Assembly: GCA_964487045.1 (NCBI GenBank) | Contig: CAZAOT010000002.1 | Coordinates: 53,305 to 117,304 of the forward strand | Direction of reading: 5' to 3' | DNA length: 64,000 bases | Source: an uncultured Candidatus Saccharibacteria bacterium | Lineage (GTDB): Bacteria; Patescibacteriota; UBA1384; DTJR01 | Part shown: one piece after another, positions 1 to 64,000 of the stretch | How positions within the stretch are numbered: the stretch's first letter is position 1 | Layout of the letters: each line of letters starts with the position of its first letter | Translations under genes and position numbers: made by a program | The notes under the pieces: generated by a model | The model's database searches: none | The model's input: only the letters and a program-made list of their open reading frames with translations | What the model was told of the DNA's origin: nothing

Positions 1-564
1 TTCGAATTCGGACAGGGCTATGTTGCTCTTTCCAGAGTAAGAAGGCTCTCTGGCATATATATAATCGGCTGGAACGATGTAGCGTTTCAGGTGGATCCTG
101 AGGTGTTAGAAATGGACAAAGAGTTTCGTCTAGAATCCGAGCAAGCACAAATCGGATATGATCGCTTCTCAGCTGAAGATATTGATAAGATGCAAAAAAG
201 TTTTATCAAATATTGCGGTGGAAGTTTGGAGGTTGTAGATTTTGCACCAATAATTCACGAAAAAATTTCCACTCTAGATCAAACACTTAAACTCTGGAAG
301 GAAGGCCATCCGATAAATGAAATTGCCAAAAAGCGAGAAATTTCGGAAAAGACAGTGCTCGAACATATCGAGAAATTAGTCGAAACACATAAAATTCAAA
401 AAGAAGAATTATTTGGCGCCTTATCACCTGAGGCTCTCGAATCACTTAGTACTATCCACAAGGCCTTCCGATCCTTGAACACTACTAAACTTACTCCTAT
501 ATACGAAAAGCTCTCTGGCAAATTTTCCTACGACGACCTGAAAATCGCCCGAATGATGATGTGA
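1..564 (+). CDS. 3' fragment of a Pif1/RecD-family (SF1B) helicase with a C-terminal HTH-type tail; 5' end is outside the window
   Basis: Frame 1 is open from nt 1 (FEFGQGYVALSRVRRLSGIYIIGWN...). The YVALSRVR motif resembles helicase motif VI of Pif1-like helicases. It is followed by a ~100-aa helix-turn-helix-like tail (INEIAKKREISEKTVLEHIEKL). Stop at 562-564. Confidence 0.5.
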   Translation, partial: FEFGQGYVALSRVRRLSGIYIIGWNDVAFQVDPEVLEMDKEFRLESEQAQIGYDRFSAEDIDKMQKSFIKYCGGSLEVVDFAPIIHEKISTLDQTLKLWKEGHPINEIAKKREISEKTVLEHIEKLVETHKIQKEELFGALSPEALESLSTIHKAFRSLNTTKLTPIYEKLSGKFSYDDLKIARMMM

Positions 565-616
565 GATTTTCTATCGAGTATCGACAGCAAAATCAATATT
601 TAGTAGTTAGTAGCCA

Positions 617-844
617 GGCGAAAAGTGCGAGCACTTAAGCCTATTAATAATAGATAGCTCTCTGAAGTTGAAAGCTGGAACTGATTATCTTGGCAAACTT
701 GCCCAAGAATGAATTCCAGAAGGTTCAACAATGAGAGCTTCACCAAGGGCGTTGCGGGGGTAAGGAAATCGTTAAAAACCTAGGGGACACACCGAAAGTG
801 TCCTCTGGGTTGTTAACATCTATGCGAGCTTATAGCTCGCCAAT
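617..844. repeat. Copy A of a ~228-bp conserved element (candidate structured ncRNA / accessory-segment boundary repeat)
   Basis: Near-identical to 20487-20712 (about 20 substitutions over 228 bp, same orientation). Contains predicted helices AGCTCTC(656-662)/GAGAGCT(733-739), GTTGAA(667-672)/TTCAAC(724-729), hairpin CTTGG(689-693)/CCAAG(703-707), hairpin GGGGACAC(783-790)/GTGTCCTC(798-805) and terminal hairpin GCGAGCT(824-830)/AGCTCGC(834-840). Confidence 0.6.
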
Positions 845-937
845 AGATATTCAAATCTATACTTTGTGTTAGGTTTGTGCTATTGTAATTACGCCCTTTG
901 GCGCCAAAACGCCTTTTTTATTTTAAAAGGATTATGC

Positions 938-2389
938 ATGCAAGAAGAAGTATTTTTACGATTCAATGAAGTTAGCTTCGAATATCAACCTAATAAGCCC
1001 ATATTGGATGAGGCCTCATTCTCAGTGAGAAAGAATTCAAAGATTACTCTTATGGGTCAGAACGGAGCAGGTAAGAGTTCAATCTTCTCGCTTATCACCG
1101 GAGAGCTAAAGCCAAAGTCCGGACTAATTTCTATTAATGAGCAGGCGAGTATTGCAATTGGACGACAAGTCATGGCCAGAGAAGATCTACCTCTCACGAT
1201 CAAAGCATATTTTTCAAAAGCATTTAAGGATGTACCTTTTGAAATTGATAAGAGAATTGAGAAAGTCCTGGATGTCGTCAATTTAAAAATATCATCTGAT
1301 AAAATCGTCGGTGAGCTTTCTGGAGGACAGCAAGCTAGACTGCTTCTTGCTTTTGCCTTAATTCAAGAACCAGATATTTTACTTCTTGACGAGCCAACCA
1401 ACAATCTCGATCAGGCCGGTATAGATCATCTAATTACTTTCTTAGTCATGTATGAAAAAACAGTGATTGTAATTTCTCATGATGCAGACTTTCTAAATTG
1501 CTTTACTGAGGGAGTTGTTTATCTCGATAATTTCACTAAGAAGACCGAACAATACGTAGGTGACTATGAATCGGTAGTCAAGGAAATTTCAGAAAGAATC
1601 GAACGCGAAAGACGAAAAAACGCTCAGCTTAAAAAATCTATAATCGATCGCAAAGAGAAGGTTAACTTCTTTGCCCATAAGGGTGGAAAGATGAGAAGAC
1701 TTGCGCGCAAGCTCAAGGAAGAAACAGCTGACCTAGAAGAGAATATGGTATCGGTCAGAAAAGAAGATCGTGCAATTAGAGACTTTGAAATTCCCGCTCA
1801 AGAAATAGTTGGAAAAATTGTCGAAATTAGCGCAGTGAATAAAATCGAAAATCATGAACCAATAGTAAAAGAAGTTAATTTTACATTAAGACAGGGAATG
1901 CACTTACTAGTAACTGGACCAAATGGAATCGGAAAAAGTACACTACTTAGATCTCTTGCTAGTGGCAGAAATCCAAACGCCAAAATTATGGACGGAGTGA
2001 AGGTTGGCTACTACAGCCAAGATTTTTCGAATTTAAATTTTGACCAGACCGTAATGGAATCACTAGAAGAAATTAAGACTGATGGGATCGATGAGCAGAT
2101 GATGCGATCGATTGCAGCCGGTTTTCATGTGACAGGGGACTTGATGAGTCGAAAAATCTCAGAGCTTTCTGAAGGACAGAAAGGACTATTGTCATTTGCC
2201 AGACTAGTTTTGATGGAGCCGGGACTTTTAATCCTCGATGAGCCAACCAACCACATTAATTTTCGCCATCTACCTGTTATTGCCGAAGCGGTTAATGAAT
2301 ATGAAGGGGCGATGATTGTCGTTAGCCATATGAAAGAGTTTTTAGAGCAGATTAAATTTGATGAAGAATTGGATATTGGGAGAATATAA
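938..2389 (+). CDS. ABC-F family ATPase (two tandem ABC nucleotide-binding domains, no transmembrane domain)
   Basis: Two Walker A motifs (GQNGAGKSS, GPNGIGKST), two ABC signatures (LSGGQQARL, LSEGQKGLL) and two Walker B motifs (ILLLDEPTN, LLILDEPTN). Likely start is the ATG at 938 after AAAAGGA; the 866 start in the track is probably an upstream extension. Confidence 0.85.
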   Translation: MQEEVFLRFNEVSFEYQPNKPILDEASFSVRKNSKITLMGQNGAGKSSIFSLITGELKPKSGLISINEQASIAIGRQVMAREDLPLTIKAYFSKAFKDVPFEIDKRIEKVLDVVNLKISSDKIVGELSGGQQARLLLAFALIQEPDILLLDEPTNNLDQAGIDHLITFLVMYEKTVIVISHDADFLNCFTEGVVYLDNFTKKTEQYVGDYESVVKEISERIERERRKNAQLKKSIIDRKEKVNFFAHKGGKMRRLARKLKEETADLEENMVSVRKEDRAIRDFEIPAQEIVGKIVEISAVNKIENHEPIVKEVNFTLRQGMHLLVTGPNGIGKSTLLRSLASGRNPNAKIMDGVKVGYYSQDFSNLNFDQTVMESLEEIKTDGIDEQMMRSIAAGFHVTGDLMSRKISELSEGQKGLLSFARLVLMEPGLLILDEPTNHINFRHLPVIAEAVNEYEGAMIVVSHMKEFLEQIKFDEELDIGRI

Positions 2390-2827
2390 CTAGATCTGGG
2401 TAACTTTTATATTATTCACAGACAGAAGGGCTGCAAAAACACCGTAACCATTTATCTTATTACCCGTGAATGTACCGTCATAAATGCTACCAGCGCCGCA
2501 AGATGGACTACCTGATTTCAAAACAACTTCTTCAGCGCCAAATTCCTTTACTATTTCAAGAGCTTTTTCAGCACCGGCTAGATATTCCTTAGTTACATCT
2601 TTACCATTTGAATCTATTATCTTTGCTTTGCCATTTATCACATCAAATCCATCTCCTCCCACTATTTCACATGCTGGTCTTGGTACGCCTAAATTTGCTA
2701 GTAGCTCAGGACACAACAGGATTGCCTCGCTACCTTCAAATGACTTTCTGGCTTCTTCCGAAAGCTTGCCTTTACCGTCATACCTGCAATTTACTCCTAA
2801 TAAACATGCGCTTATAACTTTTTTCAT
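2390..2827 (-). CDS. DUF523-family protein (TudS-like, 2-thiouracil desulfidase family)
   Basis: N-terminal VISACLLGxNCRYDG... and LCPE...GVPRP plus SGSPSCG motifs, characteristic of the DUF523 family. Confidence 0.65.
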   Translation of the reverse strand: MKKVISACLLGVNCRYDGKGKLSEEARKSFEGSEAILLCPELLANLGVPRPACEIVGGDGFDVINGKAKIIDSNGKDVTKEYLAGAEKALEIVKEFGAEEVVLKSGSPSCGAGSIYDGTFTGNKINGYGVFAALLSVNNIKVTQI

Positions 2828-3032
2828 ACTTGTATTTTAGTTTAATTTCAAAAATGAACAAGGGCCCTCGTTTCCGAGGGCCCCGTTTGGCTGAGCGATT
2901 ACGACCGCGCATTACTGCTTGGTCGCGGCCGCCAGAGAAAAGCAATATTCCCCGGCCGTCAAAGTTGTGGTTCGTTGCGACGTCAATTCGCTCACGAACA
3001 AGTTCCACCGCCCTGTCTGCCAAATCGCGCAT
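2778..3032 (-). pseudogene. GC-rich remnant resembling the N-terminus of a PP-loop (SGGxD) ATPase, truncated by a hairpin
   Basis: AAAGGAG Shine-Dalgarno 5 nt upstream of the ATG at 3032. Encodes MRDLADRAVELVRERIDVATNHNFDGRGILLFSGGRDQ..., then runs through the perfect hairpin GGGCCCTCG-TTTC-CGAGGGCCC (2862-2883) into the tudS start. Local GC is far above the flanks. Confidence 0.25.
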
Positions 3033-3328
3033 GATGGCTCCTTTCGCTCCTCAATCGATGATGTAACAGCTGATTGTCAATGATCAATCAAGACAATTTA
3101 GCACTATAGTAAATCGCAGTCAATACTTAAATAGAAATATTTGAGAGCACTAATCATTCAGGACCTTGCCTCTCGGTATACGACGATGCTCGCTCCTGTT
3201 GAATTATTGAAATTATACAACATTCTTATAAATTATCAACACTAAAACCTGAGGTTTTTTCTCAGCTTGCATATAATAGTAATTGTCATTATGATTTAAC
3301 TGCCGCTAAAATATTTAAAGGAAAAATT

Positions 3329-3763
3329 ATGAAAAAAGTTGTTGAGAAAATTGCGAAGGAATTAGAAGGAAAAGTTAGCGAGAAGAAAGGAATTATCAGT
3401 GTTGAGGCAACCATCGCTGAGAGAAAAGCATTTCTATCAAAAAAGAAATTGACCTATTCATTCCAAGCAAAGATAAACGATGAAGATAAGTCGGTATTGT
3501 TTTCTGAAATGCTTAAGGAAGCCGGTTCTGGATTTAGCTCTGGTGGGGGATTTGATGGCGAAATGTCGACTGGGTTTGGATTCAAAAAAGAATCATACAA
3601 TACGATGAGTGGATCAAGAGAAGGCTCAATCGAAGAAAGCTCAAAACTTTTCGGCAAAGATTATCAGTATAAATTCGACTATTCCAAAGTACGAAAAGAA
3701 ATAGAATCAGCCGCAAAAGAAAAGGGATATAAGTTCGAGTATCAGATTCTCCCAATTAGATAA
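3329..3763 (+). CDS. Hypothetical cytoplasmic protein (K/E-rich, Gly-rich middle)
   Basis: Clean ORF with upstream AGGAAAA RBS, followed by a strong bidirectional terminator. No recognisable motif. Confidence 0.5.
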   Translation: MKKVVEKIAKELEGKVSEKKGIISVEATIAERKAFLSKKKLTYSFQAKINDEDKSVLFSEMLKEAGSGFSSGGGFDGEMSTGFGFKKESYNTMSGSREGSIEESSKLFGKDYQYKFDYSKVRKEIESAAKEKGYKFEYQILPIR

Positions 3764-3765
3764 TT

Positions 3766-3807
3766 AAAAAAATCCCTCGCTGATAATTATGACGAGGGAT
3801 TTTTTTG
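3766..3807. terminator. Bidirectional intrinsic terminator
   Basis: ATCCCTCG(3772-3779)/CGAGGGAT(3793-3800) stem flanked by an A-run and a T-run, between convergent genes. Confidence 0.7.
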
Positions 3808-3813
3808 TTTTGA

Positions 3814-4698
3814 TTATTCGCTTATCTTGAGATCTATTGTTTTGACTATTTTTCCTTCTTTTTCAGCGCGATCATGATTGATCGAGTAGCTTTTAGTTCC
3901 GTTGTCCATATCTTCGCTTTCCATAAAGGGGAGCCCATCTACTACTTCGAACACATTGTCGGTAAATATCTGCTGATATCTCCCCTCAGAAAAATTTGTA
4001 TCTATTGTGTAATGCCAGTAGAAATTGCTTGTTGGTCCATCTGGCGTGCCTTGCGGTCGATAGAAGGTAGCTAGAGCTTGCGATTCGGTATAAGGCGCAG
4101 GTAGTGAGCCAGCGTTGGCATAGACTGGGCTCAAGGCTCCGTAATCATTGTATCCTCGCGAAGTATCTGATGGCTTATGCATTCTAATTATGTAGTTATA
4201 TAGAGGACTACCATAGAAGCTTGTATCAGGGTTTTGCGCCAGATCGGACGAAAATGTCGCCACATAGTAGGCCTTCAGCCTGCAGTTTGTAGCATCTATT
4301 TTAATTGCTACCTGCCCAACAAGACCTTCTCCGGAAATTTTTAATAGCTTATTATCGTACTTAGCGATATATGGCTTACACTCTTCGACAGTTAGTTTTT
4401 TACCTTGTGACGAGCCAGATGATTTTCCGCTAGAAGCTCCTCCTACAAACATAAATATAATAGTAATTAAAATTAATACACTGAAGCTTATCCACATAAT
4501 AATCTGAGTGATCTTGAATAGTACTATTATTTTTGCAAAAAATATCAAATAGAAAACGATCCAAATAATTAGCAAAATCCAGAACCACAGTGTGAAACCG
4601 ATAAAAATTAATAGCATAATCAAGCTTATTAGCGCCAAGGCTAGCATTATAAGCATCGCGAACTTACTATCTTTCTTTACTCTTTCAATAAAATTCAT
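3814..4698 (-). CDS. Membrane protein: 3-4 N-terminal transmembrane helices and a C-terminal extracytoplasmic domain
   Basis: Hydrophobic N-terminal 90 aa (LIMLLIFIGFTLWFWILLIIWIVFYLIFFAKIIVLF...), then a Ser/Gly linker and a ~190-aa globular region. Confidence 0.55.
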   Translation of the reverse strand: MNFIERVKKDSKFAMLIMLALALISLIMLLIFIGFTLWFWILLIIWIVFYLIFFAKIIVLFKITQIIMWISFSVLILITIIFMFVGGASSGKSSGSSQGKKLTVEECKPYIAKYDNKLLKISGEGLVGQVAIKIDATNCRLKAYYVATFSSDLAQNPDTSFYGSPLYNYIIRMHKPSDTSRGYNDYGALSPVYANAGSLPAPYTESQALATFYRPQGTPDGPTSNFYWHYTIDTNFSEGRYQQIFTDNVFEVVDGLPFMESEDMDNGTKSYSINHDRAEKEGKIVKTIDLKISE

Positions 4699-4914
4699 AT
4701 CTCTCCCACTCCGTGAATTTCGCTCCTCGACGGAAGAAATTCCGGAAGTCCCGTATCAAGTCCCGATGCGTAACGCGGATGAATAATCCGACGTGAAGCT
4801 TTCGAGAGTTGAGACTGGGATAATTATTTAATTACATAAAATATCTCAAATTTTAACATTATTTCAATGTTTTAATGGTTGAACAAAGATCATATCTAGC
4901 GTAATATTTCTATC

Positions 4915-5478
4915 ATGAGAAAAACTTATCTTAATAAAAAGATTCTATATTACACTGCAGGAATTATATTGATAGTAATCATTACTTATTTAACGCCGGA
5001 CAGTGCACTCAAAGTACTGCTTCAATCAAATTTTACCTACAAGAATGATCGCTATGAGAATAAAAATTTTGAGCTAATAATCGATAAGTTAAACATCAAA
5101 TCACCTGTGATTTTAGATGTTGACCCGGTGAACAAGGACGTTTATAACCAAGAGCTTACTAAAGGAGTCGCCCATATGAAAGGAACTGCGATGCCGGGTG
5201 ATAAGGGGAATGTATTTATCTATGGACATTCTTCGTCAGATATTAAAAGCCCTTATGATAAAATATTCTCTAACTTAAACAATTTAAACAACGACGATAA
5301 AATTATAATTAACTATAAAAATAGTGTATATACGTATCGAGTTATTGAAAAAAAAATCGTTGAGAAAACAGACCTAAGTGTTATTGAGCAAAAAAATAAT
5401 TCACTTTTGACTTTGATGACTTGCTGGCCACTGGGGACAACCGAGAAACGCTTGATAATAATTGCTGAACAAAGCTAG
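4915..5478 (+). CDS. Sortase family transpeptidase
   Basis: N-terminal transmembrane anchor, conserved His in a YGHS context, and the catalytic TLMTCWP (TLxTC) motif. Confidence 0.75.
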   Translation: MRKTYLNKKILYYTAGIILIVIITYLTPDSALKVLLQSNFTYKNDRYENKNFELIIDKLNIKSPVILDVDPVNKDVYNQELTKGVAHMKGTAMPGDKGNVFIYGHSSSDIKSPYDKIFSNLNNLNNDDKIIINYKNSVYTYRVIEKKIVEKTDLSVIEQKNNSLLTLMTCWPLGTTEKRLIIIAEQS

Positions 5479-5616
5479 AAAAGAGTTGGGGAAACCCGCT
5501 TATTTTTGATAATTATGACTTGAAATTAGTAGCATAAGCTTATGTTTATTTTAATCTAGATATATCTGTAATAACAATTAAAAATTGATTGAAAGTAAAA
5601 ATATTTAGGGGAGAAA

Positions 5617-5970
5617 ATGAAACTAAACGATATCTACAAATGTGAGGTGTGCGGCAATGTGGTTGAACTGACATTCGTCGGTGGCGGGGAATTAGTTTGC
5701 TGCGGCAAACCAATGATTCAACAAGCGCCAAAGTCTGAGGATCAAGGCACCGAAAAGCATAAACCTGTCATAAATGACGAGGATGTTGAAGTGGGATCCG
5801 TTCCTCATCCCATGGAAGAAGAGCATTTTATTACCTGGATTGAATCAGTCGATGGAGAGGATGTGTATCGAGTGAACCTGAAACCAGGCGATGATCCAAA
5901 AGCCAAATTCGGCTCTGCGGTCAAAGAAGCTCGAGCTTACTGCAACGTCCACGGTCTCTGGAAGAGTTGA
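5617..5970 (+). CDS. dfx: Desulfoferrodoxin / superoxide reductase (2Fe-SOR)
   Basis: N-terminal desulforedoxin-like CxxCG...CCG motif. C-terminal SOR domain with HPMEEEHFITWIE and YCNVHGLW (Cys-His iron ligands). Confidence 0.85.
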   Translation: MKLNDIYKCEVCGNVVELTFVGGGELVCCGKPMIQQAPKSEDQGTEKHKPVINDEDVEVGSVPHPMEEEHFITWIESVDGEDVYRVNLKPGDDPKAKFGSAVKEARAYCNVHGLWKS

Positions 5971-5993
5971 ATCAAGTTCAGCTAGAGCTGATT

Positions 5994-6584
5994 TTACTTT
6001 ACGAGATCATCTATATATTTTTTTATAAATCTTCTAGCTGGAGAAGTAAGTTTGTATTTAAGTGCTGCTTCCAATTCCACCCATTCGAAGCAAGATGATT
6101 CATCATTTATTGTTATTTTATCCAATTCTTTTACATGGAATTCATAAATATGCCATTTGTGGTGGTCGGCACCCCGACGACATGGATCATCGTCAAGATC
6201 GTATTCCATGATATTCTTCATCTTTTCGGGCCTTATGCCGACTTCCTCCAACACTTCTCTTGTTGCCGAATCTTCAGGCATTTCACTTGAGTTCACGTGA
6301 CCAGCAGGTATGGAATAGCCAAAGGGAAATTTGCTTAATTTTATTAAAAGAAGTTGGTTATTATCATTGAATATAAATGCTCCTACACTTTCATGCCAAT
6401 AATTATTTTCTTTGTCAAACCAATACTTAATTTTTTTATCAATTATTATTGAACGCTCAGATTTTGCTTTACAGCCAGAGCAGAAAAAATTACCATCTTT
6501 CTGTTTTTGAATATTATTACTGTAGCACTTAGGGCAAAACTCTCCCTTATCAACTCGTTGAATACTTTTATTAGTTATTTTCAT
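5994..6584 (-). CDS. NUDIX hydrolase with N-terminal zinc-ribbon
   Basis: CPKC...CSGC zinc ribbon, then the Nudix box GHVNSSEMPEDSATREVLEEVGI (GX5EX7REVXEEXGU). Confidence 0.8.
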   Translation of the reverse strand: MKITNKSIQRVDKGEFCPKCYSNNIQKQKDGNFFCSGCKAKSERSIIIDKKIKYWFDKENNYWHESVGAFIFNDNNQLLLIKLSKFPFGYSIPAGHVNSSEMPEDSATREVLEEVGIRPEKMKNIMEYDLDDDPCRRGADHHKWHIYEFHVKELDKITINDESSCFEWVELEAALKYKLTSPARRFIKKYIDDLVK

Positions 6585-6698
6585 AATTTACCCTATATTT
6601 TGATAAAAATATCATAGAATACTCACGATATCTAGTTTCTCCTCTTCAGCTATTTACAAAATAATAATTAAGTCTATAATCTTGAAAAACCCACAGAA

Positions 6699-7712
6699 AT
6701 GTTTGACTTCAAAGTAAAACAAATAAATTCAGACTTTCTAGTAACGGAAGTCCCACTACTGCCGGAAGTTAAGAGCCCTCAAAAAAGCAATTACACATAC
6801 GTCTGGTTAAGTAAAAGTAACTATACAACCTTTCGATCTTTAGAGTTAATATCAAAAAAATTCAATATATCGTTAGCAGATGTTAATGCACAAGGCTTAA
6901 AAGACGAAGATGCAATTACATCTCAAATTATCTCACTTAAGAAAATATTAACACCTAGCCAGGTTAATGCATTTAATCTAGAATCTCGTAAATCCTCAAA
7001 GACTTATATGAAAATTGATAGGATTATTGGTTATGGTAAATATCCTGTTCAAGAAAGAAATCTTCATGGCAATTGCTTCGAAGTCACGATTCGAAATCTC
7101 GAATTGAGTAGAGCTGAAAAGTTGGAAGAATTATTAAGAAACCATAGAACACTATCGTTTATCAACTATTACGATAGCCAAAGATTTGGAATGCCAGGCG
7201 GTCCTTACAATACTCACCTAATAGGCAGATCTATAATTGATAATAATTTAGATAAGCTCAAAAAAGAGCTTTTAAAGTCAAATAATAATATTAATGTTAA
7301 TACTATTAAAACCTGGGATAATTTTTACGAACAAGTAGACAGTAGAAAGATTTCATTCTTTATAAATTCATACAATAGCGCACTGTTCAATACTGAATTA
7401 TCGAGCCAGGTCCGCTTCAATAACAAAAGCCAAAGAGTTGAATTTAACAATCTACCAAAATTGTATCTTCCCAAAACACCTCACTATCTAATTGCAAACA
7501 ACATTATTATCGATGGTTATTCCATAAAGGATCGATCTGTCATAAAAAAGACTAAGACGAGACTCTCTTCAGTTCAAACCGCAATATATTCAAAAAAAAT
7601 ACAAAAAGACAGAATTAATTTAGGTAAATACTCACTAACAGTTTCATTCTATCTGCCAACGGGAAGCTACGGAACAATGCTTATAAGCCAGCTGGTCTAT
7701 TGGTCGAGATAA
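6699..7712 (+). CDS. truD: tRNA pseudouridine synthase TruD-like
   Basis: GLKDEDAIT matches the TruD GxKDxxA catalytic-Asp motif. NYYDSQRFG matches the TruD NYFGxQRFG motif. Confidence 0.6.
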   Translation: MFDFKVKQINSDFLVTEVPLLPEVKSPQKSNYTYVWLSKSNYTTFRSLELISKKFNISLADVNAQGLKDEDAITSQIISLKKILTPSQVNAFNLESRKSSKTYMKIDRIIGYGKYPVQERNLHGNCFEVTIRNLELSRAEKLEELLRNHRTLSFINYYDSQRFGMPGGPYNTHLIGRSIIDNNLDKLKKELLKSNNNINVNTIKTWDNFYEQVDSRKISFFINSYNSALFNTELSSQVRFNNKSQRVEFNNLPKLYLPKTPHYLIANNIIIDGYSIKDRSVIKKTKTRLSSVQTAIYSKKIQKDRINLGKYSLTVSFYLPTGSYGTMLISQLVYWSR

Positions 7713-7746
7713 AAAAGAAGAGGCGGGCTGCAAACAGCCCGCCCCA
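7711..7746. terminator. Bidirectional terminator at the low-GC / high-GC junction
   Basis: GGCGGGCTG(7722-7730)-CAAA-CAGCCCGCC(7735-7743), preceded by an A-run. Confidence 0.65.
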
Positions 7747-7756
7747 GTGCGATCAC

Positions 7757-8029
7757 CTAGTCGCCGCAGTACCCCTTCTTCGTAACACGGTTACCGATGA
7801 TCTTGTTGGCATCGCGCCCGCGGATTTTAACCCGCCTGGCAAACTCTGTGCCACACTTTGGACAATTCAACTTGCCACCAGTGTTGTCTTCAGTGATTCC
7901 ACTCACGTAGCACTTCACTAGATGACCCGGCCCCTCCTTGTTGTACTTGTAAAGAAGGAACTGGCACTTTGAGCAGTAGACTTCAATTGGATATATGCCC
8001 TTTCCCCCTTTTTGTTTCCTTTTTGGCAT
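7757..8029 (-). CDS. Small zinc-ribbon protein (GC-rich operon)
   Basis: CSKC...CPKCG pairs and a basic N-terminus; GC about 52%; immediately upstream of the DHOD-like gene on the same strand. Confidence 0.4.
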   Translation of the reverse strand: MPKRKQKGGKGIYPIEVYCSKCQFLLYKYNKEGPGHLVKCYVSGITEDNTGGKLNCPKCGTEFARRVKIRGRDANKIIGNRVTKKGYCGD

Positions 8030-8037
8030 GAGACACC

Positions 8038-9168
8038 TCAGTATGATGTGGTTATAGCTTTATGCGGACAAGTCCCCACACATGCGTTGCATCCTACGCA
8101 TTTTGCTGAATCTATCGTCGGCTTAAGGTCAGCGAATGTCATCGCTGAGAACCCACACACGTGGACGCATTTTGCACACATCCTGCACTTGTCCAAGTTG
8201 ACTATAGGCGTAGTGGGGTTGAACCTGCTTTCACAGTCAGACCACCTTTGAGATACACCGATCAACGAACGTATGTCTGGATACTGTGAATTTGACTCAA
8301 GAAACCTTAGTATTTCACAAGAGATTCTCTTGAAGACTCCAGGACCCTCAAGGGCTGGCGCGGTATAAAGTTGTACAGCACTAGCGCCAGCCATGATCAT
8401 CTGGATAACACGTTCGCCCGTGTTGACTCCACCTGATCCTACCACTGGAATTGCTAGCGCACTAGAGAGTGTGTATACACACCACAGGGCAATCGGAAAG
8501 ACCGCGTCACCTGTCACGCCACCAGCACCGCCCTTAACCCCTAAGGTCGGCTTAGTGGTGTTGATATCTAGAAAGAGACCAGGACCGATTGAGTTGGTTG
8601 TCACGACACAATCGGCTCCCTCTCTCTCTGCCTCTAAAGCCATTTCCGTGATGAGAGGCGAGTATGATAGCTTCACCCAAACAGGAAGATCAATGGCGGA
8701 TCGAAGTGTCCCCACAGTCCGCCTCAGATGCTCATAGTTGATGTTCAGATTGCCATGCAATGCACCAGAGTGCGCGCATGAAACATTGACCTCGAAAGCA
8801 TCAACGTGACCTGTTCGCGCAAATTGACGAGCAAGCCGGACGCAGCCTTCGATGTCACGTGCGCTTAGAGAAACGATTAGCGCTCCATGTTTCTTAGCGG
8901 CAATAGTGTACTCGTTAAGCCAGGTCTGCCACGATGTCTGGTTGCTCCACTCGCAGTTCAGCATCGATCCATTGCCAAAGACGTGGTAACGCGGACTCGG
9001 TATATTCCTGCGTTCCTCAGGTACTGTCTCGCGCAAAGATCTCGTGACCATCCCGCTGCACCCCTCTGACACACTCCTTACAAAGAAATCCGGAGATTCA
9101 GTGATATGGCCCGAGGCCAAAAGCAGCGGAGTCGATAGCTCAACACTGCCGACACTTGCACTAATCAT
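8038..9168 (-). CDS. Dihydroorotate/dihydropyrimidine dehydrogenase-family flavoprotein fused to a C-terminal 2x[4Fe-4S] ferredoxin domain (PreA-like)
   Basis: DHOD-fold motifs (LLLASGH, TTNSIGPG, VVGSGGV, MAGASAVQ) plus C-terminal CRMCAKCVHVC and CVGCNACVGTCP clusters. High GC. Confidence 0.7.
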   Translation of the reverse strand: MISASVGSVELSTPLLLASGHITESPDFFVRSVSEGCSGMVTRSLRETVPEERRNIPSPRYHVFGNGSMLNCEWSNQTSWQTWLNEYTIAAKKHGALIVSLSARDIEGCVRLARQFARTGHVDAFEVNVSCAHSGALHGNLNINYEHLRRTVGTLRSAIDLPVWVKLSYSPLITEMALEAEREGADCVVTTNSIGPGLFLDINTTKPTLGVKGGAGGVTGDAVFPIALWCVYTLSSALAIPVVGSGGVNTGERVIQMIMAGASAVQLYTAPALEGPGVFKRISCEILRFLESNSQYPDIRSLIGVSQRWSDCESRFNPTTPIVNLDKCRMCAKCVHVCGFSAMTFADLKPTIDSAKCVGCNACVGTCPHKAITTSY

Positions 9169-9721
9169 CTTGCCCAGCTCCTTTCAGTACTTGCTCCATA
9201 CGTCTGAGCATCTCCACAGCTATCATGTTCTCATTTGCCTGACTTACTCGAAATACACACTCAAAAGTCTCTGTGTGGATCCGAGCAATTTCGTCTTCTG
9301 CAGCAGCCAGTCTCTCTCTGATCTCGTCCTCGGTTTCCGTTGCGCGATAGTCGCGCAGCCTTGTCTCGAGAAACTTGATGTCTTCAGGCAGTACAGCAAT
9401 ACGATATATCTCCCAGCTACACGAGGAAGCGCGCGATACGTTACTTACGTGCAACTCCGTCACGTATGACCCGCGCGGGTCGATCTCGCTAACCAACAGA
9501 CCATATCTACTACCGTATAGTTCGTGATCAAAGAGAATGCCACCGCTTTTAAGTATTCGTGCGAACGCTTCATCGTCCATGCAAACTCGGCCAGTTTCGC
9601 CGTCACGAGGGAGTCGAGTTGTGGCCCAACTCAACTCTTTCACATCGGGATAGGCCTCGATCAGTTTCCTTTTCAGGAAACCTTTACCAACCCCAGAAGG
9701 GCCAGTAAATGAGATAATCAT
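9161..9721 (-). CDS. gmk: Guanylate kinase (GC-rich copy)
   Basis: P-loop ISFTGPSGVGKG and the ATTRLPRDGE (TTRxPRxGE) motif; overlaps the upstream gene by 8 nt (operon). Confidence 0.8.
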   Translation of the reverse strand: MIISFTGPSGVGKGFLKRKLIEAYPDVKELSWATTRLPRDGETGRVCMDDEAFARILKSGGILFDHELYGSRYGLLVSEIDPRGSYVTELHVSNVSRASSCSWEIYRIAVLPEDIKFLETRLRDYRATETEDEIRERLAAAEDEIARIHTETFECVFRVSQANENMIAVEMLRRMEQVLKGAGQDD

Positions 9722-9868
9722 TCAACTCACCCTTTCAAGGAGCTATATTCGTATACACGAATAAATAGTTATACTTCAGCATGGTTGAAAAGTCAATCAA
9801 ACAATTTACAATCCCTTATAAACTCCCCAGAAAATGATACGATTAGATTGTAAATTAATCGGATTATT

Positions 9869-10858
9869 ATGAATGATAAAAATTTTCAGAAAAATGTAGA
9901 AAGACTAATCGATCCAGTCAGTGTCGGATCTATTCACTTTGCTCAGACTTTCAATCAAAAGCTACCCAAGTCAGTGCAGACAAAACTAATCGAATCTTCA
10001 TCAAAAACTATTTCTTCGATGGGTTTTGTGGTTGAGCCATACAGCTCGTTTCTATGCTACGAAATAATTGATCTTGAAAAAGCCAAAGAACTTCTCCCAA
10101 GAGGCTTTAAAATGATTAAAACAAGAATATTCGACGATGATGAGCCCAAATATTATTCAATTTTCGGCTGCTTCAGGGCCCATACGAGTGCATTCTGGGG
10201 ACTTAGGAACGAGTTTTATATCATTGCTGAGAATGAATCTACTGGACTTTTGAGCTGGATAATTGTCGATTATGATTCGGACACTATCAGCTACGATAAA
10301 GCTAGTGGCTTAAGGCCACCAAACGCTCCCAGGTCAGTTGTGACCACAGACTGCAAAGGCTTTGTTTTGGTAGATATCAAAAATCCCGAGCTTAACCGTC
10401 AAATGATTTTCAGTCTTAAAGTCGAAAACGGAGTGCATAAGAAGCTCGATCAAAGACTTTGGCTTGAGGGTAATTTATCAATTGGATACGGTAAAGTCTT
10501 GTCGAAAAATAACGCTGACATATTCTCTCTCAAATTCGAGCCCTGCGAAGTCGAGAAAGCACTTAAAATTGACGACAAAGATCTAGAGCTGGAGTCAAAC
10601 ACCTGGTATCCCGGCTTGATTGCCGAGCAGCCTAGCCAGATCGTTTGTTTTCCTTATGCACAGCATTTCGTTTCTGACAGCCCGGGATTTTCTAGCAATA
10701 TAAAAGATAGAGATGAGTTAATTGATGCAGTCACAAAAATTGATTTCAATAAAATCAAAGTAATGTCACCGAAGTCATTTCAGCAGATGATTGTCGTAGG
10801 TAGCGCTGTTTCTTTTGTGATTACAATTATTTTGATAATTCTACTAATAATTAAATAA
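9869..10858 (+). CDS. Hypothetical protein with a C-terminal transmembrane anchor
   Basis: 329-aa ORF with a C-terminal hydrophobic helix (IVVGSAVSFVITIILIILLII), followed by hairpins. Confidence 0.5.
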   Translation: MNDKNFQKNVERLIDPVSVGSIHFAQTFNQKLPKSVQTKLIESSSKTISSMGFVVEPYSSFLCYEIIDLEKAKELLPRGFKMIKTRIFDDDEPKYYSIFGCFRAHTSAFWGLRNEFYIIAENESTGLLSWIIVDYDSDTISYDKASGLRPPNAPRSVVTTDCKGFVLVDIKNPELNRQMIFSLKVENGVHKKLDQRLWLEGNLSIGYGKVLSKNNADIFSLKFEPCEVEKALKIDDKDLELESNTWYPGLIAEQPSQIVCFPYAQHFVSDSPGFSSNIKDRDELIDAVTKIDFNKIKVMSPKSFQQMIVVGSAVSFVITIILIILLIIK

Positions 10859-10902
10859 TATAAATTTCTGATTTGGCGAGCTAGAAGCTCGCGCTTATAT
10901 TG

Positions 10903-10946
10903 AAAACCCCAAGAACTTGTTGCGGGCAAGTTCCTAGGTTTTCAAA
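10903..10946 (+). terminator. Intrinsic terminator after the 9869-10858 gene
   Basis: AAAACC..AAGAACTTG-TTGCGGG-CAAGTTCCT..GGTTTT long imperfect hairpin ending in a T-run. Confidence 0.55.
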
Positions 10947-11100
10947 CTTTCCTGACCTCAACACGCTTCAGGGACTACTCAAATTTTTTCTTACTGATGA
11001 GCCTCGCCCTGACAAGTTTGCAGGGCTACTCATCTAGCGAAAAAATTCTCACTTTATTTGTTGTTTGGATAATTCAAAATTAACCAAACTATAAGTAAAA

Positions 11101-11133
11101 GAAAAACCCCCGGACGCAAGCGGCCGGGGTTTG
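11101..11133. terminator. Bidirectional GC-rich terminator
   Basis: CCCCGG-ACGCAAGCGG-CCGGGG hairpin with A-run and T-run flanks, directly downstream of the minus-strand gene 11151-11438. Confidence 0.7.
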
Positions 11134-11150
11134 TAGCGACAGGTCCTCTG

Positions 11151-11438
11151 TCAGAGCGTAGGCAGTACCACGCGAAAAAACGTGATAGTTGCCATGACAG
11201 CAGGGACGCTGAAGCCAATCAGCGCGACCAGCTTCGTGAGCGTTCGTGGGGTCGCCTGCAGGAACCCTCTCAGCCAACTCGTGAAGACAAAGGCATTCGC
11301 AGAGATCTGCAGGATAGCCGTGGCCAACCTCCACTCCTCATGATTACTGAGGTAGAAATTGGCCAGCACGAACATCGTCAATCCCGTCAGACCTGACAAG
11401 ATCATCAGGATTCTGACACTGCGACTAATTCCGGCCAT
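11151..11438 (-). CDS. Small GC-rich integral membrane protein (3 TM helices)
   Basis: 95-aa hydrophobic ORF in a ~55% GC patch; the overlapping ORF 11089-11334 is judged spurious. Confidence 0.45.
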   Translation of the reverse strand: MAGISRSVRILMILSGLTGLTMFVLANFYLSNHEEWRLATAILQISANAFVFTSWLRGFLQATPRTLTKLVALIGFSVPAVMATITFFRVVLPTL

Positions 11439-11509
11439 TTTCTCACTTCCAGTGATTGGCGCAGAATGTTGGATAATATCATATTTTTAGCAAAAAGTCA
11501 ATGCTAGAA

Positions 11510-11542
11510 TCCTTGCGTATCAGGTTAAAAAGTTCTATTATT
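11510..11542 (+). promoter_or_regulatory. Copy 1 of an identical 33-bp promoter-like module (TTGCGT-17 bp-TATTAT)
   Basis: TCCTTGCGTATCAGGTTAAAAAGTTCTATTATT is an exact match to 12484-12516. -35-like TTGCGT 11513-11518, 17-bp spacer, -10-like TATTAT 11536-11541. Confidence 0.45.
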
Positions 11543-11665
11543 GAGTTAATGTGTTGGCCAATAATATATTAAATTGATGACAGATATGTCGGAAAAATTT
11601 ATTGAGAGCAATAATTGATCAATAATTTGAATAAAATACGATGTATGGATTTTACAGGATCTGCA

Positions 11666-11694
11666 TTGACAGAATCTAGCTTTTTTGATATTAT
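11666..11694 (+). promoter_or_regulatory. Near-consensus sigma70-type promoter upstream of the NYN gene
   Basis: TTGACA (11666-11671), 17-bp spacer, TATTAT (11689-11694). Followed by hairpin ACCCGCC(11711-11717)/GGCGGGT(11729-11735) plus TTTT in the leader. Confidence 0.45.
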
Positions 11695-11753
11695 GTACTT
11701 AGCTAAAAACACCCGCCCTGCTATGCACGGCGGGTTTTATATTAAGGGGAAAT

Positions 11754-12317
11754 ATGAGTTCTAAAGAGAGGGTGGGAATATTTATTGATGGCAGTAATCT
11801 GTATCACAAGCTGAAAAATAAAGAAATAAATATTAAGAACACAGGTAGATTTGATTTTTGTGAATTCTGTAATTGGTTAGCACGCGATAGGGAGATTATT
11901 TTCAAAGCATATTATATCGGAGTTGTACGAGCTAAGGCTGACGACAAGAAAGCTCAGAACATGCGAAAAAGCCAACAGAAATTGTTTTCTCATTTATGCA
12001 GCAAATCACAAAATTTTGTTGTTAGACGTGGGTTTATGATGAAAAACGACGGTGCATTTCATAAAAAAGGAGTCGATGTACACCTAGCCACAGACCTATT
12101 AGTTGGTGCGTACGAGGATTTGTGGGATACGGCAATAATCGTTTCCTCAGATACAGACTTAATTCCAGCGATTGAAAAAGTTAAACAGATCGGAAAGAAA
12201 GTCGAATATATCGGCTTCGCTCATCTGCCCAGTTTTGGCCTGCAGAAATATGCATCACTATCCCGGCTCTTGATAAAAGAAGATGTTCAGGCTTTTGAGT
12301 ACAAAAATGAAAGATAA
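11754..12317 (+). CDS. NYN-domain (LabA/DUF88-like) predicted RNase
   Basis: VGIFIDGSNL, GVDVHLATDLL and IVSSDTDL motifs of the NYN/LabA fold. Confidence 0.75.
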   Translation: MSSKERVGIFIDGSNLYHKLKNKEINIKNTGRFDFCEFCNWLARDREIIFKAYYIGVVRAKADDKKAQNMRKSQQKLFSHLCSKSQNFVVRRGFMMKNDGAFHKKGVDVHLATDLLVGAYEDLWDTAIIVSSDTDLIPAIEKVKQIGKKVEYIGFAHLPSFGLQKYASLSRLLIKEDVQAFEYKNER

Positions 12318-12483
12318 GTGCCTTGTTCAATTGGAGATAGAGAAAAAGTTGAAAATAGTATTAAAAGCGGGAGGCGTCACCAGCAGCACGTAGCTTTCGG
12401 TTCGTTTCTCCCTCTTAATTAACTATAATTTATTCATTTTATCAACTTTTGTCAATATTTAGATTAAAAATATATTATATATT

Positions 12484-12516
12484 TCCTTGCGTATCAGGTT
12501 AAAAAGTTCTATTATT
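12484..12516 (+). promoter_or_regulatory. Copy 2 of the 33-bp promoter-like module, upstream of the small membrane protein / hsdM operon
   Basis: Exact duplicate of 11510-11542, 33 nt upstream of the ATG at 12549. Confidence 0.45.
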
Positions 12517-12548
12517 AGCCAAGAAGTTAGTAATTAAATTTATTTTTT

Positions 12549-12809
12549 ATGGATAGAATCGAGAAATTAGAAGAAGAGATTCAGCTGATTAAAAAACGAA
12601 ACACTTCGGTTGAGCTGGATAAGCAGTGGGAAACCAGCTGGACGAGAAGGGGACTGATCGCACTTTTCACTTACTTAGCAATCTCGCTTTATATGCTTGC
12701 AATTAACATCGACCGACCGTTTCTCAACGCCATCGTCCCAACCGTCGGCTTCATGCTCTCAACCTTGACTTTGCCGTGGTTTAAAAAGATGTGGATAAAA
12801 AATAAATGA
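12549..12809 (+). CDS. Small membrane protein (2 TM) heading the RM operon
   Basis: 86-aa ORF with an N-terminal coiled segment and two hydrophobic helices. Confidence 0.45.
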   Translation: MDRIEKLEEEIQLIKKRNTSVELDKQWETSWTRRGLIALFTYLAISLYMLAINIDRPFLNAIVPTVGFMLSTLTLPWFKKMWIKNK

Positions 12810-12902
12810 ATATCGACTATAAAGAATTAGAAAAGTTTTTGTATAACGCCAATTTAGTCTTTGAGCAAAATTTTATTGGTGGGATAATTGTGGGGAGGAA
12901 TA

Positions 12903-14483
12903 ATGACCGATGATCAAAAAAGAAATTTAGAAAAGCAGCTCTGGGGTGTCGCGAATGTGCTGCGCGGTAAGATGAATGCCGATGAGTACAAGAACTACAT
13001 TCTCGGCTTTATTTTTTATAAGTATCTTTCTGAAAAGCTGGAAAATTTTGTTGATGAAAAGTTGCTAAAAGGCGACGGAATAAAATTTTCAGATATTAAA
13101 GAAAATACAAAAGAGGGGCAAGAATACATTACTAGCATAAAAAAGCGCTGTTTAAACGAACTTGGCTTTTTTCTTATGCCGACCGAATTATTCTCCTACT
13201 TGGTAAAAAAGGGCAAAGGCGATTTGAAAACCGACGGCAATTTCATTCTCGAAGATCTAAAAAGTGTTTTAAACAAAATCGAACAAACATCTCAAAATAC
13301 TGACTCGGAAGATGACTTCAAGGGGTTGTTTGCGGACGTATCACTAACTTCAGACAAACTGGGCAATGGTGAAAATAAAAAGAATGAAACAATTGTCGAT
13401 GTGCTGTCTTTATTAGATGAAATTGACTTCAAACTAGATGATGCAAAAAGTGATCTTTTGGGTGATGCTTATGAATACCTAATCGGCCAATTTGCTGCCG
13501 GTGCTGGCAAAAAAGGCGGTGAATTCTACACCCCGGCACAAGTTTCTCGACTTTTAGCCCAAATTGTGACCGAAGGGAAAAGCCGTATCCGCTCTGCATA
13601 TGACGCAACTTGCGGCTCGGGTTCTTTGCTTTTGCGCCTTCGCGAATTTTCTCAAGTAGATGATTATTACGGTCAAGAGCTAAACCCGACAACCTACAAC
13701 CTCGCCCGCATGAATATGATTCTTCACGGCGTTCACTTTGATCACTTCAATATCAAACAAGGCGATACGTTGACAAACGATCTGCATCCGGATCTTAAAG
13801 CCGAAGCAATTGTTGCTAATCCGCCATTTTCTGCTGAATGGAAGGGCGAAAAAGATCCCGCACTTGTCCAGGATGAGAGATTTGCGCAATATGGACGACT
13901 CGCTCCAAATAAAAGAGCTGACTATGCTTTCGTAACTCACATGATTCATCACTTAGCTGATAATGGCATAATGGCAATTTTGCTTCCTCATGGTGTGCTT
14001 TTTGCCGGCTCTGCTAATTTAACAATTCGCCGATATATCATTGAGAAATTAAATTATTTAGATGCAGTAATAGGGTTGCCGGCCAATTTATTTTATAATG
14101 TCGGGATACCTGCATGCATTTTAGTGTTCAAAAAATGCCGCAAACAAGACGGCGATATTCTCTTTATCGATGCGTCACGAGAGTTCGCTAAAGGCAAGAA
14201 TCAAAACCACCTGACAAGCGAAAACCTTGCCAAGATATTTGAAACTTACAAAGACCGCAAAGAAGTCGATAAATATTCGCACAAGGCAACACTCGATGAA
14301 ATCAAAGAAAACGACTTCAATCTAAATATTCCTCGTTATGTCGATACCTTCGAACCAGAACCGGAAATTAACCTCAACGAAGTCGTCACCGAAATCAAAA
14401 AGATCGACACCGACATGATCGAAGTCGATAAAAAAATCACAGAATATTGCAAGGAATTAAATATAAAATCACCTTTTCAATAA
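12903..14483 (+). CDS. hsdM: Type I restriction-modification system methyltransferase subunit
   Basis: HsdM N-terminal domain (LWGVANVLRGKMNADEYKNYILGFIFYKYLSE), AdoMet motif I (DATCGSGSLL) and motif IV NPPF (IVANPPFS). GGGGAGG RBS before the ATG at 12903. Confidence 0.9.
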   Translation: MTDDQKRNLEKQLWGVANVLRGKMNADEYKNYILGFIFYKYLSEKLENFVDEKLLKGDGIKFSDIKENTKEGQEYITSIKKRCLNELGFFLMPTELFSYLVKKGKGDLKTDGNFILEDLKSVLNKIEQTSQNTDSEDDFKGLFADVSLTSDKLGNGENKKNETIVDVLSLLDEIDFKLDDAKSDLLGDAYEYLIGQFAAGAGKKGGEFYTPAQVSRLLAQIVTEGKSRIRSAYDATCGSGSLLLRLREFSQVDDYYGQELNPTTYNLARMNMILHGVHFDHFNIKQGDTLTNDLHPDLKAEAIVANPPFSAEWKGEKDPALVQDERFAQYGRLAPNKRADYAFVTHMIHHLADNGIMAILLPHGVLFAGSANLTIRRYIIEKLNYLDAVIGLPANLFYNVGIPACILVFKKCRKQDGDILFIDASREFAKGKNQNHLTSENLAKIFETYKDRKEVDKYSHKATLDEIKENDFNLNIPRYVDTFEPEPEINLNEVVTEIKKIDTDMIEVDKKITEYCKELNIKSPFQ

Positions 14484-14484
14484 A

Positions 14485-15042
14485 ATGAAGAACCCCGAAA
14501 ATTACGATGCAATTCGAATTGATGGAATAATTTGGAAGATACAAGGATCTGAAGTTATTCCAATTTGCCCAAAAGATAATTTACAAATGTACCCAGTTAA
14601 TAATTCTCGTTTTGGATGGGAAGATGATATTTATAATCGTAGTAATATTCTAAAATGCCTAGATGATCATTTTGTCGAGATGAAAAGGGGCTATGGTGAT
14701 GAGATACGCTATATCACTGACCGTTTAAAGGCCAGGGATCTTAAAAATATTAAAATTTTAAACCTTGATGATGAAGCTATGCCGATTGCAAAAGCAAATT
14801 CGAAAACAACCGATAATAAATATTCGGCAACTATTCAAGTAATGGAATCAAAGCGTGGATTGCAGGTTGTCGTTTACGCTGGAAAAAAGGGTGGCAAAAA
14901 TACACAAATTTTCGTAGAGCCGGAAGCGAAAAAGATGAGTTTTGATCATAATGATGCACACCCCAGTGAAATCTTTACTGAAATTACTGCGAAATTTCAA
15001 GACGGTACTTCCAGCACAATTAAAAAAAATGACAAAAATTAA
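14485..15042 (+). CDS. Hypothetical protein embedded between hsdM and hsdS
   Basis: 185-aa ORF starting 1 nt after the hsdM stop and overlapping the hsdS start by 12 nt; no recognisable motif. Confidence 0.5.
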   Translation: MKNPENYDAIRIDGIIWKIQGSEVIPICPKDNLQMYPVNNSRFGWEDDIYNRSNILKCLDDHFVEMKRGYGDEIRYITDRLKARDLKNIKILNLDDEAMPIAKANSKTTDNKYSATIQVMESKRGLQVVVYAGKKGGKNTQIFVEPEAKKMSFDHNDAHPSEIFTEITAKFQDGTSSTIKKNDKN

Positions 15043-16255
15043 CACCCCAAAACTTAGATTCAAGGAATTCACTGACGAGTGGCAAGAAAAAAAGCTCTGC
15101 GATGTTTTGTTGTGTATTGTGGATAATCGTGGAAAAACACCTGGATTATCCAGCAGGGGAATTCCCTTGATAGAAGTAAATGCAATGGGTGCAAAGAAAG
15201 TTGATTATTTTGGTATCAACAAATATGTCAGCGATGAAACTTATGAAAAATGGTTTAGAAAGCATATTTCAGAGGGAGATGTATTATTCAGCACGGTCGG
15301 AAAGACAGCGGTATGTTCTACTTATAGCGGGGACAAAAAAGCTGCAATTGCTCAAAATATTGTTGGCCTGAGAGCAAATCATCAAAATTCTGCAAACTTT
15401 TTATATTATTTATTAATTGAACCTAGTAATAATAATAAATTTAAGAAAATAGAAATGACTGCTGTTCAGCCAAGCGTTAAAGTTTCTCAAATGATTCACC
15501 TAAAATTTAATCTGCCTCAGAAGCCCGAGCAGCAAAAAATTGCTGATTTTTTAGGAGCGGTGGATGAGAAGATTGAAAAATTGGAAGAAAAGAAAAAGGC
15601 ATTTGAAAAATACAAAAAAGGCATTATGCAGGCAATTTTCAGCCAAATGATTCGTTTCAAAAAACCCGACGGCTCAAATTTTCCGGATTGGGAAGAAAAG
15701 AAATTAGGAGAAATTGGTGAATTTTATCGTGGCCACAGCTACACGGCTGCTAACGTTAAAGTCGAGGGTTTCCTTGTGCTTAGGTCAAATAATATCCAAG
15801 GAAATAAATTAATAATCAATCGCGATCTTCAATTTGTTAACAAGCCTTTTGGTAAACAAATAGCGCTGAGAAAAGATGACATAGCAATATGCATGGCAAA
15901 CGGTAGTAAGCAACTGGTCGGCAAATCAGCTGTGTATGATGGGGATTACAACGGTCCCGCTACAGTTGGCGCATTTTGCTCAATTTATCGATCAAAATGT
16001 TTATTAGCCAAATATTTATTTGAATTGTCAAAGTACGACCGGGAGATTGAACTTCTCCTAAGCGGCACCAACATCAACAATTTAAAAAACTCGGATTTAG
16101 CGAGTATAGGATTCAAATTACCCACATCATTTGAAGAACAAGAAAAAATTGCAGAGTTTTTGTTTACGTTAGATAATAAAATCAATTTAATAAATAGCCT
16201 GCTGGAGCAGACAAAACTTTTCAAAAAATCATTGCTGCAAAGGATGTTTGTATGA
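15031..16255 (+). CDS. hsdS: Type I RM specificity subunit with two target-recognition domains
   Basis: N-terminal PKLRFKEFTDEWQEKKL, central conserved coiled region (QQKIADFLGAVDEKIEKLEEKKKAFEKYKKGIMQAIF) and a second half with the same architecture. The ATG at 15031 is the likely start. Confidence 0.85.
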
Positions 16256-16515
16256 AACCCGAAAACTATGAGCAGCTAAATACGGTTCATTTAGATGACC
16301 TTGATCGTCTGTTGAATTCATGTGGCATAAATTCAGAATACAAACAAAAAAAGGTTAAGTGCAAATTTTGCAAAAACACAATCGACAGTAATAATGTTTA
16401 TTCTGTATTCAAGGATTCAGGTTCTTACAAATTAATATGTGACCGACCAGAATGTATTCAGTCACTACTACAACTTGTTAATGAGCGGAAGAAAAAGGAG
16501 TGCGGTAATGAATGA
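16252..16515 (+). CDS. Small Cys-rich (zinc-ribbon-like) protein embedded in the RM operon
   Basis: 87 aa, CKFCKN...CDRPEC. The ATG overlaps the hsdS stop (ATGA) and the ORF overlaps the next ORF by 8 nt. Confidence 0.4.
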   Translation: MKPENYEQLNTVHLDDLDRLLNSCGINSEYKQKKVKCKFCKNTIDSNNVYSVFKDSGSYKLICDRPECIQSLLQLVNERKKKECGNE

Positions 16516-17617
16516 TGCTTGGAAGTATTTATCGGGATTTGGTTCAGGAACATTTATTACAATAGTTATTGCGTATATCCTTTTTAAGAACCCCGAGGTC
16601 GTCAAGAAATGGGGTGCAATATTCTACGATCTTCTATCAAGAATATTTGATAAGTATAAATATAAATCCGAAAAGTATAGAATCGAAACAAAGCTCAATA
16701 GCTTCGTTGATGATCTCTCTAGAGATTCCGACATCGATCCAACTAAAGTAAGGATTCAATGGGCGGCTAGAGAGGAGGATGAGAAATGTTTAGTTAATGA
16801 TAATGACGTAATTATTGTTATGCGCGATAGAGAACACAAACATAGAAACTTTGTTCACGCAGCATATTTTTTTACATCCAACATGCTGCTCTGGAGAACA
16901 AAAAGACACATTTCAAAAAAACAAGGGCAAGCGATCGATATATACACAGCAAAAAAAATCATAGAGAAAGACCCTGTTTCGCTAAGGATTTATTTAGAGA
17001 ATTATTTTCAGCCACTTCTTGAAGATGCTGACGTTAATAAGTTGGTAAAAAAATTCGTCGAAATTGATAAGTCGGGATTTTATACTAATATTCTTCTAAC
17101 TGAATTATCTTCCCTTGGTTATAAAACACTTTTGGACGCAAAGGACAGCGACATCGTAGTTGAGGCAAAACTTCTCATTGAATTTCTCTATAATTTTGCA
17201 AACCGCGAACTTGGTGATGAGCAAACTGAAGATACCTTCATCGGAAAATATTCTAGGTGCTCTATTAAGATTGTTTCTACAATTACACTCAGAATCCTCG
17301 ATCGAGTTGAGTCTCCAGCGAAAAGAATTCTCGACGCTTTTTCCAGAGGTCTAGAAAATGTGTACATTATTGGACCTTACGGTGAATATGGCAAGGTTTT
17401 TATTGACAAAGTAATAGATAAGGTAATTTCATCAAATGAAAATCTGGTAGTTTGTCAAAAAAGAAAATTTACTGGCTGTATTAAAAAGGATGGCGAGAAG
17501 ATTTCGATATTAACATATTTTGCTCATATTCAGAATCCTAAACAGATATCCTATTTAATTACTGATGATATGACAGAGAGAATTGAAAAATTTAAAACTG
17601 AGGCTGTTGAAAAATGA
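16508..17617 (+). CDS. Hypothetical ~370-aa protein with N-terminal TM helix, embedded between hsdS and hsdR
   Basis: GGAG RBS 8 nt upstream of the ATG at 16508. N-terminal hydrophobic helix (FGSGTFITIVIAYILF). No P-loop or known nuclease motif seen. The stop overlaps the hsdR ATG (ATGA). Confidence 0.5.
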   Translation: MNDAWKYLSGFGSGTFITIVIAYILFKNPEVVKKWGAIFYDLLSRIFDKYKYKSEKYRIETKLNSFVDDLSRDSDIDPTKVRIQWAAREEDEKCLVNDNDVIIVMRDREHKHRNFVHAAYFFTSNMLLWRTKRHISKKQGQAIDIYTAKKIIEKDPVSLRIYLENYFQPLLEDADVNKLVKKFVEIDKSGFYTNILLTELSSLGYKTLLDAKDSDIVVEAKLLIEFLYNFANRELGDEQTEDTFIGKYSRCSIKIVSTITLRILDRVESPAKRILDAFSRGLENVYIIGPYGEYGKVFIDKVIDKVISSNENLVVCQKRKFTGCIKKDGEKISILTYFAHIQNPKQISYLITDDMTERIEKFKTEAVEK

Positions 17618-20409
17618 CAACACAATCCGAATTACAACTTGAAAATACATTAGTCGAGCAAATGCAGCGGTTGGGGTTTGAGTCGATTACAATCGATGGC
17701 GTTGATGCATTGGTTGCAAATCTCAAAACTCAACTCGAAAAATTTAATCAAATAAAATTTTCCGATGCAGAGTTTGCGCAAATTTTGAATCATTTAAACA
17801 AAGGCGATCGATTCCAGAAAGCAAAGACTCTGCGCGACCGATTTATCGTTCGCCGAGATGATGGTGAGACATCGTTCATTCGATTCTTTAATATGGATCA
17901 GTGGTGCAAAAATGAGTACCAAGTTGCAAGGCAGATCACGCAAATTGGCAAATATGAAAACCGCTATGATGTAACTCTTTTGATCAATGGCTTGCCTTTA
18001 GTGCAGATTGAGCTAAAGCGCCGTGGAATGGAAATGAAAGAAGCGTTTAATCAAATCCAACGCTACCACAAACACTCGTTTACTGGAACATTATTTGAGT
18101 ATGTTCAGATTTTTGTTATCTCAAATGGCGTTAACACTAAATACTTTTCAAATAACCCAAACCAATCGTTCGAACAAACTTTTTTTTGGACCGATGAGAA
18201 GAATGAGAAGATAACTAGACTGGAAGATTTTGCCAAGTTATTTCTAGAAAAGTGTGCGGTATCCAAATTCATTGCCGAGTACATTGTACTCGCCGAATAC
18301 CATAAAATCCCATTGGTTTTGCGACCGTATCAGTACTACGCAGTAAAAGAAATTGAATCGCGAGTTAAGGAATCAAACAAAAACGGTTACATCTGGCATA
18401 CCACCGGCTCGGGGAAGACTTTGACATCATTTAAAGCCAGCCAAGTACTCTCAGGAATTCCAGAGGTAAAGAAAGTTTTGTTCGTAGTTGACCGCAAGGA
18501 TTTAGATATTCAAACGACCAAGGAATTCAATTCATTTTCCGACGGCTCGGTGGACGGAACCGATAACACTCGGCATTTAGTTAGCCAGCTAGAGGATAAA
18601 AACCGCAAGCTAATCGTTACAACGGTTCAGAAACTTGATATTGCCATTGGCCGAGAAAGTTATTTGAAAAAGCTGGAATATTTGAAAGATGAAAAAGTAG
18701 TTATCATTTTTGACGAATGTCACAGAGGTCAGTTCGGTCAGACGCATGCGAGAATTAAATCATTTTTTAAGCGCGCGCAACTTTTTGGTTTTACTGGCAC
18801 GCCGATTTTTGCTGAAAATAATGTTGGCGGAGTAACAACGGCCGATGTTTTCGATGAATGCTTGCATCGCTACATCATTACCAATGCGATTTCTGATAAT
18901 AATGTTCTGGGGTTTGCGGTTGAGTATGTAGGCAAATACAAACAAAAGGATAGCGATGTGGTTGATAAAGATATTTTTGCAGATAGTATGGTGGAGGGAA
19001 TAAATACTCGGGAAGTTTTGGAAAGTGATGCGCGGGTTGAAAAGATTGCGGAATATGTGTTGCAAGACTGGAAGCGAAAGACCAAAAATGGAAAGTTCAA
19101 TGCATTCTTTGCAGTTTCGAGTATTGAGATATTAAAGAAATACTACAAGATTTTATCTGCCAAGAAGCCAGATGATTTTAAGATTGCTACAATTTTTACA
19201 TATCAGGCCAACGAAGATGAAGTCATTGATTTGGACGTTGACGCATTTCCAGAGGAGGGCGAACCGGTCAATCAGCATTCGCGCGATTTCTTGGAGAGCT
19301 GTATTAAAGATTACAATGCATTATATTCGACTAACTTTTCAACTGACCGATTTTATGACTATTACCGAGATTTGCAGCAAAGAATTAAAAAGCGAGAAGT
19401 TGATTTAGTTTTGGTCGTAAATATCTTTTTGACTGGTTTTTATAGCCCTCGCTTAAATACTCTATATGTCGATAAAAACTTACGCTATCACGGGCTGATT
19501 CAGGCATATTCGCGAACAAATCGTTTGCTTGATTCCGATAAGCCGCATGGCAATATTGTTTCGTTTAGGAATTTGAAAGAAGCGACAGATAAGGCGCTGG
19601 CACTTTATGGCGACGAGAATGCAAAAGAAATTGTTTTCAAAAAGCCGTACAAGCAACAGAAAAAGGAATTTGAAGTAAAGCTTGTTGGACTCCGGGAGAA
19701 GGTGCCGACCGTTGAGTCGGTTGATGGACTAAAAAGCGAGGATGAGTTAGCTGAATTCGTTAAATCGTTTCGTGATCTACTTAGAGTTAAATCGTCGCTG
19801 GAGACATTTGCCGAATTTTCATTTGCTGATTTAGGTATTTCTGAACAAGAATTTTATGATTATCAAAGTAAATATTTGGATATATATGACGAAAGAAAAG
19901 AACATGGGCAAGGGCCTGAATTGATTCTTGATCAAATTGATTTTGAGTTAGAACTGACAATTAGAGATGTGATCAATTATGACTATATAATTATGCTGAT
20001 TGCTGGACTAAAGAATATAACTTCGGATCGATTGAGAGAAAAGAAGGCTGAGGATATTTTGCGAATGTTTGATCGAGATGTAAAGCTCAGAAAAAAGAAG
20101 GATCTAATAAAGAAATTCATTGAAGAAAATTTGCCAAAGATCGACAAGGCAGAGAGCGTTGAGAAAGCGTTTGGTGAATTTTGGGCAAACGAAAGATCGA
20201 AGGTTTTGCGAGATTTGGCAAGCGAAGAAAATATTCCGGTTGAAAATATCGAGGAGTTGGTAGGTGAATACTTATATACACAAAAATTACCGAAAGATCA
20301 GGAAGTTGCCGACATTCTGCCAGCAGGAACTAAGTTCTTAAAGCAGCAAGGCCTGATTGATCGAATTAAAGGTGTGATTGAGAAAATTGTAGATGTGTTT
20401 GAGTGGTAA
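17614..20409 (+). CDS. hsdR: Type I restriction enzyme R subunit (SF2 helicase/endonuclease)
   Basis: Walker A HTTGSGKTLT, DEAD-box-like FDECHRGQ, and 931 aa typical of HsdR. Confidence 0.9.
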   Translation: MTTQSELQLENTLVEQMQRLGFESITIDGVDALVANLKTQLEKFNQIKFSDAEFAQILNHLNKGDRFQKAKTLRDRFIVRRDDGETSFIRFFNMDQWCKNEYQVARQITQIGKYENRYDVTLLINGLPLVQIELKRRGMEMKEAFNQIQRYHKHSFTGTLFEYVQIFVISNGVNTKYFSNNPNQSFEQTFFWTDEKNEKITRLEDFAKLFLEKCAVSKFIAEYIVLAEYHKIPLVLRPYQYYAVKEIESRVKESNKNGYIWHTTGSGKTLTSFKASQVLSGIPEVKKVLFVVDRKDLDIQTTKEFNSFSDGSVDGTDNTRHLVSQLEDKNRKLIVTTVQKLDIAIGRESYLKKLEYLKDEKVVIIFDECHRGQFGQTHARIKSFFKRAQLFGFTGTPIFAENNVGGVTTADVFDECLHRYIITNAISDNNVLGFAVEYVGKYKQKDSDVVDKDIFADSMVEGINTREVLESDARVEKIAEYVLQDWKRKTKNGKFNAFFAVSSIEILKKYYKILSAKKPDDFKIATIFTYQANEDEVIDLDVDAFPEEGEPVNQHSRDFLESCIKDYNALYSTNFSTDRFYDYYRDLQQRIKKREVDLVLVVNIFLTGFYSPRLNTLYVDKNLRYHGLIQAYSRTNRLLDSDKPHGNIVSFRNLKEATDKALALYGDENAKEIVFKKPYKQQKKEFEVKLVGLREKVPTVESVDGLKSEDELAEFVKSFRDLLRVKSSLETFAEFSFADLGISEQEFYDYQSKYLDIYDERKEHGQGPELILDQIDFELELTIRDVINYDYIIMLIAGLKNITSDRLREKKAEDILRMFDRDVKLRKKKDLIKKFIEENLPKIDKAESVEKAFGEFWANERSKVLRDLASEENIPVENIEELVGEYLYTQKLPKDQEVADILPAGTKFLKQQGLIDRIKGVIEKIVDVFEW

Positions 20410-20486
20410 GAGCTCGTCGCTTGCGACACCGATATCGAAAGTCGATCCTTATAAAAGCTTAGGACAAGTTTTTTACATGAGATAAG

Positions 20487-20712
20487 GCGAAAAGTGCGAG
20501 CACTTGAGCCTATAAAAAATATCACGCTCTCCGAAGTTGAAAGCTGGAACTGATTATCTTGGCAAACTTGCCCAAGAATGAATTCCAGAAGGTTCAACAA
20601 GGAGAGCTTCATCAAGGGCGTTGCGAGGGTCAGGAAATCGTTAAAAACCTAGGGAACACACCGAAAGTGTGCCCTGGGTTGTTAATATTAGCCGCGAGCT
20701 TTAGCTCGCCAA
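20487..20712. repeat. Copy B of the ~228-bp conserved element
   Basis: Aligns with 617-844. Helix partners changed in a correlated way (GCTCTCC 20526-20532 / GGAGAGC 20601-20607). Lies between convergent hsdR and the glycosyltransferase gene. Confidence 0.6.
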
Positions 20713-20739
20713 AAAATAATTTATATTATCTGCGAATTA

Positions 20740-21915
20740 TTATTCGCCCGAAACAGCTTTCTCAATAACCCCCAAAGTCCTCTTTGCCGCATCCTCCCAA
20801 TCAAACAGCTCTAATCTCTTTTTTCCATTTGTGATAAGTTCACCTCTAACCTTTTCATCCGTCAAAGCAGTGTAGAGCATTTCAGCAAGCTCCTTCTCAT
20901 CTTCTGTCTTATGAAGCAGGGCGGCTTTGCCTGTAATTTCCGGAATCGAAGTACAATCTGACGCGACTATCGGAATCTCGCAAGCCATTGCTTCTACAAG
21001 TGGCATACCAAATCCTTCGAATTTGGAAGGGAAGGCAAAGACTTTGGCAAAGCGCAGATAGTCAGCCATAATTTCATCCGGAATATATCCCGGCTCAATT
21101 ATGTCTTTTCGAATATTTTCATCAAGCTTATTTTTTTCACCTTCTATTTCTTCATATAAATACCCAGGTCGTCCGGCCAGCACTAGCTTTGTAGATAAAT
21201 CAGGGTGTTCACTTCGTAAAATTCCAAATGCTTTAATCAAGGTCTTAATATTTTTCTTAGCCTCGAGTCTGCCAATGAAATAGATATATTCACCAAGCTT
21301 CTTAATTGGTTCTGGAGCTTCACCTTTTTTCGCAGTGAACTTTTCCTTATCAAAACCATGATAGATAACGGTAATTTTTTTGGGATCAGCATTGTAGAAT
21401 TTGATAAGATCCTTCTTGGTTGCCTCAGAAATAGCGATAATCTCAGTCGCGTGCTTCACGGCGAAGCTCATTGACCAGTTATGGTAGAACCGTTCGAGTG
21501 GAGTATAGAGTTCGGGAAAATATCTAAATCCAACATCATGAAGAGTTGTGACAATTTTTTTAGGATGAAAAATCGGTATCGTGTGAGCAGGTTCAAATAG
21601 AACGTCGGGTTTATTTTGAATTAGCTCCCATGAAAGTCTGATCTGGCTCCATAGTTTTGGAAAAGGCATCACTTTATTTTCGGCATTATCTGATTTCGAT
21701 AAATAGCTAAGAGGAGTCTTGGAATAAAGTCTAAACAGTAGATCCTTCGACTTCCGGCCTCGCTCAATATCTCGGTCGGAACGCTCAGGATGACGCGACT
21801 GCGTCATTTTTACTAGATTTTTAATAATCTCTTGCGAGTAATATTCCGTCCCAGTTTTTTGCGCCACATTTGATCTTGATGCGTCGATACCTATAACAAA
21901 TTTTTTATTTTCCAT
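20740..21915 (-). CDS. GT-B glycosyltransferase, family 4-like
   Basis: C-terminal EGFGMPLVEAMACEIPIVASD (E-X7-E region) of retaining GT4 enzymes. Confidence 0.8.
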   Translation of the reverse strand: MENKKFVIGIDASRSNVAQKTGTEYYSQEIIKNLVKMTQSRHPERSDRDIERGRKSKDLLFRLYSKTPLSYLSKSDNAENKVMPFPKLWSQIRLSWELIQNKPDVLFEPAHTIPIFHPKKIVTTLHDVGFRYFPELYTPLERFYHNWSMSFAVKHATEIIAISEATKKDLIKFYNADPKKITVIYHGFDKEKFTAKKGEAPEPIKKLGEYIYFIGRLEAKKNIKTLIKAFGILRSEHPDLSTKLVLAGRPGYLYEEIEGEKNKLDENIRKDIIEPGYIPDEIMADYLRFAKVFAFPSKFEGFGMPLVEAMACEIPIVASDCTSIPEITGKAALLHKTEDEKELAEMLYTALTDEKVRGELITNGKKRLELFDWEDAAKRTLGVIEKAVSGE

Positions 21916-22029
21916 TTTTTATTTTTTATTGATTGACTTATTGGGATATTGATTATTGCTTACAGATATATTTTATACTTTAATTTCTCTATTCTCTATT
22001 CGCTATTCTCTATTCTTAGCGCTACTGCA

Positions 22030-23037
22030 CTATTTGCCCCTCCATGTAAATGATTCTAAGAAATCTTCAAAATTATCAACCGCAAGACCAATTCCTTTGA
22101 TCGCGACAAGATCTGGCTCATCTACAAGTTGGCAGGGGACTCCGGTCACCTTTGTCATTAATTCATCAAAATCATTTAGTTGCGAAGATCCTCCGCAAAT
22201 TACTATTCCTTTATCCATGACATCGCTTGATAATTCTGGCGGGGTTTTCTGAAGTACCTGCTTAACAGCAAGAATAATTTCATTCAAGACGGGTTTGAGC
22301 GCTGCAGAAATCTCATTGGTGTGAACCATAATCGATTCCGGTAATCCCGAAATCGTATTTGAGCCTGAAATTTCCATTTTGGCATCTTTTTTTTGGGCGA
22401 TTGCTGAACCAATTTTTTCTTTTAGTAGTTCAGCGCTTTGAGAGCCGATAATCAAATTTCTCTTCTTTCTTATAAAATCGATAATCGCTTGATCCATCTT
22501 GTTGCCGCCATAGCGAACAGATGAAAACGAAACGATATCGGATAGTGAGATGACGGCAACCTCCGTCTTTCCTCCGCCTACATCAATTATCATATTTCCA
22601 CTTGAACTCGATATATCGATTCCGGCACCGATCGCAGCCGCGAGAGGGGATTTGATCAAGTAAACTCTCTTCGCTCCAGCACTTTCGACCGCATCGAGAA
22701 CGGCTTTCTTCTCAGTAGAGGTCGCGCCAACTGGGCAATTGATAATGATGTCTGGCTTCACCAATCGCATTCGTCCGAGTATCCTCGAGAGGTAAATCTC
22801 AATCATTTGCTTAGTCGTTTTATAGCTTGCAATAACTCCGTCAGTCAGGGGACTTGAGGCGATAATTGCTTCTGGAGTTCGGCCAAGCATCGTTTTAGCC
22901 TCATTCCCAACTGCAACTGCTTTGTTTTTGACCACATTAACAGCTACAACATTAGGTTCGTCAATCATTATTCCCTTGCCAGGAATATAGAACCTAATAT
23001 TGCTTGTACCTAAATCTATGCCAATTCGTTTTATCAT
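22030..23037 (-). CDS. mreB: Rod-shape-determining actin homolog MreB
   Basis: IGIDLGTSNIRFY phosphate-1 motif, adenosine-motif region and C-terminal CGGSSQL...VDEPDLVAIKG. Confidence 0.8.
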   Translation of the reverse strand: MIKRIGIDLGTSNIRFYIPGKGIMIDEPNVVAVNVVKNKAVAVGNEAKTMLGRTPEAIIASSPLTDGVIASYKTTKQMIEIYLSRILGRMRLVKPDIIINCPVGATSTEKKAVLDAVESAGAKRVYLIKSPLAAAIGAGIDISSSSGNMIIDVGGGKTEVAVISLSDIVSFSSVRYGGNKMDQAIIDFIRKKRNLIIGSQSAELLKEKIGSAIAQKKDAKMEISGSNTISGLPESIMVHTNEISAALKPVLNEIILAVKQVLQKTPPELSSDVMDKGIVICGGSSQLNDFDELMTKVTGVPCQLVDEPDLVAIKGIGLAVDNFEDFLESFTWRGK

Positions 23038-24281
23038 TTTCTTACAATTTCAGCGCCAAGAAGGCTTAATTTTTCTACAAGATCCTCATAACCTCGATCT
23101 ATAATCTCACTGTTATTAATAATCGATTTGCCCTGCGCCATTAGCGAAGCTAATACTAAGGTAATACCACTTCGCAAGTCAAGCGAAACTATTCTTGCAC
23201 CACTTAGTTTTACTGGCCCTGCAATGCTAGCAGTATTTCCGGTAACTTTCGCTTTTAGGCCCATCTTCTCTAGCTCATTGATGTAGGCGAGACGATTTTC
23301 AAACATCGTCTCCTTAATAATAGATTCACCATCGGCGAGGGCTGCGATTAAACTCATCGGCGACTGCATATCGGTTGGAAACCCGGGGTATGGAGCAGTC
23401 TCTATCTTAAATGGCTTATAGGTGCCATTTGATTCTACCTTTACTTCATTTTCGCTAAAAGTAAATTTTGCTCCACACTGCTTGAGAAGCTGAAGCGGCT
23501 CTTTCATCGCAAAAGCCGGGAAGTTCTTGATTGTTCCTTCTCCTCCAGTAACTAAAAAGCCAACTAGATAGGAAAATGCCTCAATTCGGTCGGGCATTAT
23601 TTCAATTTCATCAAGTGATAATTCGGATGAGCCAGTAATGACAATCGTTCGGTCACCAGCAAGATCAATTTCAGCCCCAGCTTTTTTAAGCACTTCGCAC
23701 AGAGCCATTATCTCTGGCTCGATCGCACAATTTTCGATCGTAAAGGTCTCTTCAAAGTTAGCAGTGAAAAGCAAAATGTTTTCCGTCGCTGTTACACTTG
23801 GCTCAAATAACCTGATTTTATTTGAAGTAAATTCTTCATGAGTTATCTCATATCTTTCGCCTTCGCATTTGACTTTTGCCCCAAGCGCCTTGAATGCTTC
23901 GAGGTGGGAGTCAATTGGTCTTTGGCCTATAGCGCATCCACCAGGGAAGGGGACGATGACTTTTTTGTATCTTGCAAGGATCGGTCCAAGATAGACTATA
24001 GAAGCTCGCAGCTTGGTTGCTAGACCGTTTTTAAGCTGGTTCTTAGTAGCACTTGTGCCATCAAGAGTTAGAATATTATCTTTAAAATTATATTTTCCGC
24101 CCAAATCTTCAAAAATCTCGAGTTGTTTACGAATATCAGCAATGTCCGGAACATTGCGTACGACAAACTTTTTCTGAATGAGTATCGCAAGCGGAATTAT
24201 CTTGAGCGCTTCGTTTTTAGCACCACTAACCGAAATAGTACCATTTAGTTTTTTACCGCCAATTACTTCAAATCTTCCCAT
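23034..24281 (-). CDS. murA: UDP-N-acetylglucosamine 1-carboxyvinyltransferase
   Basis: FEVIGGKKLNGTISVSGAKNEALKII N-terminus; catalytic loop PGGCAIGQRPID with the active-site Cys. Confidence 0.9.
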   Translation of the reverse strand: MGRFEVIGGKKLNGTISVSGAKNEALKIIPLAILIQKKFVVRNVPDIADIRKQLEIFEDLGGKYNFKDNILTLDGTSATKNQLKNGLATKLRASIVYLGPILARYKKVIVPFPGGCAIGQRPIDSHLEAFKALGAKVKCEGERYEITHEEFTSNKIRLFEPSVTATENILLFTANFEETFTIENCAIEPEIMALCEVLKKAGAEIDLAGDRTIVITGSSELSLDEIEIMPDRIEAFSYLVGFLVTGGEGTIKNFPAFAMKEPLQLLKQCGAKFTFSENEVKVESNGTYKPFKIETAPYPGFPTDMQSPMSLIAALADGESIIKETMFENRLAYINELEKMGLKAKVTGNTASIAGPVKLSGARIVSLDLRSGITLVLASLMAQGKSIINNSEIIDRGYEDLVEKLSLLGAEIVRK

Positions 24282-24327
24282 ATAGACTCCATTCTAGTAT
24301 AATAAACTTCAATATAGAAGAATTATT

Positions 24328-24984
24328 ATGAAATCAAATTATTATCTTATAGCAATTATAGCCTTTTTTGTAAGCGCTTTTTTTATAATTACTTATGCTT
24401 CAGGATATAAGGTTGATATAACCAACCGAAATATTTCCCAAACATCAATGATTGTAATCGATGCTGACCAAGAATCAACCGTTTTGCTTGATTCGATCAT
24501 TATCGGGAAAGGTAAGCAGACGATCAGAAACCTCGTACCTAAAAGTTATTCATTAACCGTAGAGCGTGAAGGTTACCATACTTGGACCAAAAATCTAGAG
24601 CTAGAACCAGGAGAAGCTGAAATAATCAACTACGCGATATTATTTAAAAACTCTCCTGAGATAGAGGAGTATAAAGTAGACCAGAGCGACTTTTTCACTA
24701 AACTAGCTGATAAAGACGGTATCAGGGTTACGAACAACGAAATTTATCAAAATGATAACTTTGTCACCAGGTTTTCAAACGATGTCAAGGGAGTGGTTTG
24801 GTACTCCGACAGAAGGTATATTGCCTACACATATGACAAAAAGTTAAAAATTACAGAGATTGACGGTGAAAATGAGACCACTCTTCTTGATAAAGATTCA
24901 GATTCACCAGCAATTTTTCTAAACTCGGGCAAATATGTAATTTATGAAAATAACTCTAAAATATATCGCGCTAAACTAAGATGA
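24328..24984 (+). CDS. Membrane-anchored protein with PEGA-like beta domain
   Basis: N-terminal TM helix; IIIGKGKQTIRNLVPKSYSLTVEREGYHTWTKNLELEPGEA resembles a PEGA domain. Confidence 0.45.
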   Translation: MKSNYYLIAIIAFFVSAFFIITYASGYKVDITNRNISQTSMIVIDADQESTVLLDSIIIGKGKQTIRNLVPKSYSLTVEREGYHTWTKNLELEPGEAEIINYAILFKNSPEIEEYKVDQSDFFTKLADKDGIRVTNNEIYQNDNFVTRFSNDVKGVVWYSDRRYIAYTYDKKLKITEIDGENETTLLDKDSDSPAIFLNSGKYVIYENNSKIYRAKLR

Positions 24985-25715
24985 AAAAACTAGATATTCT
25001 TGGTGTAGAGATAGACGAGATAAGTAAGTCAGACTTAATCAGCTCTATTCGAAGCCATCTTCAGAAAAAAGAAAAATGTTTGATCTTTACGGTCAACAAC
25101 GAGTTTATTGTAGAAGCTCAGTCAAATGATCATTTTAGGCAAACCCTAAATAAGTCTACTTTCTCAATTGCAGATTCCTCTGGAGTAGTTTGGGCAGCAA
25201 AGAGACTTTATGGAAAGAATATTGAGCGTATCCCTGGGGCAGATCTCTTTATCGATTTAGTAGAAATTTCAAAAGAAGGCTATGGGATATTTCTTCTTGG
25301 CGGCCAAAAAGATGTGGGCAAGAAGGCTAAGGAAGAACTAGAGAAGAATTTTCCTGGAGTAAATATCGTTGGATATCTTGATGGAATTGAAATATCTGAA
25401 AACCAAGATGATGAATTAATCGCTAAAATTAACGATGCCAAGCCTGATATCGTTTGCGTCGCACTAGGAGCGCCAAAGCAAGAAATTTGGATTGAAAATA
25501 ATTATAAGAAGCTAAGCGCTAACGTATTTATTGGAATAGGTGGAACTCTTGATTATACTTCTGGCAAAATCAAAAGGGCACCAGCCATTTTCCGAAAACT
25601 ATCGCTAGAATGGCTTTATAGATTGATGCGCCAACCAAGCAGATATCCTAGGATAAAAAAGGCCTTGATAGACTTTCCTGCCTTGGTCAGAAATAAGGGA
25701 AAAGCACTTGACTAA
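24981..25715 (+). CDS. WecB/TagA/CpsF-family (GT26) glycosyltransferase
   Basis: Family-typical LDILGVEIDEISKSDLI start; 244 aa; overlaps the upstream gene by 4 nt. Confidence 0.75.
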   Translation: MKKLDILGVEIDEISKSDLISSIRSHLQKKEKCLIFTVNNEFIVEAQSNDHFRQTLNKSTFSIADSSGVVWAAKRLYGKNIERIPGADLFIDLVEISKEGYGIFLLGGQKDVGKKAKEELEKNFPGVNIVGYLDGIEISENQDDELIAKINDAKPDIVCVALGAPKQEIWIENNYKKLSANVFIGIGGTLDYTSGKIKRAPAIFRKLSLEWLYRLMRQPSRYPRIKKALIDFPALVRNKGKALD

Positions 25716-25940
25716 AGTGACAATTTAGGATTTAATTATATTAAAGCGGCTATAGCCGCTTATATTTATACCCAAATTACAAATTATAAATTAATTGTCC
25801 CAGTCACTTTTCACCCTCTCGCAATAAACAAAGCTAAGAAATTTGCGAACCTGCCTACCGGCAGGCAGGTAGGGATCAAAGTGACGGGACTTCCGGAATT
25901 GCTTCCTGCCTTGGAGCGCAATTCACGGAGCGGAGGCAAA

Positions 25941-27116
25941 ATGCAAATAGCAGAGTTTCTATCAGCAATCAAAATGTTATCAGACGAAAAGGGTCTGCCC
26001 GAAGCAGTAGTTCTTGAAGCTGTCGAATCAGCTCTCGCCGCTGCATATCGAAAAGACTTTGGTAAACCTGGTCAAATTATTAAAATTGTCCTTAATCCTC
26101 AGACAAACACGATGAAAGTTTGGCAAGTTTACAATATTCTTGCCAAGGACGAAGAAAAAACAAATCCAGAAGCTCAATTCACTCTTGACGAAGCCAAGAA
26201 ATTCAATAAAAAAGCCGAAGAGGGTGGAGAGATCGAGATTCCGCTCGAGGTTAAATATGACTTTGGACGAGTTGCTGCTCAGACCGCCAAGCAAGTTATT
26301 ATCCAGAAGCTAAGAGAAGCAGAAAGAGAAGTTCTCTACGAAGAATTCAAGAGCAAAGAAAAGAAAATTGTTAATGGTACCGTACAGAGAGTCGAAGGTC
26401 AAAATGTAATTGTCGACCTAGGCAAAATCAACGGAATCATGCTTACTTCAGATCAAATTCCTGGTGAAAGATATTACACCGGTCAGAAGATAAAAGTTTA
26501 CGTTAAAGAAGTCGAAGAGACCGTCAAGGGACCAAGAATTCTCGTTTCACGAGCCGATGCCGATTTTGTAAAGGGATTATTCCTACAAGAAGTTCCTGAA
26601 ATCGAACAAGGTTCTATCGAAATTGTTGAAATCTCGAGAGAAGCTGGATCACGAACTAAGGTTGCAGTCCGATCCAACGACGAGAACCTTGATCCAGTTG
26701 GGTCCGTAGTCGGACAGCGTGGCACAAGAGTCCAGTCAGTTCTAAGTGAACTAGCCGGAGAGAAGATTGATATCATCTTGTTTGATGATGACTTAGAAAC
26801 ATTGATTAAAAATGCTATGTCACCAGCCACAATCGACAAGATTAAATTCGACAAGAAAAACAAAATTGCTAAAATCTGGGTGCCAGAAGATCAGCTATCA
26901 TTGGCAATCGGAAAGAGCGGACAGAATGTCCGACTAGCCAGTAAATTAGTTGGCTGGGAGCTAGATATTGTCAAAGATTCTGAAAAACCAAAGGAAAAGA
27001 ATAGAGAAGAGGGAATAGAGAATAGCGAGTCCAACTCCGCTGACGCTTCGCTGGACAAGGAAGAAAAAGAAACTATCGAAGAAGTAACCGAAGAAAAAAC
27101 CGAAGAAGAAAAATAG
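25941..27116 (+). CDS. nusA: Transcription termination/antitermination factor NusA
   Basis: N-terminal domain (LSDEKGLPEAVVLEAVESALAAAYRK), S1 and two KH regions, acidic C-terminal tail. GGAGG RBS before the ATG at 25941. Confidence 0.85.
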   Translation: MQIAEFLSAIKMLSDEKGLPEAVVLEAVESALAAAYRKDFGKPGQIIKIVLNPQTNTMKVWQVYNILAKDEEKTNPEAQFTLDEAKKFNKKAEEGGEIEIPLEVKYDFGRVAAQTAKQVIIQKLREAEREVLYEEFKSKEKKIVNGTVQRVEGQNVIVDLGKINGIMLTSDQIPGERYYTGQKIKVYVKEVEETVKGPRILVSRADADFVKGLFLQEVPEIEQGSIEIVEISREAGSRTKVAVRSNDENLDPVGSVVGQRGTRVQSVLSELAGEKIDIILFDDDLETLIKNAMSPATIDKIKFDKKNKIAKIWVPEDQLSLAIGKSGQNVRLASKLVGWELDIVKDSEKPKEKNREEGIENSESNSADASLDKEEKETIEEVTEEKTEEEK

Positions 27117-27166
27117 AACAAACTAGCATGGGGGAGGAAAGAACATAAGCAAGAGGTGGATGACAT

Positions 27167-29707
27167 ATGTTAAGCAGTAGCCCATTTAATAAGCTCTCTC
27201 GTAATGCAAAGTTAGTCTTAACTGAGGCTCAGAAGGCCGCAGAATTCGATGGAAAAAATCTAAGAAGCGACTACCTTCTTCTCGCTTTAGTCGAAATACC
27301 AGGCACATTAAGCCACGACATTCTCAAGGAGTACTCAATCAATCTTGACCAAATCAAGATGCTTCTTAGTATTGATAAAACTAAACAGAAAAATCCTGGA
27401 GTAATAGGAGACGAAGCCAAGGATATTCTCAGAATAGCCTTTAGAGTCGCTGCTGATTACGGACATTATTCAGTCGACACAGAACACATTTTAGTTGGAA
27501 TTCTGTCGAGCGAAACGCACGAAGGATATAAATTAATCAAAAAAGTTGGCATCGATCCGAAGCAAATCAAAAGTCAAATTCAAGACATTTTCTCTAATAT
27601 TACCCAGATGGATCAGATGATTACTCATCAGCAGAACACACCTGAATTCGATAAAAACGAACTTGATCACTATGAGGAAAACAGTTTTGATATGCCGCCA
27701 ATGCCAGGGCCTCCTGCACCAGAGATGCAGCAAGATGGGTATTCTATGCCACCGCTCAAGACCCAGTCACCACCTAAAAAAGCAATTGAAGTTTTTGCCA
27801 CAAACTTAGTAGAAAAGGCCAAGAAAGGCGAAATTGACCCAGTTTGGGGACGAGACAATGAGATAGCCAGAGCTACTCAGATACTCCTGCGCAAAGCCAA
27901 AAACAACCCTGTATTTATCGGCGAACCAGGAGTGGGGAAGACCGCTATTGTAGAAGGGTTGGCTCTGAGAATCTCACAAGGAAAAGTACCAAGCCCGTTA
28001 ATCGGCAAGAAAATATATCAGCTTGACCTTGGACAAATGATAGCCGGGACGATGTATAGAGGCCAGTTTGAAGATAGGCTCAAGAAAGTTATCTCGGAGA
28101 TAAAGAAAGATAAAAATATTATTATATTTATCGATGAGCTCCACACAATAGTTGGTGCCGGATCAGCTGAGGGCTCTATGGACGCTTCCAACCTTCTGAA
28201 GCCCGCATTAGCTAAGGGCGAAATTAGAATGATTGGAGCGACAACTTTTGACGAATATCGCAAACATTTAGAAAAAGATGCTGCGCTCGAGAGAAGATTG
28301 CAAACAATCAAGGTACTTGAGCCGACGGTTGAAGAAACTATCAGTATATTAAATGGAATCAAAAGCGCGTACGAGAAACATCACAAGGTCAAAGTCGACA
28401 AGTCAGCTATCGAGGCAGCTGCCAGGCTCAGCAAAAAATATATTAATTATCGTTTTCTGCCCGACAAAGCAATTGACCTGATAGACGAAGCTTCAGCAGC
28501 TAAGACTTTGGAAAAAAATACATCAGAAGTCCGCGATAAATTAAACAAAATTAGACATAAAATCGAAGAGCTTTCGGCATTTAAGGAGCGATTAATCAGT
28601 GAAGAAAAATTCGAGCAAGCCGCCAAAGTCAGAGATGAAGAGCTTAAGCAATTAGAGATTGAGAAGGGGATGCTTGATAGTGAAACAACAGGCGATGAGA
28701 AAATCACTGATCGAGATATTGCTAGACTAATCTCAGAAATTTCCGGAATTCCAGCTGGAGAAATCCTAGAAGATGAAATTAAGAAATTTATGACTATCGA
28801 AAAAGATTTATCTAGTCATATCGCTGGTCAAAAAGAGGCGATAGGGGAGATTGCAAAATCTCTAAGGCGCAACCGTTCGGGAATTTCGAGTGGCGATCGA
28901 CCAATAGGATCATTTATCTTCTTAGGCCCCAGTGGAGTGGGAAAAACTGAAGTTGCTAGAGTCCTAGCAAGGCATATTTACGGATCAGAAAACGCTCTTA
29001 TCAAACTCGACATGAGTGAATTTATGGAACGACATAATACTGCGCTACTAGTTGGCGCCCCTCCTGGCTATGTAGGATATGAAGATGCTGGTAAATTGAC
29101 CGAAGCAGTCAGAAAAAATCCCTATAGCGTAATCTTGTTTGATGAGATTGAGAAGGCTCATCCCGATGTTTTTAATATTTTGTTGCAACTTCTTGACGAG
29201 GGAAGATTAACTGACGCGAAGGGAAGGAAAGTAGACTTCACTCATTCGGTAATTATCATGACCTCAAATATAGGTATCGAAGAATATAATAAGATAAGTA
29301 AGTTTGGATTTATCGATGGTAGCGATAAAGCACAAGATATCAAAGATAAAGTTAAAGATGATCTTAAGAAAGTATTTAAGCCAGAGCTCGTCAACCGAAT
29401 AGATCGAGTAATTGTATTTGACCCATTGACTGAAGACGAATTCAAAATTATTGCTAAGATTCATCTTGATAAATTAAAGGATAAACTCAAAATAAAGAAA
29501 ATATCCCTTTCCTATGATCAAAAGACCATCGAGAAGCTATCGAAGCTTGCCAGCGATAAAGTATTTGGAGCAAGACCACTTATTCGCGAGATTGAACATA
29601 GCATCTCTGATGAGATTTCAAGCCTTATAATTAGCGGTAAAATAAAAGAAGGCGATAAAGTAAAGATTTATGAGCGACAAGGAAACATCAAAATCGCAAA
29701 AGCTTGA
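27167..29707 (+). CDS. clpC: Class III AAA+ chaperone ClpC-like (two Clp_N repeats, two AAA modules, UVR motif)
   Basis: Walker [14 protein letters not shown] (AAA1) and [12 protein letters not shown] (AAA2), short middle domain with [16 protein letters not shown] (UVR), sensor-2 [10 protein letters not shown]. An extra Pro/Gln-rich linker follows the N-domain. Confidence 0.85.
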
Positions 29708-31169
29708 AGCGAAGCTTATCTCAAAGCTCGGGTACATATCGCAAAGCGATCTAGCCAAAGTACACCGAGCTATTGAGTTTAGCCGAAAAGCTCATTTTGG
29801 CATGAAAAGGTATTCCGGTGAGGATTATATTATCCATCCGATCTCAGTGGCACTAAAGCTAGCCGAACTAAAACTTGACTCTACATCGATAATTTCTGCC
29901 CTTCTTCATGACACAGTCGAAGACACAGAAATTACAACCATGCAGATAAGAAAAATGTTTAATTCGGAAATTGCCAATATGGTTGAGTCGGTTACAAAAC
30001 TTAGCTCAGTCAGAATCAAGAAAACCTGGTTTCCACTAATAAAGCAGACGCAGGAGGAGATTTCTCAATTCGAACGCCAGGCGGAAACTCTTCGAAAAAT
30101 GCTTATTGCGATGAGCCGCGACGTAAGAGTAATTATTATTAAACTAGCTGATAAAATTCATAATCTTGAAACCTTGGAATACTTGCCTCAAGACAAGAGA
30201 GAGCGAATTGCCAAGGAAGCAATAGAAATTTACGCTCCAATCGCTGGAAGACTCGGAATGGGTGAGTGGCGAGGGGAGCTTGAGGATTTATCATTTCCTT
30301 TTGTATATCCCCAAGAAAACAAAGAGCTTTTATCCCTAGCAATTCCACAAATTCAAGAAAGAGAAAAATATCTTAAAAAATTAACAATCAGGCTAAATAA
30401 GCTTCTTAAGGAAAATAAAATAGAAGCAGAAGTTAATTTCAGAGCAAAAAAGTGGTACAGCCTGTTTAAAAAATTACAAAAATACAACAATAACCTTGAA
30501 AAAATATATGACCTAATTGCCGTTAGAATAATTGTCGAGTCCATAGAAGACTGTTATGGAGCACTCGGGATAATTCACAGCGTTTGGCGACCACTCTTGG
30601 GTAGAATCAAGGATTATGTCGCTCTACCAAAACCAAACGGATATCAATCAATTCACACTACCGTATTTGCTGACGAAGGAAAGATCGTAGAGTTTCAGAT
30701 TAGAACTCGCAAGATGCACCGACAAGCAGAGTTTGGTATCGCATCGCACTGGATTTACGCTGACGCGAAAACTTCAAAGCTGCCAAATAAAGATGAGCTA
30801 AAGTGGATAGATGATTTCTATCGAGTTCAGAAACAGCTTCGTTCTCCTGAGGAATTGTTTAAATATCTTAAAATGGATCTCTTTGAAGACAGAATTTTCG
30901 TATTTACTCCTCAAGGAGATGTGAAGGACTTACCGGCTGGTGCTACCCCAATCGACCTTGCTTATTCAGTTCACACCGCCCTTGGCAACCGCTGTATCGG
31001 CGCCAAGGTCAATGGAAAGATTGCTCCACTTGATAGTAGTTTGCACAATGGCGACATCGTCGCGATTATTAAAAAAGAAAGCGCCAGGCCTCATGCTGAT
31101 TGGCTTAAATTTGTAAAAACAGATATTGCAAGAACTCAAATCAAGAAAGCGACAAACAGGCAATTGTAA
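29670..31169 (+). CDS. Bifunctional (p)ppGpp synthetase/hydrolase, Rel/SpoT homolog, short form (HD + synthetase + TGS, no ACT)
   Basis: HD motif LLHDTVEDT; synthetase region RIKDYVALPKPNGYQSIHTTV; TGS-like C-terminus VFTPQGDVKDLPAGATPIDLAY. 499 aa. Confidence 0.8.
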   Translation: MSDKETSKSQKLEAKLISKLGYISQSDLAKVHRAIEFSRKAHFGMKRYSGEDYIIHPISVALKLAELKLDSTSIISALLHDTVEDTEITTMQIRKMFNSEIANMVESVTKLSSVRIKKTWFPLIKQTQEEISQFERQAETLRKMLIAMSRDVRVIIIKLADKIHNLETLEYLPQDKRERIAKEAIEIYAPIAGRLGMGEWRGELEDLSFPFVYPQENKELLSLAIPQIQEREKYLKKLTIRLNKLLKENKIEAEVNFRAKKWYSLFKKLQKYNNNLEKIYDLIAVRIIVESIEDCYGALGIIHSVWRPLLGRIKDYVALPKPNGYQSIHTTVFADEGKIVEFQIRTRKMHRQAEFGIASHWIYADAKTSKLPNKDELKWIDDFYRVQKQLRSPEELFKYLKMDLFEDRIFVFTPQGDVKDLPAGATPIDLAYSVHTALGNRCIGAKVNGKIAPLDSSLHNGDIVAIIKKESARPHADWLKFVKTDIARTQIKKATNRQL

Positions 31170-31198
31170 TTTGCAGGGTAAATTGATAAAGTTTGATC

Positions 31199-32143
31199 AT
31201 GATCCAAAAACCAAGAGGAACACAAGATTATTTTGGGGAAGAGTTTAAGCTGCGACGAAATATAGAAAACAAATTCGTCGATAGTTTTGTTTCAAAAGGT
31301 TACCAGGGTTTGGAAACACCAATCTTTGAACAAAGAAGCTTATTTGTAAGGTCAGTAGGCGAGCAAACCGATATCGTTCAGAAAGAACTTTTTGACCTAG
31401 AAAAGAAGTCTGATGAAATATATTCACTCCGACCAGAATTTACTGCCGGAATAATCAGGGCACTAGTTGAACTTGGTATGAAAAGCATGCCAAAGCCAAT
31501 TAAAGTTTTTTCGATTGGGCCATGCTTCAGATATGAACGACCACAAAAAGGAAGAAAAAGACAATTCAACCAAATGGACATCGAGCTTATTGGCAAAGCA
31601 TCAGCTGAGATAGATGCGCAGATTATTGCTGATGGATATGAGTTTTTAAAAGACATTTCACTCGAGCCTTCTGTCAGCCTAAATACACTAGGCAGCAAAG
31701 AAACTAGAATAAAATATAGCAGCGCGTTAAAGCAGTTACTTTCTACAAGGAAAGAAAAGCTTTGCGAAAATTGCCTCTCAAGAATGGAAAAAAATCCGCT
31801 TAGAGTTTGGGACTGCAAAGATGAAGCATGCGATCCAGGCGAGATTCCACCAGTTAGTGCCAATCTAACTGAAGAAGAACTTGCTTACTACAATGAAGTG
31901 AAAGAGATACTCACTCAAAAGGGCGTTAAATTCAAGGAGACACCGAGCTTGGTGCGAGGGCTTGATTATTACACTGGAATTATTTTTGAATACAATCTGG
32001 AAGATGATGAGGAAAGAGCTAATTCAGTTGGTGGTGGCGGCAGATACGACGAGCTAATTGGTGAGCTTGGAGGAGGGGATATGCCAGCTGTTGGATTTGG
32101 ACTCGGCTTTGAGCGAATTGTCGAAAAATTGAAAAATATATAA
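31199..32143 (+). CDS. Histidyl-tRNA synthetase catalytic core without anticodon-binding domain
   Basis: Class II aaRS motifs: PRGTQDY, motif 2 region FSIGPCFRYERPQKGRKRQF, motif 3 GGGRYDELI, GFGLGFERI. The ORF stops right after and is followed by 145 nt of noncoding DNA before lexA. Confidence 0.65.
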   Translation: MIQKPRGTQDYFGEEFKLRRNIENKFVDSFVSKGYQGLETPIFEQRSLFVRSVGEQTDIVQKELFDLEKKSDEIYSLRPEFTAGIIRALVELGMKSMPKPIKVFSIGPCFRYERPQKGRKRQFNQMDIELIGKASAEIDAQIIADGYEFLKDISLEPSVSLNTLGSKETRIKYSSALKQLLSTRKEKLCENCLSRMEKNPLRVWDCKDEACDPGEIPPVSANLTEEELAYYNEVKEILTQKGVKFKETPSLVRGLDYYTGIIFEYNLEDDEERANSVGGGGRYDELIGELGGGDMPAVGFGLGFERIVEKLKNI

Positions 32144-32288
32144 ATTTTATTCGTAGTGCTGACCTTAACCCCGCACAGCTCCTTACCGCAAAACGAACTA
32201 CGTTCTGTTATTGCTGTAGCGTCGTCTGCGGGGTCTTCGGCCTCAACTATTATTTCCCTAAATGTAGAGGCCTTGACATGTTCGCTTT

Positions 32289-32915
32289 TTGTTTGGTACG
32301 CTTAATTTAATGAAAAAACAGCTCCCGCTCACAAAAAGACAGTCCGAAATTCTTGGCTTTATAAAATTCTTTATTGACGAGAACAGCTATGCTCCAAGCT
32401 ATAGAGAAATCGCTAAGTCACTCAAATTATCATCAGTGGCAACTGTGGCAGAATATATATCGGTACTCGAAATCAAAGGATACCTGACTAAGCAAGGATC
32501 ATGCGCGAGAGCGCTTCAGTTGACTCCCGCCTGGGACGAAAGAACCTTTGAGGTTCAGCTTATTGGAAGAATTGCTGCCGGACATCCCATCGAAGCAATC
32601 CGAACCAACGAGACTATAGATATTCCAAGAGATATGATCGGACCTAATATCTTCGCATTGCAAGTGAGTGGAGACTCGATGAAAGATGATGGAATTTTTG
32701 ATGGTGATTATGTAATTATCGAAAAAACCAATAACCCTAAAAACGGTGACATAGTAGTCGCCTTAGTTGATGAAGATAATGTTACCCTCAAAAGATTCTT
32801 CAGAGAAAAAACCCGTATAAGGCTCCAGCCAGCTAACTCAAATTACAAGCCTATTTATACACGCAAAGCGTTGGTTCAAGGTAGAGTAAAGGGCGTAATA
32901 AGAAAGTATGTTTGA
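32289..32915 (+). CDS. lexA: LexA repressor
   Basis: N-terminal winged-helix (SYREIAKSLKLSSVATVAEYISVLEIKGYL) and S24 peptidase domain with GDSMKDDGIFDGDYVII and the K of the Ser-Lys dyad. The true start may be the ATG at 32310. Confidence 0.85.
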   Translation: MFGTLNLMKKQLPLTKRQSEILGFIKFFIDENSYAPSYREIAKSLKLSSVATVAEYISVLEIKGYLTKQGSCARALQLTPAWDERTFEVQLIGRIAAGHPIEAIRTNETIDIPRDMIGPNIFALQVSGDSMKDDGIFDGDYVIIEKTNNPKNGDIVVALVDEDNVTLKRFFREKTRIRLQPANSNYKPIYTRKALVQGRVKGVIRKYV

Positions 32916-32955
32916 GACTATTGACGCGAAAAAAATATGTTATAATTAGTTTATT

Positions 32956-33591
32956 ATGGCTAAATCATTAGATATTATCGATCCAAAAAAAGAAATTTCG
33001 ACCGAAGACGAAAGGCTTGATGAAGGAGATGACATGATAAGAGCTCGATCCGAAAGAAAGGAAGAGGGCGGTGGTGGTTTGTTTTATTTGATTATTGGTA
33101 TTATTGCCGTTATTGTCTCAACATCACTAGCTCTATATATCTTGTTTAAAGATGATAGCTCGTCTAATAAAGCTGCTACTGCGTCAGTTACCTCAACTTC
33201 TACTGCCGCAGCCTCTAGCACTTCCACTGCAAGCGCAACAGTAAGTTCTTCAGCTACCGGAACACAAGTTGCATCAGCTAGCCCAGCAGCGTCTCAGGCC
33301 TCTTCGAGTTTTAAATACACAAATGAGCAAATAAGAATCGCTAACGGAAATGGAATCAGTGGCGAGGCTGCTAAAGTACAAACTCTACTTGAGGGCAAAG
33401 GATACAAAATTACTTCAGTAGGAAATGCATCCAAAACATACGAAACTTCTATCGTTTACTACAAGACTGGACAAGAAGCATTGGCTGAAACACTTAAGAA
33501 AGACATCTCCTCACTTTATACCGCTACTGTAGAAAAATCAGACTCCGTAGTCGGTAGTTATGACGCAGTTATTGCCCTCGGCGCTAAGTAA
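32956..33591 (+). CDS. Membrane-anchored protein with C-terminal LytR_C (LytR/CpsA/Psr C-terminal) domain
   Basis: TM helix, Ser/Thr/Ala-rich linker, then IRIANGNGISGEAAKVQTLLEGKGYKITSVGNA. Confidence 0.55.
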   Translation: MAKSLDIIDPKKEISTEDERLDEGDDMIRARSERKEEGGGGLFYLIIGIIAVIVSTSLALYILFKDDSSSNKAATASVTSTSTAAASSTSTASATVSSSATGTQVASASPAASQASSSFKYTNEQIRIANGNGISGEAAKVQTLLEGKGYKITSVGNASKTYETSIVYYKTGQEALAETLKKDISSLYTATVEKSDSVVGSYDAVIALGAK

Positions 33592-34174
33592 CTCTCTCGT
33601 TTTCACGCTAGGACTAATAGTTTTGTTTTTTGTTTTACGATATTTGCTTTTATACCTCTCTAGCGACAAACCACTTATTTATTATTTGATACTTTTTCCT
33701 GGAGTGATAATTCATGAGCTTTCTCACGTAATCTTTTGCCTTATCACATTTACTCGAATAAAGTCTCTTAAGCTCTTTTCAAAGAGCGGGGGATTCGTGA
33801 TTCACAACAAACCAAGATGGCTATGGGTGAGCTTCATAATCTCAGTTGCGCCAATATTAGTTGGATCGGTAATTTTATTTATAACGATGAGATATTTTTC
33901 AAATCAAACAATCCTAAGCGCCTTAAATATTAAAAGTCTCTTCTTGCTCTACTTCTTAAGCAGCATCGTCATAACAATGCTGCCCAGCAAGCAAGACTTT
34001 CTGAACGCAGCGAGTGTCTATATCGCGATATTTATAGCTATAATCTGCTACTATTTTCTCTCTGACAACAAGATTTTCTTTGTCCAGCTCAATACATTGA
34101 TTGTATTTGGCTGCCTGATACTTCTTGTGATCAATTTATTATTCTATAGCCTAAGGAAAGTTGTATGGAAATAA
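33560..34174 (+). CDS. Polytopic membrane protein with HExxH motif (putative membrane zinc metalloprotease-like)
   Basis: GVIIHELSHVIF inside a TM segment; about 5 hydrophobic helices. Confidence 0.45.
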   Translation: MTQLLPSALSNSLVFTLGLIVLFFVLRYLLLYLSSDKPLIYYLILFPGVIIHELSHVIFCLITFTRIKSLKLFSKSGGFVIHNKPRWLWVSFIISVAPILVGSVILFITMRYFSNQTILSALNIKSLFLLYFLSSIVITMLPSKQDFLNAASVYIAIFIAIICYYFLSDNKIFFVQLNTLIVFGCLILLVINLLFYSLRKVVWK

Positions 34175-34398
34175 AAATAGAAGTTAAGGCTAACGCAGCA
34201 AGAGATAAGCTACTTACGAAAAACGGGAAGATAATTGTGCAAACAAAACAGCCCGACAAGAATAATTTAGCAAATCAAGGCGTTATAGATATTCTGTCAA
34301 AACACTTTGCTGTAGGTGAGGATAAAATCAAAATAATTAAGGGCTTTAAAAGTAAAAATAAAATTGTAGAGGTAAAAAATGAAAATAATCTCGCTTAA
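34165..34398 (+). CDS. DUF167 / YggU-family small protein
   Basis: 77 aa, family-typical MEIKIEVKANAARDKL...IIKGFKSKNK. Confidence 0.55.
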   Translation: MEIKIEVKANAARDKLLTKNGKIIVQTKQPDKNNLANQGVIDILSKHFAVGEDKIKIIKGFKSKNKIVEVKNENNLA

Positions 34399-34774
34399 AA
34401 AAGGGGACAAGGTAGTCGAAAGTCTAACGAAAATTGTAAGTAAGGAAGATATCAAAAGTGGACTCTTAGTTGGACTTGGAGCTCTAACAGAAGCGCAGCT
34501 TATGGTTTACGACCTTGGGACAAAGTCGTATTCATCAAAGAATCTCTCGGGGACACTTGAGGTAGGCAACTTTACTTCGATTATCGCGAAGGACCCACAA
34601 GGTCAAGCACATATCCATCCTCATATAACCTTATGTGATAAGGATTTTAATACATACTGTGGGCATCTTAAGGAGGGGATAGTTGGTGCAACTCTAGAGA
34701 TAGTAATTTTTGAATCGACCCAAGATATAAAGCGATACGAGGATAGTGAGATTGGATTAAATTTGATAAAATAG
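34379..34774 (+). CDS. PPC (DUF296) domain protein
   Basis: ISLKKGDKVVESL...GLGALTEAQL...HIHPHITL pattern of PPC/DUF296. Confidence 0.55.
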   Translation: MKIISLKKGDKVVESLTKIVSKEDIKSGLLVGLGALTEAQLMVYDLGTKSYSSKNLSGTLEVGNFTSIIAKDPQGQAHIHPHITLCDKDFNTYCGHLKEGIVGATLEIVIFESTQDIKRYEDSEIGLNLIK

Positions 34775-34793
34775 AATTAACAAAGTTAAAAAA

Positions 34794-34866
34794 GCCCCAC
34801 TTCGCCCAGAAGGGCTTCGCGGGGTTTCCTGTTCTCCCAAGGAGGGAAACAGGAGCAAGGGGAAAT
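34794..34866 (+). terminator. Terminator hairpin followed by a second structured leader hairpin
   Basis: GCCC-AGAA-GGGC core within CCCCAC...GCGGGG plus TTT, then TCCTGTT...AACAGGA stem enclosing CTCC..GGAG. Confidence 0.5.
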
Positions 34867-35940
34867 ATGAAGGAGTTTTTTGCGAAATTGTTTGGTGAGA
34901 AAAAATATCGCAATGTATTTATCATTTGCGTTGTTCTGGCAATATTAATCGTAACAGGAGCAATTGCCGCGAAATACTATAATCAAAAACCGCAATATGC
35001 TGGTTCTAAAAATACAGGATTGCAAAAAGCTACTCAAAAGACTATTTGCCTGTTGGATGGGCAGGCTTATGATGCAGATAAAGCCACAAGGCATCCACTT
35101 GCTATAATCGTAGAAAACCATCCAGATGCTAGACCACAATCGGGTCTAATAGATGCTTCAATTGTGTATGAAGCAATAACCGAGGGTGGAATTACTAGAT
35201 TTTTAGCAATATTTGGGCCAACAGACACAAATGAAATTGGACCAATTAGAAGCGCAAGACTCTTTTTTATGGACTATCTTAAGGAGTATGACGCCTTTTT
35301 TGCACACGCTGGGGGAAATGAGGACGCACTTGCAAATATAGATAAGTACTCGATCAAAGATATACCTCATACCGAACCTTATTATAGAAGAGATTATAAA
35401 GGTAGAAGCGTCGCGAGCGAGCACACTTTATACTCATCTACCGAACAACTCTATGCTCTAGCTAAGGCTAGGGGATTCGATACAACTAAATCTGACTACT
35501 CTGCGATGAAATTTAAGGTAGATGGACCAGCCGAACCAACAGGCAAAGGTGTAGAGATTAATTTCTCATCTGAGAGCTATAAGGTTACATGGGCCTTCGA
35601 CACTGCTACAAATTCCTACTTAAGATCAATGGCAGGCGCTCCACATAAAGACAGAACTTCCAGCAACCAGATAACAGCGAAGAATATCGTCATACAAACA
35701 GTCGATAGAACCTACCAGCCGACCGGAAGCTACGGATCTTCGAACTATGTCTTTAAAAATATCGGTGAGGGAAATGCTTATGTACTAGAGGACGGCAAAA
35801 CAATTAAAGCAAAATGGAAGAAAGCTTCTCTAACATCAAGGACAAAGTTCTATGACGAATCAGGCGCAGAAATATCCTTTAATCCAGGTAAGACTTGGTA
35901 CGAGATAGTTCCACCTGAAGTGACTCCAAGCTTCATCTAA
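34867..35940 (+). CDS. DUF3048-family (YerB-like) secreted/lipoprotein-like protein
   Basis: N-terminal TM/signal; PLAIIVENHPDARPQSGL...VYEAITEGGITRFLAIF typical of DUF3048. Confidence 0.6.
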   Translation: MKEFFAKLFGEKKYRNVFIICVVLAILIVTGAIAAKYYNQKPQYAGSKNTGLQKATQKTICLLDGQAYDADKATRHPLAIIVENHPDARPQSGLIDASIVYEAITEGGITRFLAIFGPTDTNEIGPIRSARLFFMDYLKEYDAFFAHAGGNEDALANIDKYSIKDIPHTEPYYRRDYKGRSVASEHTLYSSTEQLYALAKARGFDTTKSDYSAMKFKVDGPAEPTGKGVEINFSSESYKVTWAFDTATNSYLRSMAGAPHKDRTSSNQITAKNIVIQTVDRTYQPTGSYGSSNYVFKNIGEGNAYVLEDGKTIKAKWKKASLTSRTKFYDESGAEISFNPGKTWYEIVPPEVTPSFI

Positions 35941-35955
35941 AAAAACAAGCGAATC

Positions 35956-35985
35956 GAAAAAGCCCCCTCGCGGGGGCTTTTTCTT
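35956..35985. terminator. Bidirectional terminator
   Basis: AAAAAGCCCCC-TCGC-GGGGGCTTTTT. Confidence 0.75.
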
Positions 35986-36013
35986 GCACAAACTTACTTT
36001 GCTGAAAAGTAAG

Positions 36014-36640
36014 TTAGATGCTGTTCATAACGCTTTTTACAAGTTCAACATAACTTCTAGAGTGATTATAGTTGAATAAAGCGCTATCTATGTCTCCTCT
36101 GTCAGCTCCACCAGCAGCTAACAAGTTAGCTCCGGCGAAAACAGAGTCTCTAAGAGAACAGATATCGTTTCCTTCGTTGGCGTAATGCCTAAACGTTGAT
36201 GGCATAAACTGCATCGGACCAGTAGCACCAGCATAAGATTTTTTACATCCGCCGGTAGACTTACCAGTTTCGACTTGGTGAACAGCTTCAATAAGCTTCC
36301 AGTCTATACCAAACTTGTTAGCAGCTTCCCTATAAAGGGTTCTTAACTGCTCAAGTGAATAATCAGCAGCAACCGGAGCACTAGAAGTTACCTCAGCAAC
36401 TTGTACTCTTTCGCGAGCAACAAGCTGTCTTTGTTCTGAAGCGTTAATTTTCTTTTGGGCTTCCGATAGGCCAATTACAAACTCAACGTTTGGCTTGGGC
36501 CTTTCGATTTTAAGGTTCTTGTTTACCGAGAGCATAATTTTCTTAGGCTCGGCGGCTTCGTCTTGCGAGCTTGCATGGAGCGGTTGTAAGGCTCCCCAAA
36601 CTAAGACGAGCATTGTTAGAGGAAGAATGTAATTCTTCAT
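36014..36640 (-). CDS. Secreted lytic transglycosylase (SLT-domain)
   Basis: Signal peptide; catalytic-Glu context EAVHQVETG and GATGPMQFMPSTF. Confidence 0.7.
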   Translation of the reverse strand: MKNYILPLTMLVLVWGALQPLHASSQDEAAEPKKIMLSVNKNLKIERPKPNVEFVIGLSEAQKKINASEQRQLVARERVQVAEVTSSAPVAADYSLEQLRTLYREAANKFGIDWKLIEAVHQVETGKSTGGCKKSYAGATGPMQFMPSTFRHYANEGNDICSLRDSVFAGANLLAAGGADRGDIDSALFNYNHSRSYVELVKSVMNSI

Positions 36641-37094
36641 TGAAATAAAAATCTTCCGATGTTTCGGAAGAAGGTTAGGATTATATCAGAAAATGATAAT
36701 TTGTCAAGCCCCAAGGGCATATTTATAGCTATTTTAGGCAAGTTTGAACCTGTTAAGTAGAAATGCTATAAAATTTGAACCTGTAAATATTGAGAAAAAT
36801 ACAAATTTTGGGGCATAAAAACTATTGACAATTTGCCCATTATATGGTAAGTTTACCCCTTGCTTGATTCGCCCAGCTTGAAAAAAGTATTGAGGGCAGA
36901 ATTCCAGCTGGGAATTGCGGAGAGTTGCTTCAAATTTTTAAATGAAGCAGTGCCCCTCCTTCCCTTTTCCTGGCTGGAATCCTGCCCTTTTATAAAACCC
37001 GAGGATAGCGCTTTAGCGCTACTCGAGTTCTAGGGCAATACGTTCCTTGACATAAGGCAACAACTCGGCGCAACCAGCGCCAAGGAGGAAAGAG

Positions 37095-38480
37095 ATGAGA
37101 AGCACGATTCGCATAGCGACCGTAGTGCTAGTGCTGATGTATCTGGCATGTTCGGCCGCGATGTCGTTCGGGATCCTCGAGGGGTTGGCAATCTTCTCGG
37201 CTCTGGCCGGGAAGGGCGGCAAGCCTGAGCAGGTCACCGTAACCAAGGGTGAGATTTCCATGACGGCTACGCCAGTCATGGCGATCCCGACTGGGTTCGG
37301 TTTCAAGCTCCAGTCAATGACGTTCAACGTAACGGCTGGGACCGGGCTCGCTCCAGACTTCTATCATCCGGTTTTTCCTGTCTTGAAGTGCCTGGCACCC
37401 GATGGCAACCCCATCATGCTGGTACCAATTGACTGGCAACCGAATGGGAAGCCACTCCAGAATCTCCTCGTCACCCTCGACAACGAGCCAATCACGAAGG
37501 CTGTAGATGCTCGTTCACTCGTGGAGAACGAGGGTGCTTGGCTGCGACGAGCGATCCGCGAGGCCAACCGCGACCTTGGACGACAGTATGAAGATTCGAG
37601 CAACGTGCCCGACACCTTCTTCGAACCGTTCATCGCTATGTCAAAAGATGTCAAGCACTCCTTGACGGCTGACAAGCGCCACAACTTCAACAGTCCCACT
37701 GGAAGCGTCAACATGATGCTGGTCTTCCCGATGGGCAACCTCTTCTCGCGCCCGCATTTCGTCGCCTGCAACCTCAAGCAACCCGGCAAGGGAGATAACA
37801 GCTACAACTGCTCTTTCCATTTCCGGGTGCTCGATGAGCCGGTTGAAGTGCCGGCACCCTTCGAGTCGATCGTGCCCATGAACATTGACGGAAAGCTCTC
37901 GCAGCAGCAGATCACTCAGCCTGCACAGCAGGCTTCTGCACCGTCAGCTCAGGTAGCGGGCACCGCGGATAATCGCACTCTCGGAAGCGCGCCCCAACCT
38001 CAGCAACCGCAGTATCAGGCTCCGGCGCCCCAGCAGCAGGCCCCTCAGTACCAGCCGCCTGCCCAGCAATCACAGCCGAGTATTGCGACACCGCCAACGA
38101 TCGACAAGGCTGCGCAGTTCATCCTGCGCCCCGGCGATCAAGCATGGTGGAAGCCGTGCTCATGGGAGCGTCCGAGCAATTGGACGCCGGGTGATCATTG
38201 CTCGGTGGTCCTGTTCTTTCTGGACAGGAGGTACAACCTCCTGCACAGCGGGAACCTCGATGAACGGGACGTGGAGTGGTGGATCAACGGCGATCGGCAG
38301 GACATGAACTTGCCGTCGCATAACTCGATCACCTTTCCCGATCACACCCCGTCGTGCGGTGTGATCTATCAGCGCATGCCGTCAAACAGCGACATTACGT
38401 TGCTGTTCCGCGGCAAGCGCTACGGCTTCAGCACGACTCAGGCGAATATACTCTGGCGACCGATCATGGTCGCCGAGTAA
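37095..38480 (+). CDS. Secreted hypothetical protein with Pro/Gln-rich repeat (high-GC island)
   Basis: Signal peptide; low-complexity PQPQQPQYQAPAPQQQAPQYQPPAQQ block; GC about 60%; SD AAGGAGG. Confidence 0.6.
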   Translation: MRSTIRIATVVLVLMYLACSAAMSFGILEGLAIFSALAGKGGKPEQVTVTKGEISMTATPVMAIPTGFGFKLQSMTFNVTAGTGLAPDFYHPVFPVLKCLAPDGNPIMLVPIDWQPNGKPLQNLLVTLDNEPITKAVDARSLVENEGAWLRRAIREANRDLGRQYEDSSNVPDTFFEPFIAMSKDVKHSLTADKRHNFNSPTGSVNMMLVFPMGNLFSRPHFVACNLKQPGKGDNSYNCSFHFRVLDEPVEVPAPFESIVPMNIDGKLSQQQITQPAQQASAPSAQVAGTADNRTLGSAPQPQQPQYQAPAPQQQAPQYQPPAQQSQPSIATPPTIDKAAQFILRPGDQAWWKPCSWERPSNWTPGDHCSVVLFFLDRRYNLLHSGNLDERDVEWWINGDRQDMNLPSHNSITFPDHTPSCGVIYQRMPSNSDITLLFRGKRYGFSTTQANILWRPIMVAE

Positions 38481-38511
38481 TCCGGCGAAAGCCAAGGAGG
38501 ATTGAGAGAAA

Positions 38512-39669
38512 ATGAAGACACTGATGCTTGTTGTACTGCTACTCACGGCCTCTCTGGGCTTCGCCCAGAGTGAGCCGAACTCGAGCACGCCGCCTGTGAC
38601 CGAGCAGGTCCAGGCGACCACGACGACTACGACAGCGACGGCTACGGCGACGAGTACAACGCCCGCGCCGACCGCAGTGACCACACAACCGGTAACGGTG
38701 ACATTCGACGTCACCGTCCCGATCAGCACCCCCTTGAAAGGGGGAGTTGCGAGTGGGCTAGTTGTCAACCGGACACGCCCGCTCACGAGAGCGGAGTCTG
38801 AGTTCCTCAAGACCGTTCCGAATGGCAAAGACTCGGACGGACAGAGCTACCGTGACCTGATCGAAGTCGCATTCCGATCCGGCATCGCCCACGCCGAGAC
38901 GGCGCCTAGCTACGGCACCGTCGACAACAATGGTGTCGTATACGACTACTCGTATTACTGCCGGCTCGTTCAGCCGGCGGATGCGAGTAAGCCCGTCACC
39001 GGCAGGGTCGAAGACACCTTACACGGGACCGCGACTGGGACGATCAATGTCCCGGTCATCACCGTCAAGGGCGCAGATGGCGCTCCCGGCAGGCCCGGCG
39101 AGACGGTGTACGTCCAGCCTGCGCCGGCTCCGCAGCCTGTCTGCCAGCAGCAGGCCCCGGCGCAGTACTGCCCGCCCCCGCCTCCGCCCCAGCGCGTGCT
39201 GTTCTACACAGTACCGAAGGACCCGTATGGCTCTCCGGTGGTCGCCCAGAACAATGGGTGCAACCAGCAGAGTGCCTACATCCCACAGTACAACGCGTGG
39301 GATCGGCTTGGGCAGGTGCTTCTTCCGTTCGCACTCAAGCCTGAGCCCAACAATTGGAGCTGGTCCACCGTGATCAGCAATGGGAGTTCGTCCAACTCCA
39401 ACGCCACCAACAACAACTCCAACACCGCCTACGGCGGAGCGGGAGGAGCAGGTGGGCAAGGAGGTAGCTCCTGGTCGAATAGCCAGGGCGGCAACGCCTG
39501 GCAGAATCAGGGCCAGGGGATGATGCAGGGTCAGTGGACCCTGAACGACATCACCAACACACTCAACAATATAAATGATTGGCTGAACGCCAATCAGAAC
39601 ACCCTCAACGGTGGCGATCAGACCACCGGAGTGGGGGTGACAACGAATACCGGGGTCGCCGTGCACTAG
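38512..39669 (+). CDS. Secreted hypothetical protein with poly-Thr linker, Pro/Gln-rich and Gly/Asn/Ser-rich segments, and a C-terminal TLNN..W..NTLNGG.QTT module
   Basis: Signal peptide (LTASLGFAQSEP); SD AAGGAGG; GC about 62%; C-terminal 45 aa homologous to aa 67-103 of the adjacent LPXTG protein. Confidence 0.6.
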   Translation: MKTLMLVVLLLTASLGFAQSEPNSSTPPVTEQVQATTTTTTATATATSTTPAPTAVTTQPVTVTFDVTVPISTPLKGGVASGLVVNRTRPLTRAESEFLKTVPNGKDSDGQSYRDLIEVAFRSGIAHAETAPSYGTVDNNGVVYDYSYYCRLVQPADASKPVTGRVEDTLHGTATGTINVPVITVKGADGAPGRPGETVYVQPAPAPQPVCQQQAPAQYCPPPPPPQRVLFYTVPKDPYGSPVVAQNNGCNQQSAYIPQYNAWDRLGQVLLPFALKPEPNNWSWSTVISNGSSSNSNATNNNSNTAYGGAGGAGGQGGSSWSNSQGGNAWQNQGQGMMQGQWTLNDITNTLNNINDWLNANQNTLNGGDQTTGVGVTTNTGVAVH

Positions 39670-39699
39670 TTGCACATACGACCCCCACGACCTCATCAC

Positions 39700-39733
39700 T
39701 TGGAGCGGCGGGACTAAACTCCCGCCGCTCCAA
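39700..39733. terminator. Perfect 14-bp-stem hairpin at the 3' edge of the high-GC island
   Basis: TTGGAGCGGCGGGA-CTAAAC-TCCCGCCGCTCCAA. Confidence 0.7.
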
Positions 39734-39871
39734 TAGACTTTTCTAAATTTCACACCATTGACTTTTTCTTCAGAATTTGCTTCAATTGACCACAAATAAG
39801 CAATATCCAAGAAGCAGTCAATGCTTTAGAAAAATAATTAGTTCCCCGAGAATGTGGGGGAAGGGAGATAT

Positions 39872-40723
39872 ATGAAAAAAGGATATACAATCCTTTTAGG
39901 AGCAGCTGTTCTGACCCTTGTCGGCGGGACAGTAACGTTTGCAACTTCTGCAGACGAGATTATTAATGGTGTCTTCGCTGAGACCGGGATTGAGCAAAAT
40001 CAAACCCAGTGGCAGTGGCAAGATCAGGAGCAATTTCAGGCTCAGATCCAAGAATCCATTAATAATAACGAGAATACACTCAACAATACGAATGAGTGGA
40101 CAAATACTAATACCAACACTCTAAATGGTGGGAATCAAACCACCAACGTTGGTATAGTAAATAACACCGCTGTCGCAGTAGACAATGGCGGTGGATCTGG
40201 ATCAAGTGATGACAACGGCGGAGCCGCTGCATCAACTGGTGGAGCCGTGTCAGTAGGTAGCGACGAAAATGGAAATAGCGGAGTTGCTGTTTCTGGAAAC
40301 GCTGCTGCTGCAGCTGGTAATGCCGCTGCTACCGGAACAGGTGCCGCACAAAATGGCGGAACAGGTGGTCAGCAAGCAACAACTGGCGTAGGAGTCGCAG
40401 CTGGAGAAAATGCAGCTGCTTCATCTGCTTCACAAACTGGAACAAACAACGGCTCAAGCGCTGCTGCCTCAACTGGCAACAGCTCAGCCGCTGCTTCAAC
40501 CGGATCAAATGGAACTTCAGCTACAACCACTTCAGGTGGACAAAAAGTAGCTCTAGCTCAGCCAGAGCAAAAAGTTGCTCAGGCTGTGAAAAGTTCTGGA
40601 ACCTTGCCAAAGACAGGTATTCCAGCAGCCGTTCCAGCACTAGGCTCGCTTGCAATTGGAGCAATATCTACAGTAGCATTAGCTGCTCGAAGAAAGTTTC
40701 AGTTCATTAAAGAAAACCTATAA
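39872..40723 (+). CDS. LPXTG-anchored surface protein (sortase substrate), Ala/Gly/Ser-rich
   Basis: Signal peptide; C-terminal LPKTG, then hydrophobic stretch and ARRKF tail; GGGAGA RBS. Confidence 0.7.
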   Translation: MKKGYTILLGAAVLTLVGGTVTFATSADEIINGVFAETGIEQNQTQWQWQDQEQFQAQIQESINNNENTLNNTNEWTNTNTNTLNGGNQTTNVGIVNNTAVAVDNGGGSGSSDDNGGAAASTGGAVSVGSDENGNSGVAVSGNAAAAAGNAAATGTGAAQNGGTGGQQATTGVGVAAGENAAASSASQTGTNNGSSAAASTGNSSAAASTGSNGTSATTTSGGQKVALAQPEQKVAQAVKSSGTLPKTGIPAAVPALGSLAIGAISTVALAARRKFQFIKENL

Positions 40724-40892
40724 TTCAGCACTATAAATAGGCAAAAATCCCCAGGTAAAACTGGGGATTTTTGTTTGTATTAAAACCAGACTATCAAATC
40801 ATCAAATTTTAAAATCCAAATTACTAAAAAAAATACCAAATATTAAATTTATAAAACTTTAAAAATCAATCGTTATCAGGTATAATACGGGC

Positions 40893-41861
40893 ATGGAAAA
40901 GCAAGAGCTGGGCAAGCTTCTCAAAATCGAGGATAAGAAAGTCGAAGCCAAAACGATTGAAGAGGAGATGGCGTCGGCTAATTTTTGGTCAGATCAGCAA
41001 GAAGCTACAAAAAAAAGTCAAAGGCTTACTTATCTAAACAATGTAATTGGCAATTTTGACAAAGCTAACGACGAGGAAAGCTTAAAAGGCCTAGAGATAG
41101 AAGCTTTATATACTGGCGAATATGACCATATGGGGGCGATCCTCTCGATTCACGCTGGTGCAGGTGGAACAGAAGCCCAAGATTGGGCCGAGATGCTAGA
41201 GAGAATGTATTTAAGATATTCTGAAAAGAATAATTATAAGGCAGAGATATTAGATCAGTCACTAGGGGAAGAAGCGGGGATTAAATCGGCTGAGCTTAGA
41301 ATCGAAGGTGTAAATGCTTATGGCAACCTTAAAACAGAGTCTGGGGTGCATAGGTTAGTGCGAATAAGCCCATTTGATGCCGATAAAGCTAGACATACTT
41401 CTTTTGCCCTTGTTGAAGTAATTCCAGAATTCGATGAGCTCCAAGACATTCAAATAGAAGACAAGGATTTAAAAATCGACGTTTTCCGAGCTTCCGGACA
41501 TGGCGGTCAATCAGTTAATACTACAGATTCAGCAGTCAGAATCACTCATTTACCAAGCAAGATTGTTGTATCCTGTCAAAATGAACGATCGCAAGTACAA
41601 AATAGAGAAGTGGCAATGAAGGTCTTGAAAATAAAACTAAAAAAATTAGAATTAGACGAACGGAAAAAGAAAGAGCAAGGTCTTCGAGGAGAACATACCT
41701 CTGCCGAGTGGGGCAATCAGATCAGATCATACGTATTGCAGCCATATCAGCAGGTTAAAGATCATCGAACCGACTTCACCAGCTCGAACCCTACGGAAGT
41801 TCTAAATGGTGAACTAAACGGATTTATACAAGCTTATTTAAGAAAGTTAAAAAATAGTTAA
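40893..41861 (+). CDS. prfB: Peptide chain release factor 2, encoded without programmed frameshift
   Basis: SPF tripeptide (RISPFDADKARHTSFALVEV) and GGQ motif (ASGHGGQSVN). No CTTTGAC shift site upstream. TATAAT at 40881-40886 only 6 nt before the ATG. Confidence 0.85.
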   Translation: MEKQELGKLLKIEDKKVEAKTIEEEMASANFWSDQQEATKKSQRLTYLNNVIGNFDKANDEESLKGLEIEALYTGEYDHMGAILSIHAGAGGTEAQDWAEMLERMYLRYSEKNNYKAEILDQSLGEEAGIKSAELRIEGVNAYGNLKTESGVHRLVRISPFDADKARHTSFALVEVIPEFDELQDIQIEDKDLKIDVFRASGHGGQSVNTTDSAVRITHLPSKIVVSCQNERSQVQNREVAMKVLKIKLKKLELDERKKKEQGLRGEHTSAEWGNQIRSYVLQPYQQVKDHRTDFTSSNPTEVLNGELNGFIQAYLRKLKNS

Positions 41862-41877
41862 TCTATAGGGAGTAAAA

Positions 41878-42183
41878 ATGTTTGATAAAGCAAAAGAAAT
41901 CTACCAATTGCAGAAGAAAGCCAAGGACATTCAAAAAGAGCTGAAAAATACTGAGGTTGAGGCTCAAAGTTCAGATGGATCAATTACGATCGTTTTTACT
42001 GCTGATCAAAAAATTAAATCGATCGAGCTAAGCGAAACTGCGCTTGGAAGCATGAACAAGAGAGAATTAGAAGATAAATTAGTCAAAGTAATTGCTGAAG
42101 CACTATCCAGAACCCAAGCTGTTGCAGCTGAAAAAACCAAAGGACTTATGTCTGAAATGGGACTTAATATCCCTGGAATGTGA
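41878..42183 (+). CDS. ybaB: Nucleoid-associated protein YbaB/EbfC
   Basis: 101 aa with the characteristic MFDKAKEIYQLQKKAKDIQKEL...GSITIVFTADQKI pattern. Confidence 0.8.
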   Translation: MFDKAKEIYQLQKKAKDIQKELKNTEVEAQSSDGSITIVFTADQKIKSIELSETALGSMNKRELEDKLVKVIAEALSRTQAVAAEKTKGLMSEMGLNIPGM

Positions 42184-42284
42184 CACGGCAGTGTTATCCT
42201 GAGCGCTTCTGTAAATTCAGCAGAATTTTCAGAAAGCCGAAGGATTAAAGAGAAAAATAGCAAAATAGAGAGCAAAGGAAAAAT

Positions 42285-42836
42285 ATGTATCTAATCGTCG
42301 GGCTGGGAAATCCCGGGCAAGAGTACGAGAAGACTAGGCACAATGTCGGCTTTATGGTTTTAGATAAACTGACCAAAGAAATTGATTCAAGCAGCTTCCA
42401 TCATGACAAAAAGCATAAAGGCGAAATAGCAAAAGTTCGGCTAGGGGAACACGAAATAATTCTGCTCAAACCTCACACTTATATGAATCTTTCTGGAGAG
42501 TCTTTGGCATCAGTTGCTAAATATTATGAAATCGATCCCGAAAAAACTATTGTTATATCAGATGATGTTAATCTCGAATTAGGGCAGATAAGAGTCAGAT
42601 ATTCCGGCGAGGCAGGAGGGCACAAAGGCCTTGGATCAATTATTTCACATGCAGGACTAGATTTCTGGCGAATCAGAGTCGGTATAGGACAAAGCGATCA
42701 GATACCACTCGAAGACTATGTACTTCAAAAATTCTCAGACGATGAGAATAAAATTATCAATGAGTCAATTGACAAAATAACCACTTATCTGATAAAATCA
42801 CTCTCTAGTGAAGACTTGGAAAATATCACTTTATAA
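42285..42836 (+). CDS. pth: Peptidyl-tRNA hydrolase
   Basis: LIVGLGNPGQEYEKTRHNVGF N-terminal signature. Confidence 0.9.
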   Translation: MYLIVGLGNPGQEYEKTRHNVGFMVLDKLTKEIDSSSFHHDKKHKGEIAKVRLGEHEIILLKPHTYMNLSGESLASVAKYYEIDPEKTIVISDDVNLELGQIRVRYSGEAGGHKGLGSIISHAGLDFWRIRVGIGQSDQIPLEDYVLQKFSDDENKIINESIDKITTYLIKSLSSEDLENITL

Positions 42837-42920
42837 AAAATAATCTTAGCAGGACCCGTTCGACTCGCAATGCTCGCTCAGGGCAGGGCGTCGCCGGGGA
42901 TTGTACTGCGAAAGGAAACA

Positions 42921-43781
42921 ATGGCAAAAGCAAAGAAAGAAATGTCCTCATCAGAGGAAACGGAGCTCGATAAGGAAATCGCAGGCGACCAGGAATCTCA
43001 TTCTTCGCAAGAGATCTCTCTTGAGGATGACCAAAAAGAAACGGAGACTGAGGAGCAAGTAGCATCTGAAGAAGCTGCAATAAATACTGATAACGACACT
43101 GCCAAAGAAGCGAATAAGGCTGAAAAAACTAGTAAAAAGACTACAAAAGCGAAACAAAGCAAACAGGCTAAGAAGTCAAAAATCAAAAAGTCAAAATCTA
43201 AGAAATACCAAGAAACTATCAAGGAATTCGACAAGAACAAAGAGCATACGATCGAAGATGCAATCAAATTAGTAAAGACACTATCATACTCGAAATTCGA
43301 TGGAACCATCACGCTTGACGTAAAGCTCTCTAAAGCTAAGAAGGGCGATGATGCTATCAGAGGAACAGTCAAATTGCCTCACTCTACTGGCAAGTCATCT
43401 AACGTCGTTGTTATAACTGAAGAGCTTATCGAGAAGATCAAAGGTGGATACTCTGACTTTGATGTCCTCATCACAAGTCCAGATATGATGCCAAAGCTTG
43501 CACAAGTAGCAAAAATACTTGGACCAAAGGGTAAAATGCCTAATCCAAAAGATGGAACTGTAGTTGCTGATCCTGAGGAAGCAGCTAAAGAAATCAGCCT
43601 TACCGCAAGATACAGAATGGATGCTGGACGAAATCTTCATATCGCTGTCGGAAAAGTCTCATTTGAAGAAAATGTACTTGCTGAAAATACTAGAGCAGTA
43701 CTCAAAGCTCTAGCTCATCTAAAGAAAGATGCAGCCTATCTCAGCCCAACCATGGGACCAGGCGTGAAGATTAGTCTGTAA
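42921..43781 (+). CDS. rplA: 50S ribosomal protein L1 with ~100-aa K/E/S-rich N-terminal extension
   Basis: C-terminal 200 aa match L1 (GTVKLPHSTGKSSNVVVIT, ILGPKGKMPNPKDGTV). AAAGGA RBS before the ATG at 42921. Confidence 0.75.
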   Translation: MAKAKKEMSSSEETELDKEIAGDQESHSSQEISLEDDQKETETEEQVASEEAAINTDNDTAKEANKAEKTSKKTTKAKQSKQAKKSKIKKSKSKKYQETIKEFDKNKEHTIEDAIKLVKTLSYSKFDGTITLDVKLSKAKKGDDAIRGTVKLPHSTGKSSNVVVITEELIEKIKGGYSDFDVLITSPDMMPKLAQVAKILGPKGKMPNPKDGTVVADPEEAAKEISLTARYRMDAGRNLHIAVGKVSFEENVLAENTRAVLKALAHLKKDAAYLSPTMGPGVKISL

Positions 43782-43797
43782 ATAATTACGAATTAGC

Positions 43798-43826
43798 TGA
43801 AAAAAGGCCCTTTAGGGCCTTTTTTC
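43798..43826. terminator. Intrinsic terminator after rplA
   Basis: AGGCCC-TTTA-GGGCCT followed by TTTTT. Confidence 0.75.
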
Positions 43827-44099
43827 ATATATCATAATAATTTTCCTTTAACAAAAGTCGATTTTGCGCTTCGAGAGGCCGATTCTAGCGAAGCGATTTT
43901 CGGAGTGTCTCAGAAAGCAAAATCGTCTTTTGGGCGAGCAGGGGTAAGGAATTATTAAAACCATAGGGGGCCGCTTCAAGAGTAGGCCCCCTTTGGTTTT
44001 GATATAACAGCAGCTTTTGCTGCTAGAAAGTATTTTAAAATACCTTATCCAAAAGAGGTCATGGGTTGACTTTTGGGGTGTTTTGTGCTATACTACTCG

Positions 44100-44514
44100 G
44101 TTACGATTTAGGGGGATTACCTCCGACAATCGAGCATGTTTGACAGGGAGGGTTTTTCCTTGAAAAAGCTTATGGAGTTCTTGTTCACCTGGAGGCAGAG
44201 CCGGATCATCCGGCGGCGTCTCCGGCAGTACTGCCCGCGAATCGCGGAGCAGAGCGTCAAGCGTGTGTTCGACCTGTTTCCTGGCTGCTAGCCGCCCCTG
44301 GAGCCGACACCTTCGCCGCAAGGTGACTGTGTCGGCTCCGCCACACTTTCAAGCGTTGACATCAAACGCTTTTTTTAGTACTATATTTCTAGTCAAAGAC
44401 AGCTGGGACCGAAAGGTTTAAACCATAACCCTGCCGAGACAAAACAAATTGGATTTTATTGTTTTGTTTACGACGTCTTTGCACGTCGTATTTATTTATA
44501 AAAAGTAATTAAGG
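44100..44514 (+). promoter_or_regulatory. Candidate ribosomal protein L10 leader (rplJ 5' UTR autoregulatory RNA) with attenuator
   Basis: ~250-nt GC-rich patch in an AT-rich spacer. Strong helices: GCCGACACCTT-CGCCGC-AAGGTG..GTGTCGGC and AAGCGTT-GACATCA-AACGCTT plus T7 (44351-44377), then ACGACGT-CTTTGC-ACGTCGT just before rplJ. Confidence 0.4.
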
Positions 44515-45036
44515 ATGCAGATGGTATTAACAAAAGAGAAAAAGACAGAGTTACTTGGTACGCTGAAGACTCTTTTCTCTGAATCTGGAGCTTCAATCGC
44601 CTCAGATTATTCTGGATTATCAAATAAAGAGCTTACAGAGCTTCGAAAATCCATGAAAGAGAAGGGGATTAGACTAGTTGTTACCAAGAACACTTTAGCT
44701 CGAAAGGTTATAAAAGAGCTAAATTTGGATATAGATGATGAAATCCTTGATAAACCGGTTATTTTTGCCTTTGGAGAAGATGAGGTCGAGACGGCAAAAA
44801 GCCTTTCTGCATTTGCCAAAGAGCATGACAAGCTAGAAGTTCTAGGTGGTATAGTTCAAGGCGAAATTGCCGACAAGTCAAAAGTCACGATTCTCGCGCT
44901 TCTTCCTGGAAGGGCAGAGCTCGAAGCCAAACTTGTTGGAATATTGGCCGCACCAACTTATGGGCTTGTAAACGTCCTTCACGGCAATATCAGAGGATTA
45001 GTCAATGTTTTGGGTCAAATTAGAGATAATAAATAA
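44515..45036 (+). CDS. rplJ: 50S ribosomal protein L10
   Basis: L10 N-terminal pattern (KEKKTELLGTLKTLFSESGASIASDYSGLSNKELTELR) and 173 aa. Confidence 0.9.
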   Translation: MQMVLTKEKKTELLGTLKTLFSESGASIASDYSGLSNKELTELRKSMKEKGIRLVVTKNTLARKVIKELNLDIDDEILDKPVIFAFGEDEVETAKSLSAFAKEHDKLEVLGGIVQGEIADKSKVTILALLPGRAELEAKLVGILAAPTYGLVNVLHGNIRGLVNVLGQIRDNK

Positions 45037-45110
45037 TTAATTAATATAATCCCGATTAGATATTACCGACTCCTTCGGAGTCAGATATCTAACGGGACAA
45101 GGGAGATAAC

Positions 45111-45683
45111 ATGGCAGACGAAGAAACAAAAGTCGAAGAAGCTGTAGAAACCCCAGCAGAAGAAAAAGCTGAAGAAACTACAGAAGAAGTAAAAGAGGAA
45201 GCTCCTAAGGCTGAAGAAAAAGTCGAAGAAGCTTCCGACACCGCTGAAGCTACGCCGGACAAGCCTAAAGCAGAAGTAAAAGAAGAAAAAGCCGAACCAA
45301 CCGGTAAATTTGCTGACATGATCAAGCAAATTGAAGAAATGAAGGTTGCTGATCTCGCTGAGCTTGTAAAAGCTCTAGAGGACAGATTCGGTGTATCTGC
45401 CGCTATGCCTATGGCAGTAGCTGGTGCAGGTGCTGCAGCTGGAGCTGCTGGAGCTGAGGCTGAAGAGAAGTCAAGCTACACAGTCATGCTTAAGGATGGT
45501 GGCGCTCAAAAGATCGCTGTCATCAAGGCTGTTCGAGAAATCAACCAAGAACTAGGTCTTAAAGAGGCCAAGGACTTAGTTGACGGCGCTCCTAAGGAAG
45601 TCAAAAAAGATGTTCCTAAAGCCGATGCAGAAGAAGCCAAGAAAAAACTCGAAGCTGCTGGTGCAACTGTTGAGTTGATATAA
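45111..45683 (+). CDS. rplL: 50S ribosomal protein L7/L12 with ~65-aa acidic N-terminal extension
   Basis: C-terminal domain [35 protein letters not shown]...[13 protein letters not shown]; Ala/Gly hinge; preceded by an unusual E/K-rich extension. Confidence 0.85.
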
Positions 45684-45851
45684 AATAGCTCTTTAAAACT
45701 ACTCGCCCTCGCTAGCCCAAAAGGTTGGTGAGGGCGTTTAGTTAAGACTCAAAGATCAAAATTACAATGTCAAACAAAATCACAAGCTCAAAGCATCGAT
45801 TTGGTTCTTTGGTATTTGATATTTGTTGGAACTTTGAACTTAGGATTTTTT

Positions 45852-46994
45852 ATGTTTCAATATAAAATTTTTCATAAATCGAATATTTCTAAAGCTCGTA
45901 CAGGTGCATTTAGCACACCCCATGGATCTATCTCTACTCCTGTTTTTATGCCTGTTGGAACGGTTGGAGCAGTAAAGACTATGCTTCCTAGTGAATTAGA
46001 GAATCAAGGTAGCCAGATTATCCTTGGCAATACTTATCACTTATATCTTAGACCAGGAGATAAGCTAATTAAAAAGCTTGGTGGCTTGCAAAAATTTACC
46101 TCTTGGAACAAACCAATGCTAACTGACTCTGGTGGATTCCAGGTTTTTTCTCTATCGGGCGCCAAAGATAGGGGAGAATCACAAAAACAAAAACCACGAA
46201 AGCTCACCGAGAAAGGTGTAACATTTTATTCCCACATTGATGGCTCAAAACATTTTATCTCTCCTGAAAAATCAATTGAGATTCAGGAAAATCTTGGCGC
46301 AGATATTATCATGGCATTCGATCATGTTCTACCTGCTGATGCGACTAAAAATGATGTAAAAGAAGCAATGGAAAGAACACATAGATGGCTTGATAGATGC
46401 ATCAAGGCTAAAAGAAGATCCGATCAGGCGCTATTTCCTATATGCCAGGGAGGACAATTTAAAGATTTACGTGAAATTTCGGCTCAAATAATTAGCAACC
46501 TGGATATGCCAGGAAATGCAATTGGCGGAGTCTCAGTGGGAGAGAAAAAAGAAAAAATTTACGAAGTAACTTCCTGGTGCTCCGAAATCCTACCAGAGAA
46601 TAAACCGAGGTATCTTATGGGCATCGGATACCCGGAAGACATTTGCAAGGTAATTAAGTTAGGGATTGATATGTTCGACTGTGTCCTGCCAACTAGATTA
46701 GCCCGCCACGGGGTTGTTTGGATCAAAAGTAGCAAACAAAACGCGATCAAGCTCGAAGGACTTGATTATGGCTACGAGCAGATCGATTTGTCAAAAGCAA
46801 AAAATATAAGCGAAAAACCTATAGAGGCGAACTGCAAGTGCCCATCATGCCAAGGATTTTCGAGAATTTACATCAATCATTTACTTAAAGAAGGGGAGCC
46901 GCTAGGAATTCACCTGACAACCCTTCATAACTTGCACTTCACTCACCAGTTAGTCAAAGATATTACCAAGGCCATCGAAGAAAATAAGTTCTAA
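45852..46994 (+). CDS. tgt: Queuine tRNA-ribosyltransferase (tRNA-guanine transglycosylase)
   Basis: FSTPHGSISTPVFMPVGTVGAVK, LTDSGGFQVFSL, zinc site CxC..C (CKCPSCQGFSRIYINHL). Confidence 0.85.
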   Translation: MFQYKIFHKSNISKARTGAFSTPHGSISTPVFMPVGTVGAVKTMLPSELENQGSQIILGNTYHLYLRPGDKLIKKLGGLQKFTSWNKPMLTDSGGFQVFSLSGAKDRGESQKQKPRKLTEKGVTFYSHIDGSKHFISPEKSIEIQENLGADIIMAFDHVLPADATKNDVKEAMERTHRWLDRCIKAKRRSDQALFPICQGGQFKDLREISAQIISNLDMPGNAIGGVSVGEKKEKIYEVTSWCSEILPENKPRYLMGIGYPEDICKVIKLGIDMFDCVLPTRLARHGVVWIKSSKQNAIKLEGLDYGYEQIDLSKAKNISEKPIEANCKCPSCQGFSRIYINHLLKEGEPLGIHLTTLHNLHFTHQLVKDITKAIEENKF

Positions 46995-47057
46995 ACTAAG
47001 GCTGTATTAGCGTAGCGGTATTTTTGGTATAATTACTTCAAGTGAATAAGAGGGGTA

Positions 47058-49517
47058 ATGAATTCTGATTTTTTCTACACCTACCAGGTTTATTTTTGGG
47101 TTGGAATAGTACTACTCGTTGGTATAGTTATTTATTTTTTGTATAAGCTGTTTCTAAAAAGTGAACTTTCAAAAAGAGCAAATGATCTTGTAATGATCGA
47201 GGTTAGGCTGCCAAAAAAATACGAGATCGAGTCTTACGAACATCAGAAAAATATATCCGAGATAGAGGCGATTGCCGATCAGTTCTTCTCGTCCTTGGCG
47301 TCACTATACGAAACAAAGATATCGGGCCTATTGTCCCAACCTGTAATTTCGTTTGAGTATGTTGCTAGAGATAAAGAAATTATCTTTTTTATCGGTGTTC
47401 CAAGGACTCTGCAGAGCTTGATGGAAAAACAGATTCAGAGCTTCTATCCTGAGGCTAATATCGAGCCAAATGGTGATTTTAGAATTTTCGAGGAAGGACT
47501 CGATGTCGCTTACGGAATTATCAAAACCTCTAGAAGTTACATTTATCCTATAAAAACATATGCGGAGCTAGAATACGACACTATTCAGAACATCACCAAC
47601 TCACTTTCTAAAATTGGCGAAGATGCTAGAGCTTCAATCCAAATCCTAGTTCGACCGACAAACCAAGGTTGGAGGACGCATATCGAATGGGCGATTAGAA
47701 AAATTCAGGAGGGCAGGGGAGTTCCGCTTGGAATTTCTTGGTATAATAAAATTTCTTATTTTATAGGCCAGTTCTTCCAAAGTTCAACCACCACTGATCA
47801 GGATCTTGCTAAGAGAAATACTCCGCTTCAAGAAGAAACGATAAAATTACTAACAAAGAAAAGCGCTAAGACCGGCTTTGACGTGCAGGTTAGAATCGTC
47901 GCGCTTGCCAAAACAAAACAAGAAGCAGAGGTGATCCTTCGAAATATTTATTCAGGCTTTACTCAATTTAACTCTCCAGATAGAAATACTTTGAAGATGT
48001 TTAGAAATTATGACAAAAAAGCATTCTTAACACATTTTATACTCAGATCCTTTATTCCATTTGATAAAATCATCCTTAACTCCGAAGAGCTAGCAACACT
48101 TTATCACTTCCCATCTGAGCACATAGACACGCCAGGAATTAGGTGGTTTATGGCCAAACGTTCTTCGGCACCAGCAACTTTGCCGAAAGAGGGGATTGTC
48201 CTTGGAAAAAATGTCTATCGAGGTGACGAAAATCTAATTAGATTGAAAGAAAACGATAGACGAAGACATCTTTATGCGATTGGAATGACCGGCACCGGTA
48301 AGTCTACATTTTTTGAAAGTTTGATACTTCAGGACATAAAAAACGGCAAGGGCGTCGCAGTATTTGATCCTCATGGAGAACTAGTTGAAAAAATTCTAAG
48401 CAAGATTCCCAAAGAAAGAGCTGAAGACGTTATTTATTTCGATCCCTCTGATGCCACAAGACCAATGGGAGTGAACCTCTTAGAGTGGAAGACTAAAGAC
48501 CAGAAGGACTTTTTGGTTCAGGAAGCTATTCAAATATTCTATAAACTCTTTGATCCAAACGGCCAAGGATTTGTCGGCCCTCAGTTTGAACACTGGATGA
48601 GAAATGCAGCACTGACCGTTATGGAATATCCTGATGGGGGAACGCTACTCGAAATACCTAAATTATTTTCTGATGATAGCTTTCGCGAGCAAAGAGTGGC
48701 ATATCTTAAAGATGATGTAGTAAAATCATTCTGGACGCAGCAAATGGCTAAAACTGCTGATTTTCACAAATCTGAGATGTTTAATTACTTCATCTCTAAA
48801 TTTGGTAGATTCATGACAAATATCACAATGCGTAATATCATTGGCCAGCCAAAATCTGCATTTGACTTCCGTGAGGTGATGGATAGCAAGAAGATTCTAC
48901 TTATCAAACTCGCTAAGGGAGAAATTGGGGAAATCAATTCAAATCTACTAGGAATGATTTTTGTCGCTAGACTGTTTACTGCTGCGCTCTCAAGGACCGA
49001 CATAGACGAAGCTGACAGACAAGACTTCTATCTATACGTTGATGAATTTCAAAACTTTGCAACTGATACATTTGCTTCGATTCTTTCAGAAGCGAGAAAA
49101 TTCAGACTTAATCTCAATATCACCAACCAATACATTGCTCAGATTCCAGAAAACATTCGCGATGCAATAATCGGTAACGTAGGCACTTTGGTCGCGTTTA
49201 GGATCGGTGTGCCCGATGCTGAATTTATGGAGAAAGAATTTGAACCTGTCGCCAACAAAACAGATTTAAACAACATCGATGCGTTTAATGCCTATATTAA
49301 ACTCTTAGTAGATAATGCTCCGACAAGACCTTTTTCAATGCAGACAATAAAAGATCCAACCGAGGAGAACACAAAACTCGGCTCGGCTATCAGAGAGCTT
49401 TCTCGGTTGAAGTACGGACGGGATGTAAGTATAGTAGAGTTAGAAATTCAAGACAGAATCAAGACTTATGAAGCACCTAGCCAAACTCAAGACATTACTA
49501 GAGAGACAGGGAGATAA
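47058..49517 (+). CDS. Membrane-anchored P-loop ATPase of the FtsK/HerA/VirD4 (T4CP-like) superfamily, paralog 1
   Basis: N-terminal TM helix; Walker A RRRHLYAIGMTGTGKST; DPHGEL motif; Walker B FYLYVDEFQNFAT; NITNQYIAQ. About 400-aa N-terminal domain paralogous to the next gene. Confidence 0.6.
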   Translation: MNSDFFYTYQVYFWVGIVLLVGIVIYFLYKLFLKSELSKRANDLVMIEVRLPKKYEIESYEHQKNISEIEAIADQFFSSLASLYETKISGLLSQPVISFEYVARDKEIIFFIGVPRTLQSLMEKQIQSFYPEANIEPNGDFRIFEEGLDVAYGIIKTSRSYIYPIKTYAELEYDTIQNITNSLSKIGEDARASIQILVRPTNQGWRTHIEWAIRKIQEGRGVPLGISWYNKISYFIGQFFQSSTTTDQDLAKRNTPLQEETIKLLTKKSAKTGFDVQVRIVALAKTKQEAEVILRNIYSGFTQFNSPDRNTLKMFRNYDKKAFLTHFILRSFIPFDKIILNSEELATLYHFPSEHIDTPGIRWFMAKRSSAPATLPKEGIVLGKNVYRGDENLIRLKENDRRRHLYAIGMTGTGKSTFFESLILQDIKNGKGVAVFDPHGELVEKILSKIPKERAEDVIYFDPSDATRPMGVNLLEWKTKDQKDFLVQEAIQIFYKLFDPNGQGFVGPQFEHWMRNAALTVMEYPDGGTLLEIPKLFSDDSFREQRVAYLKDDVVKSFWTQQMAKTADFHKSEMFNYFISKFGRFMTNITMRNIIGQPKSAFDFREVMDSKKILLIKLAKGEIGEINSNLLGMIFVARLFTAALSRTDIDEADRQDFYLYVDEFQNFATDTFASILSEARKFRLNLNITNQYIAQIPENIRDAIIGNVGTLVAFRIGVPDAEFMEKEFEPVANKTDLNNIDAFNAYIKLLVDNAPTRPFSMQTIKDPTEENTKLGSAIRELSRLKYGRDVSIVELEIQDRIKTYEAPSQTQDITRETGR

Positions 49518-49518
49518 A

Positions 49519-52083
49519 ATGCCGGAAAATACTTATAACTTCAATGATGACAGAGTCTTGTGTAGACTGCTGATTCCGAAGAATAATGAAAAAACACCTG
49601 CTGCCGCGGAGTTGTTTTTCGCTGCACTTCATGGCGTATATACCGCTTCTAGCCGAATCCAACCGATAATGAGCTTTGAAATGGTCTCGATCAATAAATA
49701 TATCCAGTTTTACTTCGAGGTACCAAAATATTTAAAAGAATTTGTTGAGGGGCAATTATATGCTCAATACCCAAATGTCGAGATATCTGTAGCGGAAGAT
49801 TATGTCAAACATGCCCCAGATAAATTCTCGGTAGGAGCAGAATTATTAACTACTAAAGAAGATGTTTTTCCAATTAAAACCTTCCAAAGTTTCGAGGCAG
49901 ATCCGCTATCAGGAATCACCAGTATCCTCAGCCAGTTAGCTACAAACGAAGAATTATGGGTGCAAATCTGTATCGCTCCTGTTAAGGATACCTGGCAGAA
50001 AAAATCAGTTTCTCATGTAAACGCACTTAAGGCCGGAAGGAATCCGGGAGAATCATTATTTAAAAGTATTGTTCGTGGTGCCTGGGGAGTAGCTCCAACA
50101 ATCGCCGGAGAGAAACCCGCTTCAAGCTCTGTAGACATATCAGGACCGATGGCAGCGGCTATCAAAGGAATTGAAGAAAAGTGTACGAAACTTGGTTTCG
50201 AGACAAAAATAAGGGTAGTCTCAACCTCAACCGACCAGACAATTTCTAGCCAAAGACTTGCCGGAGTCGTGGGAGCTTTCAAGCAGTTCAACTCCACAAA
50301 CATGAACGGATTTATGCAGGGACCAGCCTTAACTGGCCAAACAATTATCGAAGCATACAAAAAGAGAGCAATCGGATTCAAGCCTTATATTCTAAACACT
50401 GAAGAGCTTGCATCAATTTTTCACTTGCCGGGCGAATCGGTCGTAACTCCATCGATGAATTACGCCGGAAGTAAGAAAGGGGAGCCGCCACTCAACTTGC
50501 CCATAATTGGCGAGGATGCTGAGGATGACTCAGAAATGTCTGTACTTGGAAAAACGAACTTCCGAGGAACAGAGAAGAAATTTGGTATAAAAATCAAAGA
50601 TAGGGCTCTTCACATGTACGCGATTGGAAAAACCGGTACAGGTAAATCCACACTCCTTAAAAATATGATCATCGACGATATTCACAAGGGAAGGGGAGTT
50701 GCAGTAGTTGATCCTCACGGAGACCTTGTAGCCGATGTCATGGATCATATTCCAGAGTCGAGAATTAACGACGTTATCTTCTTTTCTCCTGCCGATAGAG
50801 ATTTTCCAGTAGGCTTTAACTTATTTGAAAAAGTTGACCCCGAATATAAAAACATAGTTGCTTCTGGTATTGTCGGAGTTTTCAAAAAAATATTCGGAGA
50901 ATCATGGGGACCAAGACTCGAATATATCTTGAGAAATGTTGTGCTTGGACTTTTAGATTATCCAGAGGCAACTTTGCTACAAGTTCTCAAAGTTTTAACT
51001 GATACAAAGTTTCGCCGACAGGTAGTTGAGCAGATTTCAGACCCAATCATTAAAGATTTTTTCGTAAACGAATTTGAGCGCTATGATCAGAAGTTCAGAA
51101 CAGAAGCGGTCGCGCCAATTCAAAACAAAGTAGGACAATTCTTAAGTTCATCCACAATTCGCAACATTGTCGGCCAGAGCTCAAACTCGATTGACATGAG
51201 AAAAGCGATGGATGAAAGTAAAATTGTTTTGGTAGACCTGTCGATAGGAAGAATTGGCGAAGACAATAGCGCACTACTCGGATCATTGATTATTACTAAA
51301 ATTCAGATGGCTGCGATGAGTCGAGCTGAAATGAAAAGAGAAGAGCGAACCCCTTTCTACCTATACGTAGACGAGTTTCAGAACTTTGCAACTGATTCTT
51401 TTGCAGTAATCCTTTCAGAGGCCAGAAAATATGGATTGTCACTTATGGTAACGAACCAGTATATCGCTCAGATGCCTGAGACAGTCGCAAACGCGGTTTT
51501 CGGAAACGTAGGCTCGATTATCACTTTCAGAGTAGGAGCAGGGGATGCTGAGTTTTTGAATCGCGAATTTGTACCCGTCTTTGAACCATCAGACCTCGTG
51601 AATATCGATAACTACGCCATTTATCTAAAAATGGCAATTAATGGTGTGACTAGCCAACCTTTCTCAGCAAAGACAGTTTTGTCGAACTATGAGCCGACGG
51701 GCTTCAAGGCACAAATTATCGAACAATCAAGAATAAAGTATTCGAGACCAAGAGAAGAGGTTGAGAAGGTAATTGCAGAAACAACATTAGGTTCATCAAG
51801 CAATCCGAACAACCTAAGTCCAAATGAGCTTATAGGCAAGGATAAAGCAGAAAATACCCCGGAAAATATAGCTTCCCCGGCCGTCGAAGTAGGGGAGGGG
51901 GAGTCGAATTTTGAGGAAAATAAGGAAGAAATTAAACCAGATTTACCGGAAGAACTAGCTAACGCCAAGAAGGGGGAAGATTATGACACAAATAATTGGT
52001 ATTTTTTGACCCGCACTAATTTTCGTAAACTTACCGGTAGGGAAGAACCGGAAGATGAAGTAAAAGAAGCTTCTGAAGAATAA
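49519..52083 (+). CDS. P-loop ATPase of the FtsK/HerA/VirD4 (T4CP-like) superfamily, paralog 2, acidic C-terminal tail
   Basis: GGGAGA RBS before the ATG at 49519. Walker A HMYAIGKTGTGKST; DPHGDL; FYLYVDEFQNFAT; MVTNQYIAQ. C-terminal E/P-rich ~110 aa. Confidence 0.6.
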   Translation: MPENTYNFNDDRVLCRLLIPKNNEKTPAAAELFFAALHGVYTASSRIQPIMSFEMVSINKYIQFYFEVPKYLKEFVEGQLYAQYPNVEISVAEDYVKHAPDKFSVGAELLTTKEDVFPIKTFQSFEADPLSGITSILSQLATNEELWVQICIAPVKDTWQKKSVSHVNALKAGRNPGESLFKSIVRGAWGVAPTIAGEKPASSSVDISGPMAAAIKGIEEKCTKLGFETKIRVVSTSTDQTISSQRLAGVVGAFKQFNSTNMNGFMQGPALTGQTIIEAYKKRAIGFKPYILNTEELASIFHLPGESVVTPSMNYAGSKKGEPPLNLPIIGEDAEDDSEMSVLGKTNFRGTEKKFGIKIKDRALHMYAIGKTGTGKSTLLKNMIIDDIHKGRGVAVVDPHGDLVADVMDHIPESRINDVIFFSPADRDFPVGFNLFEKVDPEYKNIVASGIVGVFKKIFGESWGPRLEYILRNVVLGLLDYPEATLLQVLKVLTDTKFRRQVVEQISDPIIKDFFVNEFERYDQKFRTEAVAPIQNKVGQFLSSSTIRNIVGQSSNSIDMRKAMDESKIVLVDLSIGRIGEDNSALLGSLIITKIQMAAMSRAEMKREERTPFYLYVDEFQNFATDSFAVILSEARKYGLSLMVTNQYIAQMPETVANAVFGNVGSIITFRVGAGDAEFLNREFVPVFEPSDLVNIDNYAIYLKMAINGVTSQPFSAKTVLSNYEPTGFKAQIIEQSRIKYSRPREEVEKVIAETTLGSSSNPNNLSPNELIGKDKAENTPENIASPAVEVGEGESNFEENKEEIKPDLPEELANAKKGEDYDTNNWYFLTRTNFRKLTGREEPEDEVKEASEE

Positions 52084-52810
52084 ATTGTACGACATCATTT
52101 AATCTCTAAATTATTGTTCTATTAGTTCGAATAGCACTGACTTAGATCTAAGCATATACGTATAAATCGTTTAATAAGCGCGAATTATTATTGTATTATT
52201 AGCCATATTTTGACCTATAAAAGCTACAGACTCAGAGCCAGTGATCAAGAGATAGCAATAGGCGAAATAAGAGGGAAATTAAAGGCTTAATTAAATACAT
52301 TAAATACTATTAAATACTTATGATTATTTGCATGTTGTATGTCTACAAATTATAGCTAGACCAAACTGGATTTTAATCATGTCGCATAATATATCTTTCA
52401 CGACATCAACGAGCTAGAAAAATATTTGCTCAGATTTATATAATGGAGTATTTAATTAATTATTTGGATATCAATTTCAGCGGTGAAATATCTAGTTTTA
52501 TAAACAATAATTATTGCTTTATTCTCCAGCAATCATATGAACGTATATCTACTTAAAATCATACCTAATTATGCTAAATAATAGCTCATTTATACCTGTT
52601 AGAGGCCCTGTAATCGCCGTAGAGAGGTTTTAATTTGTAAGACGACTAAATACTCATCTAATACAATAAAATAACAAGTAAAATCACGTTAGTGAGTCAA
52701 CTTTATTATAATTTTATTTAATTATAATAATTTACATAATTTAAGAGCATAACTAGCTAAAAGCTAATTAAAATAATTAATAAATAAAAAATTAGAACCG
52801 ATCCCCCAGC
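52084..52810. other. 727-bp AT-rich ORF-free region between convergent genes, with three tandem 10-bp TTAAATAC-type repeats (52291-52320)
   Basis: No ORF of at least 60 aa on either strand; about 78% A+T; tandem TTAAATACAT/TAAATACTAT/TAAATACTTA at helical periodicity; several small hairpins. Confidence 0.5.
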
Positions 52811-53710
52811 CTATTTCTTAGTTACTATCGCTTTTTTTTCATACCACCAAGCTAGTACTGGTGAAGCTACAAATATTGAACTATATGTACCAACTCCAAT
52901 TCCTACGATCATCATAAGTACAAATGGTTTTATCGTCCCGCCACCAAGCAGGAACATAGCTATCAAGACCAATATAACGGTTAATGATGTGTTGAGTGAT
53001 CTTGCGATTGTTTGATTGACTGAGACGTTCGCATTCTCAGAAATTGATAGTTGTGGGTGTTTGATCATGTTCTCTCTAATTCGGTCGAATACGACGATTG
53101 TATCGTGTACTGAGAACCCAAGGATGGTTAGAGCAGCTACAACTATCGTCCCCTCAATTTCATAACCGGCAAATTTTCCCACAACCGTGAAAACTGCGAA
53201 TGAAAATGCAAGATCATGAATAAGTGCAACGATTGCAATCGTACCAAAAGACCAGGAAGAAACTTGTCGCGGAACTGATCTAAATGCGTACGCTAAATAC
53301 CCTATTATTAGCACTGATGCGATGATAATTCCGATGATAGCCTTGCGAGTCAGGTTTTGTCCAACAGAAGCACCAACTGATTCATGTCGCAAAATATCAG
53401 AGTCGGGCAGGGCATTTTTGATCTTTGATTCAAAATCTTTATAGTCACTCTCTGTTTGTATCTTGGCTCTAAGGACAAATTGATTCTTTCCTGACTCCTG
53501 TATCACTACCTCATGCCCCTTGTATGCATCAGCTAGCTTAGTTCTCATTTCTTCAATCTTTATTTCATTATTACTTTTAAGCTCAACAAGCGTGCCCCCT
53601 GTAAAATCGATTCCGAAAGTTGGCTTCCAGGCGAAAATCACAACTAGTCCCACAACCAACATAAATAGCGAGATATAGATCCAAACCATTTTGTATTTTA
53701 TAATATTCAT
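52811..53710 (-). CDS. secF: Protein-export membrane protein SecF
   Basis: 6-TM topology with FGIDFTGGTLVEL periplasmic-loop signature; overlaps secD by 4 nt. Confidence 0.85.
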   Translation of the reverse strand: MNIIKYKMVWIYISLFMLVVGLVVIFAWKPTFGIDFTGGTLVELKSNNEIKIEEMRTKLADAYKGHEVVIQESGKNQFVLRAKIQTESDYKDFESKIKNALPDSDILRHESVGASVGQNLTRKAIIGIIIASVLIIGYLAYAFRSVPRQVSSWSFGTIAIVALIHDLAFSFAVFTVVGKFAGYEIEGTIVVAALTILGFSVHDTIVVFDRIRENMIKHPQLSISENANVSVNQTIARSLNTSLTVILVLIAMFLLGGGTIKPFVLMMIVGIGVGTYSSIFVASPVLAWWYEKKAIVTKK

Positions 53711-54948
53711 TCTTTATTCTTAATGAAAAATCTTAATATTGTTCTGGTTACGAATATTGCAGTAAATAGTGAAACGAAAATTCCAATTGCTAAAGTCAAT
53801 GCGAAACCTTTAACCAGTCCAGTAGACATATAGAATAGAATTCCTGAAGTAATCAGTGAGGCAATGTTTGAGTCTCTGATGCTTGGCCAAGACCTGGAAA
53901 ATCCATTTTCAAGCGCTTGAACAGCTGACTGATTTTTGGCTCTTTCTTCCTTAAATCTTTCGAATACTAAAATATTTGCATCCACTGCCGCGCCGACAGA
54001 AAATATAAATCCAGCTAGTCCTGCAAGCGTCATTGTAACAGGGATAAGTTTAAATAATGAAGTTACGATCAGTGTATAAATCAAAAGTGCGACTACGGCT
54101 ACAACTCCCAAGGAGCGATAATAAATAATCATGAAAAGCGCAACTAGAACTAGTCCAATCAATCCAGCGATTAGGCTTTTTTCAATTGCGTCGCGACCAA
54201 GGGTTGCTCCTACCTGACTCTCCTGAACTAATTTAATCGGGGCTGGCAATGCACCTTCGTTAATCAACTTTGCAGTTTCCTTTGCTTCTTTGAGAGATGC
54301 TAGCCCTTCAATCTGAGCCTTACCACCCTCTATTTGCTCATTAACCCTAGCGCTATTAATTACCTGTTCGTCGAGTTTAGTAATTATAACTTTTCCAACA
54401 TTTCTCTTGGTGATTTCAGAAAATTTCTTTGCACCTTCAGAGCTAAACTCGAGTGAAATAATTGGTGATACAGCCGAGAAGCCTCCTTGGCTCGAATCAG
54501 ATCCGGCTGTCGCTCTGGTCACGTCAGAACCAGTCAAGTCAGTAGGTACATCCTGCTGACCACTTGCATCAAGTTCATAAAACCTCAGCTGAGCAGTCTT
54601 ACCAATAATTGATTTTGCCTGCTCAATATCTTTGATTCCGGGCATTTCAACTAAGACACCATATTGATCATTAATTTTTGTGCCTTGTATTTGAGGCTCG
54701 CTTACTCCAAGATTATCAACTCTTCTTCTGACCAAATCGATTGTTTCATTCTGGACAGTCTGAGGCTCACGATCTTTGATGCTAGACATATCTATCTGAT
54801 ACAGAAGAGAAACTCCTCCTTGTAAATCCAAACCTAAATGCATTTTAGTATCTTTTGATCCTAAATTAGGTCCCTTTGGATATACTATAAGTCCCGCTAG
54901 AACTGTTATAACGATCACAACAATAAAGTTTATAAGATTTTTTCTCAT
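53707..54948 (-). CDS. secD: Protein-export membrane protein SecD
   Basis: LGLDLQGGVSLLYQ signature and a C-terminal 6-TM bundle; 413 aa (short periplasmic domain). Confidence 0.85.
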   Translation of the reverse strand: MRKNLINFIVVIVITVLAGLIVYPKGPNLGSKDTKMHLGLDLQGGVSLLYQIDMSSIKDREPQTVQNETIDLVRRRVDNLGVSEPQIQGTKINDQYGVLVEMPGIKDIEQAKSIIGKTAQLRFYELDASGQQDVPTDLTGSDVTRATAGSDSSQGGFSAVSPIISLEFSSEGAKKFSEITKRNVGKVIITKLDEQVINSARVNEQIEGGKAQIEGLASLKEAKETAKLINEGALPAPIKLVQESQVGATLGRDAIEKSLIAGLIGLVLVALFMIIYYRSLGVVAVVALLIYTLIVTSLFKLIPVTMTLAGLAGFIFSVGAAVDANILVFERFKEERAKNQSAVQALENGFSRSWPSIRDSNIASLITSGILFYMSTGLVKGFALTLAIGIFVSLFTAIFVTRTILRFFIKNKE

Positions 54949-54970
54949 CTATGACAAAGTAGCTTATTAA

Positions 54971-55882
54971 TTATTTTTTTTCAAGATATAGATTCACAGA
55001 CATCGCTGCCTTTGCTCCATCGCCACTTGCAATGATAACTTGCTTATGAACTATATCAGTAATGTCACCACAAGCGTATAGACCATCAGTTTTAGTCGAG
55101 TTGTCCTTGCCCACTATAATTTCCTTTTGCGAATTTAAGTCTACTACGTCGGTAAAAATATCAGAATTAGGCTCATAGCCTATTTCAACAAATACCATTT
55201 GAGCATCAATTTTTTGCTCGCTCCCCTCTTTATCAACATAGACTACACCACTTACTAACCCGGTTGGATGCTCTAATCCTGTAGTTTTTGCGTTGTTTAT
55301 TATAGTAATATTTTCAGACGAAATAATCGCGTCTATTCTTATTTGCTCTGCCATTAGGTTTTCCCCAAGGTTTAGAATAGTTACTTGCTCGGCAATTTTA
55401 GCCAAAATTAACGCAGAGCTGGCTGCAGAATTTCCGCCGCCAATCACTACCGCTCTTTTACCTTTTGCGAAGGGTCCATCGCATGTCGCACAATAACTGA
55501 GCCCTTTACCAACCAATGCCTCTTCACCCTCTATTCCAAGATGCCTGTGATGCTTACCCGAGGCAATTAGGACTGTTTTTGACTCATATATTTCACCCGC
55601 TTCGTCCTCTACTTTGAAATTATCGGCCTTTGCAACCTTCTTTACTTTAACTGGGTATTTTATCTCTACAGATTTGTATTTTTTAACTTGCTCAACCATC
55701 TTCGAGATTAATTCACTTCCGTTTATCTCATCTACTGCAGGATAATTTTCAATAACTCCAGCATTAAAGGCTTGTCCTCCAAGATCAGTGGTTAAAATAA
55801 GAACTTCCTTTTCATAGCGAGCTAGATAAAGGGCCGCTGCAAGCCCAGCTGGCCCAGCGCCGATGATAATGCAATCTTTCAT
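54971..55882 (-). CDS. trxB: Thioredoxin reductase
   Basis: FAD motif IIGAGPAGLAAALY; redox-active CATCDG; NADPH motif VIGGGNSA. Confidence 0.85.
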   Translation of the reverse strand: MKDCIIIGAGPAGLAAALYLARYEKEVLILTTDLGGQAFNAGVIENYPAVDEINGSELISKMVEQVKKYKSVEIKYPVKVKKVAKADNFKVEDEAGEIYESKTVLIASGKHHRHLGIEGEEALVGKGLSYCATCDGPFAKGKRAVVIGGGNSAASSALILAKIAEQVTILNLGENLMAEQIRIDAIISSENITIINNAKTTGLEHPTGLVSGVVYVDKEGSEQKIDAQMVFVEIGYEPNSDIFTDVVDLNSQKEIIVGKDNSTKTDGLYACGDITDIVHKQVIIASGDGAKAAMSVNLYLEKK

Positions 55883-56925
55883 GATACAACTTTCTTAATT
55901 AAATCTACCAACCTGTTTGAATATCCCCACTCGTTATCATACCAGGCAATGACTTTGAGCATATTCCCATCCACTACCTGAGTCAATGAAAGATCAATAA
56001 TTGCAGAATGTGGATCCCCCACTATATCGGAAGATACAAGCGGTTCATTTGTCGCCCTTACAATACCCAGCCATCTGTCTGTTTCACATTCTCGAGATAG
56101 AAAGTCATTTACCTCCTCTATTGTGACATCCTTGCCAAGAAGCATCGTAATATCAGAGATTGAACCTACTGGTACAGGTACTCTGATTGAAAGTCCGTCA
56201 AATTTTCCCTTGAGACTAGGAACTGTTTTGGTTGCTGCGATTGCTGCCCCAGTTGTAGTTGGAATTGTGTTGATGGCCGCTCCCCTAGCCCTTCTTAAAT
56301 CTCGATGTGGCCCGTCGACAAGTGTTTGGTCGGCAGTATATGCATGAACGGTCGTCATCATAGACTTTTCTATCTTAAATTGTTCATCAATCATTTTGAT
56401 AATCGGTGCGATGCAGTTTGTTGTACAAGATGCATTTGAAATAATATCATCGCTCGACTTTATATCTTTGTCATTAACTCCATAAACGAAAGTGCCAACT
56501 TTATCATCTTTGGCTGGAGCAGAAATTATCACTTTCTTAGCCCCTGCCTTTAGATGAGCTCCTGCTGATTCTTTGTCCGTAAAGTGGCCGGTGGATTCTA
56601 TCACTACATCAACCCCAAGTTTTTTCCATGGCAGCTTGGATGGGTCAGCTTCTGACAAGACGCCAACCTTTTTTCCATCTACTGAAATATAACCGACAAA
56701 AGGCTCTTCGCCCTTAGCGCTTGACGAAACTTCATTTTCTAGAATGCCATAGACTGAATCATATTTAAGCAGATGAGCCAAAGTAGGTGCGTCCGCTAAG
56801 TCGTTTACCGCAACTAAATCAAAATCCGTTTTATCAAGTTCCCCAGTACTTTCTAATTCTAAAATAGCTCGAACTAATTGCCTTCCAATTCTTCCGAAAC
56901 CATTTATTGCAATTTTTATAGCCAT
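55879..56925 (-). CDS. gap: Glyceraldehyde-3-phosphate dehydrogenase
   Basis: INGFGRIGR NAD-binding motif; catalytic ASCTTNC; 348 aa. Confidence 0.9.
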   Translation of the reverse strand: MAIKIAINGFGRIGRQLVRAILELESTGELDKTDFDLVAVNDLADAPTLAHLLKYDSVYGILENEVSSSAKGEEPFVGYISVDGKKVGVLSEADPSKLPWKKLGVDVVIESTGHFTDKESAGAHLKAGAKKVIISAPAKDDKVGTFVYGVNDKDIKSSDDIISNASCTTNCIAPIIKMIDEQFKIEKSMMTTVHAYTADQTLVDGPHRDLRRARGAAINTIPTTTGAAIAATKTVPSLKGKFDGLSIRVPVPVGSISDITMLLGKDVTIEEVNDFLSRECETDRWLGIVRATNEPLVSSDIVGDPHSAIIDLSLTQVVDGNMLKVIAWYDNEWGYSNRLVDLIKKVVS

Positions 56926-56953
56926 AATGATCTCCCTCCTTATTAAATAGAAT

Positions 56954-57913
56954 TTAATTAACCGGGTTCTTAGCCGGCCTTCCCGCTAAAACTTCAATAA
57001 TATTTTCGCAAACGCATTCCCCCATCGCTCGCCTTGCTTCAAGAGTTGCGCTGGCAATATGCGGGGTCAAAACTACATTTTGTAGTTTATATAGCTCCTC
57101 GCTAACATCGCCCTCTTTCTCAAAGACATCTAGCCCGGCGGCAAAAATCTCACCATCACGAAGTGCATTAATAAGCGCATCCTCATCGATGATAGCTCCC
57201 CTAGCAGTATTTATTAGGATAGCTGACTTCTTCATTGCTTTTAGCTCACTAGAGCCAATCATGTGGCGGGTAGAGTCCAAAAGTGGCACATGGATTGAAA
57301 TAAAATCACTGCGCTCTATAAGAGTGTTAAGCGAAACATGATCAGCCTGAAAATTTCTTTCAACTTCTTCGTTCTTGTTGATATCGCTATAAAGAACCTT
57401 CATACCGAAGCCATGATATGCTATTTGGCAAAGAGCCTGACCAATTCTACCAATTCCAATTATGCCCAAAGTTTTACCAGCAATTTCAGGTCCTAACAAT
57501 AAATTAGGTTCCCAGAGATCATACTTATCAGCTCTTACATATCTATCACCTTCGACTATACGCCTTGCGCATGCAAGCATAAGAGCCATAGCGTGCTCTG
57601 CAACGGCTTGGGTCATAACCTCAGGCGTATTTGTAACTACAATCCCCTTCTCTTTCGCATAAGAGACATCGATATTGTCAAATCCAACCGCATAATTAGC
57701 GATGATTTTTAATTCCGGCAGAAGGGCATCAATAATTTCTTTATCTATCTTATCGCTGAGCAAAGTAACTACAGCCTCTGAGCCCTTAGCCCTGCGGATG
57801 AATTCTGGTTTAGCAAGTGACTCGTCCTTTTCGTTTATTTCAATTTGACACTGTTTTCTTTCTAAATGTTCTATACCTTCTTTATCGATCGGACGCGATA
57901 TAAATACTTTCAT
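56954..57913 (-). CDS. D-isomer-specific 2-hydroxyacid dehydrogenase (glycerate / phosphoglycerate dehydrogenase-like)
   Basis: NAD-binding GIIGIGRIGQA; catalytic Arg/Glu/His region (ILINTARG...HIAS). Confidence 0.75.
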   Translation of the reverse strand: MKVFISRPIDKEGIEHLERKQCQIEINEKDESLAKPEFIRRAKGSEAVVTLLSDKIDKEIIDALLPELKIIANYAVGFDNIDVSYAKEKGIVVTNTPEVMTQAVAEHAMALMLACARRIVEGDRYVRADKYDLWEPNLLLGPEIAGKTLGIIGIGRIGQALCQIAYHGFGMKVLYSDINKNEEVERNFQADHVSLNTLIERSDFISIHVPLLDSTRHMIGSSELKAMKKSAILINTARGAIIDEDALINALRDGEIFAAGLDVFEKEGDVSEELYKLQNVVLTPHIASATLEARRAMGECVCENIIEVLAGRPAKNPVN

Positions 57914-57921
57914 TTTTTCTC

Positions 57922-58878
57922 CTAAATCGCAGAAAACTTTAATATCTTATTTTGATCAAGCTTCTTCATAATTTCGTGTGTAGTTAGCGACCCCGTGGTT
58001 GAACCCATCTCTTCGACAACAGATGCTGAATTGACCATTCCCCACTTTGCAGACTCCTCTAGTGAATTACCTTTTATTATGCCGCCTAGAAGAGCGCCTG
58101 CAAACGCATCGCCTGCTCCAGTTGAATCTTTCACTTTGGCAACTGCACTATGCATATGAAAATAGCTATCCTGACTCGCAAAATATGCACCGTTTTTGCC
58201 GTCAGTGATCACTGCTACATTTGTACCAAGTGAAATAATTTTTGCAAGCTGGTCTTTAATATCTTTTGCACCAAATAATTCATCTGCTTCTTCTCGATTT
58301 ATTATTAGCAAGGAAGTATATGGAAGAAGTGGTCTGAATAAATCAAAGTCTCTCAAAATAAAGCTACCTGGATTAAAAATTAGTTTCGATCCATTTGCGA
58401 CTGAGGCTCTTACGCTACTTATCAAATCTTCACACCCCTCTCCGGCAGAAGCGAGATAAATATAGTCGGATTTAGGTAATTTCAAACGCGAGTAATTTCT
58501 CTTTAGATGATTGGAAAGTACTGTCCGCTCACCTTTAAACAATAATATAAAAGATTGATTTGTCGTCTGATCAATTATGACGTTATCGTGACTAATTTTA
58601 TTAGAATCCAAATGACCAATTATTTCTCTTCCTTCGAAATCTTTCCCAACAAACGAAACTAAATTTACATCTATATCCAAGGCAGAAAGATTCGTTGATA
58701 CATTTAAAGCGCTACCGCCAAAAGATTTATAGACCTCTTCTATAGGAATTTTTTCTCCGTAACTAAAACAAATTTTTTTATCCTGAGAGCTTGGCTGGAT
58801 CAATCCAGCATCTTGTCCACCAATAACCAAAAAATGATCAGTAGAGCAATCCCCTACTACTGCTACTTTTATATTCAT
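57922..58878 (-). CDS. PfkB-family carbohydrate/nucleoside kinase
   Basis: C-terminal DSTGAGDAFAGALLGG anion-hole motif of the ribokinase superfamily. Confidence 0.75.
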   Translation of the reverse strand: MNIKVAVVGDCSTDHFLVIGGQDAGLIQPSSQDKKICFSYGEKIPIEEVYKSFGGSALNVSTNLSALDIDVNLVSFVGKDFEGREIIGHLDSNKISHDNVIIDQTTNQSFILLFKGERTVLSNHLKRNYSRLKLPKSDYIYLASAGEGCEDLISSVRASVANGSKLIFNPGSFILRDFDLFRPLLPYTSLLIINREEADELFGAKDIKDQLAKIISLGTNVAVITDGKNGAYFASQDSYFHMHSAVAKVKDSTGAGDAFAGALLGGIIKGNSLEESAKWGMVNSASVVEEMGSTTGSLTTHEIMKKLDQNKILKFSAI

Positions 58879-58918
58879 TAATTAAATTCTACCCTTCTCT
58901 AGATATAAAGGCAACGCG

Positions 58919-59458
58919 CTAAACCTTAAGAAAACTCACTTTCTTTCCCTTAGTATCGAGAGTAGCATACTCACCATTTTGAAGAGTCGGCACTTGAACC
59001 ATAAATGTAGATGGATACTGAACGGCGGTTTTTCGTGAGTGGAGATGCCCACTAATATGAATTTCTGGAGCATTATTTAGCTTATTTTTTAAAATAGAGA
59101 CAAGTGGAGGCCGATGTGTAACCAAAATCTTACCAGATAGTTCGCCCGCATTAGCCAAGGCCTCTTCATGATCACATATTCCGCATATCCCATCACGGCA
59201 AACCTGGTTAACTGAATACTTACTTTCGTGAAGCATCGTACTCGCACCGCCTTCATCAGCATTACCACAAATCACATAACCATTCACACCATGCTCATCG
59301 AAAAGGGCAAATATTTTTTCAAGAAAATCAGTGTCTGAATTTTGCGTAATATCACCCGAGATAATTACCCCCTCAGGAGATTCTCTTTTTATAATAAGAT
59401 CGATAAATTTAAGTGTTTTTTGAGCCGAATGTAGATCAGAAATTAATACTAATTTCAT
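58919..59458 (-). CDS. Metallophosphoesterase (YfcE-like calcineurin-fold)
   Basis: ISDLH, GDITQ, GNAD and GHLH metal-ligand motifs. Confidence 0.65.
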   Translation of the reverse strand: MKLVLISDLHSAQKTLKFIDLIIKRESPEGVIISGDITQNSDTDFLEKIFALFDEHGVNGYVICGNADEGGASTMLHESKYSVNQVCRDGICGICDHEEALANAGELSGKILVTHRPPLVSILKNKLNNAPEIHISGHLHSRKTAVQYPSTFMVQVPTLQNGEYATLDTKGKKVSFLKV

Positions 59459-60093
59459 TGCCCCAGAGCTGACTTAACTTCCGCCTCTAGATTATTGAAA
59501 TTTTCGACTGGTTTATTATTTAAAAAAATACTTGGAGTTCCCTGGAGACCGAGCGCCAGAGCATCTTCTTCGTCCTTACTTACTCTTCCCTTAACCTCAT
59601 CCGAGTTTAAGTCTTTCTCAAATTGGCTTGAATTAAGCCCTAATTTTTTTGCCAACTCTTTGACGCCATCTTCAGTTGAGTTTGGTGTTTGAGAGAAAAG
59701 TGCGTCAGACATTTCCTTGATCTTACCTTGCTTATTAGCAGCCTCTGCAGCTTGAGCAAAAATACCGGCATCGTCATGAACAACAAAATTTCGAATCTGA
59801 ACATTTACATCATTAGGAAATTTTTCAAGAACTGAGTTTATTGCCTCGTGGGCAGTTTTACAATAAGGACAGAGATAGTCTGAGAAAATAACGAGCTTAA
59901 TCTTAGCATCAGATTTTCCAACAACTGGCGCCTTATCATTGCTAATAAGCGCTGGATCAGCAGGCTTAGCCTGGGCTGTTTTAGTGGGATTATTCGTATT
60001 TGTTCCAGATGAGGATGGATTGAGTAAGTATCCCCCCATCACGAGTCCAACAGCAACTATCACGATCAGAAAAATTATTTGTGGGTTTTTCAT
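59455..60093 (-). CDS. Secreted DsbA-like thiol:disulfide oxidoreductase
   Basis: Signal/TM anchor; CPYC active site in an FSDYLCPYCKTAHE context. Confidence 0.7.
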   Translation of the reverse strand: MKNPQIIFLIVIVAVGLVMGGYLLNPSSSGTNTNNPTKTAQAKPADPALISNDKAPVVGKSDAKIKLVIFSDYLCPYCKTAHEAINSVLEKFPNDVNVQIRNFVVHDDAGIFAQAAEAANKQGKIKEMSDALFSQTPNSTEDGVKELAKKLGLNSSQFEKDLNSDEVKGRVSKDEEDALALGLQGTPSIFLNNKPVENFNNLEAEVKSALGQ

Positions 60094-60143
60094 AAGTCTT
60101 CCTTTTATTTTGCTTTATGAACTTTAACAAAAGATTTAAGCAA

Positions 60144-61109
60144 TTACAAAATTTGTGTATGGTCTAAAATTATTTTCTTTATGCTGTCAAAAGTCTGTTC
60201 ATATTTCCCTTGAAGGTTTTCGACGACAAAATCACATTCCTCTTTTCTTGAAATCTCTTTTTTAGCGATTTCCATTCTTCTAGCTATTTCTTCATCATCA
60301 TGCCCGCCGCGCTCTCTAAGTCTATACTCAATCTCATGGGTAGGAGCTGTAATAAAAATGGTTATAATATTTGAAAAATGCTTTTTGAGCTCAACTGCAC
60401 CATTAATATCTACTTCTGCAAGAATCGTCTTACCTGATTTATAAGCATCGGCAATTAAAGTATATGAGCTTCCATACCAATTATTGTCATGAAAATTTCT
60501 CTCAATTAACTTTCCTTGGTCATACATTTTCAAAAACTCGTCCTTACTAACATGAACTCGCAAAATTGGATCTTCTGGTCTTTTGAACTCGCGCGTCATA
60601 TATGTCTTAACACGTTCGAATTTATCAGGATACGTAGTCATCAAGTCTTTAATTATTACGCTCTTGCCGCAGGCAGTCGGAGCTACCAATATAATAAACT
60701 TATTCTCTTTCTTTTCTTCAAGTAATTTAATAACTATATCGATGTATTTCTTGTGAGAGGTAAACTCTAATTTTGATTTTGCCTCATCAGCTGACAAAAA
60801 TTCATACTCATCAAATTCTTCATCCTGAAGTTTTTGAACATTATCGATTTCGATCGCAACTACATTTTCAATAAACTCACCATGTTCGGACTCAAATTCA
60901 AAACTCATTTTGAGATCAGTGAAATTCAGAATCCTAACAAGTCCAAGCTCTTCCTCAATCTCCCTGAAAGCGCAATCGATATATGACTCCCCTTCTTCGC
61001 ACTTTGCAGTTGGATACTGCCAAATCTTCGTTTGCGGTCTTCGACATACTAAAAACAATGGTTTTTTATCCTTTATCTTATAGACAACCATTGATACTTT
61101 TTTTCTCAT
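60144..61109 (-). CDS. Fusion protein: N-terminal NUDIX-like domain and C-terminal guanylate-kinase-like P-loop NMP kinase
   Basis: N-terminus REIEEELGL (Nudix-box-like). C-terminus ILVAPTACGKS P-loop, YMTREFKRPED (TTRxPRxGE-like), NWYGSSY (YGT-like), IFITAPTHEIEYRLRERG. Confidence 0.5.
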   Translation of the reverse strand: MRKKVSMVVYKIKDKKPLFLVCRRPQTKIWQYPTAKCEEGESYIDCAFREIEEELGLVRILNFTDLKMSFEFESEHGEFIENVVAIEIDNVQKLQDEEFDEYEFLSADEAKSKLEFTSHKKYIDIVIKLLEEKKENKFIILVAPTACGKSVIIKDLMTTYPDKFERVKTYMTREFKRPEDPILRVHVSKDEFLKMYDQGKLIERNFHDNNWYGSSYTLIADAYKSGKTILAEVDINGAVELKKHFSNIITIFITAPTHEIEYRLRERGGHDDEEIARRMEIAKKEISRKEECDFVVENLQGKYEQTFDSIKKIILDHTQIL

Positions 61110-61366
61110 ATTTGAATCTCTATTTCTTGTCCGTCCTTGAGGCCGAGCTCATCCCAAATATCTCGCAAATCGATAAGTCGATGAGTGTGCATTTCTCCCG
61201 AACAATCACATGGAACATCATAAACTCGAAGGCTTAAATTTTTGTCATTAAGCTTATACTTTGACTCACCTAAAGAAAAATATTCCCAAAATTTTTTAGG
61301 AATTAAAATATACTTATCAATATCACTAAATTTTCGCTTTTCATTGAAATGAGCTGTGAGCTTCAT
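61106..61366 (-). CDS. Small hypothetical protein
   Basis: 86-aa ORF overlapping the downstream gene start by 4 nt; no motif recognised. Confidence 0.4.
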   Translation of the reverse strand: MKLTAHFNEKRKFSDIDKYILIPKKFWEYFSLGESKYKLNDKNLSLRVYDVPCDCSGEMHTHRLIDLRDIWDELGLKDGQEIEIQI

Positions 61367-61375
61367 ATAAATAAT

Positions 61376-62473
61376 TTATTTAGTCATTAATTTTAGACTG
61401 CTATATGCTATTCCTAGTCCAACTAGACAGATAACAAAGATTACAATTGGTCCGACAAACGGAACAAAGTTTAATAAGCCAATTATCATCGCGCCAACTA
61501 TTGCAGCAAGGTAATCAACTCGCAATTGCTTTGATTTAGTTATCCATTTAATCAAGACCGACCCAGCGAAAATTGACGCATAAGCGTACGCGAATATCCA
61601 AGCTAAGATGTACAAAAGGCCTAGCGCGAATGCGGAGAATATACCGACATAAGTAAGCGCCAAGATCAAAATTATTATTGGAGTCACAACCGTAGCAACT
61701 AGACCAGTTAGAAGTGTTGCTGAGAATTTCTCTTGTGCTTGCGTAATCAGATTTGTAATAGTTTTTCTCTGAACCCACGCGACTAACGCACCAAACAGCA
61801 TCAGCATCATTAGGCCACCTATGATTGATGAATTAGAATTTAGGACATCTTTCTGAATTTTATTGAAGCTTGGGTTTGATACGAGTGACTCAGGAAACTG
61901 AAGTTCCTTATCTGCGAAGTAGCTAAGTTTGCCTTTAATTTTTGAATTATCATCGGAGGATATTTGATCACTTATGAGCTCAACATCTTTTTCCGCAATA
62001 AATCCTTCTAAGATAATTTTTCCTGCCCCTGCTTTTACGTTGCCAGCGACCTGACCTCTTAAGTACAGGTTTCCTCCATATACATAGACATCTCCATCAA
62101 TAATACTAGGGCTTTCGAGAGATACATTGCCACCGAACATAATCAAATCGCCTTTAATGTGACTAGCGATAGTAACATCACCTGCTCCAATAACTAATCT
62201 ATTGCCTATTTCAGGCGATTTAACGCTTGCCTTAGCGCCAAAAAGGTAGGCGCTATTTTCAACTGAATTGTTTACTTCGATTTCTCCAGCAAATATCGTT
62301 AAATCGCCCTTAGTATCACTTTTGATTTTGGCAAAATTAGAAAAAATTAGCGGATTTTTCTGCTGTTTTTCAATTGTAATCATGTCTCCGCTTGAGACTT
62401 CCGCAGCTTTAGCTTGAGATCCAGTTACGCCTAAAGCTAAAATTAGAGCAAGCAAGACAAAATATCTTCTCAT
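61376..62473 (-). CDS. Membrane protein with N-terminal bactofilin-like beta-helical repeats and a C-terminal multi-TM domain
   Basis: Signal peptide; repeated GD/GN-hydrophobic beta-solenoid units (GDLTIFAGEIEVN, GDVTIASHIKGDLIMFGGNVSLE, GDVYVYGGNLYLRG); four C-terminal TM helices. Confidence 0.5.
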   Translation of the reverse strand: MRRYFVLLALILALGVTGSQAKAAEVSSGDMITIEKQQKNPLIFSNFAKIKSDTKGDLTIFAGEIEVNNSVENSAYLFGAKASVKSPEIGNRLVIGAGDVTIASHIKGDLIMFGGNVSLESPSIIDGDVYVYGGNLYLRGQVAGNVKAGAGKIILEGFIAEKDVELISDQISSDDNSKIKGKLSYFADKELQFPESLVSNPSFNKIQKDVLNSNSSIIGGLMMLMLFGALVAWVQRKTITNLITQAQEKFSATLLTGLVATVVTPIIILILALTYVGIFSAFALGLLYILAWIFAYAYASIFAGSVLIKWITKSKQLRVDYLAAIVGAMIIGLLNFVPFVGPIVIFVICLVGLGIAYSSLKLMTK

Positions 62474-62598
62474 TTTATTCTCCTTTTCTTTATGCTTAGG
62501 ATATCACTATCGCTCCTTTAATCAATCCTTTAATAATTTTTCTTACTCGACAAAGATTATTTTGTTTGATTAAATTTTACTAATATTAAAAAGGAGTT

Positions 62599-62787
62599 AT
62601 GGTGAAAATTGAAGTAGATAGAGATAAATGTATTGGATGCATGACTTGTGTCAACCTTTGCCCAGATTGTTTCGAGATGAAAGAAGGAAAAAGTTCACCA
62701 AAAGAATGCAAAGAGTGTAATTGTGACCTCAATGAAGTAGCCGAGAGTTGCCCTGTAGAGGCAATTACGATAAGCGAAAAAGAATAA
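62599..62787 (+). CDS. Small 4Fe-4S/3Fe-4S ferredoxin
   Basis: CIGCMTCVNLCP cluster motif plus distal Cys (CPVEA); 62 aa; strong terminator follows. Confidence 0.8.
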   Translation: MVKIEVDRDKCIGCMTCVNLCPDCFEMKEGKSSPKECKECNCDLNEVAESCPVEAITISEKE

Positions 62788-62804
62788 AGAAATAATACAA
62801 ACAT

Positions 62805-62840
62805 TCCCGCCCGCCTCCACCTCGGAGGCGGGCGTTTTCA
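62805..62840 (+). terminator. Intrinsic terminator after the ferredoxin gene
   Basis: CCCGCCCGCCTCC-ACCTC-GGAGGCGGGCG followed by TTTT. Confidence 0.8.
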
Positions 62841-62938
62841 TTTATAAACCATTGAATATCTATTTATACAGAGGTAATATACTAACAATACGTTCGTGAA
62901 AGAACCCCATCGGGGTTATTTGACAGGGAGGCTGTACG

Positions 62939-63319
62939 ATGAAAATGGCAGTCTGCATCACAGTGATTCTCGTTTTCTTTTCCCCAGTCGTCGCAGATGA
63001 CTCCGGCCACGACAAGGCAATCGCAGTAGAGATTGTCCTTCTCAAGGGTGTTATGACTCGCGGCGCGAGTAGGAGGAACATCGAGCTAGGCTCCGACACA
63101 AAGGTTCTCGTTAGATTCTCATGGAACAACGAGGGCTACCTCCAAGAACCCACCTATTCTCTCGAGAACAGCGCAGTCGTTGACGTGAGACTTAAGAAGG
63201 TCAGGCTCGCAGAGCGCTGCCAGCTAGACCTTGAGATCACCGCCAAATCTCCCGGCTCGACTAAGCTGAACTTCGCCGCTTGCGAACATCGCACCTTTCT
63301 AGGCTTCACGGTCAGGTGA
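62939..63319 (+). CDS. Small secreted hypothetical protein on a GC-rich insert
   Basis: Signal peptide (MKMAVCITVILVFFSPVVA); GGGAGG RBS 7 nt upstream; GC about 55% versus flanks below 40%; convergent with the dus 3' end and overlapping it. Confidence 0.45.
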   Translation: MKMAVCITVILVFFSPVVADDSGHDKAIAVEIVLLKGVMTRGASRRNIELGSDTKVLVRFSWNNEGYLQEPTYSLENSAVVDVRLKKVRLAERCQLDLEITAKSPGSTKLNFAACEHRTFLGFTVR

Positions 63320-64000
63320 TCCACCTGACTTGCCCGACCTCACAGGCCCTCCCTCGCGGATGGCCTGTTTGATTTCGGTAAATATCTCTGGGTGATTTTT
63401 GGCCCAGCGACCAATCATCACACCATCTAGATTTCCTATCTTTTTTTCAAAATCTTCTGCAGATTTAATATCACCATTTCCAAGAACTATAATGTTTGGA
63501 AATATACTTTTTATTTCAAATGCTAGAGTCCAATCAGATTCGCCTTTGTATTTTTGAGTAGGAGTACGTCCGTGTACCGATATCATATCTATTCCTGCAT
63601 CCACGAGCTGCCTTACAAACTCAATTGACTTGTTAATGTCTTTATCGGGAATTCTAATTTTGCAGCTCAGCTGTGTAGTTTTTAATACTTGGCGCATCGC
63701 CCTAATAATATCGGATGACTTTTGAGGGTCTGAAAGCTGGATAGCTCCAAATCCTTGTTTCTGAGCTTTCTGCACCGGGCAGCCAAAATTAACATCAATC
63801 CCATCTGGCTTGAGTTCCTGCTCTATCATCTTTGCCGCTTGCGCCATTACTTTTGGACTTGTACCGAATATTTGAACTATAATCGGTCGCTCAGCACTGC
63901 CAAAACTCATCATCTCCCAAGCTTGAGGAACTCGTCTTATAACGGCCTCGCTCGCTACCATTTCAGTAAACACGAGATCAGCTCCAGCTTTTCTGCAAGC
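63299..64000 (-). CDS. dus: tRNA-dihydrouridine synthase, N-terminus beyond window end
   Basis: TEMV, VNFGCPVQK (catalytic Cys loop) and ISVHGRT motifs; frame open to nt 64000; last ~20 codons encoded by GC-rich DNA. Confidence 0.8.
   Translation of the reverse strand, partial: ACRKAGADLVFTEMVASEAVIRRVPQAWEMMSFGSAERPIIVQIFGTSPKVMAQAAKMIEQELKPDGIDVNFGCPVQKAQKQGFGAIQLSDPQKSSDIIRAMRQVLKTTQLSCKIRIPDKDINKSIEFVRQLVDAGIDMISVHGRTPTQKYKGESDWTLAFEIKSIFPNIIVLGNGDIKSAEDFEKKIGNLDGVMIGRWAKNHPEIFTEIKQAIREGGPVRSGKSGGSPDREA

Follow-up and report, generated by a model that had tools for sequence, protein, structure and literature searches.

CPR (Patescibacteria) genomes are small, and few of their non-coding RNAs have been characterised. 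A 64,000-nt stretch of one such genome (hereafter the window, to which all coordinates refer unless another locus is named) contains a repeat of about 230 nt. The question it raises is whether the repeat is the gene for a novel structured RNA, as a first-pass annotation made from the sequence alone had proposed, or a mobile element, a module serving the adjacent genes, or a boundary of inserted DNA.

A blastn search of the window with copy A (616-849) identifies copy B (20485-20718), likewise on the plus strand, with 90.3% identity over 236 columns (E=1e-87), confirming that the same-orientation repeat is real. A hand-gapped alignment of the two contains 24 differences in 235 columns; the similarity ends sharply at the limits of the element, and an A/U-rich tail, which B also has in common with copy C (see below), is conserved for ~20 nt beyond the terminal hairpin. 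Every helix that the first-pass annotation had quoted is found at the coordinates given for it. In particular, a 68-nt stretch that is the same in A and B contains the nested GTTGAA/TTCAAC, CTGGAA/TTCCAG, and CTTGG/CCAAG helices, and the GCGAGCT/AGCTCGC stems are also identical, with a loop one base shorter in B.

The pair changes between A and B, cited earlier as support for the fold, are only in part what they had seemed. Specifically, AGCTCTC (656-662) and GAGAGCT (733-739) form an outer helix in A that leaves T663 and T732 unpaired, and B has C and G at these positions, which pair (GCTCTCC, 20526-20532; GGAGAGC, 20601-20607); however, A656-T739 turns into a C/T mismatch in B, so that the helix shifts and does not grow. 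Similarly, in the GGGGACAC/GTGTCCTC hairpin, G784.T804 of A becomes G-C in B, but G786-C802 becomes A/G, a pair-breaking double change that had gone unmentioned. The folds of A and B are far better than those of shuffled sequences (z ~ -7), as is the fold of the reverse strand of A. Relative to A's own minimum-free-energy (MFE) fold, 14 differences are at paired and 10 at unpaired positions (p=0.37); relative to B's own MFE fold, 10 are paired and 14 unpaired (p=0.04). The claim that the differences are non-random with respect to the predicted fold is not supported as it was argued. Since the differences are not clearly depleted in stems, and since one of the cited hairpins carries a disruptive double change, A versus B taken alone is weak evidence for selection on structure. 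A and B as the template/variable pair of a diversity-generating retroelement were rejected, because the differences are not adenine-specific. Copy A contains no open reading frame (ORF) of at least 60 aa, as had been noted, but a mechanical 105-aa TTG ORF (20298-20615, minus strand), with no equivalent at A, overlaps B and the 3' end of hsdR.

Copies A and B arose recently and belong to a single subfamily within a larger family of 180-235-nt elements. Copy C was first detected as a minus-strand match near 10.9 kb in a blastn search with the 3' end of B. C and A/B share the blocks CAAACTTG, GGTCAGGAAA, AAAACCTAGG, and GCGAGCT..AGCTCGCCAA; the stems between these blocks differ, with pairing preserved. 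A two-block pattern scanned over 185,579 species genomes gave 15 matches, 14 of them chance-like and one a true relative (locus L030, in an unclassified MAG). The family is rare, the exact joiner-plus-P5 motif occurring in one of these 185,579 genomes besides chance matches. A stricter pattern, applied to JGI metagenomes, gave four true relatives (L037, L038, L039, and L041), of which L037 is the same element as L030. All searches used a nhmmer profile and a single-sequence covariance model, R1, seeded from the L041 element alone. R1 recovers C, H, B, A, and the elements of L030, L037, L038, and L039, with E values from 1e-8 to 1e-28, and nhmmer agrees; the window thus holds at least four family members, C and H in addition to A and B, and the earlier count of two was too low. 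A looser relative (I; 28 bits) is present in locus L050, from a Berkelbacteria-group MAG (GCA_043824275.1); its 5' half closely resembles that of the L030 copy, and its 3' half lacks the GGUNAGGAAAG and AAAACCUAGG blocks. The search for further copies that the first-pass annotation had recommended was therefore productive, with relatives recovered from one genome-collection MAG, JGI metagenomes, and one Berkelbacteria MAG, and nine copies are known (A, B, C, H, L030/L037, L038, L039, L041, and L050; Table 1 lists those in the window). The subfamilies in the window (A/B, C, and H) are each closer to copies from other samples than to one another. Phage and plasmid records contain no similar sequence (blastn, distant mode), four patterned scans of viral contigs gave only chance matches or none, and a literature search returned nothing describing this element.

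Table 1. Element copies in the window, their parts, and features beside them.
Feature	Position	Strand	Evidence or sequence	Flanks or context
Copy A (A/B subfamily)	616-849	+	blastn; nhmmer E=4e-22; R1 35.9 bits (727-843, 3' half only)	Intergenic; HTH_40-domain gene (ends 564) and ABC-F ATPase gene (938-2389)
Copy A, 5' hairpin	617-641	+		
Copy A, large 5' domain	656-739	+		
Copy A, purine-rich joiner	740-770	+	..AAGGGCG..GGGTAAGGAAA	
Copy A, long hairpin P5	771-817	+		
Copy A, terminal hairpin P6	824-840	+		
Copy A, A/U-rich tail	to ~866	+		
Copy B (A/B subfamily)	20485-20718	+	R1 42.7 bits, E=1e-9; model-aligned part 20521-20713	hsdR stop (20409) and stop of convergent glycosyltransferase gene (20740-21915, minus strand)
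Copy B, P5	20640-20686	+		
Copy B, P6	20694-20709	+		
Copy C, diverged, shorter	10873-11055 (~10850-11085 with 5' hairpin and tail)	-	R1 79.5 bits, E=1.7e-19	Terminator of minus-strand gene and stop of convergent ORF 9869-10858
Terminator-like hairpin and T run of upstream minus-strand gene (context only)	11097-11131	-		Just 5' of C
Copy H, diverged	43850-44027	+	R1 71.3 bits, E=2.5e-17	rplA terminator and sigma-70-like promoter 44066-44094
rplA intrinsic-terminator-like hairpin (context only)	43800-43825	+	12-nt perfect arms, then T run	Immediately upstream of H
NYN nuclease (PADLOC HEC-09/NYN), hsdM, hsdS, 392-aa protein without family, hsdR	11754-20409	+		Defence-type block with a type I restriction-modification system, located between C and B

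Two other matches returned by these searches are recorded separately. One of the 14 chance-like genome matches is on a Mailhella (Desulfovibrionaceae) MAG contig (L031, 3479-3535, minus strand), where ..UAAGGGUAAGGAAAG-GGGGAAAACCUAGGGA-CUGA-UCCCUUGGUUUUCCCC forms a joiner-plus-P5-like perfect hairpin. The GGA-rich stretch that contains this hairpin is next to a csrA-fliW fusion gene and convergent with it. The L031 motif may be a chance match enriched by the search pattern, a distant relative, or a CsrA-binding RNA, and it is left as uncertain because the pattern itself forced most of the match. An unusually long intergenic gap between an SLT-domain gene and its neighbour (L044, 3472-4433; window, 36640-37095) is conserved in position in several relatives; in L044 it gives a weak R1 match that is not significant (13.6 bits, E=0.06), and it may hold another non-coding feature.

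The copies share a common fold. At the 5' end, an optional small hairpin comes first, followed by the motif (A)AC-AAAAG, of which AAAAG pairs with a downstream CUUUU; a long helix encloses a GAUGAG/CUCAUC helix, whose internal loop is UAG / CGAG(G), and an AACN-tetraloop hairpin. An unpaired purine-rich joiner, G(A/G)GCG-N4-6-GGGU(C/A/G)AGGAAAG (also given as GGGUNAGGAAAG), leads into the long hairpin P5. Both strands of the P5 base, UUGAAAACCUAGG / CCUGGGGUUUUCAA, show sequence conservation, and the U.G pair there is kept; the upper stem varies freely, and the last bases of the loop are GCAA or GAAA, which are GNRA-like. P5 is connected by a short linker to P6, a helix of 6-7 bp that is different in almost every copy (GCGAGCU, GGCAGCU, GGCAAGG, GCAAGCU, AGCAGC) and always paired, and an A/U-rich tail follows. 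In A and B, all that is left of the first pairing is a local hairpin, AAGUG-CGAG-CACUU, after which comes a larger, rearranged 5' domain; L030 has an extra hairpin inserted, and L050 has a different 3' half. These differences make the element modular. At the P3/P4 internal loop, AGUA/GAG may form an S-turn-like loop. A K-turn at the same loop was rejected because the sequence does not fit, as was a pseudoknot between GCG of the joiner and CGC of the P5 loop, which fails in A, B, and H.

Compensatory change, which had been sought between A and B, is strong across eight copies, and it comes from diverged copies that the first-pass annotation did not include. In the eight-sequence model-guided alignment, which is fitted to the structure of the model and so leans towards it, 92.5% of 440 cells form standard pairs versus 71.6% in shuffles, and 50 of the 64 pairs have changes on both sides, counts that come from eight sequences only. 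None of 500 shuffles reaches any observed measure, and sliding the partner by 1-3 columns lowers pairing to 38-47%. A sequence-only MAFFT alignment of five copies, analysed with RNAalifold, recovers P3/P4, P5, and P6 with 14 compensated pairs. The fold is thus maintained by compensatory change across organisms, and it is very probable that the copies constitute a conserved structured family. Across the eight copies, G.U cells outnumber A.C cells by 36 to 5, an excess that fixes the folded strand as the strand given. The excess fits RNA and fits the folding of single-stranded DNA equally; a 185-nt multi-branch fold with GNRA-like loops is, however, more typical of RNA.

None of the 4227 models of Rfam 15 matches the element. 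At gathering threshold, the whole window yields only the ribosomal protein L10 leader, upstream of rplJ (44375-44505; 44.7 bits versus a threshold of 44), and, at E<=10, A, H, and the L041 element yield only chance-level matches far below threshold; with no tRNA or tmRNA found either, the earlier statement that the element resembles no nameable RNA family is borne out. What we take to be resemblances of GAGGAAAGU to the RNase P P4 strand and of UUAGGGUG to a T-box sequence are short and lack model support. A six-frame listing of eight copies contains no shared ORF, frame, or peptide, and one-base indels break the frames; a type I toxin-antitoxin or coding locus was rejected on this basis.

The copies occupy a characteristic genomic position. 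All nine are intergenic, a same-strand gene or terminator precedes seven of the eight with a readable upstream side, and, in C, H, L030, and L039, the terminator hairpin of the upstream gene itself is located 20-45 nt before the element. A convergent gene comes next after five of the nine (B, C, L038, L039, and L050), and, in the three readable co-oriented cases (H, L030, and L041), a separate promoter follows, read in the sequence and, for H, also obtained by scan. The element is therefore not a 5' leader, in agreement with the first-pass annotation, which had excluded a 5' cis-regulator from the position of B; a T-box or other 5' leader riboswitch was rejected for the same reason and for the absence of a match to RF00230. 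The neighbours are L1, MreB, ComEC, ABC-F ATPase, glycosyltransferase, HsdR, or proteins without family, and no protein family recurs beside the copies.

Two stretches of the window next to copies, outside the repeat, merit separate mention. Between copy A and the ATG of the ABC-F gene (938), positions 850-937 contain overlapping alternative hairpins, CGCCCTTTGGCG / GGCGCCAAAACGCC and then TTTTTTATTTT, which look like an attenuator-type leader by analogy; leaders of this type are known for antibiotic-resistance ABC-F genes. Downstream of H, at 44066-44370, a strong sigma-70-like promoter (44066-44094, TTGACT-17-TATACT) is followed by a G+C-rich stretch of ~270 nt before the rplJ promoter and L10 leader. 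To judge from its sequence, this stretch could encode a peptide of ~54 aa or another RNA. The corresponding position in relatives is taken by a small ORF (69-75 aa), and Rfam gives no match.

The sites themselves turn over. The L1 and glycosyltransferase proteins of the window have their best homologues in entries with the names Candidatus Berkelbacteria or Patescibacteria, which identifies it as part of a CPR chromosome; its G+C content is 40%. Filled and empty sites were compared among relatives at the conserved rplA-rplJ interval, which in the window carries H on the plus strand. The closest relative (L042/L043; L1 76% identical) lacks the element there and has only a perfect 33-nt hairpin, GGTAACTAATTGACGGTCGTCAATTAGTTACAG (L042, 1303-1335); L048 has nothing, and L044 and L049 have small ORFs. 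L046, a Berkelbacteria MAG, has an unrelated element of ~230 bp (10900-11150) with 21-bp terminal inverted repeats, GCGTACCAATTATCGACTGCT ... AGCAGTCGATAATTGGTACGC, and a MITE-like appearance. In L050, family member I occupies the space from the same terminator to the same promoter downstream, in the opposite orientation. At the site of B, a relative with a 77% identical glycosyltransferase (L054) has no gap, no element, and no restriction-modification genes. In these comparisons, the flanks of the relatives are too diverged to give exact element boundaries. Logan short-read contigs end inside A and B, and genome and metagenome matches are located ~100-400 nt from contig ends, as expected for a repeat. 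Elsewhere in the same loci, two adjacent genes for TrwB/HerA-like ATPases (~820-870 aa, DUF8128) occupy 47058-52083 of the window and the same place in L044-L050, the pair being conserved downstream of tgt in all Berkelbacteria-group loci fetched.

Empty sites, opposite orientation, contig ends, and subfamily relationships together point to repeated gain by insertion or exchange and argue against vertically fixed genes. Insertion is read here from presence/absence and orientation only, and we regard gain and loss by insertion as somewhat more probable than the contrary; neither a target-site duplication nor a terminal inverted repeat was found, and no transposase, reverse transcriptase, or other mobilising gene. 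The proposal of a novel structured non-coding RNA is thus supported in part, in that the element is conserved, strongly structured, strand-specific, non-coding, and without an Rfam 15 match, but it behaves like an insertion-prone repeat and not like a stable single RNA gene.

The reading that we prefer, with a probability of about 0.5, is that the repeat is a dispersed, insertion-prone structured-RNA element of an uncatalogued family in Berkelbacteria-like bacteria. Its features are RNA-like, with folding on one strand only, and its transcript would most likely be a structured small RNA. In this scheme, the element would spread by insertion or horizontal exchange, non-autonomously, using a factor encoded elsewhere; RNA would be its functional form; the invariant joiner and loops could provide a binding platform for a protein; and P5, an A-tract / stem / U-tract hairpin, could potentially stop transcription in both directions. 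A point against this reading is that no canonical sigma-70 promoter precedes the element on the sense strand.

The copies might instead be ordinary chromosomal small-RNA paralogues, that is, trans-acting structured sRNA genes duplicated and diverged in place, lost in some lineages, immobile, and binding or sponging a protein through the GGA-rich joiner. The covariation and strand bias, the conservation of an unpaired joiner containing AGGA, and the placement of copies after terminators, as for independent genes, would all fit such genes, as would the -10-like hexamers that immediately precede the 5' hairpin of C, L030, L041, and L050, which are a weak signal in an A/T-rich context. However, a promoter is not a consistent feature: a simple scan gave no sense-strand upstream sigma-70 promoter at any window copy and did give good promoters nearby (e.g. 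44066-44094). Moreover, the closest relatives have no element at the sites of H and B, the L050 copy is in the opposite orientation, four copies in 64 kb are unusually dense for a streamlined genome, and the subfamilies in the window are nearer to copies in other organisms than to each other. We consider immobile paralogues rather unlikely.

A cis-acting module at the 3' ends of genes, serving as terminator or insulator and as mRNA stabiliser for flanking, often convergent genes, in a role like that of REP/BIME or ERIC, was also weighed. P5 and P6 are terminator-like on one or both strands, and a simple scan flags P5 in C on both strands, in A and B on the antisense strand, and in H not at all. 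The location of five of nine copies between convergent gene ends, and of seven of eight readable copies behind a same-strand gene or terminator, is what such a module would show. Against it, the upstream gene of C, H, L030, and L039 already has a strong terminator of its own before the element, P5 is followed by short U-tracts (3-4 U), and a 100-nt multi-helix 5' domain with an invariant unpaired joiner is superfluous for termination. A 3'-end role therefore appears unlikely. An antisense promoter formed by CGCCAA and P6 was also tried and rejected, since it is present in B, C, and L041 and absent from the other copies.

A more far-reaching version of the preferred reading would make the element a new RNA-centred mobile element of CPR bacteria: protein-less, SINE-like or ribozyme-bearing, copying itself into post-terminator gaps through its folded RNA with an enzyme encoded elsewhere, and having the invariant joiner and P5 base as its catalytic or recognition core. 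We hold this version to be improbable. Class C group II introns of bacteria have their insertion sites directly behind intrinsic terminators, and the element resembles them in being structured, in having no inverted ends, and in being located shortly downstream of terminator hairpins, mostly in the orientation of the terminator; in contrast to them, it is far too small, lacks a GUGYG 5' end and a domain V, and leaves a gap of 20-45 nt after the terminator. A group II intron was rejected on its length (180-235 nt), its 5' end (AACAAAAG), and the absence of an Rfam intron match.

The element could also be the single-stranded-DNA or guide-RNA part of a transposon, namely orphan ends (such as rolling-circle IS91-like ones) or a scaffold RNA (omega-RNA or HEARO-like) of an insertion sequence whose protein is encoded elsewhere. 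It is asymmetric, without terminal inverted repeats or target duplications, has subterminal hairpins at both ends of several copies, and folds in a strand-specific manner. HEARO and IS200/IS605-derived repeats are multi-copy with orphan copies, and the element is multi-copy including orphans as well; it is also like HEARO/omega-RNA (Rfam RF02033 and relatives) in its ~200-nt length, multiple helices, strong covariation, many copies per genome, patchy distribution, and ORF-less orphans. It is unlike HEARO/omega-RNA in having no sequence similarity to it and no covariance-model match, at a cut-off as loose as E<=10, to HEARO or another RNA family associated with insertion sequences. None of the nine copies adjoins TnpA, TnpB, IscB, or another transposase-like ORF: Pfam, NCBIfam, and PADLOC searches of ~0.5 Mb gave no IscB/TnpB/TnpA and no transposase or nuclease family beside the window copies or those of L030, L038, L039, and L041, and the called neighbours of the L050 copy have no such Pfam family. 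In addition, the 5' hairpins (GCGCC/GGCGC, AUCGC/GCGAU, and AAGUG/CACUU) differ from the 3' P6 of the same copies, whereas IS200/IS605 ends share a hairpin that one TnpA recognises, and conserved loops with varying stems are the opposite of what is expected for a guide-bearing RNA. An origin as a transposon part accordingly appears distinctly improbable.

The last alternative, att-like boundary repeats of an island or a neutral segmental duplication without function of its own, is very improbable. C and B, inverted with their 5' ends inward, do flank the NYN and type I restriction-modification block, and beside the glycosyltransferase gene of one relative B and the island are both missing, so that the paired-boundary scenario raised in the first-pass annotation has one suggestive case. 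However, C and B come from different, old subfamilies, which excludes a duplicated att pair; no insertion is visible with A or H as its boundary; A, H, and the metagenome copies each occur singly, between housekeeping genes; similarity stops sharply at the element ends; and covariation across organisms indicates selection on the fold. A MITE derived from a DDE transposon was likewise rejected, since an inverted-repeat scan finds only internal helices and no direct repeat is common to the sequences flanking A and B.

In its behaviour, the element most resembles dispersed repeats of the HEARO/omega-RNA and BOX/ERIC types, and it has the defining features of none of these. It is like BOX, ERIC, bcr1, Correia, and RPE in being dispersed and intergenic, in being modular with optional modules, and in its strong predicted folds, terminator-like hairpins, and presence/absence between relatives. 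Most of those repeats are either simple palindromes or MITE-like units that have terminal inverted repeats and target duplications. In contrast, the element has an asymmetric, multi-branched form, invariant segments that stay unpaired, and compensatory change between species. It is like the orphan structured non-coding RNA motifs that comparative genomics has brought to light (raiA, ROOL, RAGATH, and similar Rfam 'Gene; sRNA' motifs) in being defined only by conserved sequence and covarying structure, largely in uncultivated bacteria, and unlike them in being multi-copy per genome, unstable in position, and without an Rfam 15 model match.

With a density of about one copy per 16 kb in the window, and given the covariation, the invariant unpaired segments, and the gain and loss, the element is unlikely to be neutral. 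The R1 model could be deposited as a new RNA family, and the element explains contig breaks in short-read assemblies of these organisms. For the biology of this lineage, the family would represent either an unrecognised mobile element that shapes genomes, their defence islands and the breaks in their assemblies included, or an abundant RNA whose role in the cell is specific to the lineage.

Follow-up and report, generated by a model that had tools for sequence, protein, structure and literature searches.

The 64-kb window (the whole stretch of DNA analysed here) contains two long direct repeats separated by almost 20 kb, and this raises the question of whether they delimit a genomic island. 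The preliminary description took the interval between them for a 19.6-kb accessory segment with mosaic GC content and defence and oxidative-stress cargo, which could be a decayed island, and left independent RNA genes as a second reading of the repeats. Our analysis indicates that the repeats are very probably members of a dispersed repeat family and not the boundaries of an island.

Two direct repeats in the window

The left and right repeats (copies A and B) are located on the same strand and are 92% identical, without gaps, across 204 nt (616-819 and 20485-20688). When gaps are allowed, the pair extends over approximately 616-845 and 20485-20712, with a mean column identity of 93% over 237 columns. 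A and B are the most similar copies in the window, in direct orientation and ∼19.6–19.9 kb apart. Since the window contains just one other family of repeats 60 nt or longer, the pair is far beyond chance. A 24-codon frame common to both copies was rejected as a small ORF, as it shows three non-synonymous changes versus one synonymous change and is absent from other subtypes of the element. The existence of two 228-bp direct repeats was thus confirmed: they are on the same strand, ∼92% identical and non-coding. Short-read (Logan) contigs of the same organism end inside both A and B, which is the expected behaviour of a repeat.

The copies were scored with two models: R1, a covariance model built from copies A and B only, and R2, a family-level model of the 3′ domain. 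Copy A (616-845, + strand; R1 290 bits, R2 79.7 bits) is situated 3′ of a PIF1-type helicase gene (stop at 564, with HTH_40 at the C-terminus) and precedes the promoter/leader of an ABC-F gene (start at 938). Copy B (20485-20712, + strand; R1 291.8 bits, R2 86.6 bits) lies between the stop of hsdR (20409) and the stop of a convergent glycosyltransferase gene (20740). Both fold far better than shuffled sequences (z = -7.2 for A and -6.4 for B), and the differences between them break none of the 64 consensus pairs.

Copy A begins with a 5′ hairpin, P1a (616-642; GGC-GAA..AAGUGC GAG GCACUU..(U)AA-GCC), followed by (i) a long irregular hairpin, P2 (657-738), with the apex GGCAAACUUGCC, (ii) a conserved purine-rich joiner (739-770; ...GGGCGUUGCGGGGGUAAGGAAAUC), (iii) the hairpin P3 (771-817; GUUAAAAACCUAGGGG...CCUCUGGGUUGUUAAC), capped by a GAAA tetraloop of the GNRA type, and (iv) P4 (824-840), a short GC-rich hairpin (GCGAGCUUAUAGCUCGC) with an A-rich tail after it, all on the + strand. 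The corresponding parts of copy B, also on the + strand, are P1a (20485-20511), P2 (20526-20607), the joiner (20608-20639), P3 (20640-20686) and P4 (20694-20709).

Two further copies of the element

With its filters off, R2 produced exactly four matches in the window, with scores of 80–87 bits, and the next best match reached 14.7 bits. The two additional copies, which were also found by R1, are more diverged than A and B. Copy 3 (10868-11090, - strand; R1 62 bits, E = 4e-14; nhmmer E = 1.5e-30) is the top R2 match in the window (87.1 bits) and is located inside the proposed island, after the intrinsic terminator of a small membrane-protein gene (11151-11438, - strand) and 10 nt from the stop of a convergent ORF (9869-10858). 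Its P2 spans approximately 10981-11048 and its P4 10876-10892, both on the - strand. Copy 4 (43811-44031, + strand; R1 42 bits, E = 4e-9; nhmmer E = 6e-24; R2 84.6 bits) lies 23 kb outside the interval, directly 3′ of the rplA terminator, and is followed by a strong promoter, a GC-rich non-coding stretch and, downstream, an L10 leader. The core of this copy (∼43850-44025, + strand) comprises P2 (43852-43932), P3 (43954-44003) and P4 (44010-44023). A and B are therefore two of the four window copies of a scattered family, which argues against their being the ends of an inserted island.

The interval between copies A and B

Domain scans with Pfam and NCBIfam covered all ORFs of at least 70 aa between 1 and 20.7 kb, and the larger ORFs up to 52 kb. 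The cargo genes listed previously were all recognized by Pfam, i.e. ABC-F, 2-thiouracil desulfurase/DUF523, sortase, desulfoferrodoxin, NUDIX, TruD, a DHOD-like protein with an Fe-S domain, a guanylate-kinase-like protein, NYN and HsdM/HsdS/HsdR. The reported absence of an integrase, recombinase or transposase was also corroborated, as no such domain was detected between 1 and 52 kb. No tRNA or tmRNA was identified in the 64 kb using ARAGORN, and the repeats are not part of a tRNA gene.

A comparison of k-mer composition did not distinguish the interval from the chromosome. The tetranucleotide usage of the interval correlates with that of the rest of the window at r = 0.963, and that of the two outside halves with each other at r = 0.978. 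The mosaic GC content described earlier is real for 7750-9725 (GC 0.50), the only part of the interval that deviates, but not for the interval as a whole, whose composition is like that of the flanking chromosome. A larger compositionally deviant patch was observed outside the interval, at 37.0–40.8 kb.

The gene order was then compared with that of relatives whose glycosyltransferase protein is only 75–77% identical to that of the window. In these, the interval is not missing as a unit, and the order of the ABC-F, sortase and glycosyltransferase genes is kept: the sortase gene adjoins the glycosyltransferase gene or sits one gene away, and in one relative the ABC-F gene lies at a distance of 8.7 kb, its order and orientation matching those in the window. 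The glycosyltransferase-MreB-MurA block is also retained in the window's order. The sortase encoded by contig L046 is 63% identical to that of the window, and the glycosyltransferase/sortase junction in L046 and L047 carries no copy of the repeat. ABC-F is 70–77% identical across very many Patescibacteria MAGs and is therefore considered a core gene. With their synteny in relatives, the ABC-F and sortase genes thus represent conserved chromosomal anchors inside the proposed island.

Between the sortase (4915-5478) and glycosyltransferase (20740-21915) anchors there is a variable stretch (5500-20480), containing the genes for SOR, NUDIX and TruD, the GC-rich DHOD-like/gmk-like patch, copy 3, the NYN gene and the Type I RM operon. 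The preliminary description is partly right in that the right two-thirds of the interval (∼5.5–20.7 kb, with the RM operon, NYN and GC-rich patch) varies relative to the related genomes, but the left edge of this part is not at a repeat. Most likely, the repeats enclose 19.6 kb of ordinary chromosome, composed of conserved anchors and a variable stretch, which does not constitute their cargo.

Structure and covariation of the element

Members of the family are ∼200–265 nt long and form a modular hairpin array, in the order: optional 5′ hairpin P1, P2, purine-rich joiner (..GCG..GGGGU(A/C)AGGAA..), P3 with a GNRA-type tetraloop, and P4. The P1a module, which is optional in the family, also occurs at L024, L028, L036 and L011, with compensatory changes in the inner stem. 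P2 is a long irregular hairpin of at least three sequence types, whose helices covary across the family and whose apex is conserved (the apical motif CA(A/G)AC(N)UG is present in 22 of the 27 members). The joiner is conserved in 24 of the 27 members, with GCG and GGGU(A/C)AGGAA as its invariants, and a GNRA-type apex of P3 was found in all 27, although the conservation of the joiner and P3 partly reflects the recruitment of members by a joiner + P3 pattern. P4 and the extra REP-like hairpins of some members, P5 and P6, are short, GC-rich and variably combined (GCGAGC..GCUCGC, GCAAGC..GCUUGC, UUCCGGC..GCCGGAA).

In the covariance model alignment, 91.4% of the cells pair, compared to 65.6% for shuffles, and slid controls do not exceed 51%. 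Changes on both sides were found in 60 of the 64 pairs and compensatory changes in every helix, a count made on a model-fitted alignment. When a MAFFT-only alignment was used, RNAalifold recovered P3 and P4, with compensatory changes in 17 of 19 pairs. A possible switch of P4 between a local hairpin and pairing with the joiner was also considered: the local P4 hairpin covaries in the MAFFT-only alignment, and the long-range joiner:P4 pairs, assessed on the covariance model alignment, are mostly conserved rather than covarying. The sense strand is the more stable one in 23 of the 27 members (p = 3.8e-6), and the structure of the element is strand-specific. A kissing interaction between the P2 apex and the joiner was also considered, and was rejected because complementarity, judged from the sequences by eye, exists in copy 3 only.

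Distribution and mosaicism of the family

Three of nine pattern matches in species-representative genomes proved to be real members, in genomes labelled Berkelbacteria, Saccharibacteria and unclassified bacterium, and most of the 29 metagenome loci retrieved by the pattern scan were also real. Members are present in at least ∼20 distinct contigs, with two copies per locus in the case of L014, L018, L024, L025, L036 and L011. The density in some Patescibacteria amounts to approximately one 200–265 nt copy per 16–25 kb. The multi-copy contigs carry members in both orientations, and copies that are 85–95% identical sit in unrelated flanks: among the 29 listed pairs that are 85% or more identical, 27 have non-homologous flanks (e.g. 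L020/L022, at 95%). With its four copies in the window, its presence in ∼20 or more contigs and near-identical copies in non-homologous flanks, the repeat occurs at many unrelated loci, an outcome that the preliminary description itself had named as refuting its island reading. Given this dispersal and the conserved anchors inside the interval, the 19.6-kb island bounded by two repeats is refuted.

The boundaries of similarity between members coincide with the edges of P1, P2, P4, P5 or P6, indicating that the members are mosaics. Contigs whose labels assign them to different CPR classes share identical modules of 40–45 nt, and the same sequence subtypes recur in contigs of different organisms. 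A search of L046 and L047 (32 kb), L001 and L003, whose glycosyltransferase or ABC-F proteins are 75–77% identical to those of the window, detected no element. A phage or plasmid origin was not indicated by the IMG/VR pattern scan, the INPHARED phages or the PLSDB plasmids, none of which yielded a match.

The window was also searched against Rfam 15. At the gathering threshold only the L10 leader was matched; copy A, searched with E up to 10, gave only chance-level matches, and eleven element-bearing loci, searched with E up to 5, gave no match on any element. No description of the family was found in the searchable literature. The repeat family is therefore previously uncatalogued and has no Rfam 15 model.

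Genomic position of the copies

The copies are intergenic and are mostly located just 3′ of a co-oriented gene, often past its terminator. The upstream gene is co-oriented at 17 of the 24 loci at which it is in view, and the copies often start 10–40 nt from its terminator. Approximately half of the copies, including B and 3, face a convergent downstream gene, the stop of which is mostly 2–58 nt from the 3′ end of the element. For this reason, and because the copies are not consistently upstream of a co-oriented gene, a T-box, riboswitch, attenuator or leader was rejected. At L011:4500-4726, the element is opposite to both neighbouring genes.

A consensus scan of the sense strand found no promoter or terminator belonging to the element, and inspection by eye revealed neither a shared -35/-10 upstream of the copies nor a U-tract after P4. 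Clear TTGACA-17-TATAAT promoters were seen by eye downstream of several copies.

Comparison with known repeats and structured RNAs

BOX elements of Streptococcus pneumoniae are modular interspersed repeats (boxA-boxB(n)-boxC) that are limited to one genus and have complementary terminal modules. The family described here resembles them in being dispersed, intergenic, no longer than a few hundred nt, modular or mosaic, and non-protein-coding, with very stable predicted folds, frequent location at gene ends and many copies per small genome. It differs in the lack of inverted termini, in the presence of a single-stranded conserved joiner and a GNRA-capped hairpin, and in its occurrence in contigs labelled as different Patescibacteria classes.

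The many dispersed, non-coding, intergenic copies are characteristic of MITE-type elements (Correia, RUP, ERIC, BOX). The other features of such elements, i.e. terminal inverted repeats, target-site duplications and fixed ends, were not seen: the only inverted-orientation match between the ends of A and B is GGCGA, and target duplications are absent from the flanks of nine near-identical pairs. No mobility gene is linked to the element, the 86 ORFs on element-bearing contigs being housekeeping. In the absence of terminal inverted repeats, target duplications and fixed ends, no known transposition mechanism fits.

The hairpins P4–P6 resemble the REP sequences of Enterobacteria, which are 35-nt palindromes, and as in REP/BIME they form variable mosaics located after genes or between convergent genes. 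However, the core of the element is a conserved multi-hairpin domain of ∼180 nt (P2-joiner-P3) with no REP counterpart. No RAYT-type (Y1 HUH) transposase was seen in the 64-kb window.

The raiA motif and other Rfam ‘Gene; sRNA’ motifs are usually found once or twice in a genome, at characteristic positions. The element shares with raiA-type structured RNAs a length of ∼200 nt, several covarying helices, conserved loops and no coding potential, but is distinguished from them by approximately one copy per 16–25 kb, unrelated flanks, mosaic composition and the lack of an Rfam 15 match. Two other identities were considered and rejected, namely an integron attC site (the order of the core sites is wrong and there are several hairpins) and a tRNA gene split by a group I intron, an idea prompted by PMC13011429 (the element is too short, lacks tRNA halves and gives no Intron_gpI match).

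Origin and possible role of the element

The element is most likely a BOX/BIME-like interspersed repeat that folds as RNA, and A and B are most likely recently copied or homogenised members of this dispersed, modular, strongly folded intergenic family, which is patchy in Patescibacteria. Transcription of the upstream gene would read through the element, which would then act as a folded RNA, putatively as an insulator or 3′-end structure or by offering a platform to which proteins bind, roles like those proposed for BOX, ERIC and REP/BIME. Such a specific role at the RNA level is possible, and we suggest it tentatively. The family may spread and be homogenised through recombination among its copies, through gene conversion or with the help of a trans-supplied factor, any of which would explain why A and B are 92% identical.

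The independent RNA genes of the preliminary description came close to this, since the copies are structured, RNA-like and unrelated to the content of the interval, but the match is not exact. A multigene family of independently transcribed, trans-acting ncRNAs (ribonucleoprotein scaffolds or regulators), kept by selection, would agree with the covariation in every helix, the conserved loop and joiner sequences (with the GNRA-type tetraloop in 27/27 members) and the strand-specific structure. Copies opposite to both neighbours, such as L011:4500-4726, would need a promoter of their own, the same subtypes are found in contigs from different organisms, and identical 40–45 nt modules across CPR classes, together with the conserved loops, could mean functional constraint instead of mobility. 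We nevertheless regard this family of RNA genes as rather unlikely, because near-identical copies lie in unrelated flanks and have variable mosaic ends, they share no promoter motif and have no terminator tail, and they often start 10–40 nt past an upstream terminator. Moreover, none is present in the 32 kb of L046/L047, nor in L001/L003, and such patchiness is unusual for an essential RNA.

It is also unlikely, though worth considering, that the element is a new Patescibacteria-specific functional RNA (the partner of an unrecognised ribonucleoprotein or RNA-guided system) or a SINE-like element that is copied via an RNA intermediate, with the reverse transcriptase supplied in trans. Either would jointly explain the conservation of loops and modules across classes, the strand-specific structure, the A-rich tails, the many copies and the lack of DNA-transposon hallmarks.

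Elements of the IS200/IS605 type have no inverted termini, cause no target duplication, carry hairpins at their ends and show strand-specific structure. The lack of inverted terminal repeats and target duplication, the hairpins at both ends and the strand-specific structure of the present element would accordingly suit a non-autonomous, trans-mobilised derivative of an RNA-guided or ssDNA mobile element, i.e. of IS200/IS605 with a TnpB omega-RNA scaffold, or an IS110-type bridge-RNA end. Its multi-hairpin scaffold of ∼200 nt is near guide-RNA scaffolds in size, and contig L004 of a close relative has a Y1 transposase gene. However, the hairpins beside this gene are unrelated in sequence to the element, the scans of the 1–52 kb region detected no Y1, TnpB, IscB or DEDD transposase domain, and none is recurrent among the 86 ORFs on element-bearing contigs. 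The sequences preceding the left end share no short target motif, the positions of the ends vary, and no Rfam model of the IS605/HEARO type was matched, which makes such a derivative very unlikely.

Least credible of all is a genomic island inserted at, or excisable from, 845-20485 via attL/attR-like direct repeats, with an integrase that has since decayed: the two most similar copies (92%) do enclose, on the same strand, ∼20 kb with a Type I RM operon, an NYN protein and a GC-rich patch, of which ∼5.5–20.7 kb differs from relatives, and homologous recombination between 228-bp repeats is physically possible, but unlike in attL/attR islands the repeat also occurs away from the boundaries (once within the interval, once 23 kb outside it and, in other genomes, at many unrelated loci), it is not in a tRNA gene, no tRNA or recombinase accompanies it, the syntenic anchors ABC-F (a core gene) and sortase are inside, the composition matches the chromosome, and the glycosyltransferase/sortase junction of L046/L047 carries no copy.

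Recognition of A and B as copies of an interspersed repeat removes a false genomic island, and shows that an interspersed element can give rise to long ‘direct repeats’ in CPR genomes. The present element also breaks short-read assemblies where its copies occur. The genomes of Patescibacteria are tiny and gene-dense, and in some of them the element represents a sizeable share of the non-coding DNA. The family is a candidate RNA-level regulator or stabiliser, as well as a test case for the spread of repeats without recognisable transposases, and it offers a marker of rearrangement hot spots. In a relative with a 90% identical ABC-F, a different subtype of the element is present at the same spot, next to a different upstream gene.

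Identification of a dispersed repeat family

The 228-bp direct repeats of the preliminary description, copies A (616-845, plus strand) and B (20485-20712, plus strand), belong to a dispersed, modular repeat family that folds in a strand-specific manner. A repeat search of the window aligned 616-819 with 20485-20688 in direct orientation, with 92% identity over 204 ungapped nt. In the gapped alignment, similarity extended from AGGCGAAAAG (616/20485) to GCTCGCCAA (~842/20710); across these 237 columns, column identity was 93%. Neither copy is coding, and the 64 kb contained just one further repeat family with a length of 60 nt or more.

When A and B alone were used to build a covariance model (R1), the model identified two further full-length members: copy 3 (10868-11090, minus strand; 62 bits, E = 4e-14), located within the A-B interval, and copy 4 (43811-44031, plus strand; 42 bits, E = 4e-9), located directly after rplA, 23 kb outside this interval. 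When the 3' domain was modelled at the family level (R2; 22 members, filters off), all four copies obtained similar scores of 80-87 bits, while the next best match in the window reached at most 14.7 bits.

Two sequence collections were scanned with a degenerate pattern derived from the joiner and the third hairpin of the element. Nine matches were found in species-representative genomes, three of them real by R1 (labelled as a Berkelbacteria MAG, a Saccharibacteria MAG and an unclassified bacterium), and 29 loci were found in metagenomes, most of them real. Two copies per locus are present in L014, L018, L024, L025, L036 and L011 (loci from other genomes or metagenomes), with head-to-head pairs in L011 and L025. 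The element had no match in the IMG/VR, phage and plasmid collections.

Interspersed, structured intergenic repeats are a kind of element that is already known. The present family differs from these in its complex conserved core of ~180 nt, its occurrence in contigs whose labels name different CPR classes, the lack of DNA-transposon hallmarks, and its absence from Rfam 15, where no family matches any member, and from the searchable literature, in which no description of it was found.

Anatomy and fold of the element

The members are ~200-265 nt long. They begin with an optional 5' hairpin, P1, which has the form GGCGAA-hairpin-UGAGCC in A and B and is a plain GC hairpin, or merely the terminator of the upstream gene, in others. 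P2 is a long irregular hairpin, of which there are three or more sequence types, and its apex, CA(A/G)AC(N)UG, is conserved (22/27). P2 is followed by the joiner, with the conserved sequence ..GCG..GGGGU(A/C)AGGAA.. (24/27), by hairpin P3, with a GNRA-type apical loop in 27/27 (CGCAA in 23), and by P4, a short GC-rich hairpin preceding an A-rich tail. The conservation of the joiner and P3 is partly due to ascertainment, because the pattern used to find members sits in these two modules. Some members carry extra REP-like hairpins (P5, P6).

The folding energies of A (-90.7 kcal/mol, z = -7.2) and B (-86.8 kcal/mol, z = -6.4) are far below those of shuffled sequence, and all 64 consensus base pairs stay intact despite the differences between the two copies. 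In an alignment of 28 members, pairing cells amounted to 91.4%, compared to 65.6% in shuffles and at most 51% in slid controls; changes on both sides were found in 60 of the 64 pairs, this larger covariation count coming from an alignment fitted to the model. When the 3' domain was aligned with MAFFT only, RNAalifold recovered P3 and a local P4, with 17/19 pairs compensatory. The sense strand was more stable than its complement in 23/27 members, by a mean of 6.4 kcal/mol (p = 3.8e-6).

Genomic placement and spread

The upstream gene is co-oriented with the element in 17 of the 24 loci where such a gene is in view, and where a downstream gene can be seen, it is convergent in about half of the loci, its stop then lying mostly 2-58 nt from the end of the element. 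A canonical terminator of the upstream gene is located 10-40 nt before several copies, including copies 3 and 4, and canonical TTGACA-17-TATAAT promoters for downstream genes are plain after several copies.

Non-homologous flanks were observed in 27 of the 29 listed member pairs with at least 85% identity, including near-identical pairs such as L020/L022 (95%) and L020/L018b (93%). The 92% identity of A and B is therefore typical for the family. The edges of similarity vary from pair to pair and coincide with module boundaries, and inverted termini and target duplications were absent at the members compared. The distribution across relatives is patchy: no copies were found in L046 and L047 (32 kb together), whose glycosyltransferases (GT) are 75-77% identical to that of the window (encoded at 20740-21915), or in L001 and L003 (ABC-F 76-77% identical).

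It is probable that A and B represent a dispersed repeat family rather than an island. By analogy with BOX, ERIC or REP/BIME elements, the element would occupy "safe" intergenic positions at the ends of genes, where transcription from upstream genes would read through it. It might act as a folded RNA, either forming a 3'-end structure or insulator or providing a platform for protein binding; any such specific role at the RNA level is proposed tentatively. Copying and homogenisation could proceed via recombination, gene conversion or a trans-acting factor.

The conserved loops would also suit true trans-acting RNA genes, but this explanation is rather unlikely given the patchy distribution, the mosaic ends and the lack of promoters: no shared promoter was found upstream of the copies, nor any U-tract after P4. 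Derivation from an RNA-guided or single-strand-DNA transposon is improbable. The 86 ORFs on element-bearing contigs are housekeeping genes (RuvB, RecA, DnaA, L19, TGT, Pth, etc.), with no recurrent transposase or reverse transcriptase among them. The single transposase encountered, a Y1 enzyme on L004, has end hairpins that are unrelated to the element.

In L004, a close relative (ABC-F 89% identical), this IS200-like gene is flanked by GTTCCACCCCGCGGGTGGAAC-type hairpins, and the same type recurs upstream of ABC-F (L004 positions 900-1030, 2640-2690 and 3385-3420 for these features together). These hairpins are a separate REP/PATE-like repeat.

The A-B interval in related genomes

The interval between A and B (~845-20485) had been read as an accessory island delimited by the two repeats. 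Pfam analysis confirmed its gene list and showed no integrase, recombinase or transposase between 1 and 52 kb, and ARAGORN detected no tRNA genes in the 64-kb window. The proposed mosaic GC holds only for 7750-9725; the interval overall matches the chromosome, with a tetranucleotide correlation to the rest of r = 0.963, compared to 0.978 between the two outside halves. The largest patch of deviant composition (37.0-40.8 kb) lies outside the interval.

The source organism belongs to the Patescibacteria. Proteins from many CPR MAGs share 70-77% identity with its ABC-F, and among the named matches its GT is nearest to Berkelbacteria-labelled proteins. To the right of copy B, the order GT-MreB-MurA-PEGA-WecG-NusA is kept in L047 and in an ENA contig, in which synteny runs on through ClpB-RelA-HisRS (window 20.7-32 kb); in L046 this block is visible only up to the PEGA-domain gene. 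On the other side of GT, the sortase gene is adjacent in L047 and separated by one gene in L046 (sortase 63% identical to that of the window) and the ENA contig. The latter also carries ABC-F 8.7 kb from GT, in the same order and orientation as in the window. ABC-F and sortase are therefore ancestral anchors within the proposed island. Only ~5.5-20.7 kb is variable with respect to the relatives, and no repeat marks the left edge of this stretch.

In L043, a close relative (ABC-F 90% identical), an element of another subtype, adjoining a different upstream gene, occupies the same spot ahead of the promoter and leader of ABC-F, which are conserved. Rather than the boundary of an island, this position is thus a long-standing location of the element or a hot spot. 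Contigs assembled from short reads of the same organism are interrupted within A (window 702) and B (~20656), as is usual for repeats, and none of those returned contained an alternative junction at A or B. With copies both inside the interval and 23 kb beyond it, and ancestral anchors within, an island delimited by A and B is very improbable.

Other features of the window

Between its promoter and start codon, ABC-F is preceded by a hairpin and T-run (885-930), kept in L043 (1180-1215), which may, judging from sequence, be an attenuator-type leader. Downstream of a near-consensus promoter (TTGACT-17-TATACT, 44068-44096) lies a 276-nt GC-rich, non-coding-looking stretch (44068-44372, promoter included) ending in a hairpin and T-run right before the L10 leader; this stretch folds with z = -4.3, has no match in Rfam and is possibly a structured RNA that has escaped annotation. 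The region 44515-46994 contains rplJ-rplL and a putative TGT-like gene, followed by TrwB-like ATPase genes; rpoB/rpoC are not next. The second repeat family of the window (49026-49150/51355-51479; 125 nt, 74% identity) lies within adjacent TrwB/VirD4-like (DUF87/HerA-type) ATPase genes (47058-49517 and 49468-52083), which indicates a tandem gene duplication. At ~52000-53000, cumulative GC skew peaks, genes change from plus to minus strand (convergent) and GC falls to 0.30, a pattern expected at a replication terminus.

The 7750-9725 segment (GC 0.50 versus ~0.38; tetranucleotide r = 0.01 with the rest of the window) has the look of a small insertion of foreign DNA. Three proteins are encoded on its minus strand, all under NCBIfam equivalog cut-offs: a DHOD-like protein with a fused 4Fe-4S domain, one resembling guanylate kinase, and a zinc-ribbon protein. 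The most deviant stretch, 37000-40800 (GC 0.556, r = -0.17), contains ORFs without a Pfam match (37095-38480, 38512-39669 and 39854-40723), which are low-complexity and secreted-looking, and is more likely than the A-B interval to represent acquired DNA. Two ORFs within the Type I RM operon, 14485-15042 (185 aa) and 16439-17617 (392 aa), match nothing in Pfam or NCBIfam and could be embedded accessory defence genes.

What the first reader, a model, noticed from the sequence alone, without database searches (positions are those of the whole stretch)
14485..17617. Type I RM operon with three unknown ORFs translationally coupled inside it (candidate RM-linked defence module)
The operon is tightly packed, with 1-12 nt gaps or overlaps at every junction: hsdM(12903-14483), ORF185(14485-15042), hsdS(15031-16255), ORF87 zinc-ribbon(16252-16515), ORF370(16508-17617), hsdR(17614-20409). 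The ATGA overlaps fall at hsdS/ORF87 and at ORF370/hsdR. ORF370 has an N-terminal TM helix and no P-loop, so it is not a PrrC/RloC anticodon-nuclease homolog, although it occupies the classic PrrC position between hsdS and hsdR. ORF87 is Cys-rich. Genes inserted within Type I RM loci are frequently abortive-infection or anti-restriction-triggered effectors. None of the three matches a family I recognise.
Basis: partly seen in the sequence, partly recalled or inferred. Interest (0 to 1): 0.7.

Follow-up and report, generated by a model that had tools for sequence, protein, structure and literature searches.

The report
Unknown gene cassettes inside restriction operon
A bacterial DNA-restriction operon carries two unrelated hitch-hiking units of unknown function, one of which is a widespread, never-described gene pair (a tiny zinc-binding protein plus a membrane-anchored protein with a nucleic-acid-binding fold) that sits where related operons keep known anti-virus genes, so it is a good candidate for a new defence system.

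Summary
The layout is real: hsdM, ORF185, hsdS, ORF87, ORF370 and hsdR form one tightly packed operon. One correction: hsdS starts at 15029, not 15031.

The three unknown ORFs are not one module.

**ORF87 + ORF370.** This is an autonomous two-gene cassette.
- An ORF87-like gene lies directly upstream of an ORF370-like gene in all 12 other loci examined. None of those 12 is a Type I RM operon.
- Seven of the 13 distinct contexts touch RM or defence genes.
- A few relatives carry S1, KH or LOTUS domains at the C-terminus.
- Its superfamily has about 1,060 clusters at 50% identity. It has no Pfam, PADLOC, NCBIfam or PDB sequence match; one weak PHROG hit (E 7.8e-4) covers 48 residues.
- In sister operons the hsdS–hsdR slot holds Shedu, Abi_C, HEPN or AAA_13 genes.

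**ORF185.** This is a separate solo family.
- It has a Zn-ribbon plus a β-domain with no fold match.
- Only 5 of 62 metagenome loci lie next to hsdM, yet these copies fall in at least five separate lineages.

**Verdict.** ORF87–ORF370 is a plausible new Abi/TA-like candidate defence cassette. Its function is untested. Embedding of defence genes in RM operons is already a known principle.

The parts
12903..14483 (+). hsdM, the Type I RM methyltransferase subunit (host operon)
   Evidence: Pfam HsdM_N + N6_Mtase (E 3e-105). PADLOC MTase_I (E 5.5e-159).
14485..15042 (+). ORF185: a solo accessory gene. It has an N-terminal Zn-ribbon-like module, one helix, and a C-terminal 7-stranded β-domain of unknown function.
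15029..16255 (+). hsdS, the specificity subunit. The start is corrected to 15029, giving a 14-nt overlap with ORF185.
   Evidence: Pfam Methylase_S with two stretches. PADLOC Specificity_I (E 8e-83). Frame check.
16252..16515 (+). ORF87: a small CxxC...C....C zinc-ribbon protein, the first gene of the conserved two-gene cassette.
   Evidence: Four invariant Cys. 89 homologue clusters. It lies directly upstream of an ORF370-like gene in 12/12 other loci.
16508..17617 (+). ORF370: a membrane-anchored protein, the second gene of the cassette.
   Evidence: 21 close homologues. About 1,062 clusters at 50% identity. AF2 pLDDT 80, pTM 0.75. No Pfam family covers the core in 133 relatives.
16529..16585 (+). 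ORF370 residues 8-26: the N-terminal transmembrane anchor.
   Evidence: Kyte-Doolittle 1.82. A comparable segment is present in 113/124 relatives. Lys-rich sequence follows the helix, so the bulk of the protein is inferred to be cytoplasmic.
16838..17200 (+). ORF370 residues ~111-231: an all-helical core carrying the superfamily-conserved polar residues N114, D144, E199 and E219 (R233 lies just after it).
17249..17542 (+). ORF370 residues ~248-345: an Alba-like β-α-β-α-β-β domain.
17614..20409 (+). hsdR, the restriction/translocase subunit (EcoR124-type C-terminus).
   Evidence: Pfam HSDR_N, SWI2_SNF2, T1R_D3-like and EcoR124_C. PADLOC REase_I (E 4e-293).

Best explanation
An apparently intact family-IC Type I RM operon has acquired two independent accessory units. 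Both are now co-transcribed and translationally coupled with the hsd genes.

Unit 1 is ORF87+ORF370, an autonomous, horizontally mobile two-gene cassette. ORF87 is a small zinc-ribbon protein. ORF370 is tethered to the inner face of the membrane by one N-terminal helix. It carries a novel all-helical core and a C-terminal Alba-like domain, which is presumed to bind RNA or another nucleic acid.

The most likely role of unit 1 is an abortive-infection / toxin-antitoxin-like second line of defence. It sits in the cargo slot where sister operons keep Shedu, Abi_C, HEPN or AAA_13 genes. My inferred mechanism is this: the Alba-like domain (S1, KH or LOTUS in some relatives) recognises a nucleic acid; the helical core and membrane anchor form the effector; the Zn-ribbon partner restrains or licenses it.

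Unlike PrrC, the cassette does not need the RM enzyme, because most copies lie outside Type I loci.

Unit 2 is ORF185, an unrelated solo gene of unknown function. It has been captured repeatedly just downstream of hsdM. Whether it acts with HsdM is open.

Shown: gene order, pairing, distribution, folds, and absence from known families. Inferred: defence function, RNA binding, topology, and the roles of the two partners.
For: Pairing and mobility:
- An ORF87-like gene lies directly upstream of an ORF370-like gene in 12/12 other loci. The junctions are mostly overlaps or gaps of <=11 nt; two are larger, about 60 nt in L019 by tblastn ends and 44 nt in L010 by the gene call.
- Serine recombinases or an IS1595 transposase lie within about 6 kb in L002, L005, L018 and L020.

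RM or defence neighbours in 7 of 13 distinct contexts:
- Window: Type I RM.
- L001: SIR2_2 immediately upstream, plus a Type ISP enzyme, SMODS, CARF and Zeta toxin.
- L010: a Type IIG/ISP-like methylase.
- L014: AAA_15 + DUF4276.
- L016: MvaI/BcnI RM + AAA_13.
- L018: MTase-MvaI/BcnI REase-DUF4145-pair in one tight array.
- L020: recombinase, DUF5677 and Hypoth_Ymh.

Slot equivalence. Related Type I operons carry the following between hsdS and hsdR, or hsdS and hsdM:
- SduA_C in L022.
- Abi_C in L009.
- DUF5343 + HEPN_Swt1 in L084.
- AAA_13 in L098.

Structure:
- The TM anchor is conserved.
- C-terminal S1 (x2), KH, OST-HTH/LOTUS and TPR domains occur in 5 relatives.

Precedent:
- 'Guilt by embedding' yielded 7 validated systems (bioRxiv 10.1101/2024.01.29.577857).
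- TgvAB is a two-gene system embedded in a V. cholerae Type I RM operon (PMC11411939).
Against: - No experiment and no recognisable catalytic motif. The helical core matches nothing, there is no conserved HEPN Rx4-6H, and there is no P-loop.
- The Alba similarity is at fold level only. No Pfam Alba hit was found, and the same fold occurs in SepF, which binds FtsZ rather than nucleic acid.
- Five of 13 contexts look like housekeeping or neutral regions: L002-4, L005, L011-13, L101/2 and L103/4.
- The sample of contexts is small and has no formal background control.
- RNA-binding fusions are rare, 5 of 133 relatives.
- The window operon sits among housekeeping genes, not in a defence island.
- None of the three genes was found in phage or plasmid collections. 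This removes one possible line of support.
Confidence: 0.5

Rival explanations
1. ORF87+ORF370 is a purely selfish toxin-antitoxin / addiction cassette. It has a small upstream antitoxin and a larger membrane toxin. It inserts into variable regions, including RM operons, and gives no phage protection.
For: - It has the classic TA layout: a small upstream gene overlapping a larger downstream gene.
- It occurs autonomously in many unrelated contexts, often near recombinases or IS elements.
- 5 of 13 contexts lack defence genes.
Against: - There is no homology to any known toxin or antitoxin.
- It repeatedly sits tightly inside RM operons of three different types (window, L016, L018). That pattern is more typical of defence cargo.
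- TA and Abi functions are not mutually exclusive.
Confidence: 0.2
2. ORF370 is a housekeeping, membrane-tethered RNA-binding or processing factor, analogous in layout to RNase Y (TM helix, long helices, RNA-binding domain). ORF87 is its cofactor. Its presence in the RM operon is incidental.
For: - The architecture is a TM helix, long helices, then Alba/KH/S1 domains.
- Some copies sit next to RNase HII, L19, BipA, RRM protein and ribosomal-protein genes.
Against: - Synteny is absent. Every distinct context differs, which is unlike core genes.
- Many copies lie beside RM, SIR2, CBASS-like, AAA_13/15 genes and recombinases.
- A pattern-limited scan of one genome for each of 185,579 species returned only 3 loci of the close family.
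Confidence: 0.1
3. All three ORFs are dedicated accessory subunits or regulators of this Type I enzyme, for example controlling restriction versus modification. They would then form one RM-specific module.
For: - There is tight translational coupling at every junction.
- ORF185 follows hsdM directly in 7 distinct operons, and these copies fall in at least 5 separate lineages of its family tree.
Against: - The ORF87+ORF370 pair occurs in 12 other loci, none of which has Type I genes.
- The pair never occurs there with an ORF185 homologue.
- Sister operons with ORF185 carry entirely different cargo in the hsdS-hsdR slot.
- About 90% of ORF185 homologues have no hsdM nearby.
Confidence: 0.08

Closest known systems
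PrrC / RloC anticodon nucleases embedded in Type I RM operons
   Same: - The position is inside a Type I RM operon next to hsdS and hsdR, co-transcribed.
- The presumed logic is a second-line, possibly RNA-directed, response linked to restriction.
   Different: - ORF370 has no ABC-ATPase/P-loop domain and no PADLOC PrrC or AAA_13 hit.
- It has a TM anchor and an Alba-like domain instead.
- It needs a Zn-ribbon partner gene.
- PrrC is almost exclusively RM-embedded, whereas this pair is mostly not embedded.
Embedded defence candidates (HEC/PDC systems of Payne et al. 2024; TgvAB in Vibrio cholerae Type I RM)
   Same: - These are multi-gene cassettes nested in Type I RM operons that also exist as non-embedded copies.
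- TgvAB is likewise a two-gene unit between hsd genes.
   Different: - There is no sequence match to any PADLOC v2 model. That library includes PDC-S candidate models, which were seen to hit other proteins, while the three ORFs gave none.
- TgvAB is a GmrSD-like DNA nuclease. Nothing nuclease-like is recognisable here.
- Anti-phage activity is untested.
Alba / Sso10b superfamily (Alba, SpoVS, Rpp20/25, Pop6/7, IF3-C, SepF)
   Different: - Similarity is at fold level only (9-16% identity, no Pfam Alba hit).
- Here the domain is the tail of a 369-aa membrane protein, rather than a stand-alone ~90-aa chromatin or RNA-binding protein.
RNase Y-type membrane-anchored RNA-binding proteins
   Same: The overall layout is an N-terminal TM helix, long helices, then an RNA-binding-type domain. 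Some relatives carry KH or S1 domains.
   Different: - There is no HD or other catalytic domain and no sequence similarity.
- The distribution is patchy and mobile, and the gene is paired with a Zn-ribbon partner.

Membership tests
Type I RM, family IC (host operon) | HsdR with HSDR_N, SF2 motor and an EcoR124-type C-terminal domain; HsdM with HsdM_N + N6_Mtase; HsdS with two target-recognition regions | tested here: met
   Pfam hits (EcoR124_C E 1.3e-54; N6_Mtase E 3e-105; Methylase_S with 2 stretches). PADLOC REase_I, MTase_I and Specificity_I.
PrrC/RloC anticodon nuclease | N-terminal ABC-type ATPase with a Walker A P-loop | tested here: not met
   No [AG]x4GK[ST] motif in ORF370 or ORF185. 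No AAA_13 or PrrC model hit in Pfam or PADLOC at E <= 1.
PrrC/RloC anticodon nuclease | Location inside a Type I RM operon adjacent to hsdS/hsdR | tested here: met
   ORF87/ORF370 lie between hsdS and hsdR, with ATGA overlaps on both sides.
Alba superfamily (ORF370 C-terminal domain) | β-α-β-α-β-β fold superposable on Alba | tested here: met
Alba superfamily (ORF370 C-terminal domain) | Sequence-profile membership (Pfam Alba PF01918) | tested here: not met
   No Alba hit for the window protein at E <= 1, nor for 133 relatives at E <= 0.01.
Alba superfamily (ORF370 C-terminal domain) | Binding of DNA or RNA | not testable with these tools
   The only indirect support is that 5 relatives carry S1, KH, OST-HTH or TPR domains C-terminally.
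HEPN RNases | A conserved Rx4-6H motif in an all-helical domain | tested here: not met
   The only Rx4-6H string in ORF370 (R106...H112) is not conserved in the family consensus. No HEPN Pfam hit.
Type II toxin-antitoxin modules | A small upstream gene overlapping a larger downstream gene, inherited as a pair in varied contexts | tested here: met
   The pair is conserved in 13/13 loci. Junctions are mostly overlaps or gaps of <=11 nt, with two larger gaps.
Type II toxin-antitoxin modules | Toxicity of one partner, neutralised by the other; homology to known toxin or antitoxin families | not testable with these tools
   Toxicity cannot be assayed here. As for homology, none was found in Pfam, NCBIfam or PADLOC, and the single weak PHROG hit is to an unknown-function family.
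Embedded phage-defence candidates (PADLOC HEC/PDC) | A match to a HEC/PDC model | tested here: not met
   No PADLOC hit at E <= 1 for any of the three ORFs. The library does contain PDC-S models.
Embedded phage-defence candidates (PADLOC HEC/PDC) | Genetically embedded in a known multi-gene defence system, with non-embedded homologues elsewhere | tested here: met
   Embedded in the window. Non-embedded copies in L001-L020 and L101-L104.
Embedded phage-defence candidates (PADLOC HEC/PDC) | Demonstrated anti-phage activity | not testable with these tools
   This requires plaque assays.

The most novel reading that the evidence does not exclude
ORF87+ORF370 founds a widespread (~1,000 clusters at 50% identity), so far unnamed class of membrane-anchored, nucleic-acid-sensing abortive-infection systems. 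Its helical core would be a new effector domain. The Alba-like sensor would be exchangeable for S1, KH or LOTUS modules. The small zinc-ribbon protein would gate activity. The system would be especially relevant to CPR/Saccharibacteria, whose immune repertoire is poorly known. Separately, ORF185 could be a new accessory factor acting with HsdM.
Probability: 0.3. Interest if true: 0.75.

Novelty: new variant of a known kind. Interest (0 to 1): 0.55.

Why it matters
Genes nested in RM operons have proved a productive source of new immune systems (Payne et al. 2024). More than half of such embedded genes remain unexplained.

This cassette belongs to a large protein superfamily with no Pfam domain, no solved relative and no PADLOC model. 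It recurs next to Type I, II, IIG and ISP restriction systems in at least two phyla.

If it is a defence system, it would add:
- a new effector/sensor architecture: membrane anchor, novel helical core, and an Alba-like domain;
- a handle on immunity in ultra-small Saccharibacteria.

If it is not, it still defines a widespread membrane-tethered protein family, probably RNA-binding, that is worth naming.

The analysis also shows that 'three coupled unknown ORFs' should not be read as one system. Comparative context splits them into two units.

Tried and rejected
**Family libraries.**
- Pfam, PADLOC and NCBIfam gave no meaningful hit for the three ORFs; PHROGs gave one weak 48-residue hit for ORF370 to an unknown-function family (E 7.8e-4).
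- Scanning 133 ORF370 relatives and 31 ORF185 relatives against Pfam gave no recurrent family.

**PDB sequence-profile searches.** A1, A6 and A3 gave nothing credible.

**Fold searches.**
- ORF370 helical core: only generic helical-repeat hits, plus insignificant Schlafen hits (prob 0.2-0.5). I rejected these as evidence.
- The afdb50 fold library was not available.

**Tests for specific ideas.**
- ORF87-ORF370 gene fusions among 149 representatives: none found.
- HEPN motif and P-loop: absent or not conserved.
- A single insertion ancestor for RM-embedded ORF185: rejected, because embedded copies are scattered over the NJ tree.

**Phage and plasmid carriage.**
- No relatives of any of the three in IMG/VR pattern scans.
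- No ORF370 relatives in INPHARED (window query only) or PLSDB (three query proteins).
- A broader alignment was too diverse for a pattern scan.

**Neighbourhood analyses for ORF185.**
- Conserved neighbour: none; the largest neighbour cluster covers 5 loci.
- I tried 144 genes around 15 non-RM ORF185 loci as a background control with PADLOC. This gave scattered hits (AbiLi, PycC, RT UG17, PDC-S05/07/23) that cannot be assigned to loci, so the result is not usable as a clean control.

**Other.**
- Rfam found no RNA element in or next to the operon.
- The promoter/terminator scan is not above shuffled expectation for promoters, and shows no convincing internal + strand terminator.
Full report
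**1.

The + strand between 12.9 and 20.4 kb carries six consecutive ORFs. The outer and middle ones are an apparently complete Type I RM system:
- hsdM (12903-14483): HsdM_N + N6_Mtase.
- hsdS (15029-16255): two Methylase_S stretches; PADLOC Specificity_I E 8e-83.
- hsdR (17614-20409): HSDR_N, SWI2_SNF2, T1R_D3 and EcoR124_C, i.e. family-IC type.

The ATG is at 15029, which gives a 14-nt overlap with ORF185. The other junctions are as described:
- a 1-nt gap between hsdM and ORF185;
- ATGA overlaps at hsdS/ORF87 and at ORF370/hsdR;
- an 8-nt overlap between ORF87 and ORF370, preceded by an AAGGAG Shine-Dalgarno.

The simple scan shows no convincing internal + strand terminator. The flanks are housekeeping genes: sortase, NUDIX, TruD, DHODH, a glycosyltransferase, MreB and a MurA-like gene. 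The operon is therefore an isolated insertion, not part of a large island.

**2. None of the three inner ORFs belongs to a described family.**

Pfam, PADLOC and NCBIfam give nothing meaningful. PHROGs gives one weak 48-residue hit of ORF370 to an unknown-function family (E 7.8e-4). The PADLOC copy contains the PDC-S 'embedded candidate' models, so these genes are not among those published candidates.

All three are real genes, each with many full-length homologues:
- ORF370: 21 close homologues.
- ORF185: 32.
- ORF87: 89.

**3. ORF87 and ORF370 are one unit; ORF185 is not part of it.**

In every other locus recovered for the ORF370 or ORF87 families, an ORF87-like gene lies immediately upstream of an ORF370-like gene. 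This holds for 12 of 12 loci. Most junctions are overlaps or gaps of <=11 nt, with two larger gaps.

The pairing includes very distant pairs. The 354-aa partners in L014 and L016 are only ~27% identical to the window family, yet align at hhalign probability 100%. None of these loci is a Type I RM operon, and none places an ORF185 homologue next to the pair.

An exhaustive profile search finds 1,062 representative clusters (50% identity) at E <= 1e-3, and 813 at E <= 1e-10. The pair is therefore a widespread, autonomous cassette. The close family was found in three 'Candidatus Saccharibacteria' MAGs. More distant pairs occur in a Bacteroidota MAG and in a 6.3-Mb genome.

**4. What the pair looks like.**

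ORF87 has four invariant cysteines (CxxC...C....C), a conserved N-terminal 'AVHxDDLxRLL' helix and a basic tail.

The ORF370 model is usable (pLDDT 80, pTM 0.75). Its parts are:
- a hydrophobic helix at residues 8-26, conserved in 113/124 relatives;
- two long helices;
- a β-hairpin;
- six helices (111-231) carrying the superfamily-conserved polar residues N114, D144, E199 and E219, with R233 just after;
- a C-terminal β-α-β-α-β-β unit.

The similarity to Alba is structural only. No Pfam Alba hit appears in the window protein or in 133 relatives.

Five relatives carry further C-terminal domains: S1 (two proteins, up to four copies), KH, OST-HTH/LOTUS and TPR. The first three are RNA-binding modules, which supports nucleic-acid binding as the job of this end of the protein. 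That is an inference.

There is no P-loop and no conserved HEPN motif.

**5. Why defence is the leading hypothesis.**

(a) Seven of the 13 distinct contexts touch RM or defence genes:

| Locus | Neighbouring RM/defence genes |
|---|---|
| Window | Type I RM operon |
| L001 | SIR2_2 directly upstream; Type ISP enzyme, SMODS, CARF and Zeta toxin around |
| L010 | Type IIG/ISP-like methylase |
| L014 | AAA_15 + DUF4276 |
| L016 | MvaI/BcnI RM and an AAA_13 protein (Bacteroidota) |
| L018 | MTase-MvaI/BcnI REase-DUF4145-pair as one tight array (Saccharibacteria) |
| L020 | Serine recombinase, DUF5677 and Hypoth_Ymh |

(b) The slot is a cargo slot. Related Type I operons carry the following between hsdS and hsdR, or hsdS and hsdM:
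- SduA_C (Shedu) in L022;
- Abi_C in L009;
- DUF5343 + HEPN_Swt1 in L084;
- an AAA_13 protein in L098;
- YfbU plus unknowns in L088.

(c) Embedding in RM operons is an experimentally validated predictor of defence function (Payne et al., bioRxiv 10.1101/2024.01.29.577857; TgvAB, PMC11411939).

Against this: five contexts look neutral or housekeeping, the sample is small, there is no formal background, and no catalytic motif is visible.

I therefore put 0.5 on an Abi/TA-like defence role, 0.2 on a purely selfish TA cassette, and 0.1 on a housekeeping membrane-tethered RNA factor.

**6. ORF185.**

Distribution:
- Of 80 metagenome loci, only five have hsdM upstream. That is 5 of 62 with at least 400 nt of upstream sequence.
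- No neighbour is conserved, and the flanking genes are heterogeneous.
- Yet in seven distinct operons it lies directly after hsdM: window, L006/7, L009, L022, L084, L088/9 and L098.
- These copies fall in at least five separate places of the family tree.

Recurrent capture, or an ancestral link with hsdM, is therefore likely. Its function is unknown.

**7. Comparison and verdict.**

The phenomenon, accessory defence cargo embedded in a Type I RM operon, is known (PrrC, TgvAB, HEC/PDC). The gene families here are not.

ORF370 is not a PrrC/RloC member, because the defining ATPase is absent. It is not a HEPN protein. It is an Alba-superfamily member only at fold level.

I rate it a new variant of a known kind, with moderate interest (0.55). 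It is a well-supported candidate for experimental testing, not a demonstrated system.

Noticed in passing
window 11754-12317 (+) and 12549-12809 (+): A NYN-domain (PIN-like RNase fold) gene (Pfam NYN E 2.9e-20) and an 86-aa ORF that looks like a two-TM protein by eye lie just upstream of hsdM on the same strand. They might belong to the same acquired block as the RM operon.
   Followed up: partly
window 11151-11438 (-): A 95-aa hydrophobic ORF sits in a 49% GC patch, inside a region of 33-39% GC. It has no Pfam hit. The only Rfam hit there is far below threshold.
   Followed up: partly
window 20740-21915 (-): The glycosyltransferase convergent with hsdR also hits Pfam 'GT4-conflict', the family 4 glycosyltransferase of conflict systems (E 1.5e-10), besides the generic GT1/GT4 models.
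   Followed up: no
window 44375-44505 (+): Ribosomal protein L10 leader (Rfam RF00557, 44.7 bits, just above the gathering score).
   Followed up: no
L006 2040-3197 and 4981-5907; L007: In a Saccharimonadales Type I operon, a Fic/DOC gene sits between hsdM and the ORF185 homologue. An unknown 308-aa gene with no Pfam hit fills the hsdS-hsdR slot.
   Followed up: partly
L088 6495-8158 and 9252-10866; L084 6404-7980: Other ORF185-containing Type I operons carry up to five embedded genes. Several have no Pfam hit (159, 166, 202, 256 and 266 aa). These are further unexplored embedded candidates.
   Followed up: partly
L016 3993-7685 and L018 7497-11122: The ORF87/ORF370 pair sits next to an MvaI/BcnI-type Type II RM system in two different phyla, and the M/R gene order is opposite in the two. 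In L018 a DUF4145 gene lies between the REase and the pair.
   Followed up: partly
L001 8691-11074: A SIR2_2 gene lies 44 nt upstream of the ORF87-like gene in a defence island. The island also holds a Type ISP enzyme, SMODS, a CARF-like gene and Zeta toxin. Whether SIR2 forms a three-gene unit with the pair was not tested.
   Followed up: no

Follow-up and report, generated by a model that had tools for sequence, protein, structure and literature searches.

Hypervariable surface loci with conserved flanks and persistently atypical GC content are known from the JUMPstart/ops-led operons for O-antigen and capsule. These deviate toward low GC and encode sugar-pathway enzymes, and as leader they have a short DNA/RNA site for RfaH. 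In the curli nucleator-subunit pair CsgB/CsgA, one protein is cell-bound and the other secreted, and both have a homologous Asn/Gln-rich segment. The Borrelia vls cassettes have a GC content of 49% in a genome of 28.6% GC, an anomaly that persists across species and is linked to gene conversion (PMC11499132). In S-layer genes, stem-loops in the 5′ UTR stabilise the mRNA and leave the ribosome-binding site exposed (PMC10221546). The locus described here is a GC-rich island in a 64-kb stretch of DNA (hereafter the window). We interpret it as a single transcription unit, passed down vertically within a Berkelbacteria-like candidate-phyla-radiation lineage, and not as a foreign insert. We read it, with modest confidence and as the best reading overall, as a lineage-specific, fast-evolving surface operon that is inherited and maintained, the GC content of which may be held by selection on the transcript.

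The GC content is 0.55–0.67 over positions 37000–39735, compared with approximately 0.39, which bears out the jump reported in the original prediction. In 300-nt segments, it is 0.33–0.45 before 36900, 0.51 at 36900–37199, and 0.55–0.67 over 37050–39749, followed by 0.46 at 39600–39899 and then 0.43; the 1-kb segments spanning 37001–40000 have values of 0.57, 0.61, and 0.56, and the only other 1-kb segment of the 64 kb reaching 0.50 is 8001–9000. The island carries 2 low-complexity, signal-peptide genes on the + strand, exactly as predicted: ORF1 (gene1; 37095–38480, 461 residues, GC 0.58, GC3 0.73) and ORF2 (gene2; 38512–39669, 385 residues, GC 0.62, GC3 0.76). The codon comparison proposed earlier separates them clearly from the background, with GC3 values (0.725 and 0.762) that are 10.7 and 11.7 SD above the 0.346 ± 0.035 of the 50 other ORFs. 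The C- and G-ending codons rise uniformly for every amino acid (island versus background: CGG, 0.19 versus 0.02; CTG, 0.33 versus 0.08; CCG, 0.51 versus 0.20), and the amino-acid usage of ORF1 and ORF2 is likewise biased to residues with GC-rich codons. Neither GC skew nor G-run asymmetry was found in the island. The non-coding segments within the unit have a GC content of 0.46–0.61, compared with 0.31–0.32 immediately outside.

So abrupt a compositional break, and the long antisense ORFs that exist in the island, could in principle come from an assembly chimera, a contaminant, or a true gene on the antisense strand (dual coding), an artefact to which we give almost no credence. Three independent Logan assemblies (SRR11845623, SRR11845625, and SRR11845626) match the window at 100% identity, and 1 of the 3 crosses both island borders (34590–40147); the island is not a misassembly, which the original prediction had named as a possible refutation. 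Assemblies from NCBI, JGI, ENA, and Logan, made from different organisms, show the same architecture. Both antisense ORFs that we checked (39019–39810 and a 346-aa ORF in the related locus L004) sit in the fully complementary codon frame, which is open because its stops require the sense codons TTA, CTA, and TCA, and these are rare in the island (0.02, 0.05, and 0.11 of their families). These 2 ORFs are thus artefacts, as had been suggested. In addition, the amino-acid conservation combined with saturated synonymous sites (described below) indicates selection on the + strand proteins.

A conserved promoter and a terminator-like hairpin conserved in position mark the two ends of the GC-rich stretch and are the probable ends of the unit. 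The putative sigma-70-type promoter (36825–36853, + strand), read from the sequence, comprises TTGACA (36825–36830), a 17-nt spacer, and TGgTAAGTT as an extended −10 element (hexamer 36848–36853), and would start transcription at approximately 36860; a strict consensus promoter scan made no call at this site. The layout ATTGACA-17/18-TGnTAnnnT also precedes the leader in 3 related loci (L004, L013, and L007). Downstream lies a conserved structured 5′ leader RNA (36882–37003, + strand), identified by folding, conservation, and a covariance model (R1), which forms a long three-helix hairpin of approximately 120 nt with 37 pairs and a folding z-score of −5.3. Its invariant core AGUGCCCCUCCUUCCCUUUU (36949–36968) includes the anti-Shine-Dalgarno-like CCUCCUU. 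The leader is more than 90% conserved in the 3 related loci, with compensatory changes; R1 scores 116–131 bits on the sense strand versus 30–39 bits on the antisense strand, and detects diverged copies in L006, L014, L015, and L019 and a truncated copy in L011. A leader was found in every locus with a visible 5′ end. In the leader alignment, 87% of the cells are paired and 19 pairs are changed on both sides, values that were reached by 0 of 500 shuffles. The leader, which matches no Rfam family, is a new and real structured RNA with strong covariation.

The 2 palindromes that had been placed near the start of the island are present, and together with the 3′ hairpin they bound it. The first, AATTCCAGCTGGGAATT (36900–36916), is a portion of the leader 5′ arm and not an insertion scar; the second, TAGCGCTTTAGCGCTA (37005–37020), forms a hairpin at the beginning of the distal leader (37005–37088, + strand; GC 0.53, versus 0.31 directly upstream of the promoter). 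A further hairpin, GGCGCAACCAGCGCC (37067–37081), precedes the ORF1 Shine-Dalgarno sequence AAGGAGG (37082–37088, + strand), and the GGCGCAA...AGCGCC hairpin immediately 5′ of the Shine-Dalgarno sequence is seen again in L013. The ORF2 Shine-Dalgarno sequence AAGGAGG (38494–38500, + strand; repeat family D7) lies in a context, GCCAAGGAGGA, almost the same as that of ORF1. The terminator-like hairpin (39700–39733, + strand; arms 39700–39713 and 39720–39733) has the perfect 14-bp, GC-rich stem that had been predicted and a 6-nt loop; it has a weak T-run and was not called by a terminator scan. A GC-rich hairpin lies 3′ of the gene2 stop in 4 of 4 syntenic loci, the stem GGAGCGGCGGG/CCCGCCGCTCC is common to the window and L013, and the GC content is 0.32 right after the hairpin.

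Syntenic loci were recovered with the divergent lytic-transglycosylase (SLT) gene as the anchor, a conserved neighbour outside the unit (36014–36640, − strand) that has a perfect consensus promoter at 36707–36680. The order DUF3048, SLT (−), gene1, gene2, LPXTG protein, and prfB is shared by L004, L013, and L007, in which the same GC jump occurs at the same site. Flank proteins are 59–76% identical between the window and these relatives, ORF2 is 43–48% identical, and ORF1 is mostly unalignable. The cassette also occurs in 2 further conserved genomic contexts, and across 11 loci in the 3 contexts GC3 is 0.55–0.79 in the cassette genes and 0.30–0.46 in the flanks. Loci L008 and L009 are without the island; synteny is broken at that point, and therefore they are not true empty sites.

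The original prediction explained the island as acquired from a high-GC donor, for example the actinobacterial host of an epibiont. The composition and codon usage do resemble those of a genome of approximately 60% GC, the Thr, Pro, and Gly content of the proteins is high, and ORF1 is without relatives. However, recent horizontal transfer of a 2.9-kb segment is very improbable, and that the island is not a recent transfer can be held with high confidence, on the following grounds: (i) the GC-rich operon and its leader are found at the same site in 3 diverged relatives, and are therefore inherited rather than recently imported; (ii) in the homology search proposed for tracing a donor, ORF1 was an orphan and all ORF2 relatives lay in low-GC candidate-phyla-radiation genomes, that is to say, in the same type of lineage, within equally GC-rich islands of 2–2.7 kb, and wherever flanks were visible the ORF2-family gene was a GC island within a genome of 0.35–0.47 GC; no homologue of ORF1 or ORF2 was found in high-GC organisms; (iii) no integrase, transposase, or other mobility gene and no tRNA gene was found in the window, no direct repeats flank the island, and the cassette has no viral matches; (iv) the ORF2 tail shares a motif with the native-codon gene ORF3 (described below); and (v) synonymous sites are saturated between ORF2 orthologues. 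At conserved residues, 4-fold-site identity is 0.30–0.42, compared with 0.29–0.31 expected by chance, and yet GC4 is 0.66–0.82 in each lineage. Therefore, the composition is maintained and is not a relic. The GC3 of 0.55–0.79 is stationary across all lineages, held by a force confined to the unit.

As to the nature of this force, we tentatively attribute the GC-richness to selection on the transcript, a reading that is possible rather than probable taken by itself. A highly structured, RNase-resistant, and slowly decoded mRNA would be favoured and would act together with the leader. The sigma-70-type promoter would drive a leader of approximately 230 nt, of which approximately 120 nt is the conserved long hairpin, followed by the 2 translated genes and the closing hairpin at 39700–39733. 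This leader may keep the mRNA stable and control the access of ribosomes. When closed, it would sequester the anti-Shine-Dalgarno CCUCCUU and so keep it from a possible pairing with the two AAGGAGG sites; the predicted ground state has the leader hairpin closed and the Shine-Dalgarno sequences 46–74% unpaired, and the computed energy of the potential duplex is −11.6 to −14.8 kcal/mol. An excess of mRNA folding in the island (z of −2 to −3) reflects low-complexity codon repeats, not selected structure, because ORF3, with its native codons, shows the same excess.

The even shift over codon families and the shift in amino-acid use fit a neutral GC-biased process no less well than they fit mRNA selection. 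In such an account, frequent allele replacement at a recombination-prone, hypervariable surface locus, anchored on the leader and on the terminator/ORF3 side, would raise GC through GC-biased gene conversion or repair, with no selection on the mRNA; we consider this rather unlikely, though the most credible of the alternatives. The raised GC of the non-coding parts agrees with it, as do the extremely fast divergence of the cassette proteins between fixed borders and the contigs of many assemblies, which break at the locus where the family is present. To our knowledge, however, the effects reported for recombination-linked GC3 in bacteria are far smaller than a rise from 0.35 to 0.75, and the conversion tracts would need identical borders in every lineage. 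The rest of the 64-kb window contains no silent cassettes or further copies of the island, the GC skew and G-run asymmetry are lacking, and, since the 3 runs of 1 population are 100% identical, no variation is visible there. A precedent for maintained high GC under gene conversion is nevertheless provided by Borrelia vls (PMC11499132).

Gating by rare codons would tie translation of the operon to growth state. Translation would hang on a few low-abundance tRNAs that read CGG, CTG, CCG, GGG, and GCG, in a mirror image of the bldA/TTA control in Streptomyces. The strong enrichment of CGG, CTG, and CCG and the conservation of the trait across lineages are in line with this mechanism, but it is improbable, given that every codon family is shifted, including the two-fold C/T and A/G pairs wobble-read by the same tRNAs, and that the shift reaches the untranslated parts.

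The proteins themselves point to a surface fibre or coat operon, which we consider rather probable. Every cassette protein has a recognisable signal peptide, and the products of ORF1 and ORF2 would be exported via Sec. ORF1 has an N-terminal hydrophobic helix, a β-rich N-domain, a Pro/Gln-rich linker (residues ~270–335), and, at the C-terminus, a domain that bears a WW.PC motif. A search of 5.8 billion proteins returned no homologue of ORF1 beyond its own population, and Pfam, NCBIfam, and PHROG gave no match. Positional counterparts with the same architecture are present in L004, L013, L007, and L014, and similarity to that of L013 is detectable only in the C-terminal motif (E = 1e-4). The single-sequence AF2 model of ORF1 was unusable (pLDDT 37). 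ORF1 may be a membrane-anchored or secreted partner of which the architecture alone is conserved. No structural or family search yielded a match that assigns a function to the ORF1 or ORF2 protein.

ORF2 begins with a Sec-type signal peptide (MKTLMLVVLLLTASLGFA|QS), followed by a poly-Thr/Ala stretch, the family domain, a Pro-rich stretch, a Gly/Asn/Ser-rich tract, and a C-terminal Asn-rich helix. The family domain (38677–39114, + strand; residues 56–201), delimited by profile search and alignment A3, has the core motif RPLT..E..F...P...D..GQ...(Y)G.....Y.Y.CRL..PA.A; the profile search of 1.84 billion representatives gave 8 true clusters, and the alignment has 22 invariant columns. The domain, with an AF2 pLDDT of 80–96 across residues 81–155 and no match in Pfam or NCBIfam, is small, helical, and new. 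True collagen repeats occur in the family members P0004, P0006, and P0009 and in gene2 of L007; the window ORF2 retains just approximately 4 GXY triplets. A signal peptide, a helical head of approximately 100 residues, and a Pro-rich, collagen-like, or Gly-rich stalk suggest that the family forms an extracellular fibre or coat.

The LPXTG protein ORF3 (39872–40723, + strand) lies outside the GC-rich unit, with native codons (GC3 0.31) and its own TTGACT promoter region (~39749–39776), and its orthologues hold the same position in L004, L013, and L007. We prefer the start ATG 39872 over GTG 39854 because the orthologues begin with MNKAYTIL/MKKATIL. ORF3 consists of a signal peptide, an Asn/Gln-rich segment (40016–40180), an Ala/Gly/Ser spacer, and a sortase signal (LPKTG at 40604–40618, a hydrophobic stretch, and RRK). 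Its Asn/Gln-rich segment is homologous to the C-terminal segment of ORF2 (39499–39663, + strand; ~55 residues, WQNQGQG...NTLNGGDQTTGVGVTTNTGVAV), as revealed by tblastx (E = 2e-17) and by a local alignment score of 170 versus 47 ± 8 for shuffled tails; z-scores of this tail-to-head homology range from 7 to 16. At identical residues of the shared segment, GC3 is 0.81 in ORF2 and 0.41 in ORF3, and across the loci the shared motif has a GC3 of 0.77–0.87 in gene2 versus 0.41–0.52 in ORF3. AF2 predicted the ORF2 tail to be partly helical, with a helix at residues 344–365 (pLDDT 71–82). The tail of ORF2 may dock on the ORF3 segment in this syntenic context. The second genomic context (Dus with CLIPPER proteins) lacks the motif, and therefore docking is at best context-specific; L007 has its own matched variant, and since the motif clearly differs only there, the gene2/ORF3 co-variation rests on one contrast. 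ORF3 would in turn be linked to the wall through LPKTG by a sortase, and the gene at 4915–5478 (+ strand; PF04203, E = 6e-29), by its sequence match, probably supplies this enzyme. SecDF and a DsbA-like gene are located nearby. The coding content of the operon changes very fast, whereas its leader, its Shine-Dalgarno sites, the placement of its terminator hairpin, and its place in the genome stay fixed.

The operon can be compared with several known systems. Like vlsE and its silent cassettes, it is a surface-protein locus with a G+C content approximately 20 points above that of an AT-rich genome, and in both the anomaly is kept across species despite sequence divergence and is read as actively maintained (PMC11499132). 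By contrast, vls has a strong coding-strand GC skew (~0.5), G-runs, a silent-cassette array, and segmental gene conversion, whereas in the window locus there is no skew, the 64 kb contain no cassettes, and the population shows no variation; the locus also possesses the structured leader RNA that vls does not. As read here, it shares with S-layer units such as Lactobacillus slpA a strong promoter, a signal-peptide surface protein, a strong terminator, and a long 5′ UTR with a stable stem-loop, which in slpA stabilises the mRNA and exposes the ribosome-binding site (PMC10221546). The window proteins are unrelated to S-layer proteins in sequence or fold, any comparable abundance of them is hypothetical, and the S-layer accounts consulted here mention no anomalous GC3. 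The collagen-like proteins Scl1/Scl2, BclA, and PclA have the same arrangement of signal peptide, globular head, Pro/Gly-rich or (GXY)n stalk, and surface attachment; unlike in these proteins, the ORF2 head is a new family and the LPXTG signal is on the separate ORF3, not on the fibre protein. ORF3 and ORF2 resemble the curli pair in being a cell-bound and a secreted protein with a shared Asn/Gln-rich segment that could mediate templated docking, although this segment has no curlin repeat or Pfam match and is helical by AF2 rather than cross-β, and the docking is putative. A classical acquired genomic island likewise shows an abrupt deviation in composition over a few kilobases and accessory surface proteins, but the position of the window cassette is conserved in diverged relatives, with no mobility genes or tRNA/direct-repeat borders, no donor lineage found, and no sign of amelioration despite saturated synonymous sites. 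Like the O-antigen and capsule operons, the window operon is a hypervariable surface locus with conserved flanks and persistently atypical GC, and its 5′ leader element is likewise conserved; unlike in those operons, the deviation is toward high GC, the products are surface proteins, and the leader is a 120-nt hairpin.

The locus at about 36860–39735 is an operon for surface proteins that is conserved in a Berkelbacteria-like lineage and evolves fast; it combines a new candidate leader RNA motif and a new protein family with a maintained GC anomaly in one putative transcription unit. The GC jump noted in the original prediction is real and its borders are sharp. In 300-nt windows, GC is 0.33–0.45 up to about 36900, 0.55–0.67 at 37050–39750 and 0.43 again past 39750 (window background 0.39), and the only 1-kb bin outside 37001–40000 with a GC as high as 0.50 is 8001–9000. 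The 2 predicted plus-strand ORFs, ORF1 (37095–38480, 461 aa) and ORF2 (38512–39669, 385 aa), have GC3 values of 0.725 and 0.762, that is, 10.7 and 11.7 SD above the 50 other window ORFs (0.346 ± 0.035). Both predicted palindromes and the hairpin at 39700–39733, with its perfect 14-bp stem, were found. The antisense ORFs that we examined are artefacts, as had been proposed; their frame is fully complementary to the sense codons and is open because TTA, CTA and TCA are rare codons in the island. A misassembled or chimeric contig, the alternative raised with the prediction, is excluded, because 1 of 3 independent Logan assemblies, all 100% identical to the window with zero differences, covers both island borders.

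The third-position bases of the island are A 0.10, C 0.38, G 0.36 and T 0.15, compared with A 0.32, C 0.18, G 0.18 and T 0.32 in the background; the shift is even, toward both C- and G-ending codons in all codon families. Amino-acid usage is shifted as well, with raised GC1 and GC2; amino-acid composition as the sole cause was rejected, as GC3 is shifted more than the other codon positions. The untranslated segments within the unit also have a GC of 0.46–0.61, and those directly outside it 0.31–0.32. Downstream, the gene of the LPKTG protein ORF3 (39872–40723, plus strand) has a GC bump of about 0.55 at 40200–40650, which is wholly due to Ala/Gly-rich coding (GC1 and GC2 about 0.56); because its GC3 is just 0.31, this bump and the neighbouring island differ in cause.

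The same cassette occurs at the same site in 3 relatives, L004, L013 and L007. In L004, the gene order is that of the window (DUF3048, SLT on the minus strand, a 425-aa gene, the ORF2 relative, the LPKTG protein and prfB, where SLT is the divergent lytic transglycosylase gene at 36014–36640 of the window). The GC of L004 rises from 0.38–0.47 to 0.60–0.66, as in the window, and its cassette genes have GC3 values of 0.79 and 0.78 against 0.38–0.46 for the SLT, ORF3 and prfB flanks. The Berkelbacteria locus L007, found by scanning species-representative genomes with the SLT neighbour, has the same gene order and GC jump, and L013, from a metagenome scan, is the fourth syntenic locus. Across these loci, the flank proteins are 59–76% and ORF2 43–48% identical to those of the window, and ORF1 is essentially unalignable. 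GC islands of the ORF2 family were also found in 2 further conserved contexts, one with the order Dus, cassette and CLIPPER/DUF11 surface proteins (L006, L014 and L015) and a third genomic setting in L019. Over 11 loci, GC3 is 0.55–0.79 in the cassette genes and 0.30–0.46 in the flanks. Loci L008 and L009 have no cassette, but their synteny is broken at that point, so they are no evidence of an empty site.

Several of these contigs have peculiarities of their own. L004 (GCA_028715925.1, JAQUQU010000046.1) is labelled "Dehalococcoidales bacterium" at NCBI; its proteins are 63–73% identical to those of the window, with which it is syntenic, and it matches the Berkelbacteria genome L007. A mistake in binning or classification probably explains the label. 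L013 has tandem repeats of about 11 nt resembling GGATTAACGAG at 8020–8100 and, between SLT and the cassette promoter, an extra 187-aa gene of normal GC (7413–7976); both are absent from the window. The ORF2-family contigs L010–L012, L016–L020 and L001–L003 are mostly 1.5–3.9 kb long with ends near the island borders. Because assemblies seem to break up at this locus, sampling of the ORF2 family and of the leader may be incomplete.

The original prediction proposed acquisition from a high-GC donor, for example an actinobacterial host; its descriptive reading stood, and this origin is refuted on its own terms, with all homologues lying in low-GC genomes as GC islands. The island shares its compositional deviation with horizontally acquired genomic islands but differs from them in that (i) the relatives do not have an empty intact site, the sibling comparison suggested with the prediction having revealed the cassette there in L004, L013 and L007; (ii) the signs of mobility are missing, as the window is free of tRNA genes, its ORFs of at least 120 aa include no integrase, transposase or reverse transcriptase, and the flanking direct repeats are limited to chance AT-rich 12-mers, none significant; (iii) no donor lineage of matching composition was found, high-GC genomes having no relatives of ORF1 or the ORF2 family; and (iv) the composition does not decay by amelioration. 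The island neighbours are the housekeeping genes lexA, prfB, pth, rplA, rplJ, rplL, tgt and relA. A phage or mobile-element origin was rejected, as scans of viral contigs for the ORF2 domain and the leader core were empty.

The fourth point follows from the four-fold degenerate sites at conserved residues, which we compared between ORF2 orthologues. Third-base identity at these sites is 0.30–0.42, about equal to the 0.29–0.31 expected from composition alone; therefore, the sites are saturated. Nevertheless, GC4 is 0.66–0.82 in the ORF2 of every lineage and 0.25–0.56 in the flanking genes. As judged from these substitutions, the GC of the island is maintained and is not a leftover. After a single old transfer, amelioration would have removed the high GC long ago, and repeated transfers, each of which must land behind the same leader and at the same site, are strongly disfavoured as the source of the GC.

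A putative promoter (TTGACA-17-TGgTAAGTT, 36825–36853) lies upstream of ORF1 and has the same layout in L004, L013 and L007. It is followed by a leader element of about 120 nt (36882–37003), which is more than 90% conserved in these 3 loci, far above the neighbouring proteins, and includes a 20-nt core (AGTGCCCCTCCTTCCCTTTT) that is invariant in 4 of 4 loci. RNAalifold folds the leader into 3 helices with 37 pairs; the palindrome AATTCCAGCTGGGAATT of the original prediction is the 5′ arm of the main helix. Its covariance model scores 116–131 bits on the sense strand against 30–39 bits on the antisense strand; in combination with invariant G-U pairs, these scores suggest that the leader acts as RNA and is not simply a palindrome in the DNA. 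In an alignment of only 7 sequences that was fitted to the model itself, 87% of cells are paired and 19 pairs are changed on both sides, a result matched by 0 of 500 shuffles, and slid controls gave 34–54%. Diverged copies with a large central insertion precede the cassettes of L006, L014, L015 and L019, and the covariance model also revealed a copy that is truncated by the end of L011. The leader stands upstream of gene1 in all 8 loci with a visible 5′ end, in 3 genomic contexts. No Rfam family matches it (only sub-threshold miRNA hairpin models, 29 bits against a threshold of 53.5). The leader is a candidate for a new cis-regulatory RNA that is specific to bacteria of the candidate phyla radiation. 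Back to back with this promoter region (36680–36707, minus strand), the divergent SLT gene has a sigma-70 promoter that matches the consensus at 12 of 12 positions and includes an extended −10 TG.

The window has no second copy of the leader, including beside the GC-rich ORF adjacent to Dus. This ORF (62939–63319, plus strand) encodes a 126-aa signal-peptide protein with a GC3 of 0.65 and is convergent with Dus (63299–63973, minus strand); in L006 and L014, a paralogous leader and GC-rich cassette lie downstream of Dus.

The invariant core of the leader includes CCUCCUU, which is exactly complementary to the AAGGAGG site of each of the 2 genes. In the predicted ground state of 4 of 4 leaders, the long hairpin is closed, part of CCUCCUU is paired with GGAGAG, and the gene1 Shine-Dalgarno sequence is 46–74% unpaired. 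The closed hairpin would sequester the anti-Shine-Dalgarno sequence and leave the gene1 Shine-Dalgarno sequence accessible, and an off state could arise if some factor opened the hairpin; the alternative duplex between the two has a predicted energy of −11.6 to −14.8 kcal/mol.

Of 5.8 billion proteins, none from beyond its own population is a relative of ORF1; single-sequence and 5-sequence profile searches returned only ORF1 itself and 1 relative already known. ORF2 has 46% identity over 181 aa to a protein from a MAG labelled Dehalococcoidales and also matches a collagen-repeat protein, and its family comprises only 8 clusters among 1.84 billion representatives in an exhaustive profile search. 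Neither ORF matches Pfam, NCBIfam or PHROGs, where the only result of this kind was a set of collagen-repeat matches of L007 gene2 to phage tail fibres, and a sequence profile search of the PDB gave no match. All cassette proteins have signal-peptide-like N-termini. That of ORF2 is a candidate textbook n-h-c signal with an AxA-like end (GFA/QS). In the single-sequence AF2 model of ORF1, which is unusable as a fold (pLDDT 37), residues 2–38 form a long hydrophobic helix that may be a signal anchor. ORF2 represents a new, putatively secreted protein family, which probably belongs to the cell surface through which these epibionts interact with hosts or phages.

At the 3′ end, a GC-rich hairpin directly follows the gene2 stop in 4 of 4 syntenic loci, with the same stem in the window and L013. 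The T-run of the window hairpin (39700–39733) is interrupted (AATAGACTTTTCT), and a terminator scan gave no call; a putative separate promoter (TTGACT) for ORF3 lies downstream of it. From these signals, we infer that the island coincides with one transcription unit. ORF3 ends with LPKTG-IPAAVPALGSLAIGAISTVALAA-RRK, in which the LPXTG motif precedes a hydrophobic stretch and a basic tail, and the window also encodes a sortase (PF04203, 4915–5478), SecDF and a DsbA-like protein. The lytic transglycosylase is the conserved divergent neighbour of the operon.

ORF2 ends in a segment of about 55 residues with homology to residues 48–103 of ORF3 (score 170 versus 47 ± 8 for shuffled tails), and this homology recurs in 4 of 4 genomes with z-scores of 7–16. 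L007 has its own matched variant (122 within the genome versus 40–75 across genomes). At identical residues, GC3 is 0.77–0.87 in the ORF2 copy and 0.41–0.52 in the ORF3 copy. The GC-raising force ends at the putative terminator. In the Dus/CLIPPER context, the shared tail motif is absent (not significant). The products would form an extracellular fibre or coat, and in the syntenic context, a predicted docking of the Asn-rich helix at the C-terminus of ORF2 could tether this protein to ORF3, which is anchored to the wall.

Selection on the whole transcript, for stability or slow decoding, is our preferred explanation of the high GC, because the GC borders coincide with the putative transcript and with the leader. 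The mRNA folding z-scores (−2 to −3 for ORF1 and ORF2) do not discriminate between the candidate forces, because ORF3, which has native codons, shows an excess too (−2.8); excess folding as a sign of selection was rejected, the signal coming from low-complexity codon repeats. GC-biased conversion at a hypervariable locus is another candidate, which is consistent with an even codon shift and rapid turnover of the proteins. Its nearest precedent is Borrelia vls, with 49% versus 28.6% GC, conserved across species (PMC11499132). However, there is no skew, cassette array or visible polymorphism here: the coding strand has 41 G3+ and 45 C3+ runs (skew about −0.05), and no silent cassettes or island-like repeats lie elsewhere in the 64-kb window. 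Rare-codon gating of operon translation is a third candidate. Beyond the preference for transcript selection, we tentatively entertain, as a rather doubtful reading, that some leader-linked mechanism keeps the GC3 of one operon at about 0.7–0.8 across a whole candidate-phyla-radiation clade, with every neighbouring gene at about 0.35, despite complete synonymous turnover and with the same peptide motif in AT-rich codons a few hundred bases downstream. Such a mechanism could be whole-mRNA selection or targeted GC-biased repair or conversion.

A second, milder anomaly lies at 8038–9721 (minus strand; GC about 0.50, GC3 about 0.50 versus a background of 0.35), with genes for a dihydroorotate-dehydrogenase-like protein with a 4Fe-4S domain (376 aa) and a guanylate-kinase-like protein (186 aa). 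It differs in kind from the surface operon, because its genes are metabolic, and these are possibly a genuine transfer. The window also has a complete type I restriction-modification system (hsdM, hsdS and hsdR) and 2 tandem VirD4/TraG-like coupling ATPases, in regions (12888–20409 and 47058–52083) neither of which adjoins the island.

Atypical GC is routinely taken as a footprint of horizontal transfer, an inference that is demonstrably wrong at this operon. The operon has inherited its 20-point GC excess, which stops at the borders of one putative transcription unit and has kept its equilibrium in several uncultured lineages although their divergence has reached saturation. It offers a clean natural setting in which to ask how local base composition is determined in bacteria (mRNA selection, biased conversion or tRNA gating), with a built-in control in ORF3, which carries the same peptide motif in native codons. 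For genome curation, the practical warning is that assemblies break at such loci, which can be wrongly flagged as contamination or transfer.

Compared with known systems, the operon differs from vls-type antigenic variation in having neither silent cassettes nor a coding-strand GC skew within the 64-kb window, and from the target of a diversity-generating retroelement in having no reverse-transcriptase domain in the window ORFs, no internal repeat pair and more A than T on the coding strand. The window ORF2 does not have the Gly-X-Y run of bacterial collagen-like proteins, its Gly-X-Y being limited to GADGAPGRPGET with no match to Pfam collagen (PF01391); by contrast, the ORF2-family proteins P0004, P0006 and L007 gene2 do have such a run. 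ORF3 shares with sortase-anchored surface proteins both the C-terminal signal and an accompanying sortase gene. The model of the window leader resembles the leaders of S-layer genes, in which 5′ stem-loops make the mRNA more stable and leave the ribosome-binding site exposed (PMC10221546).
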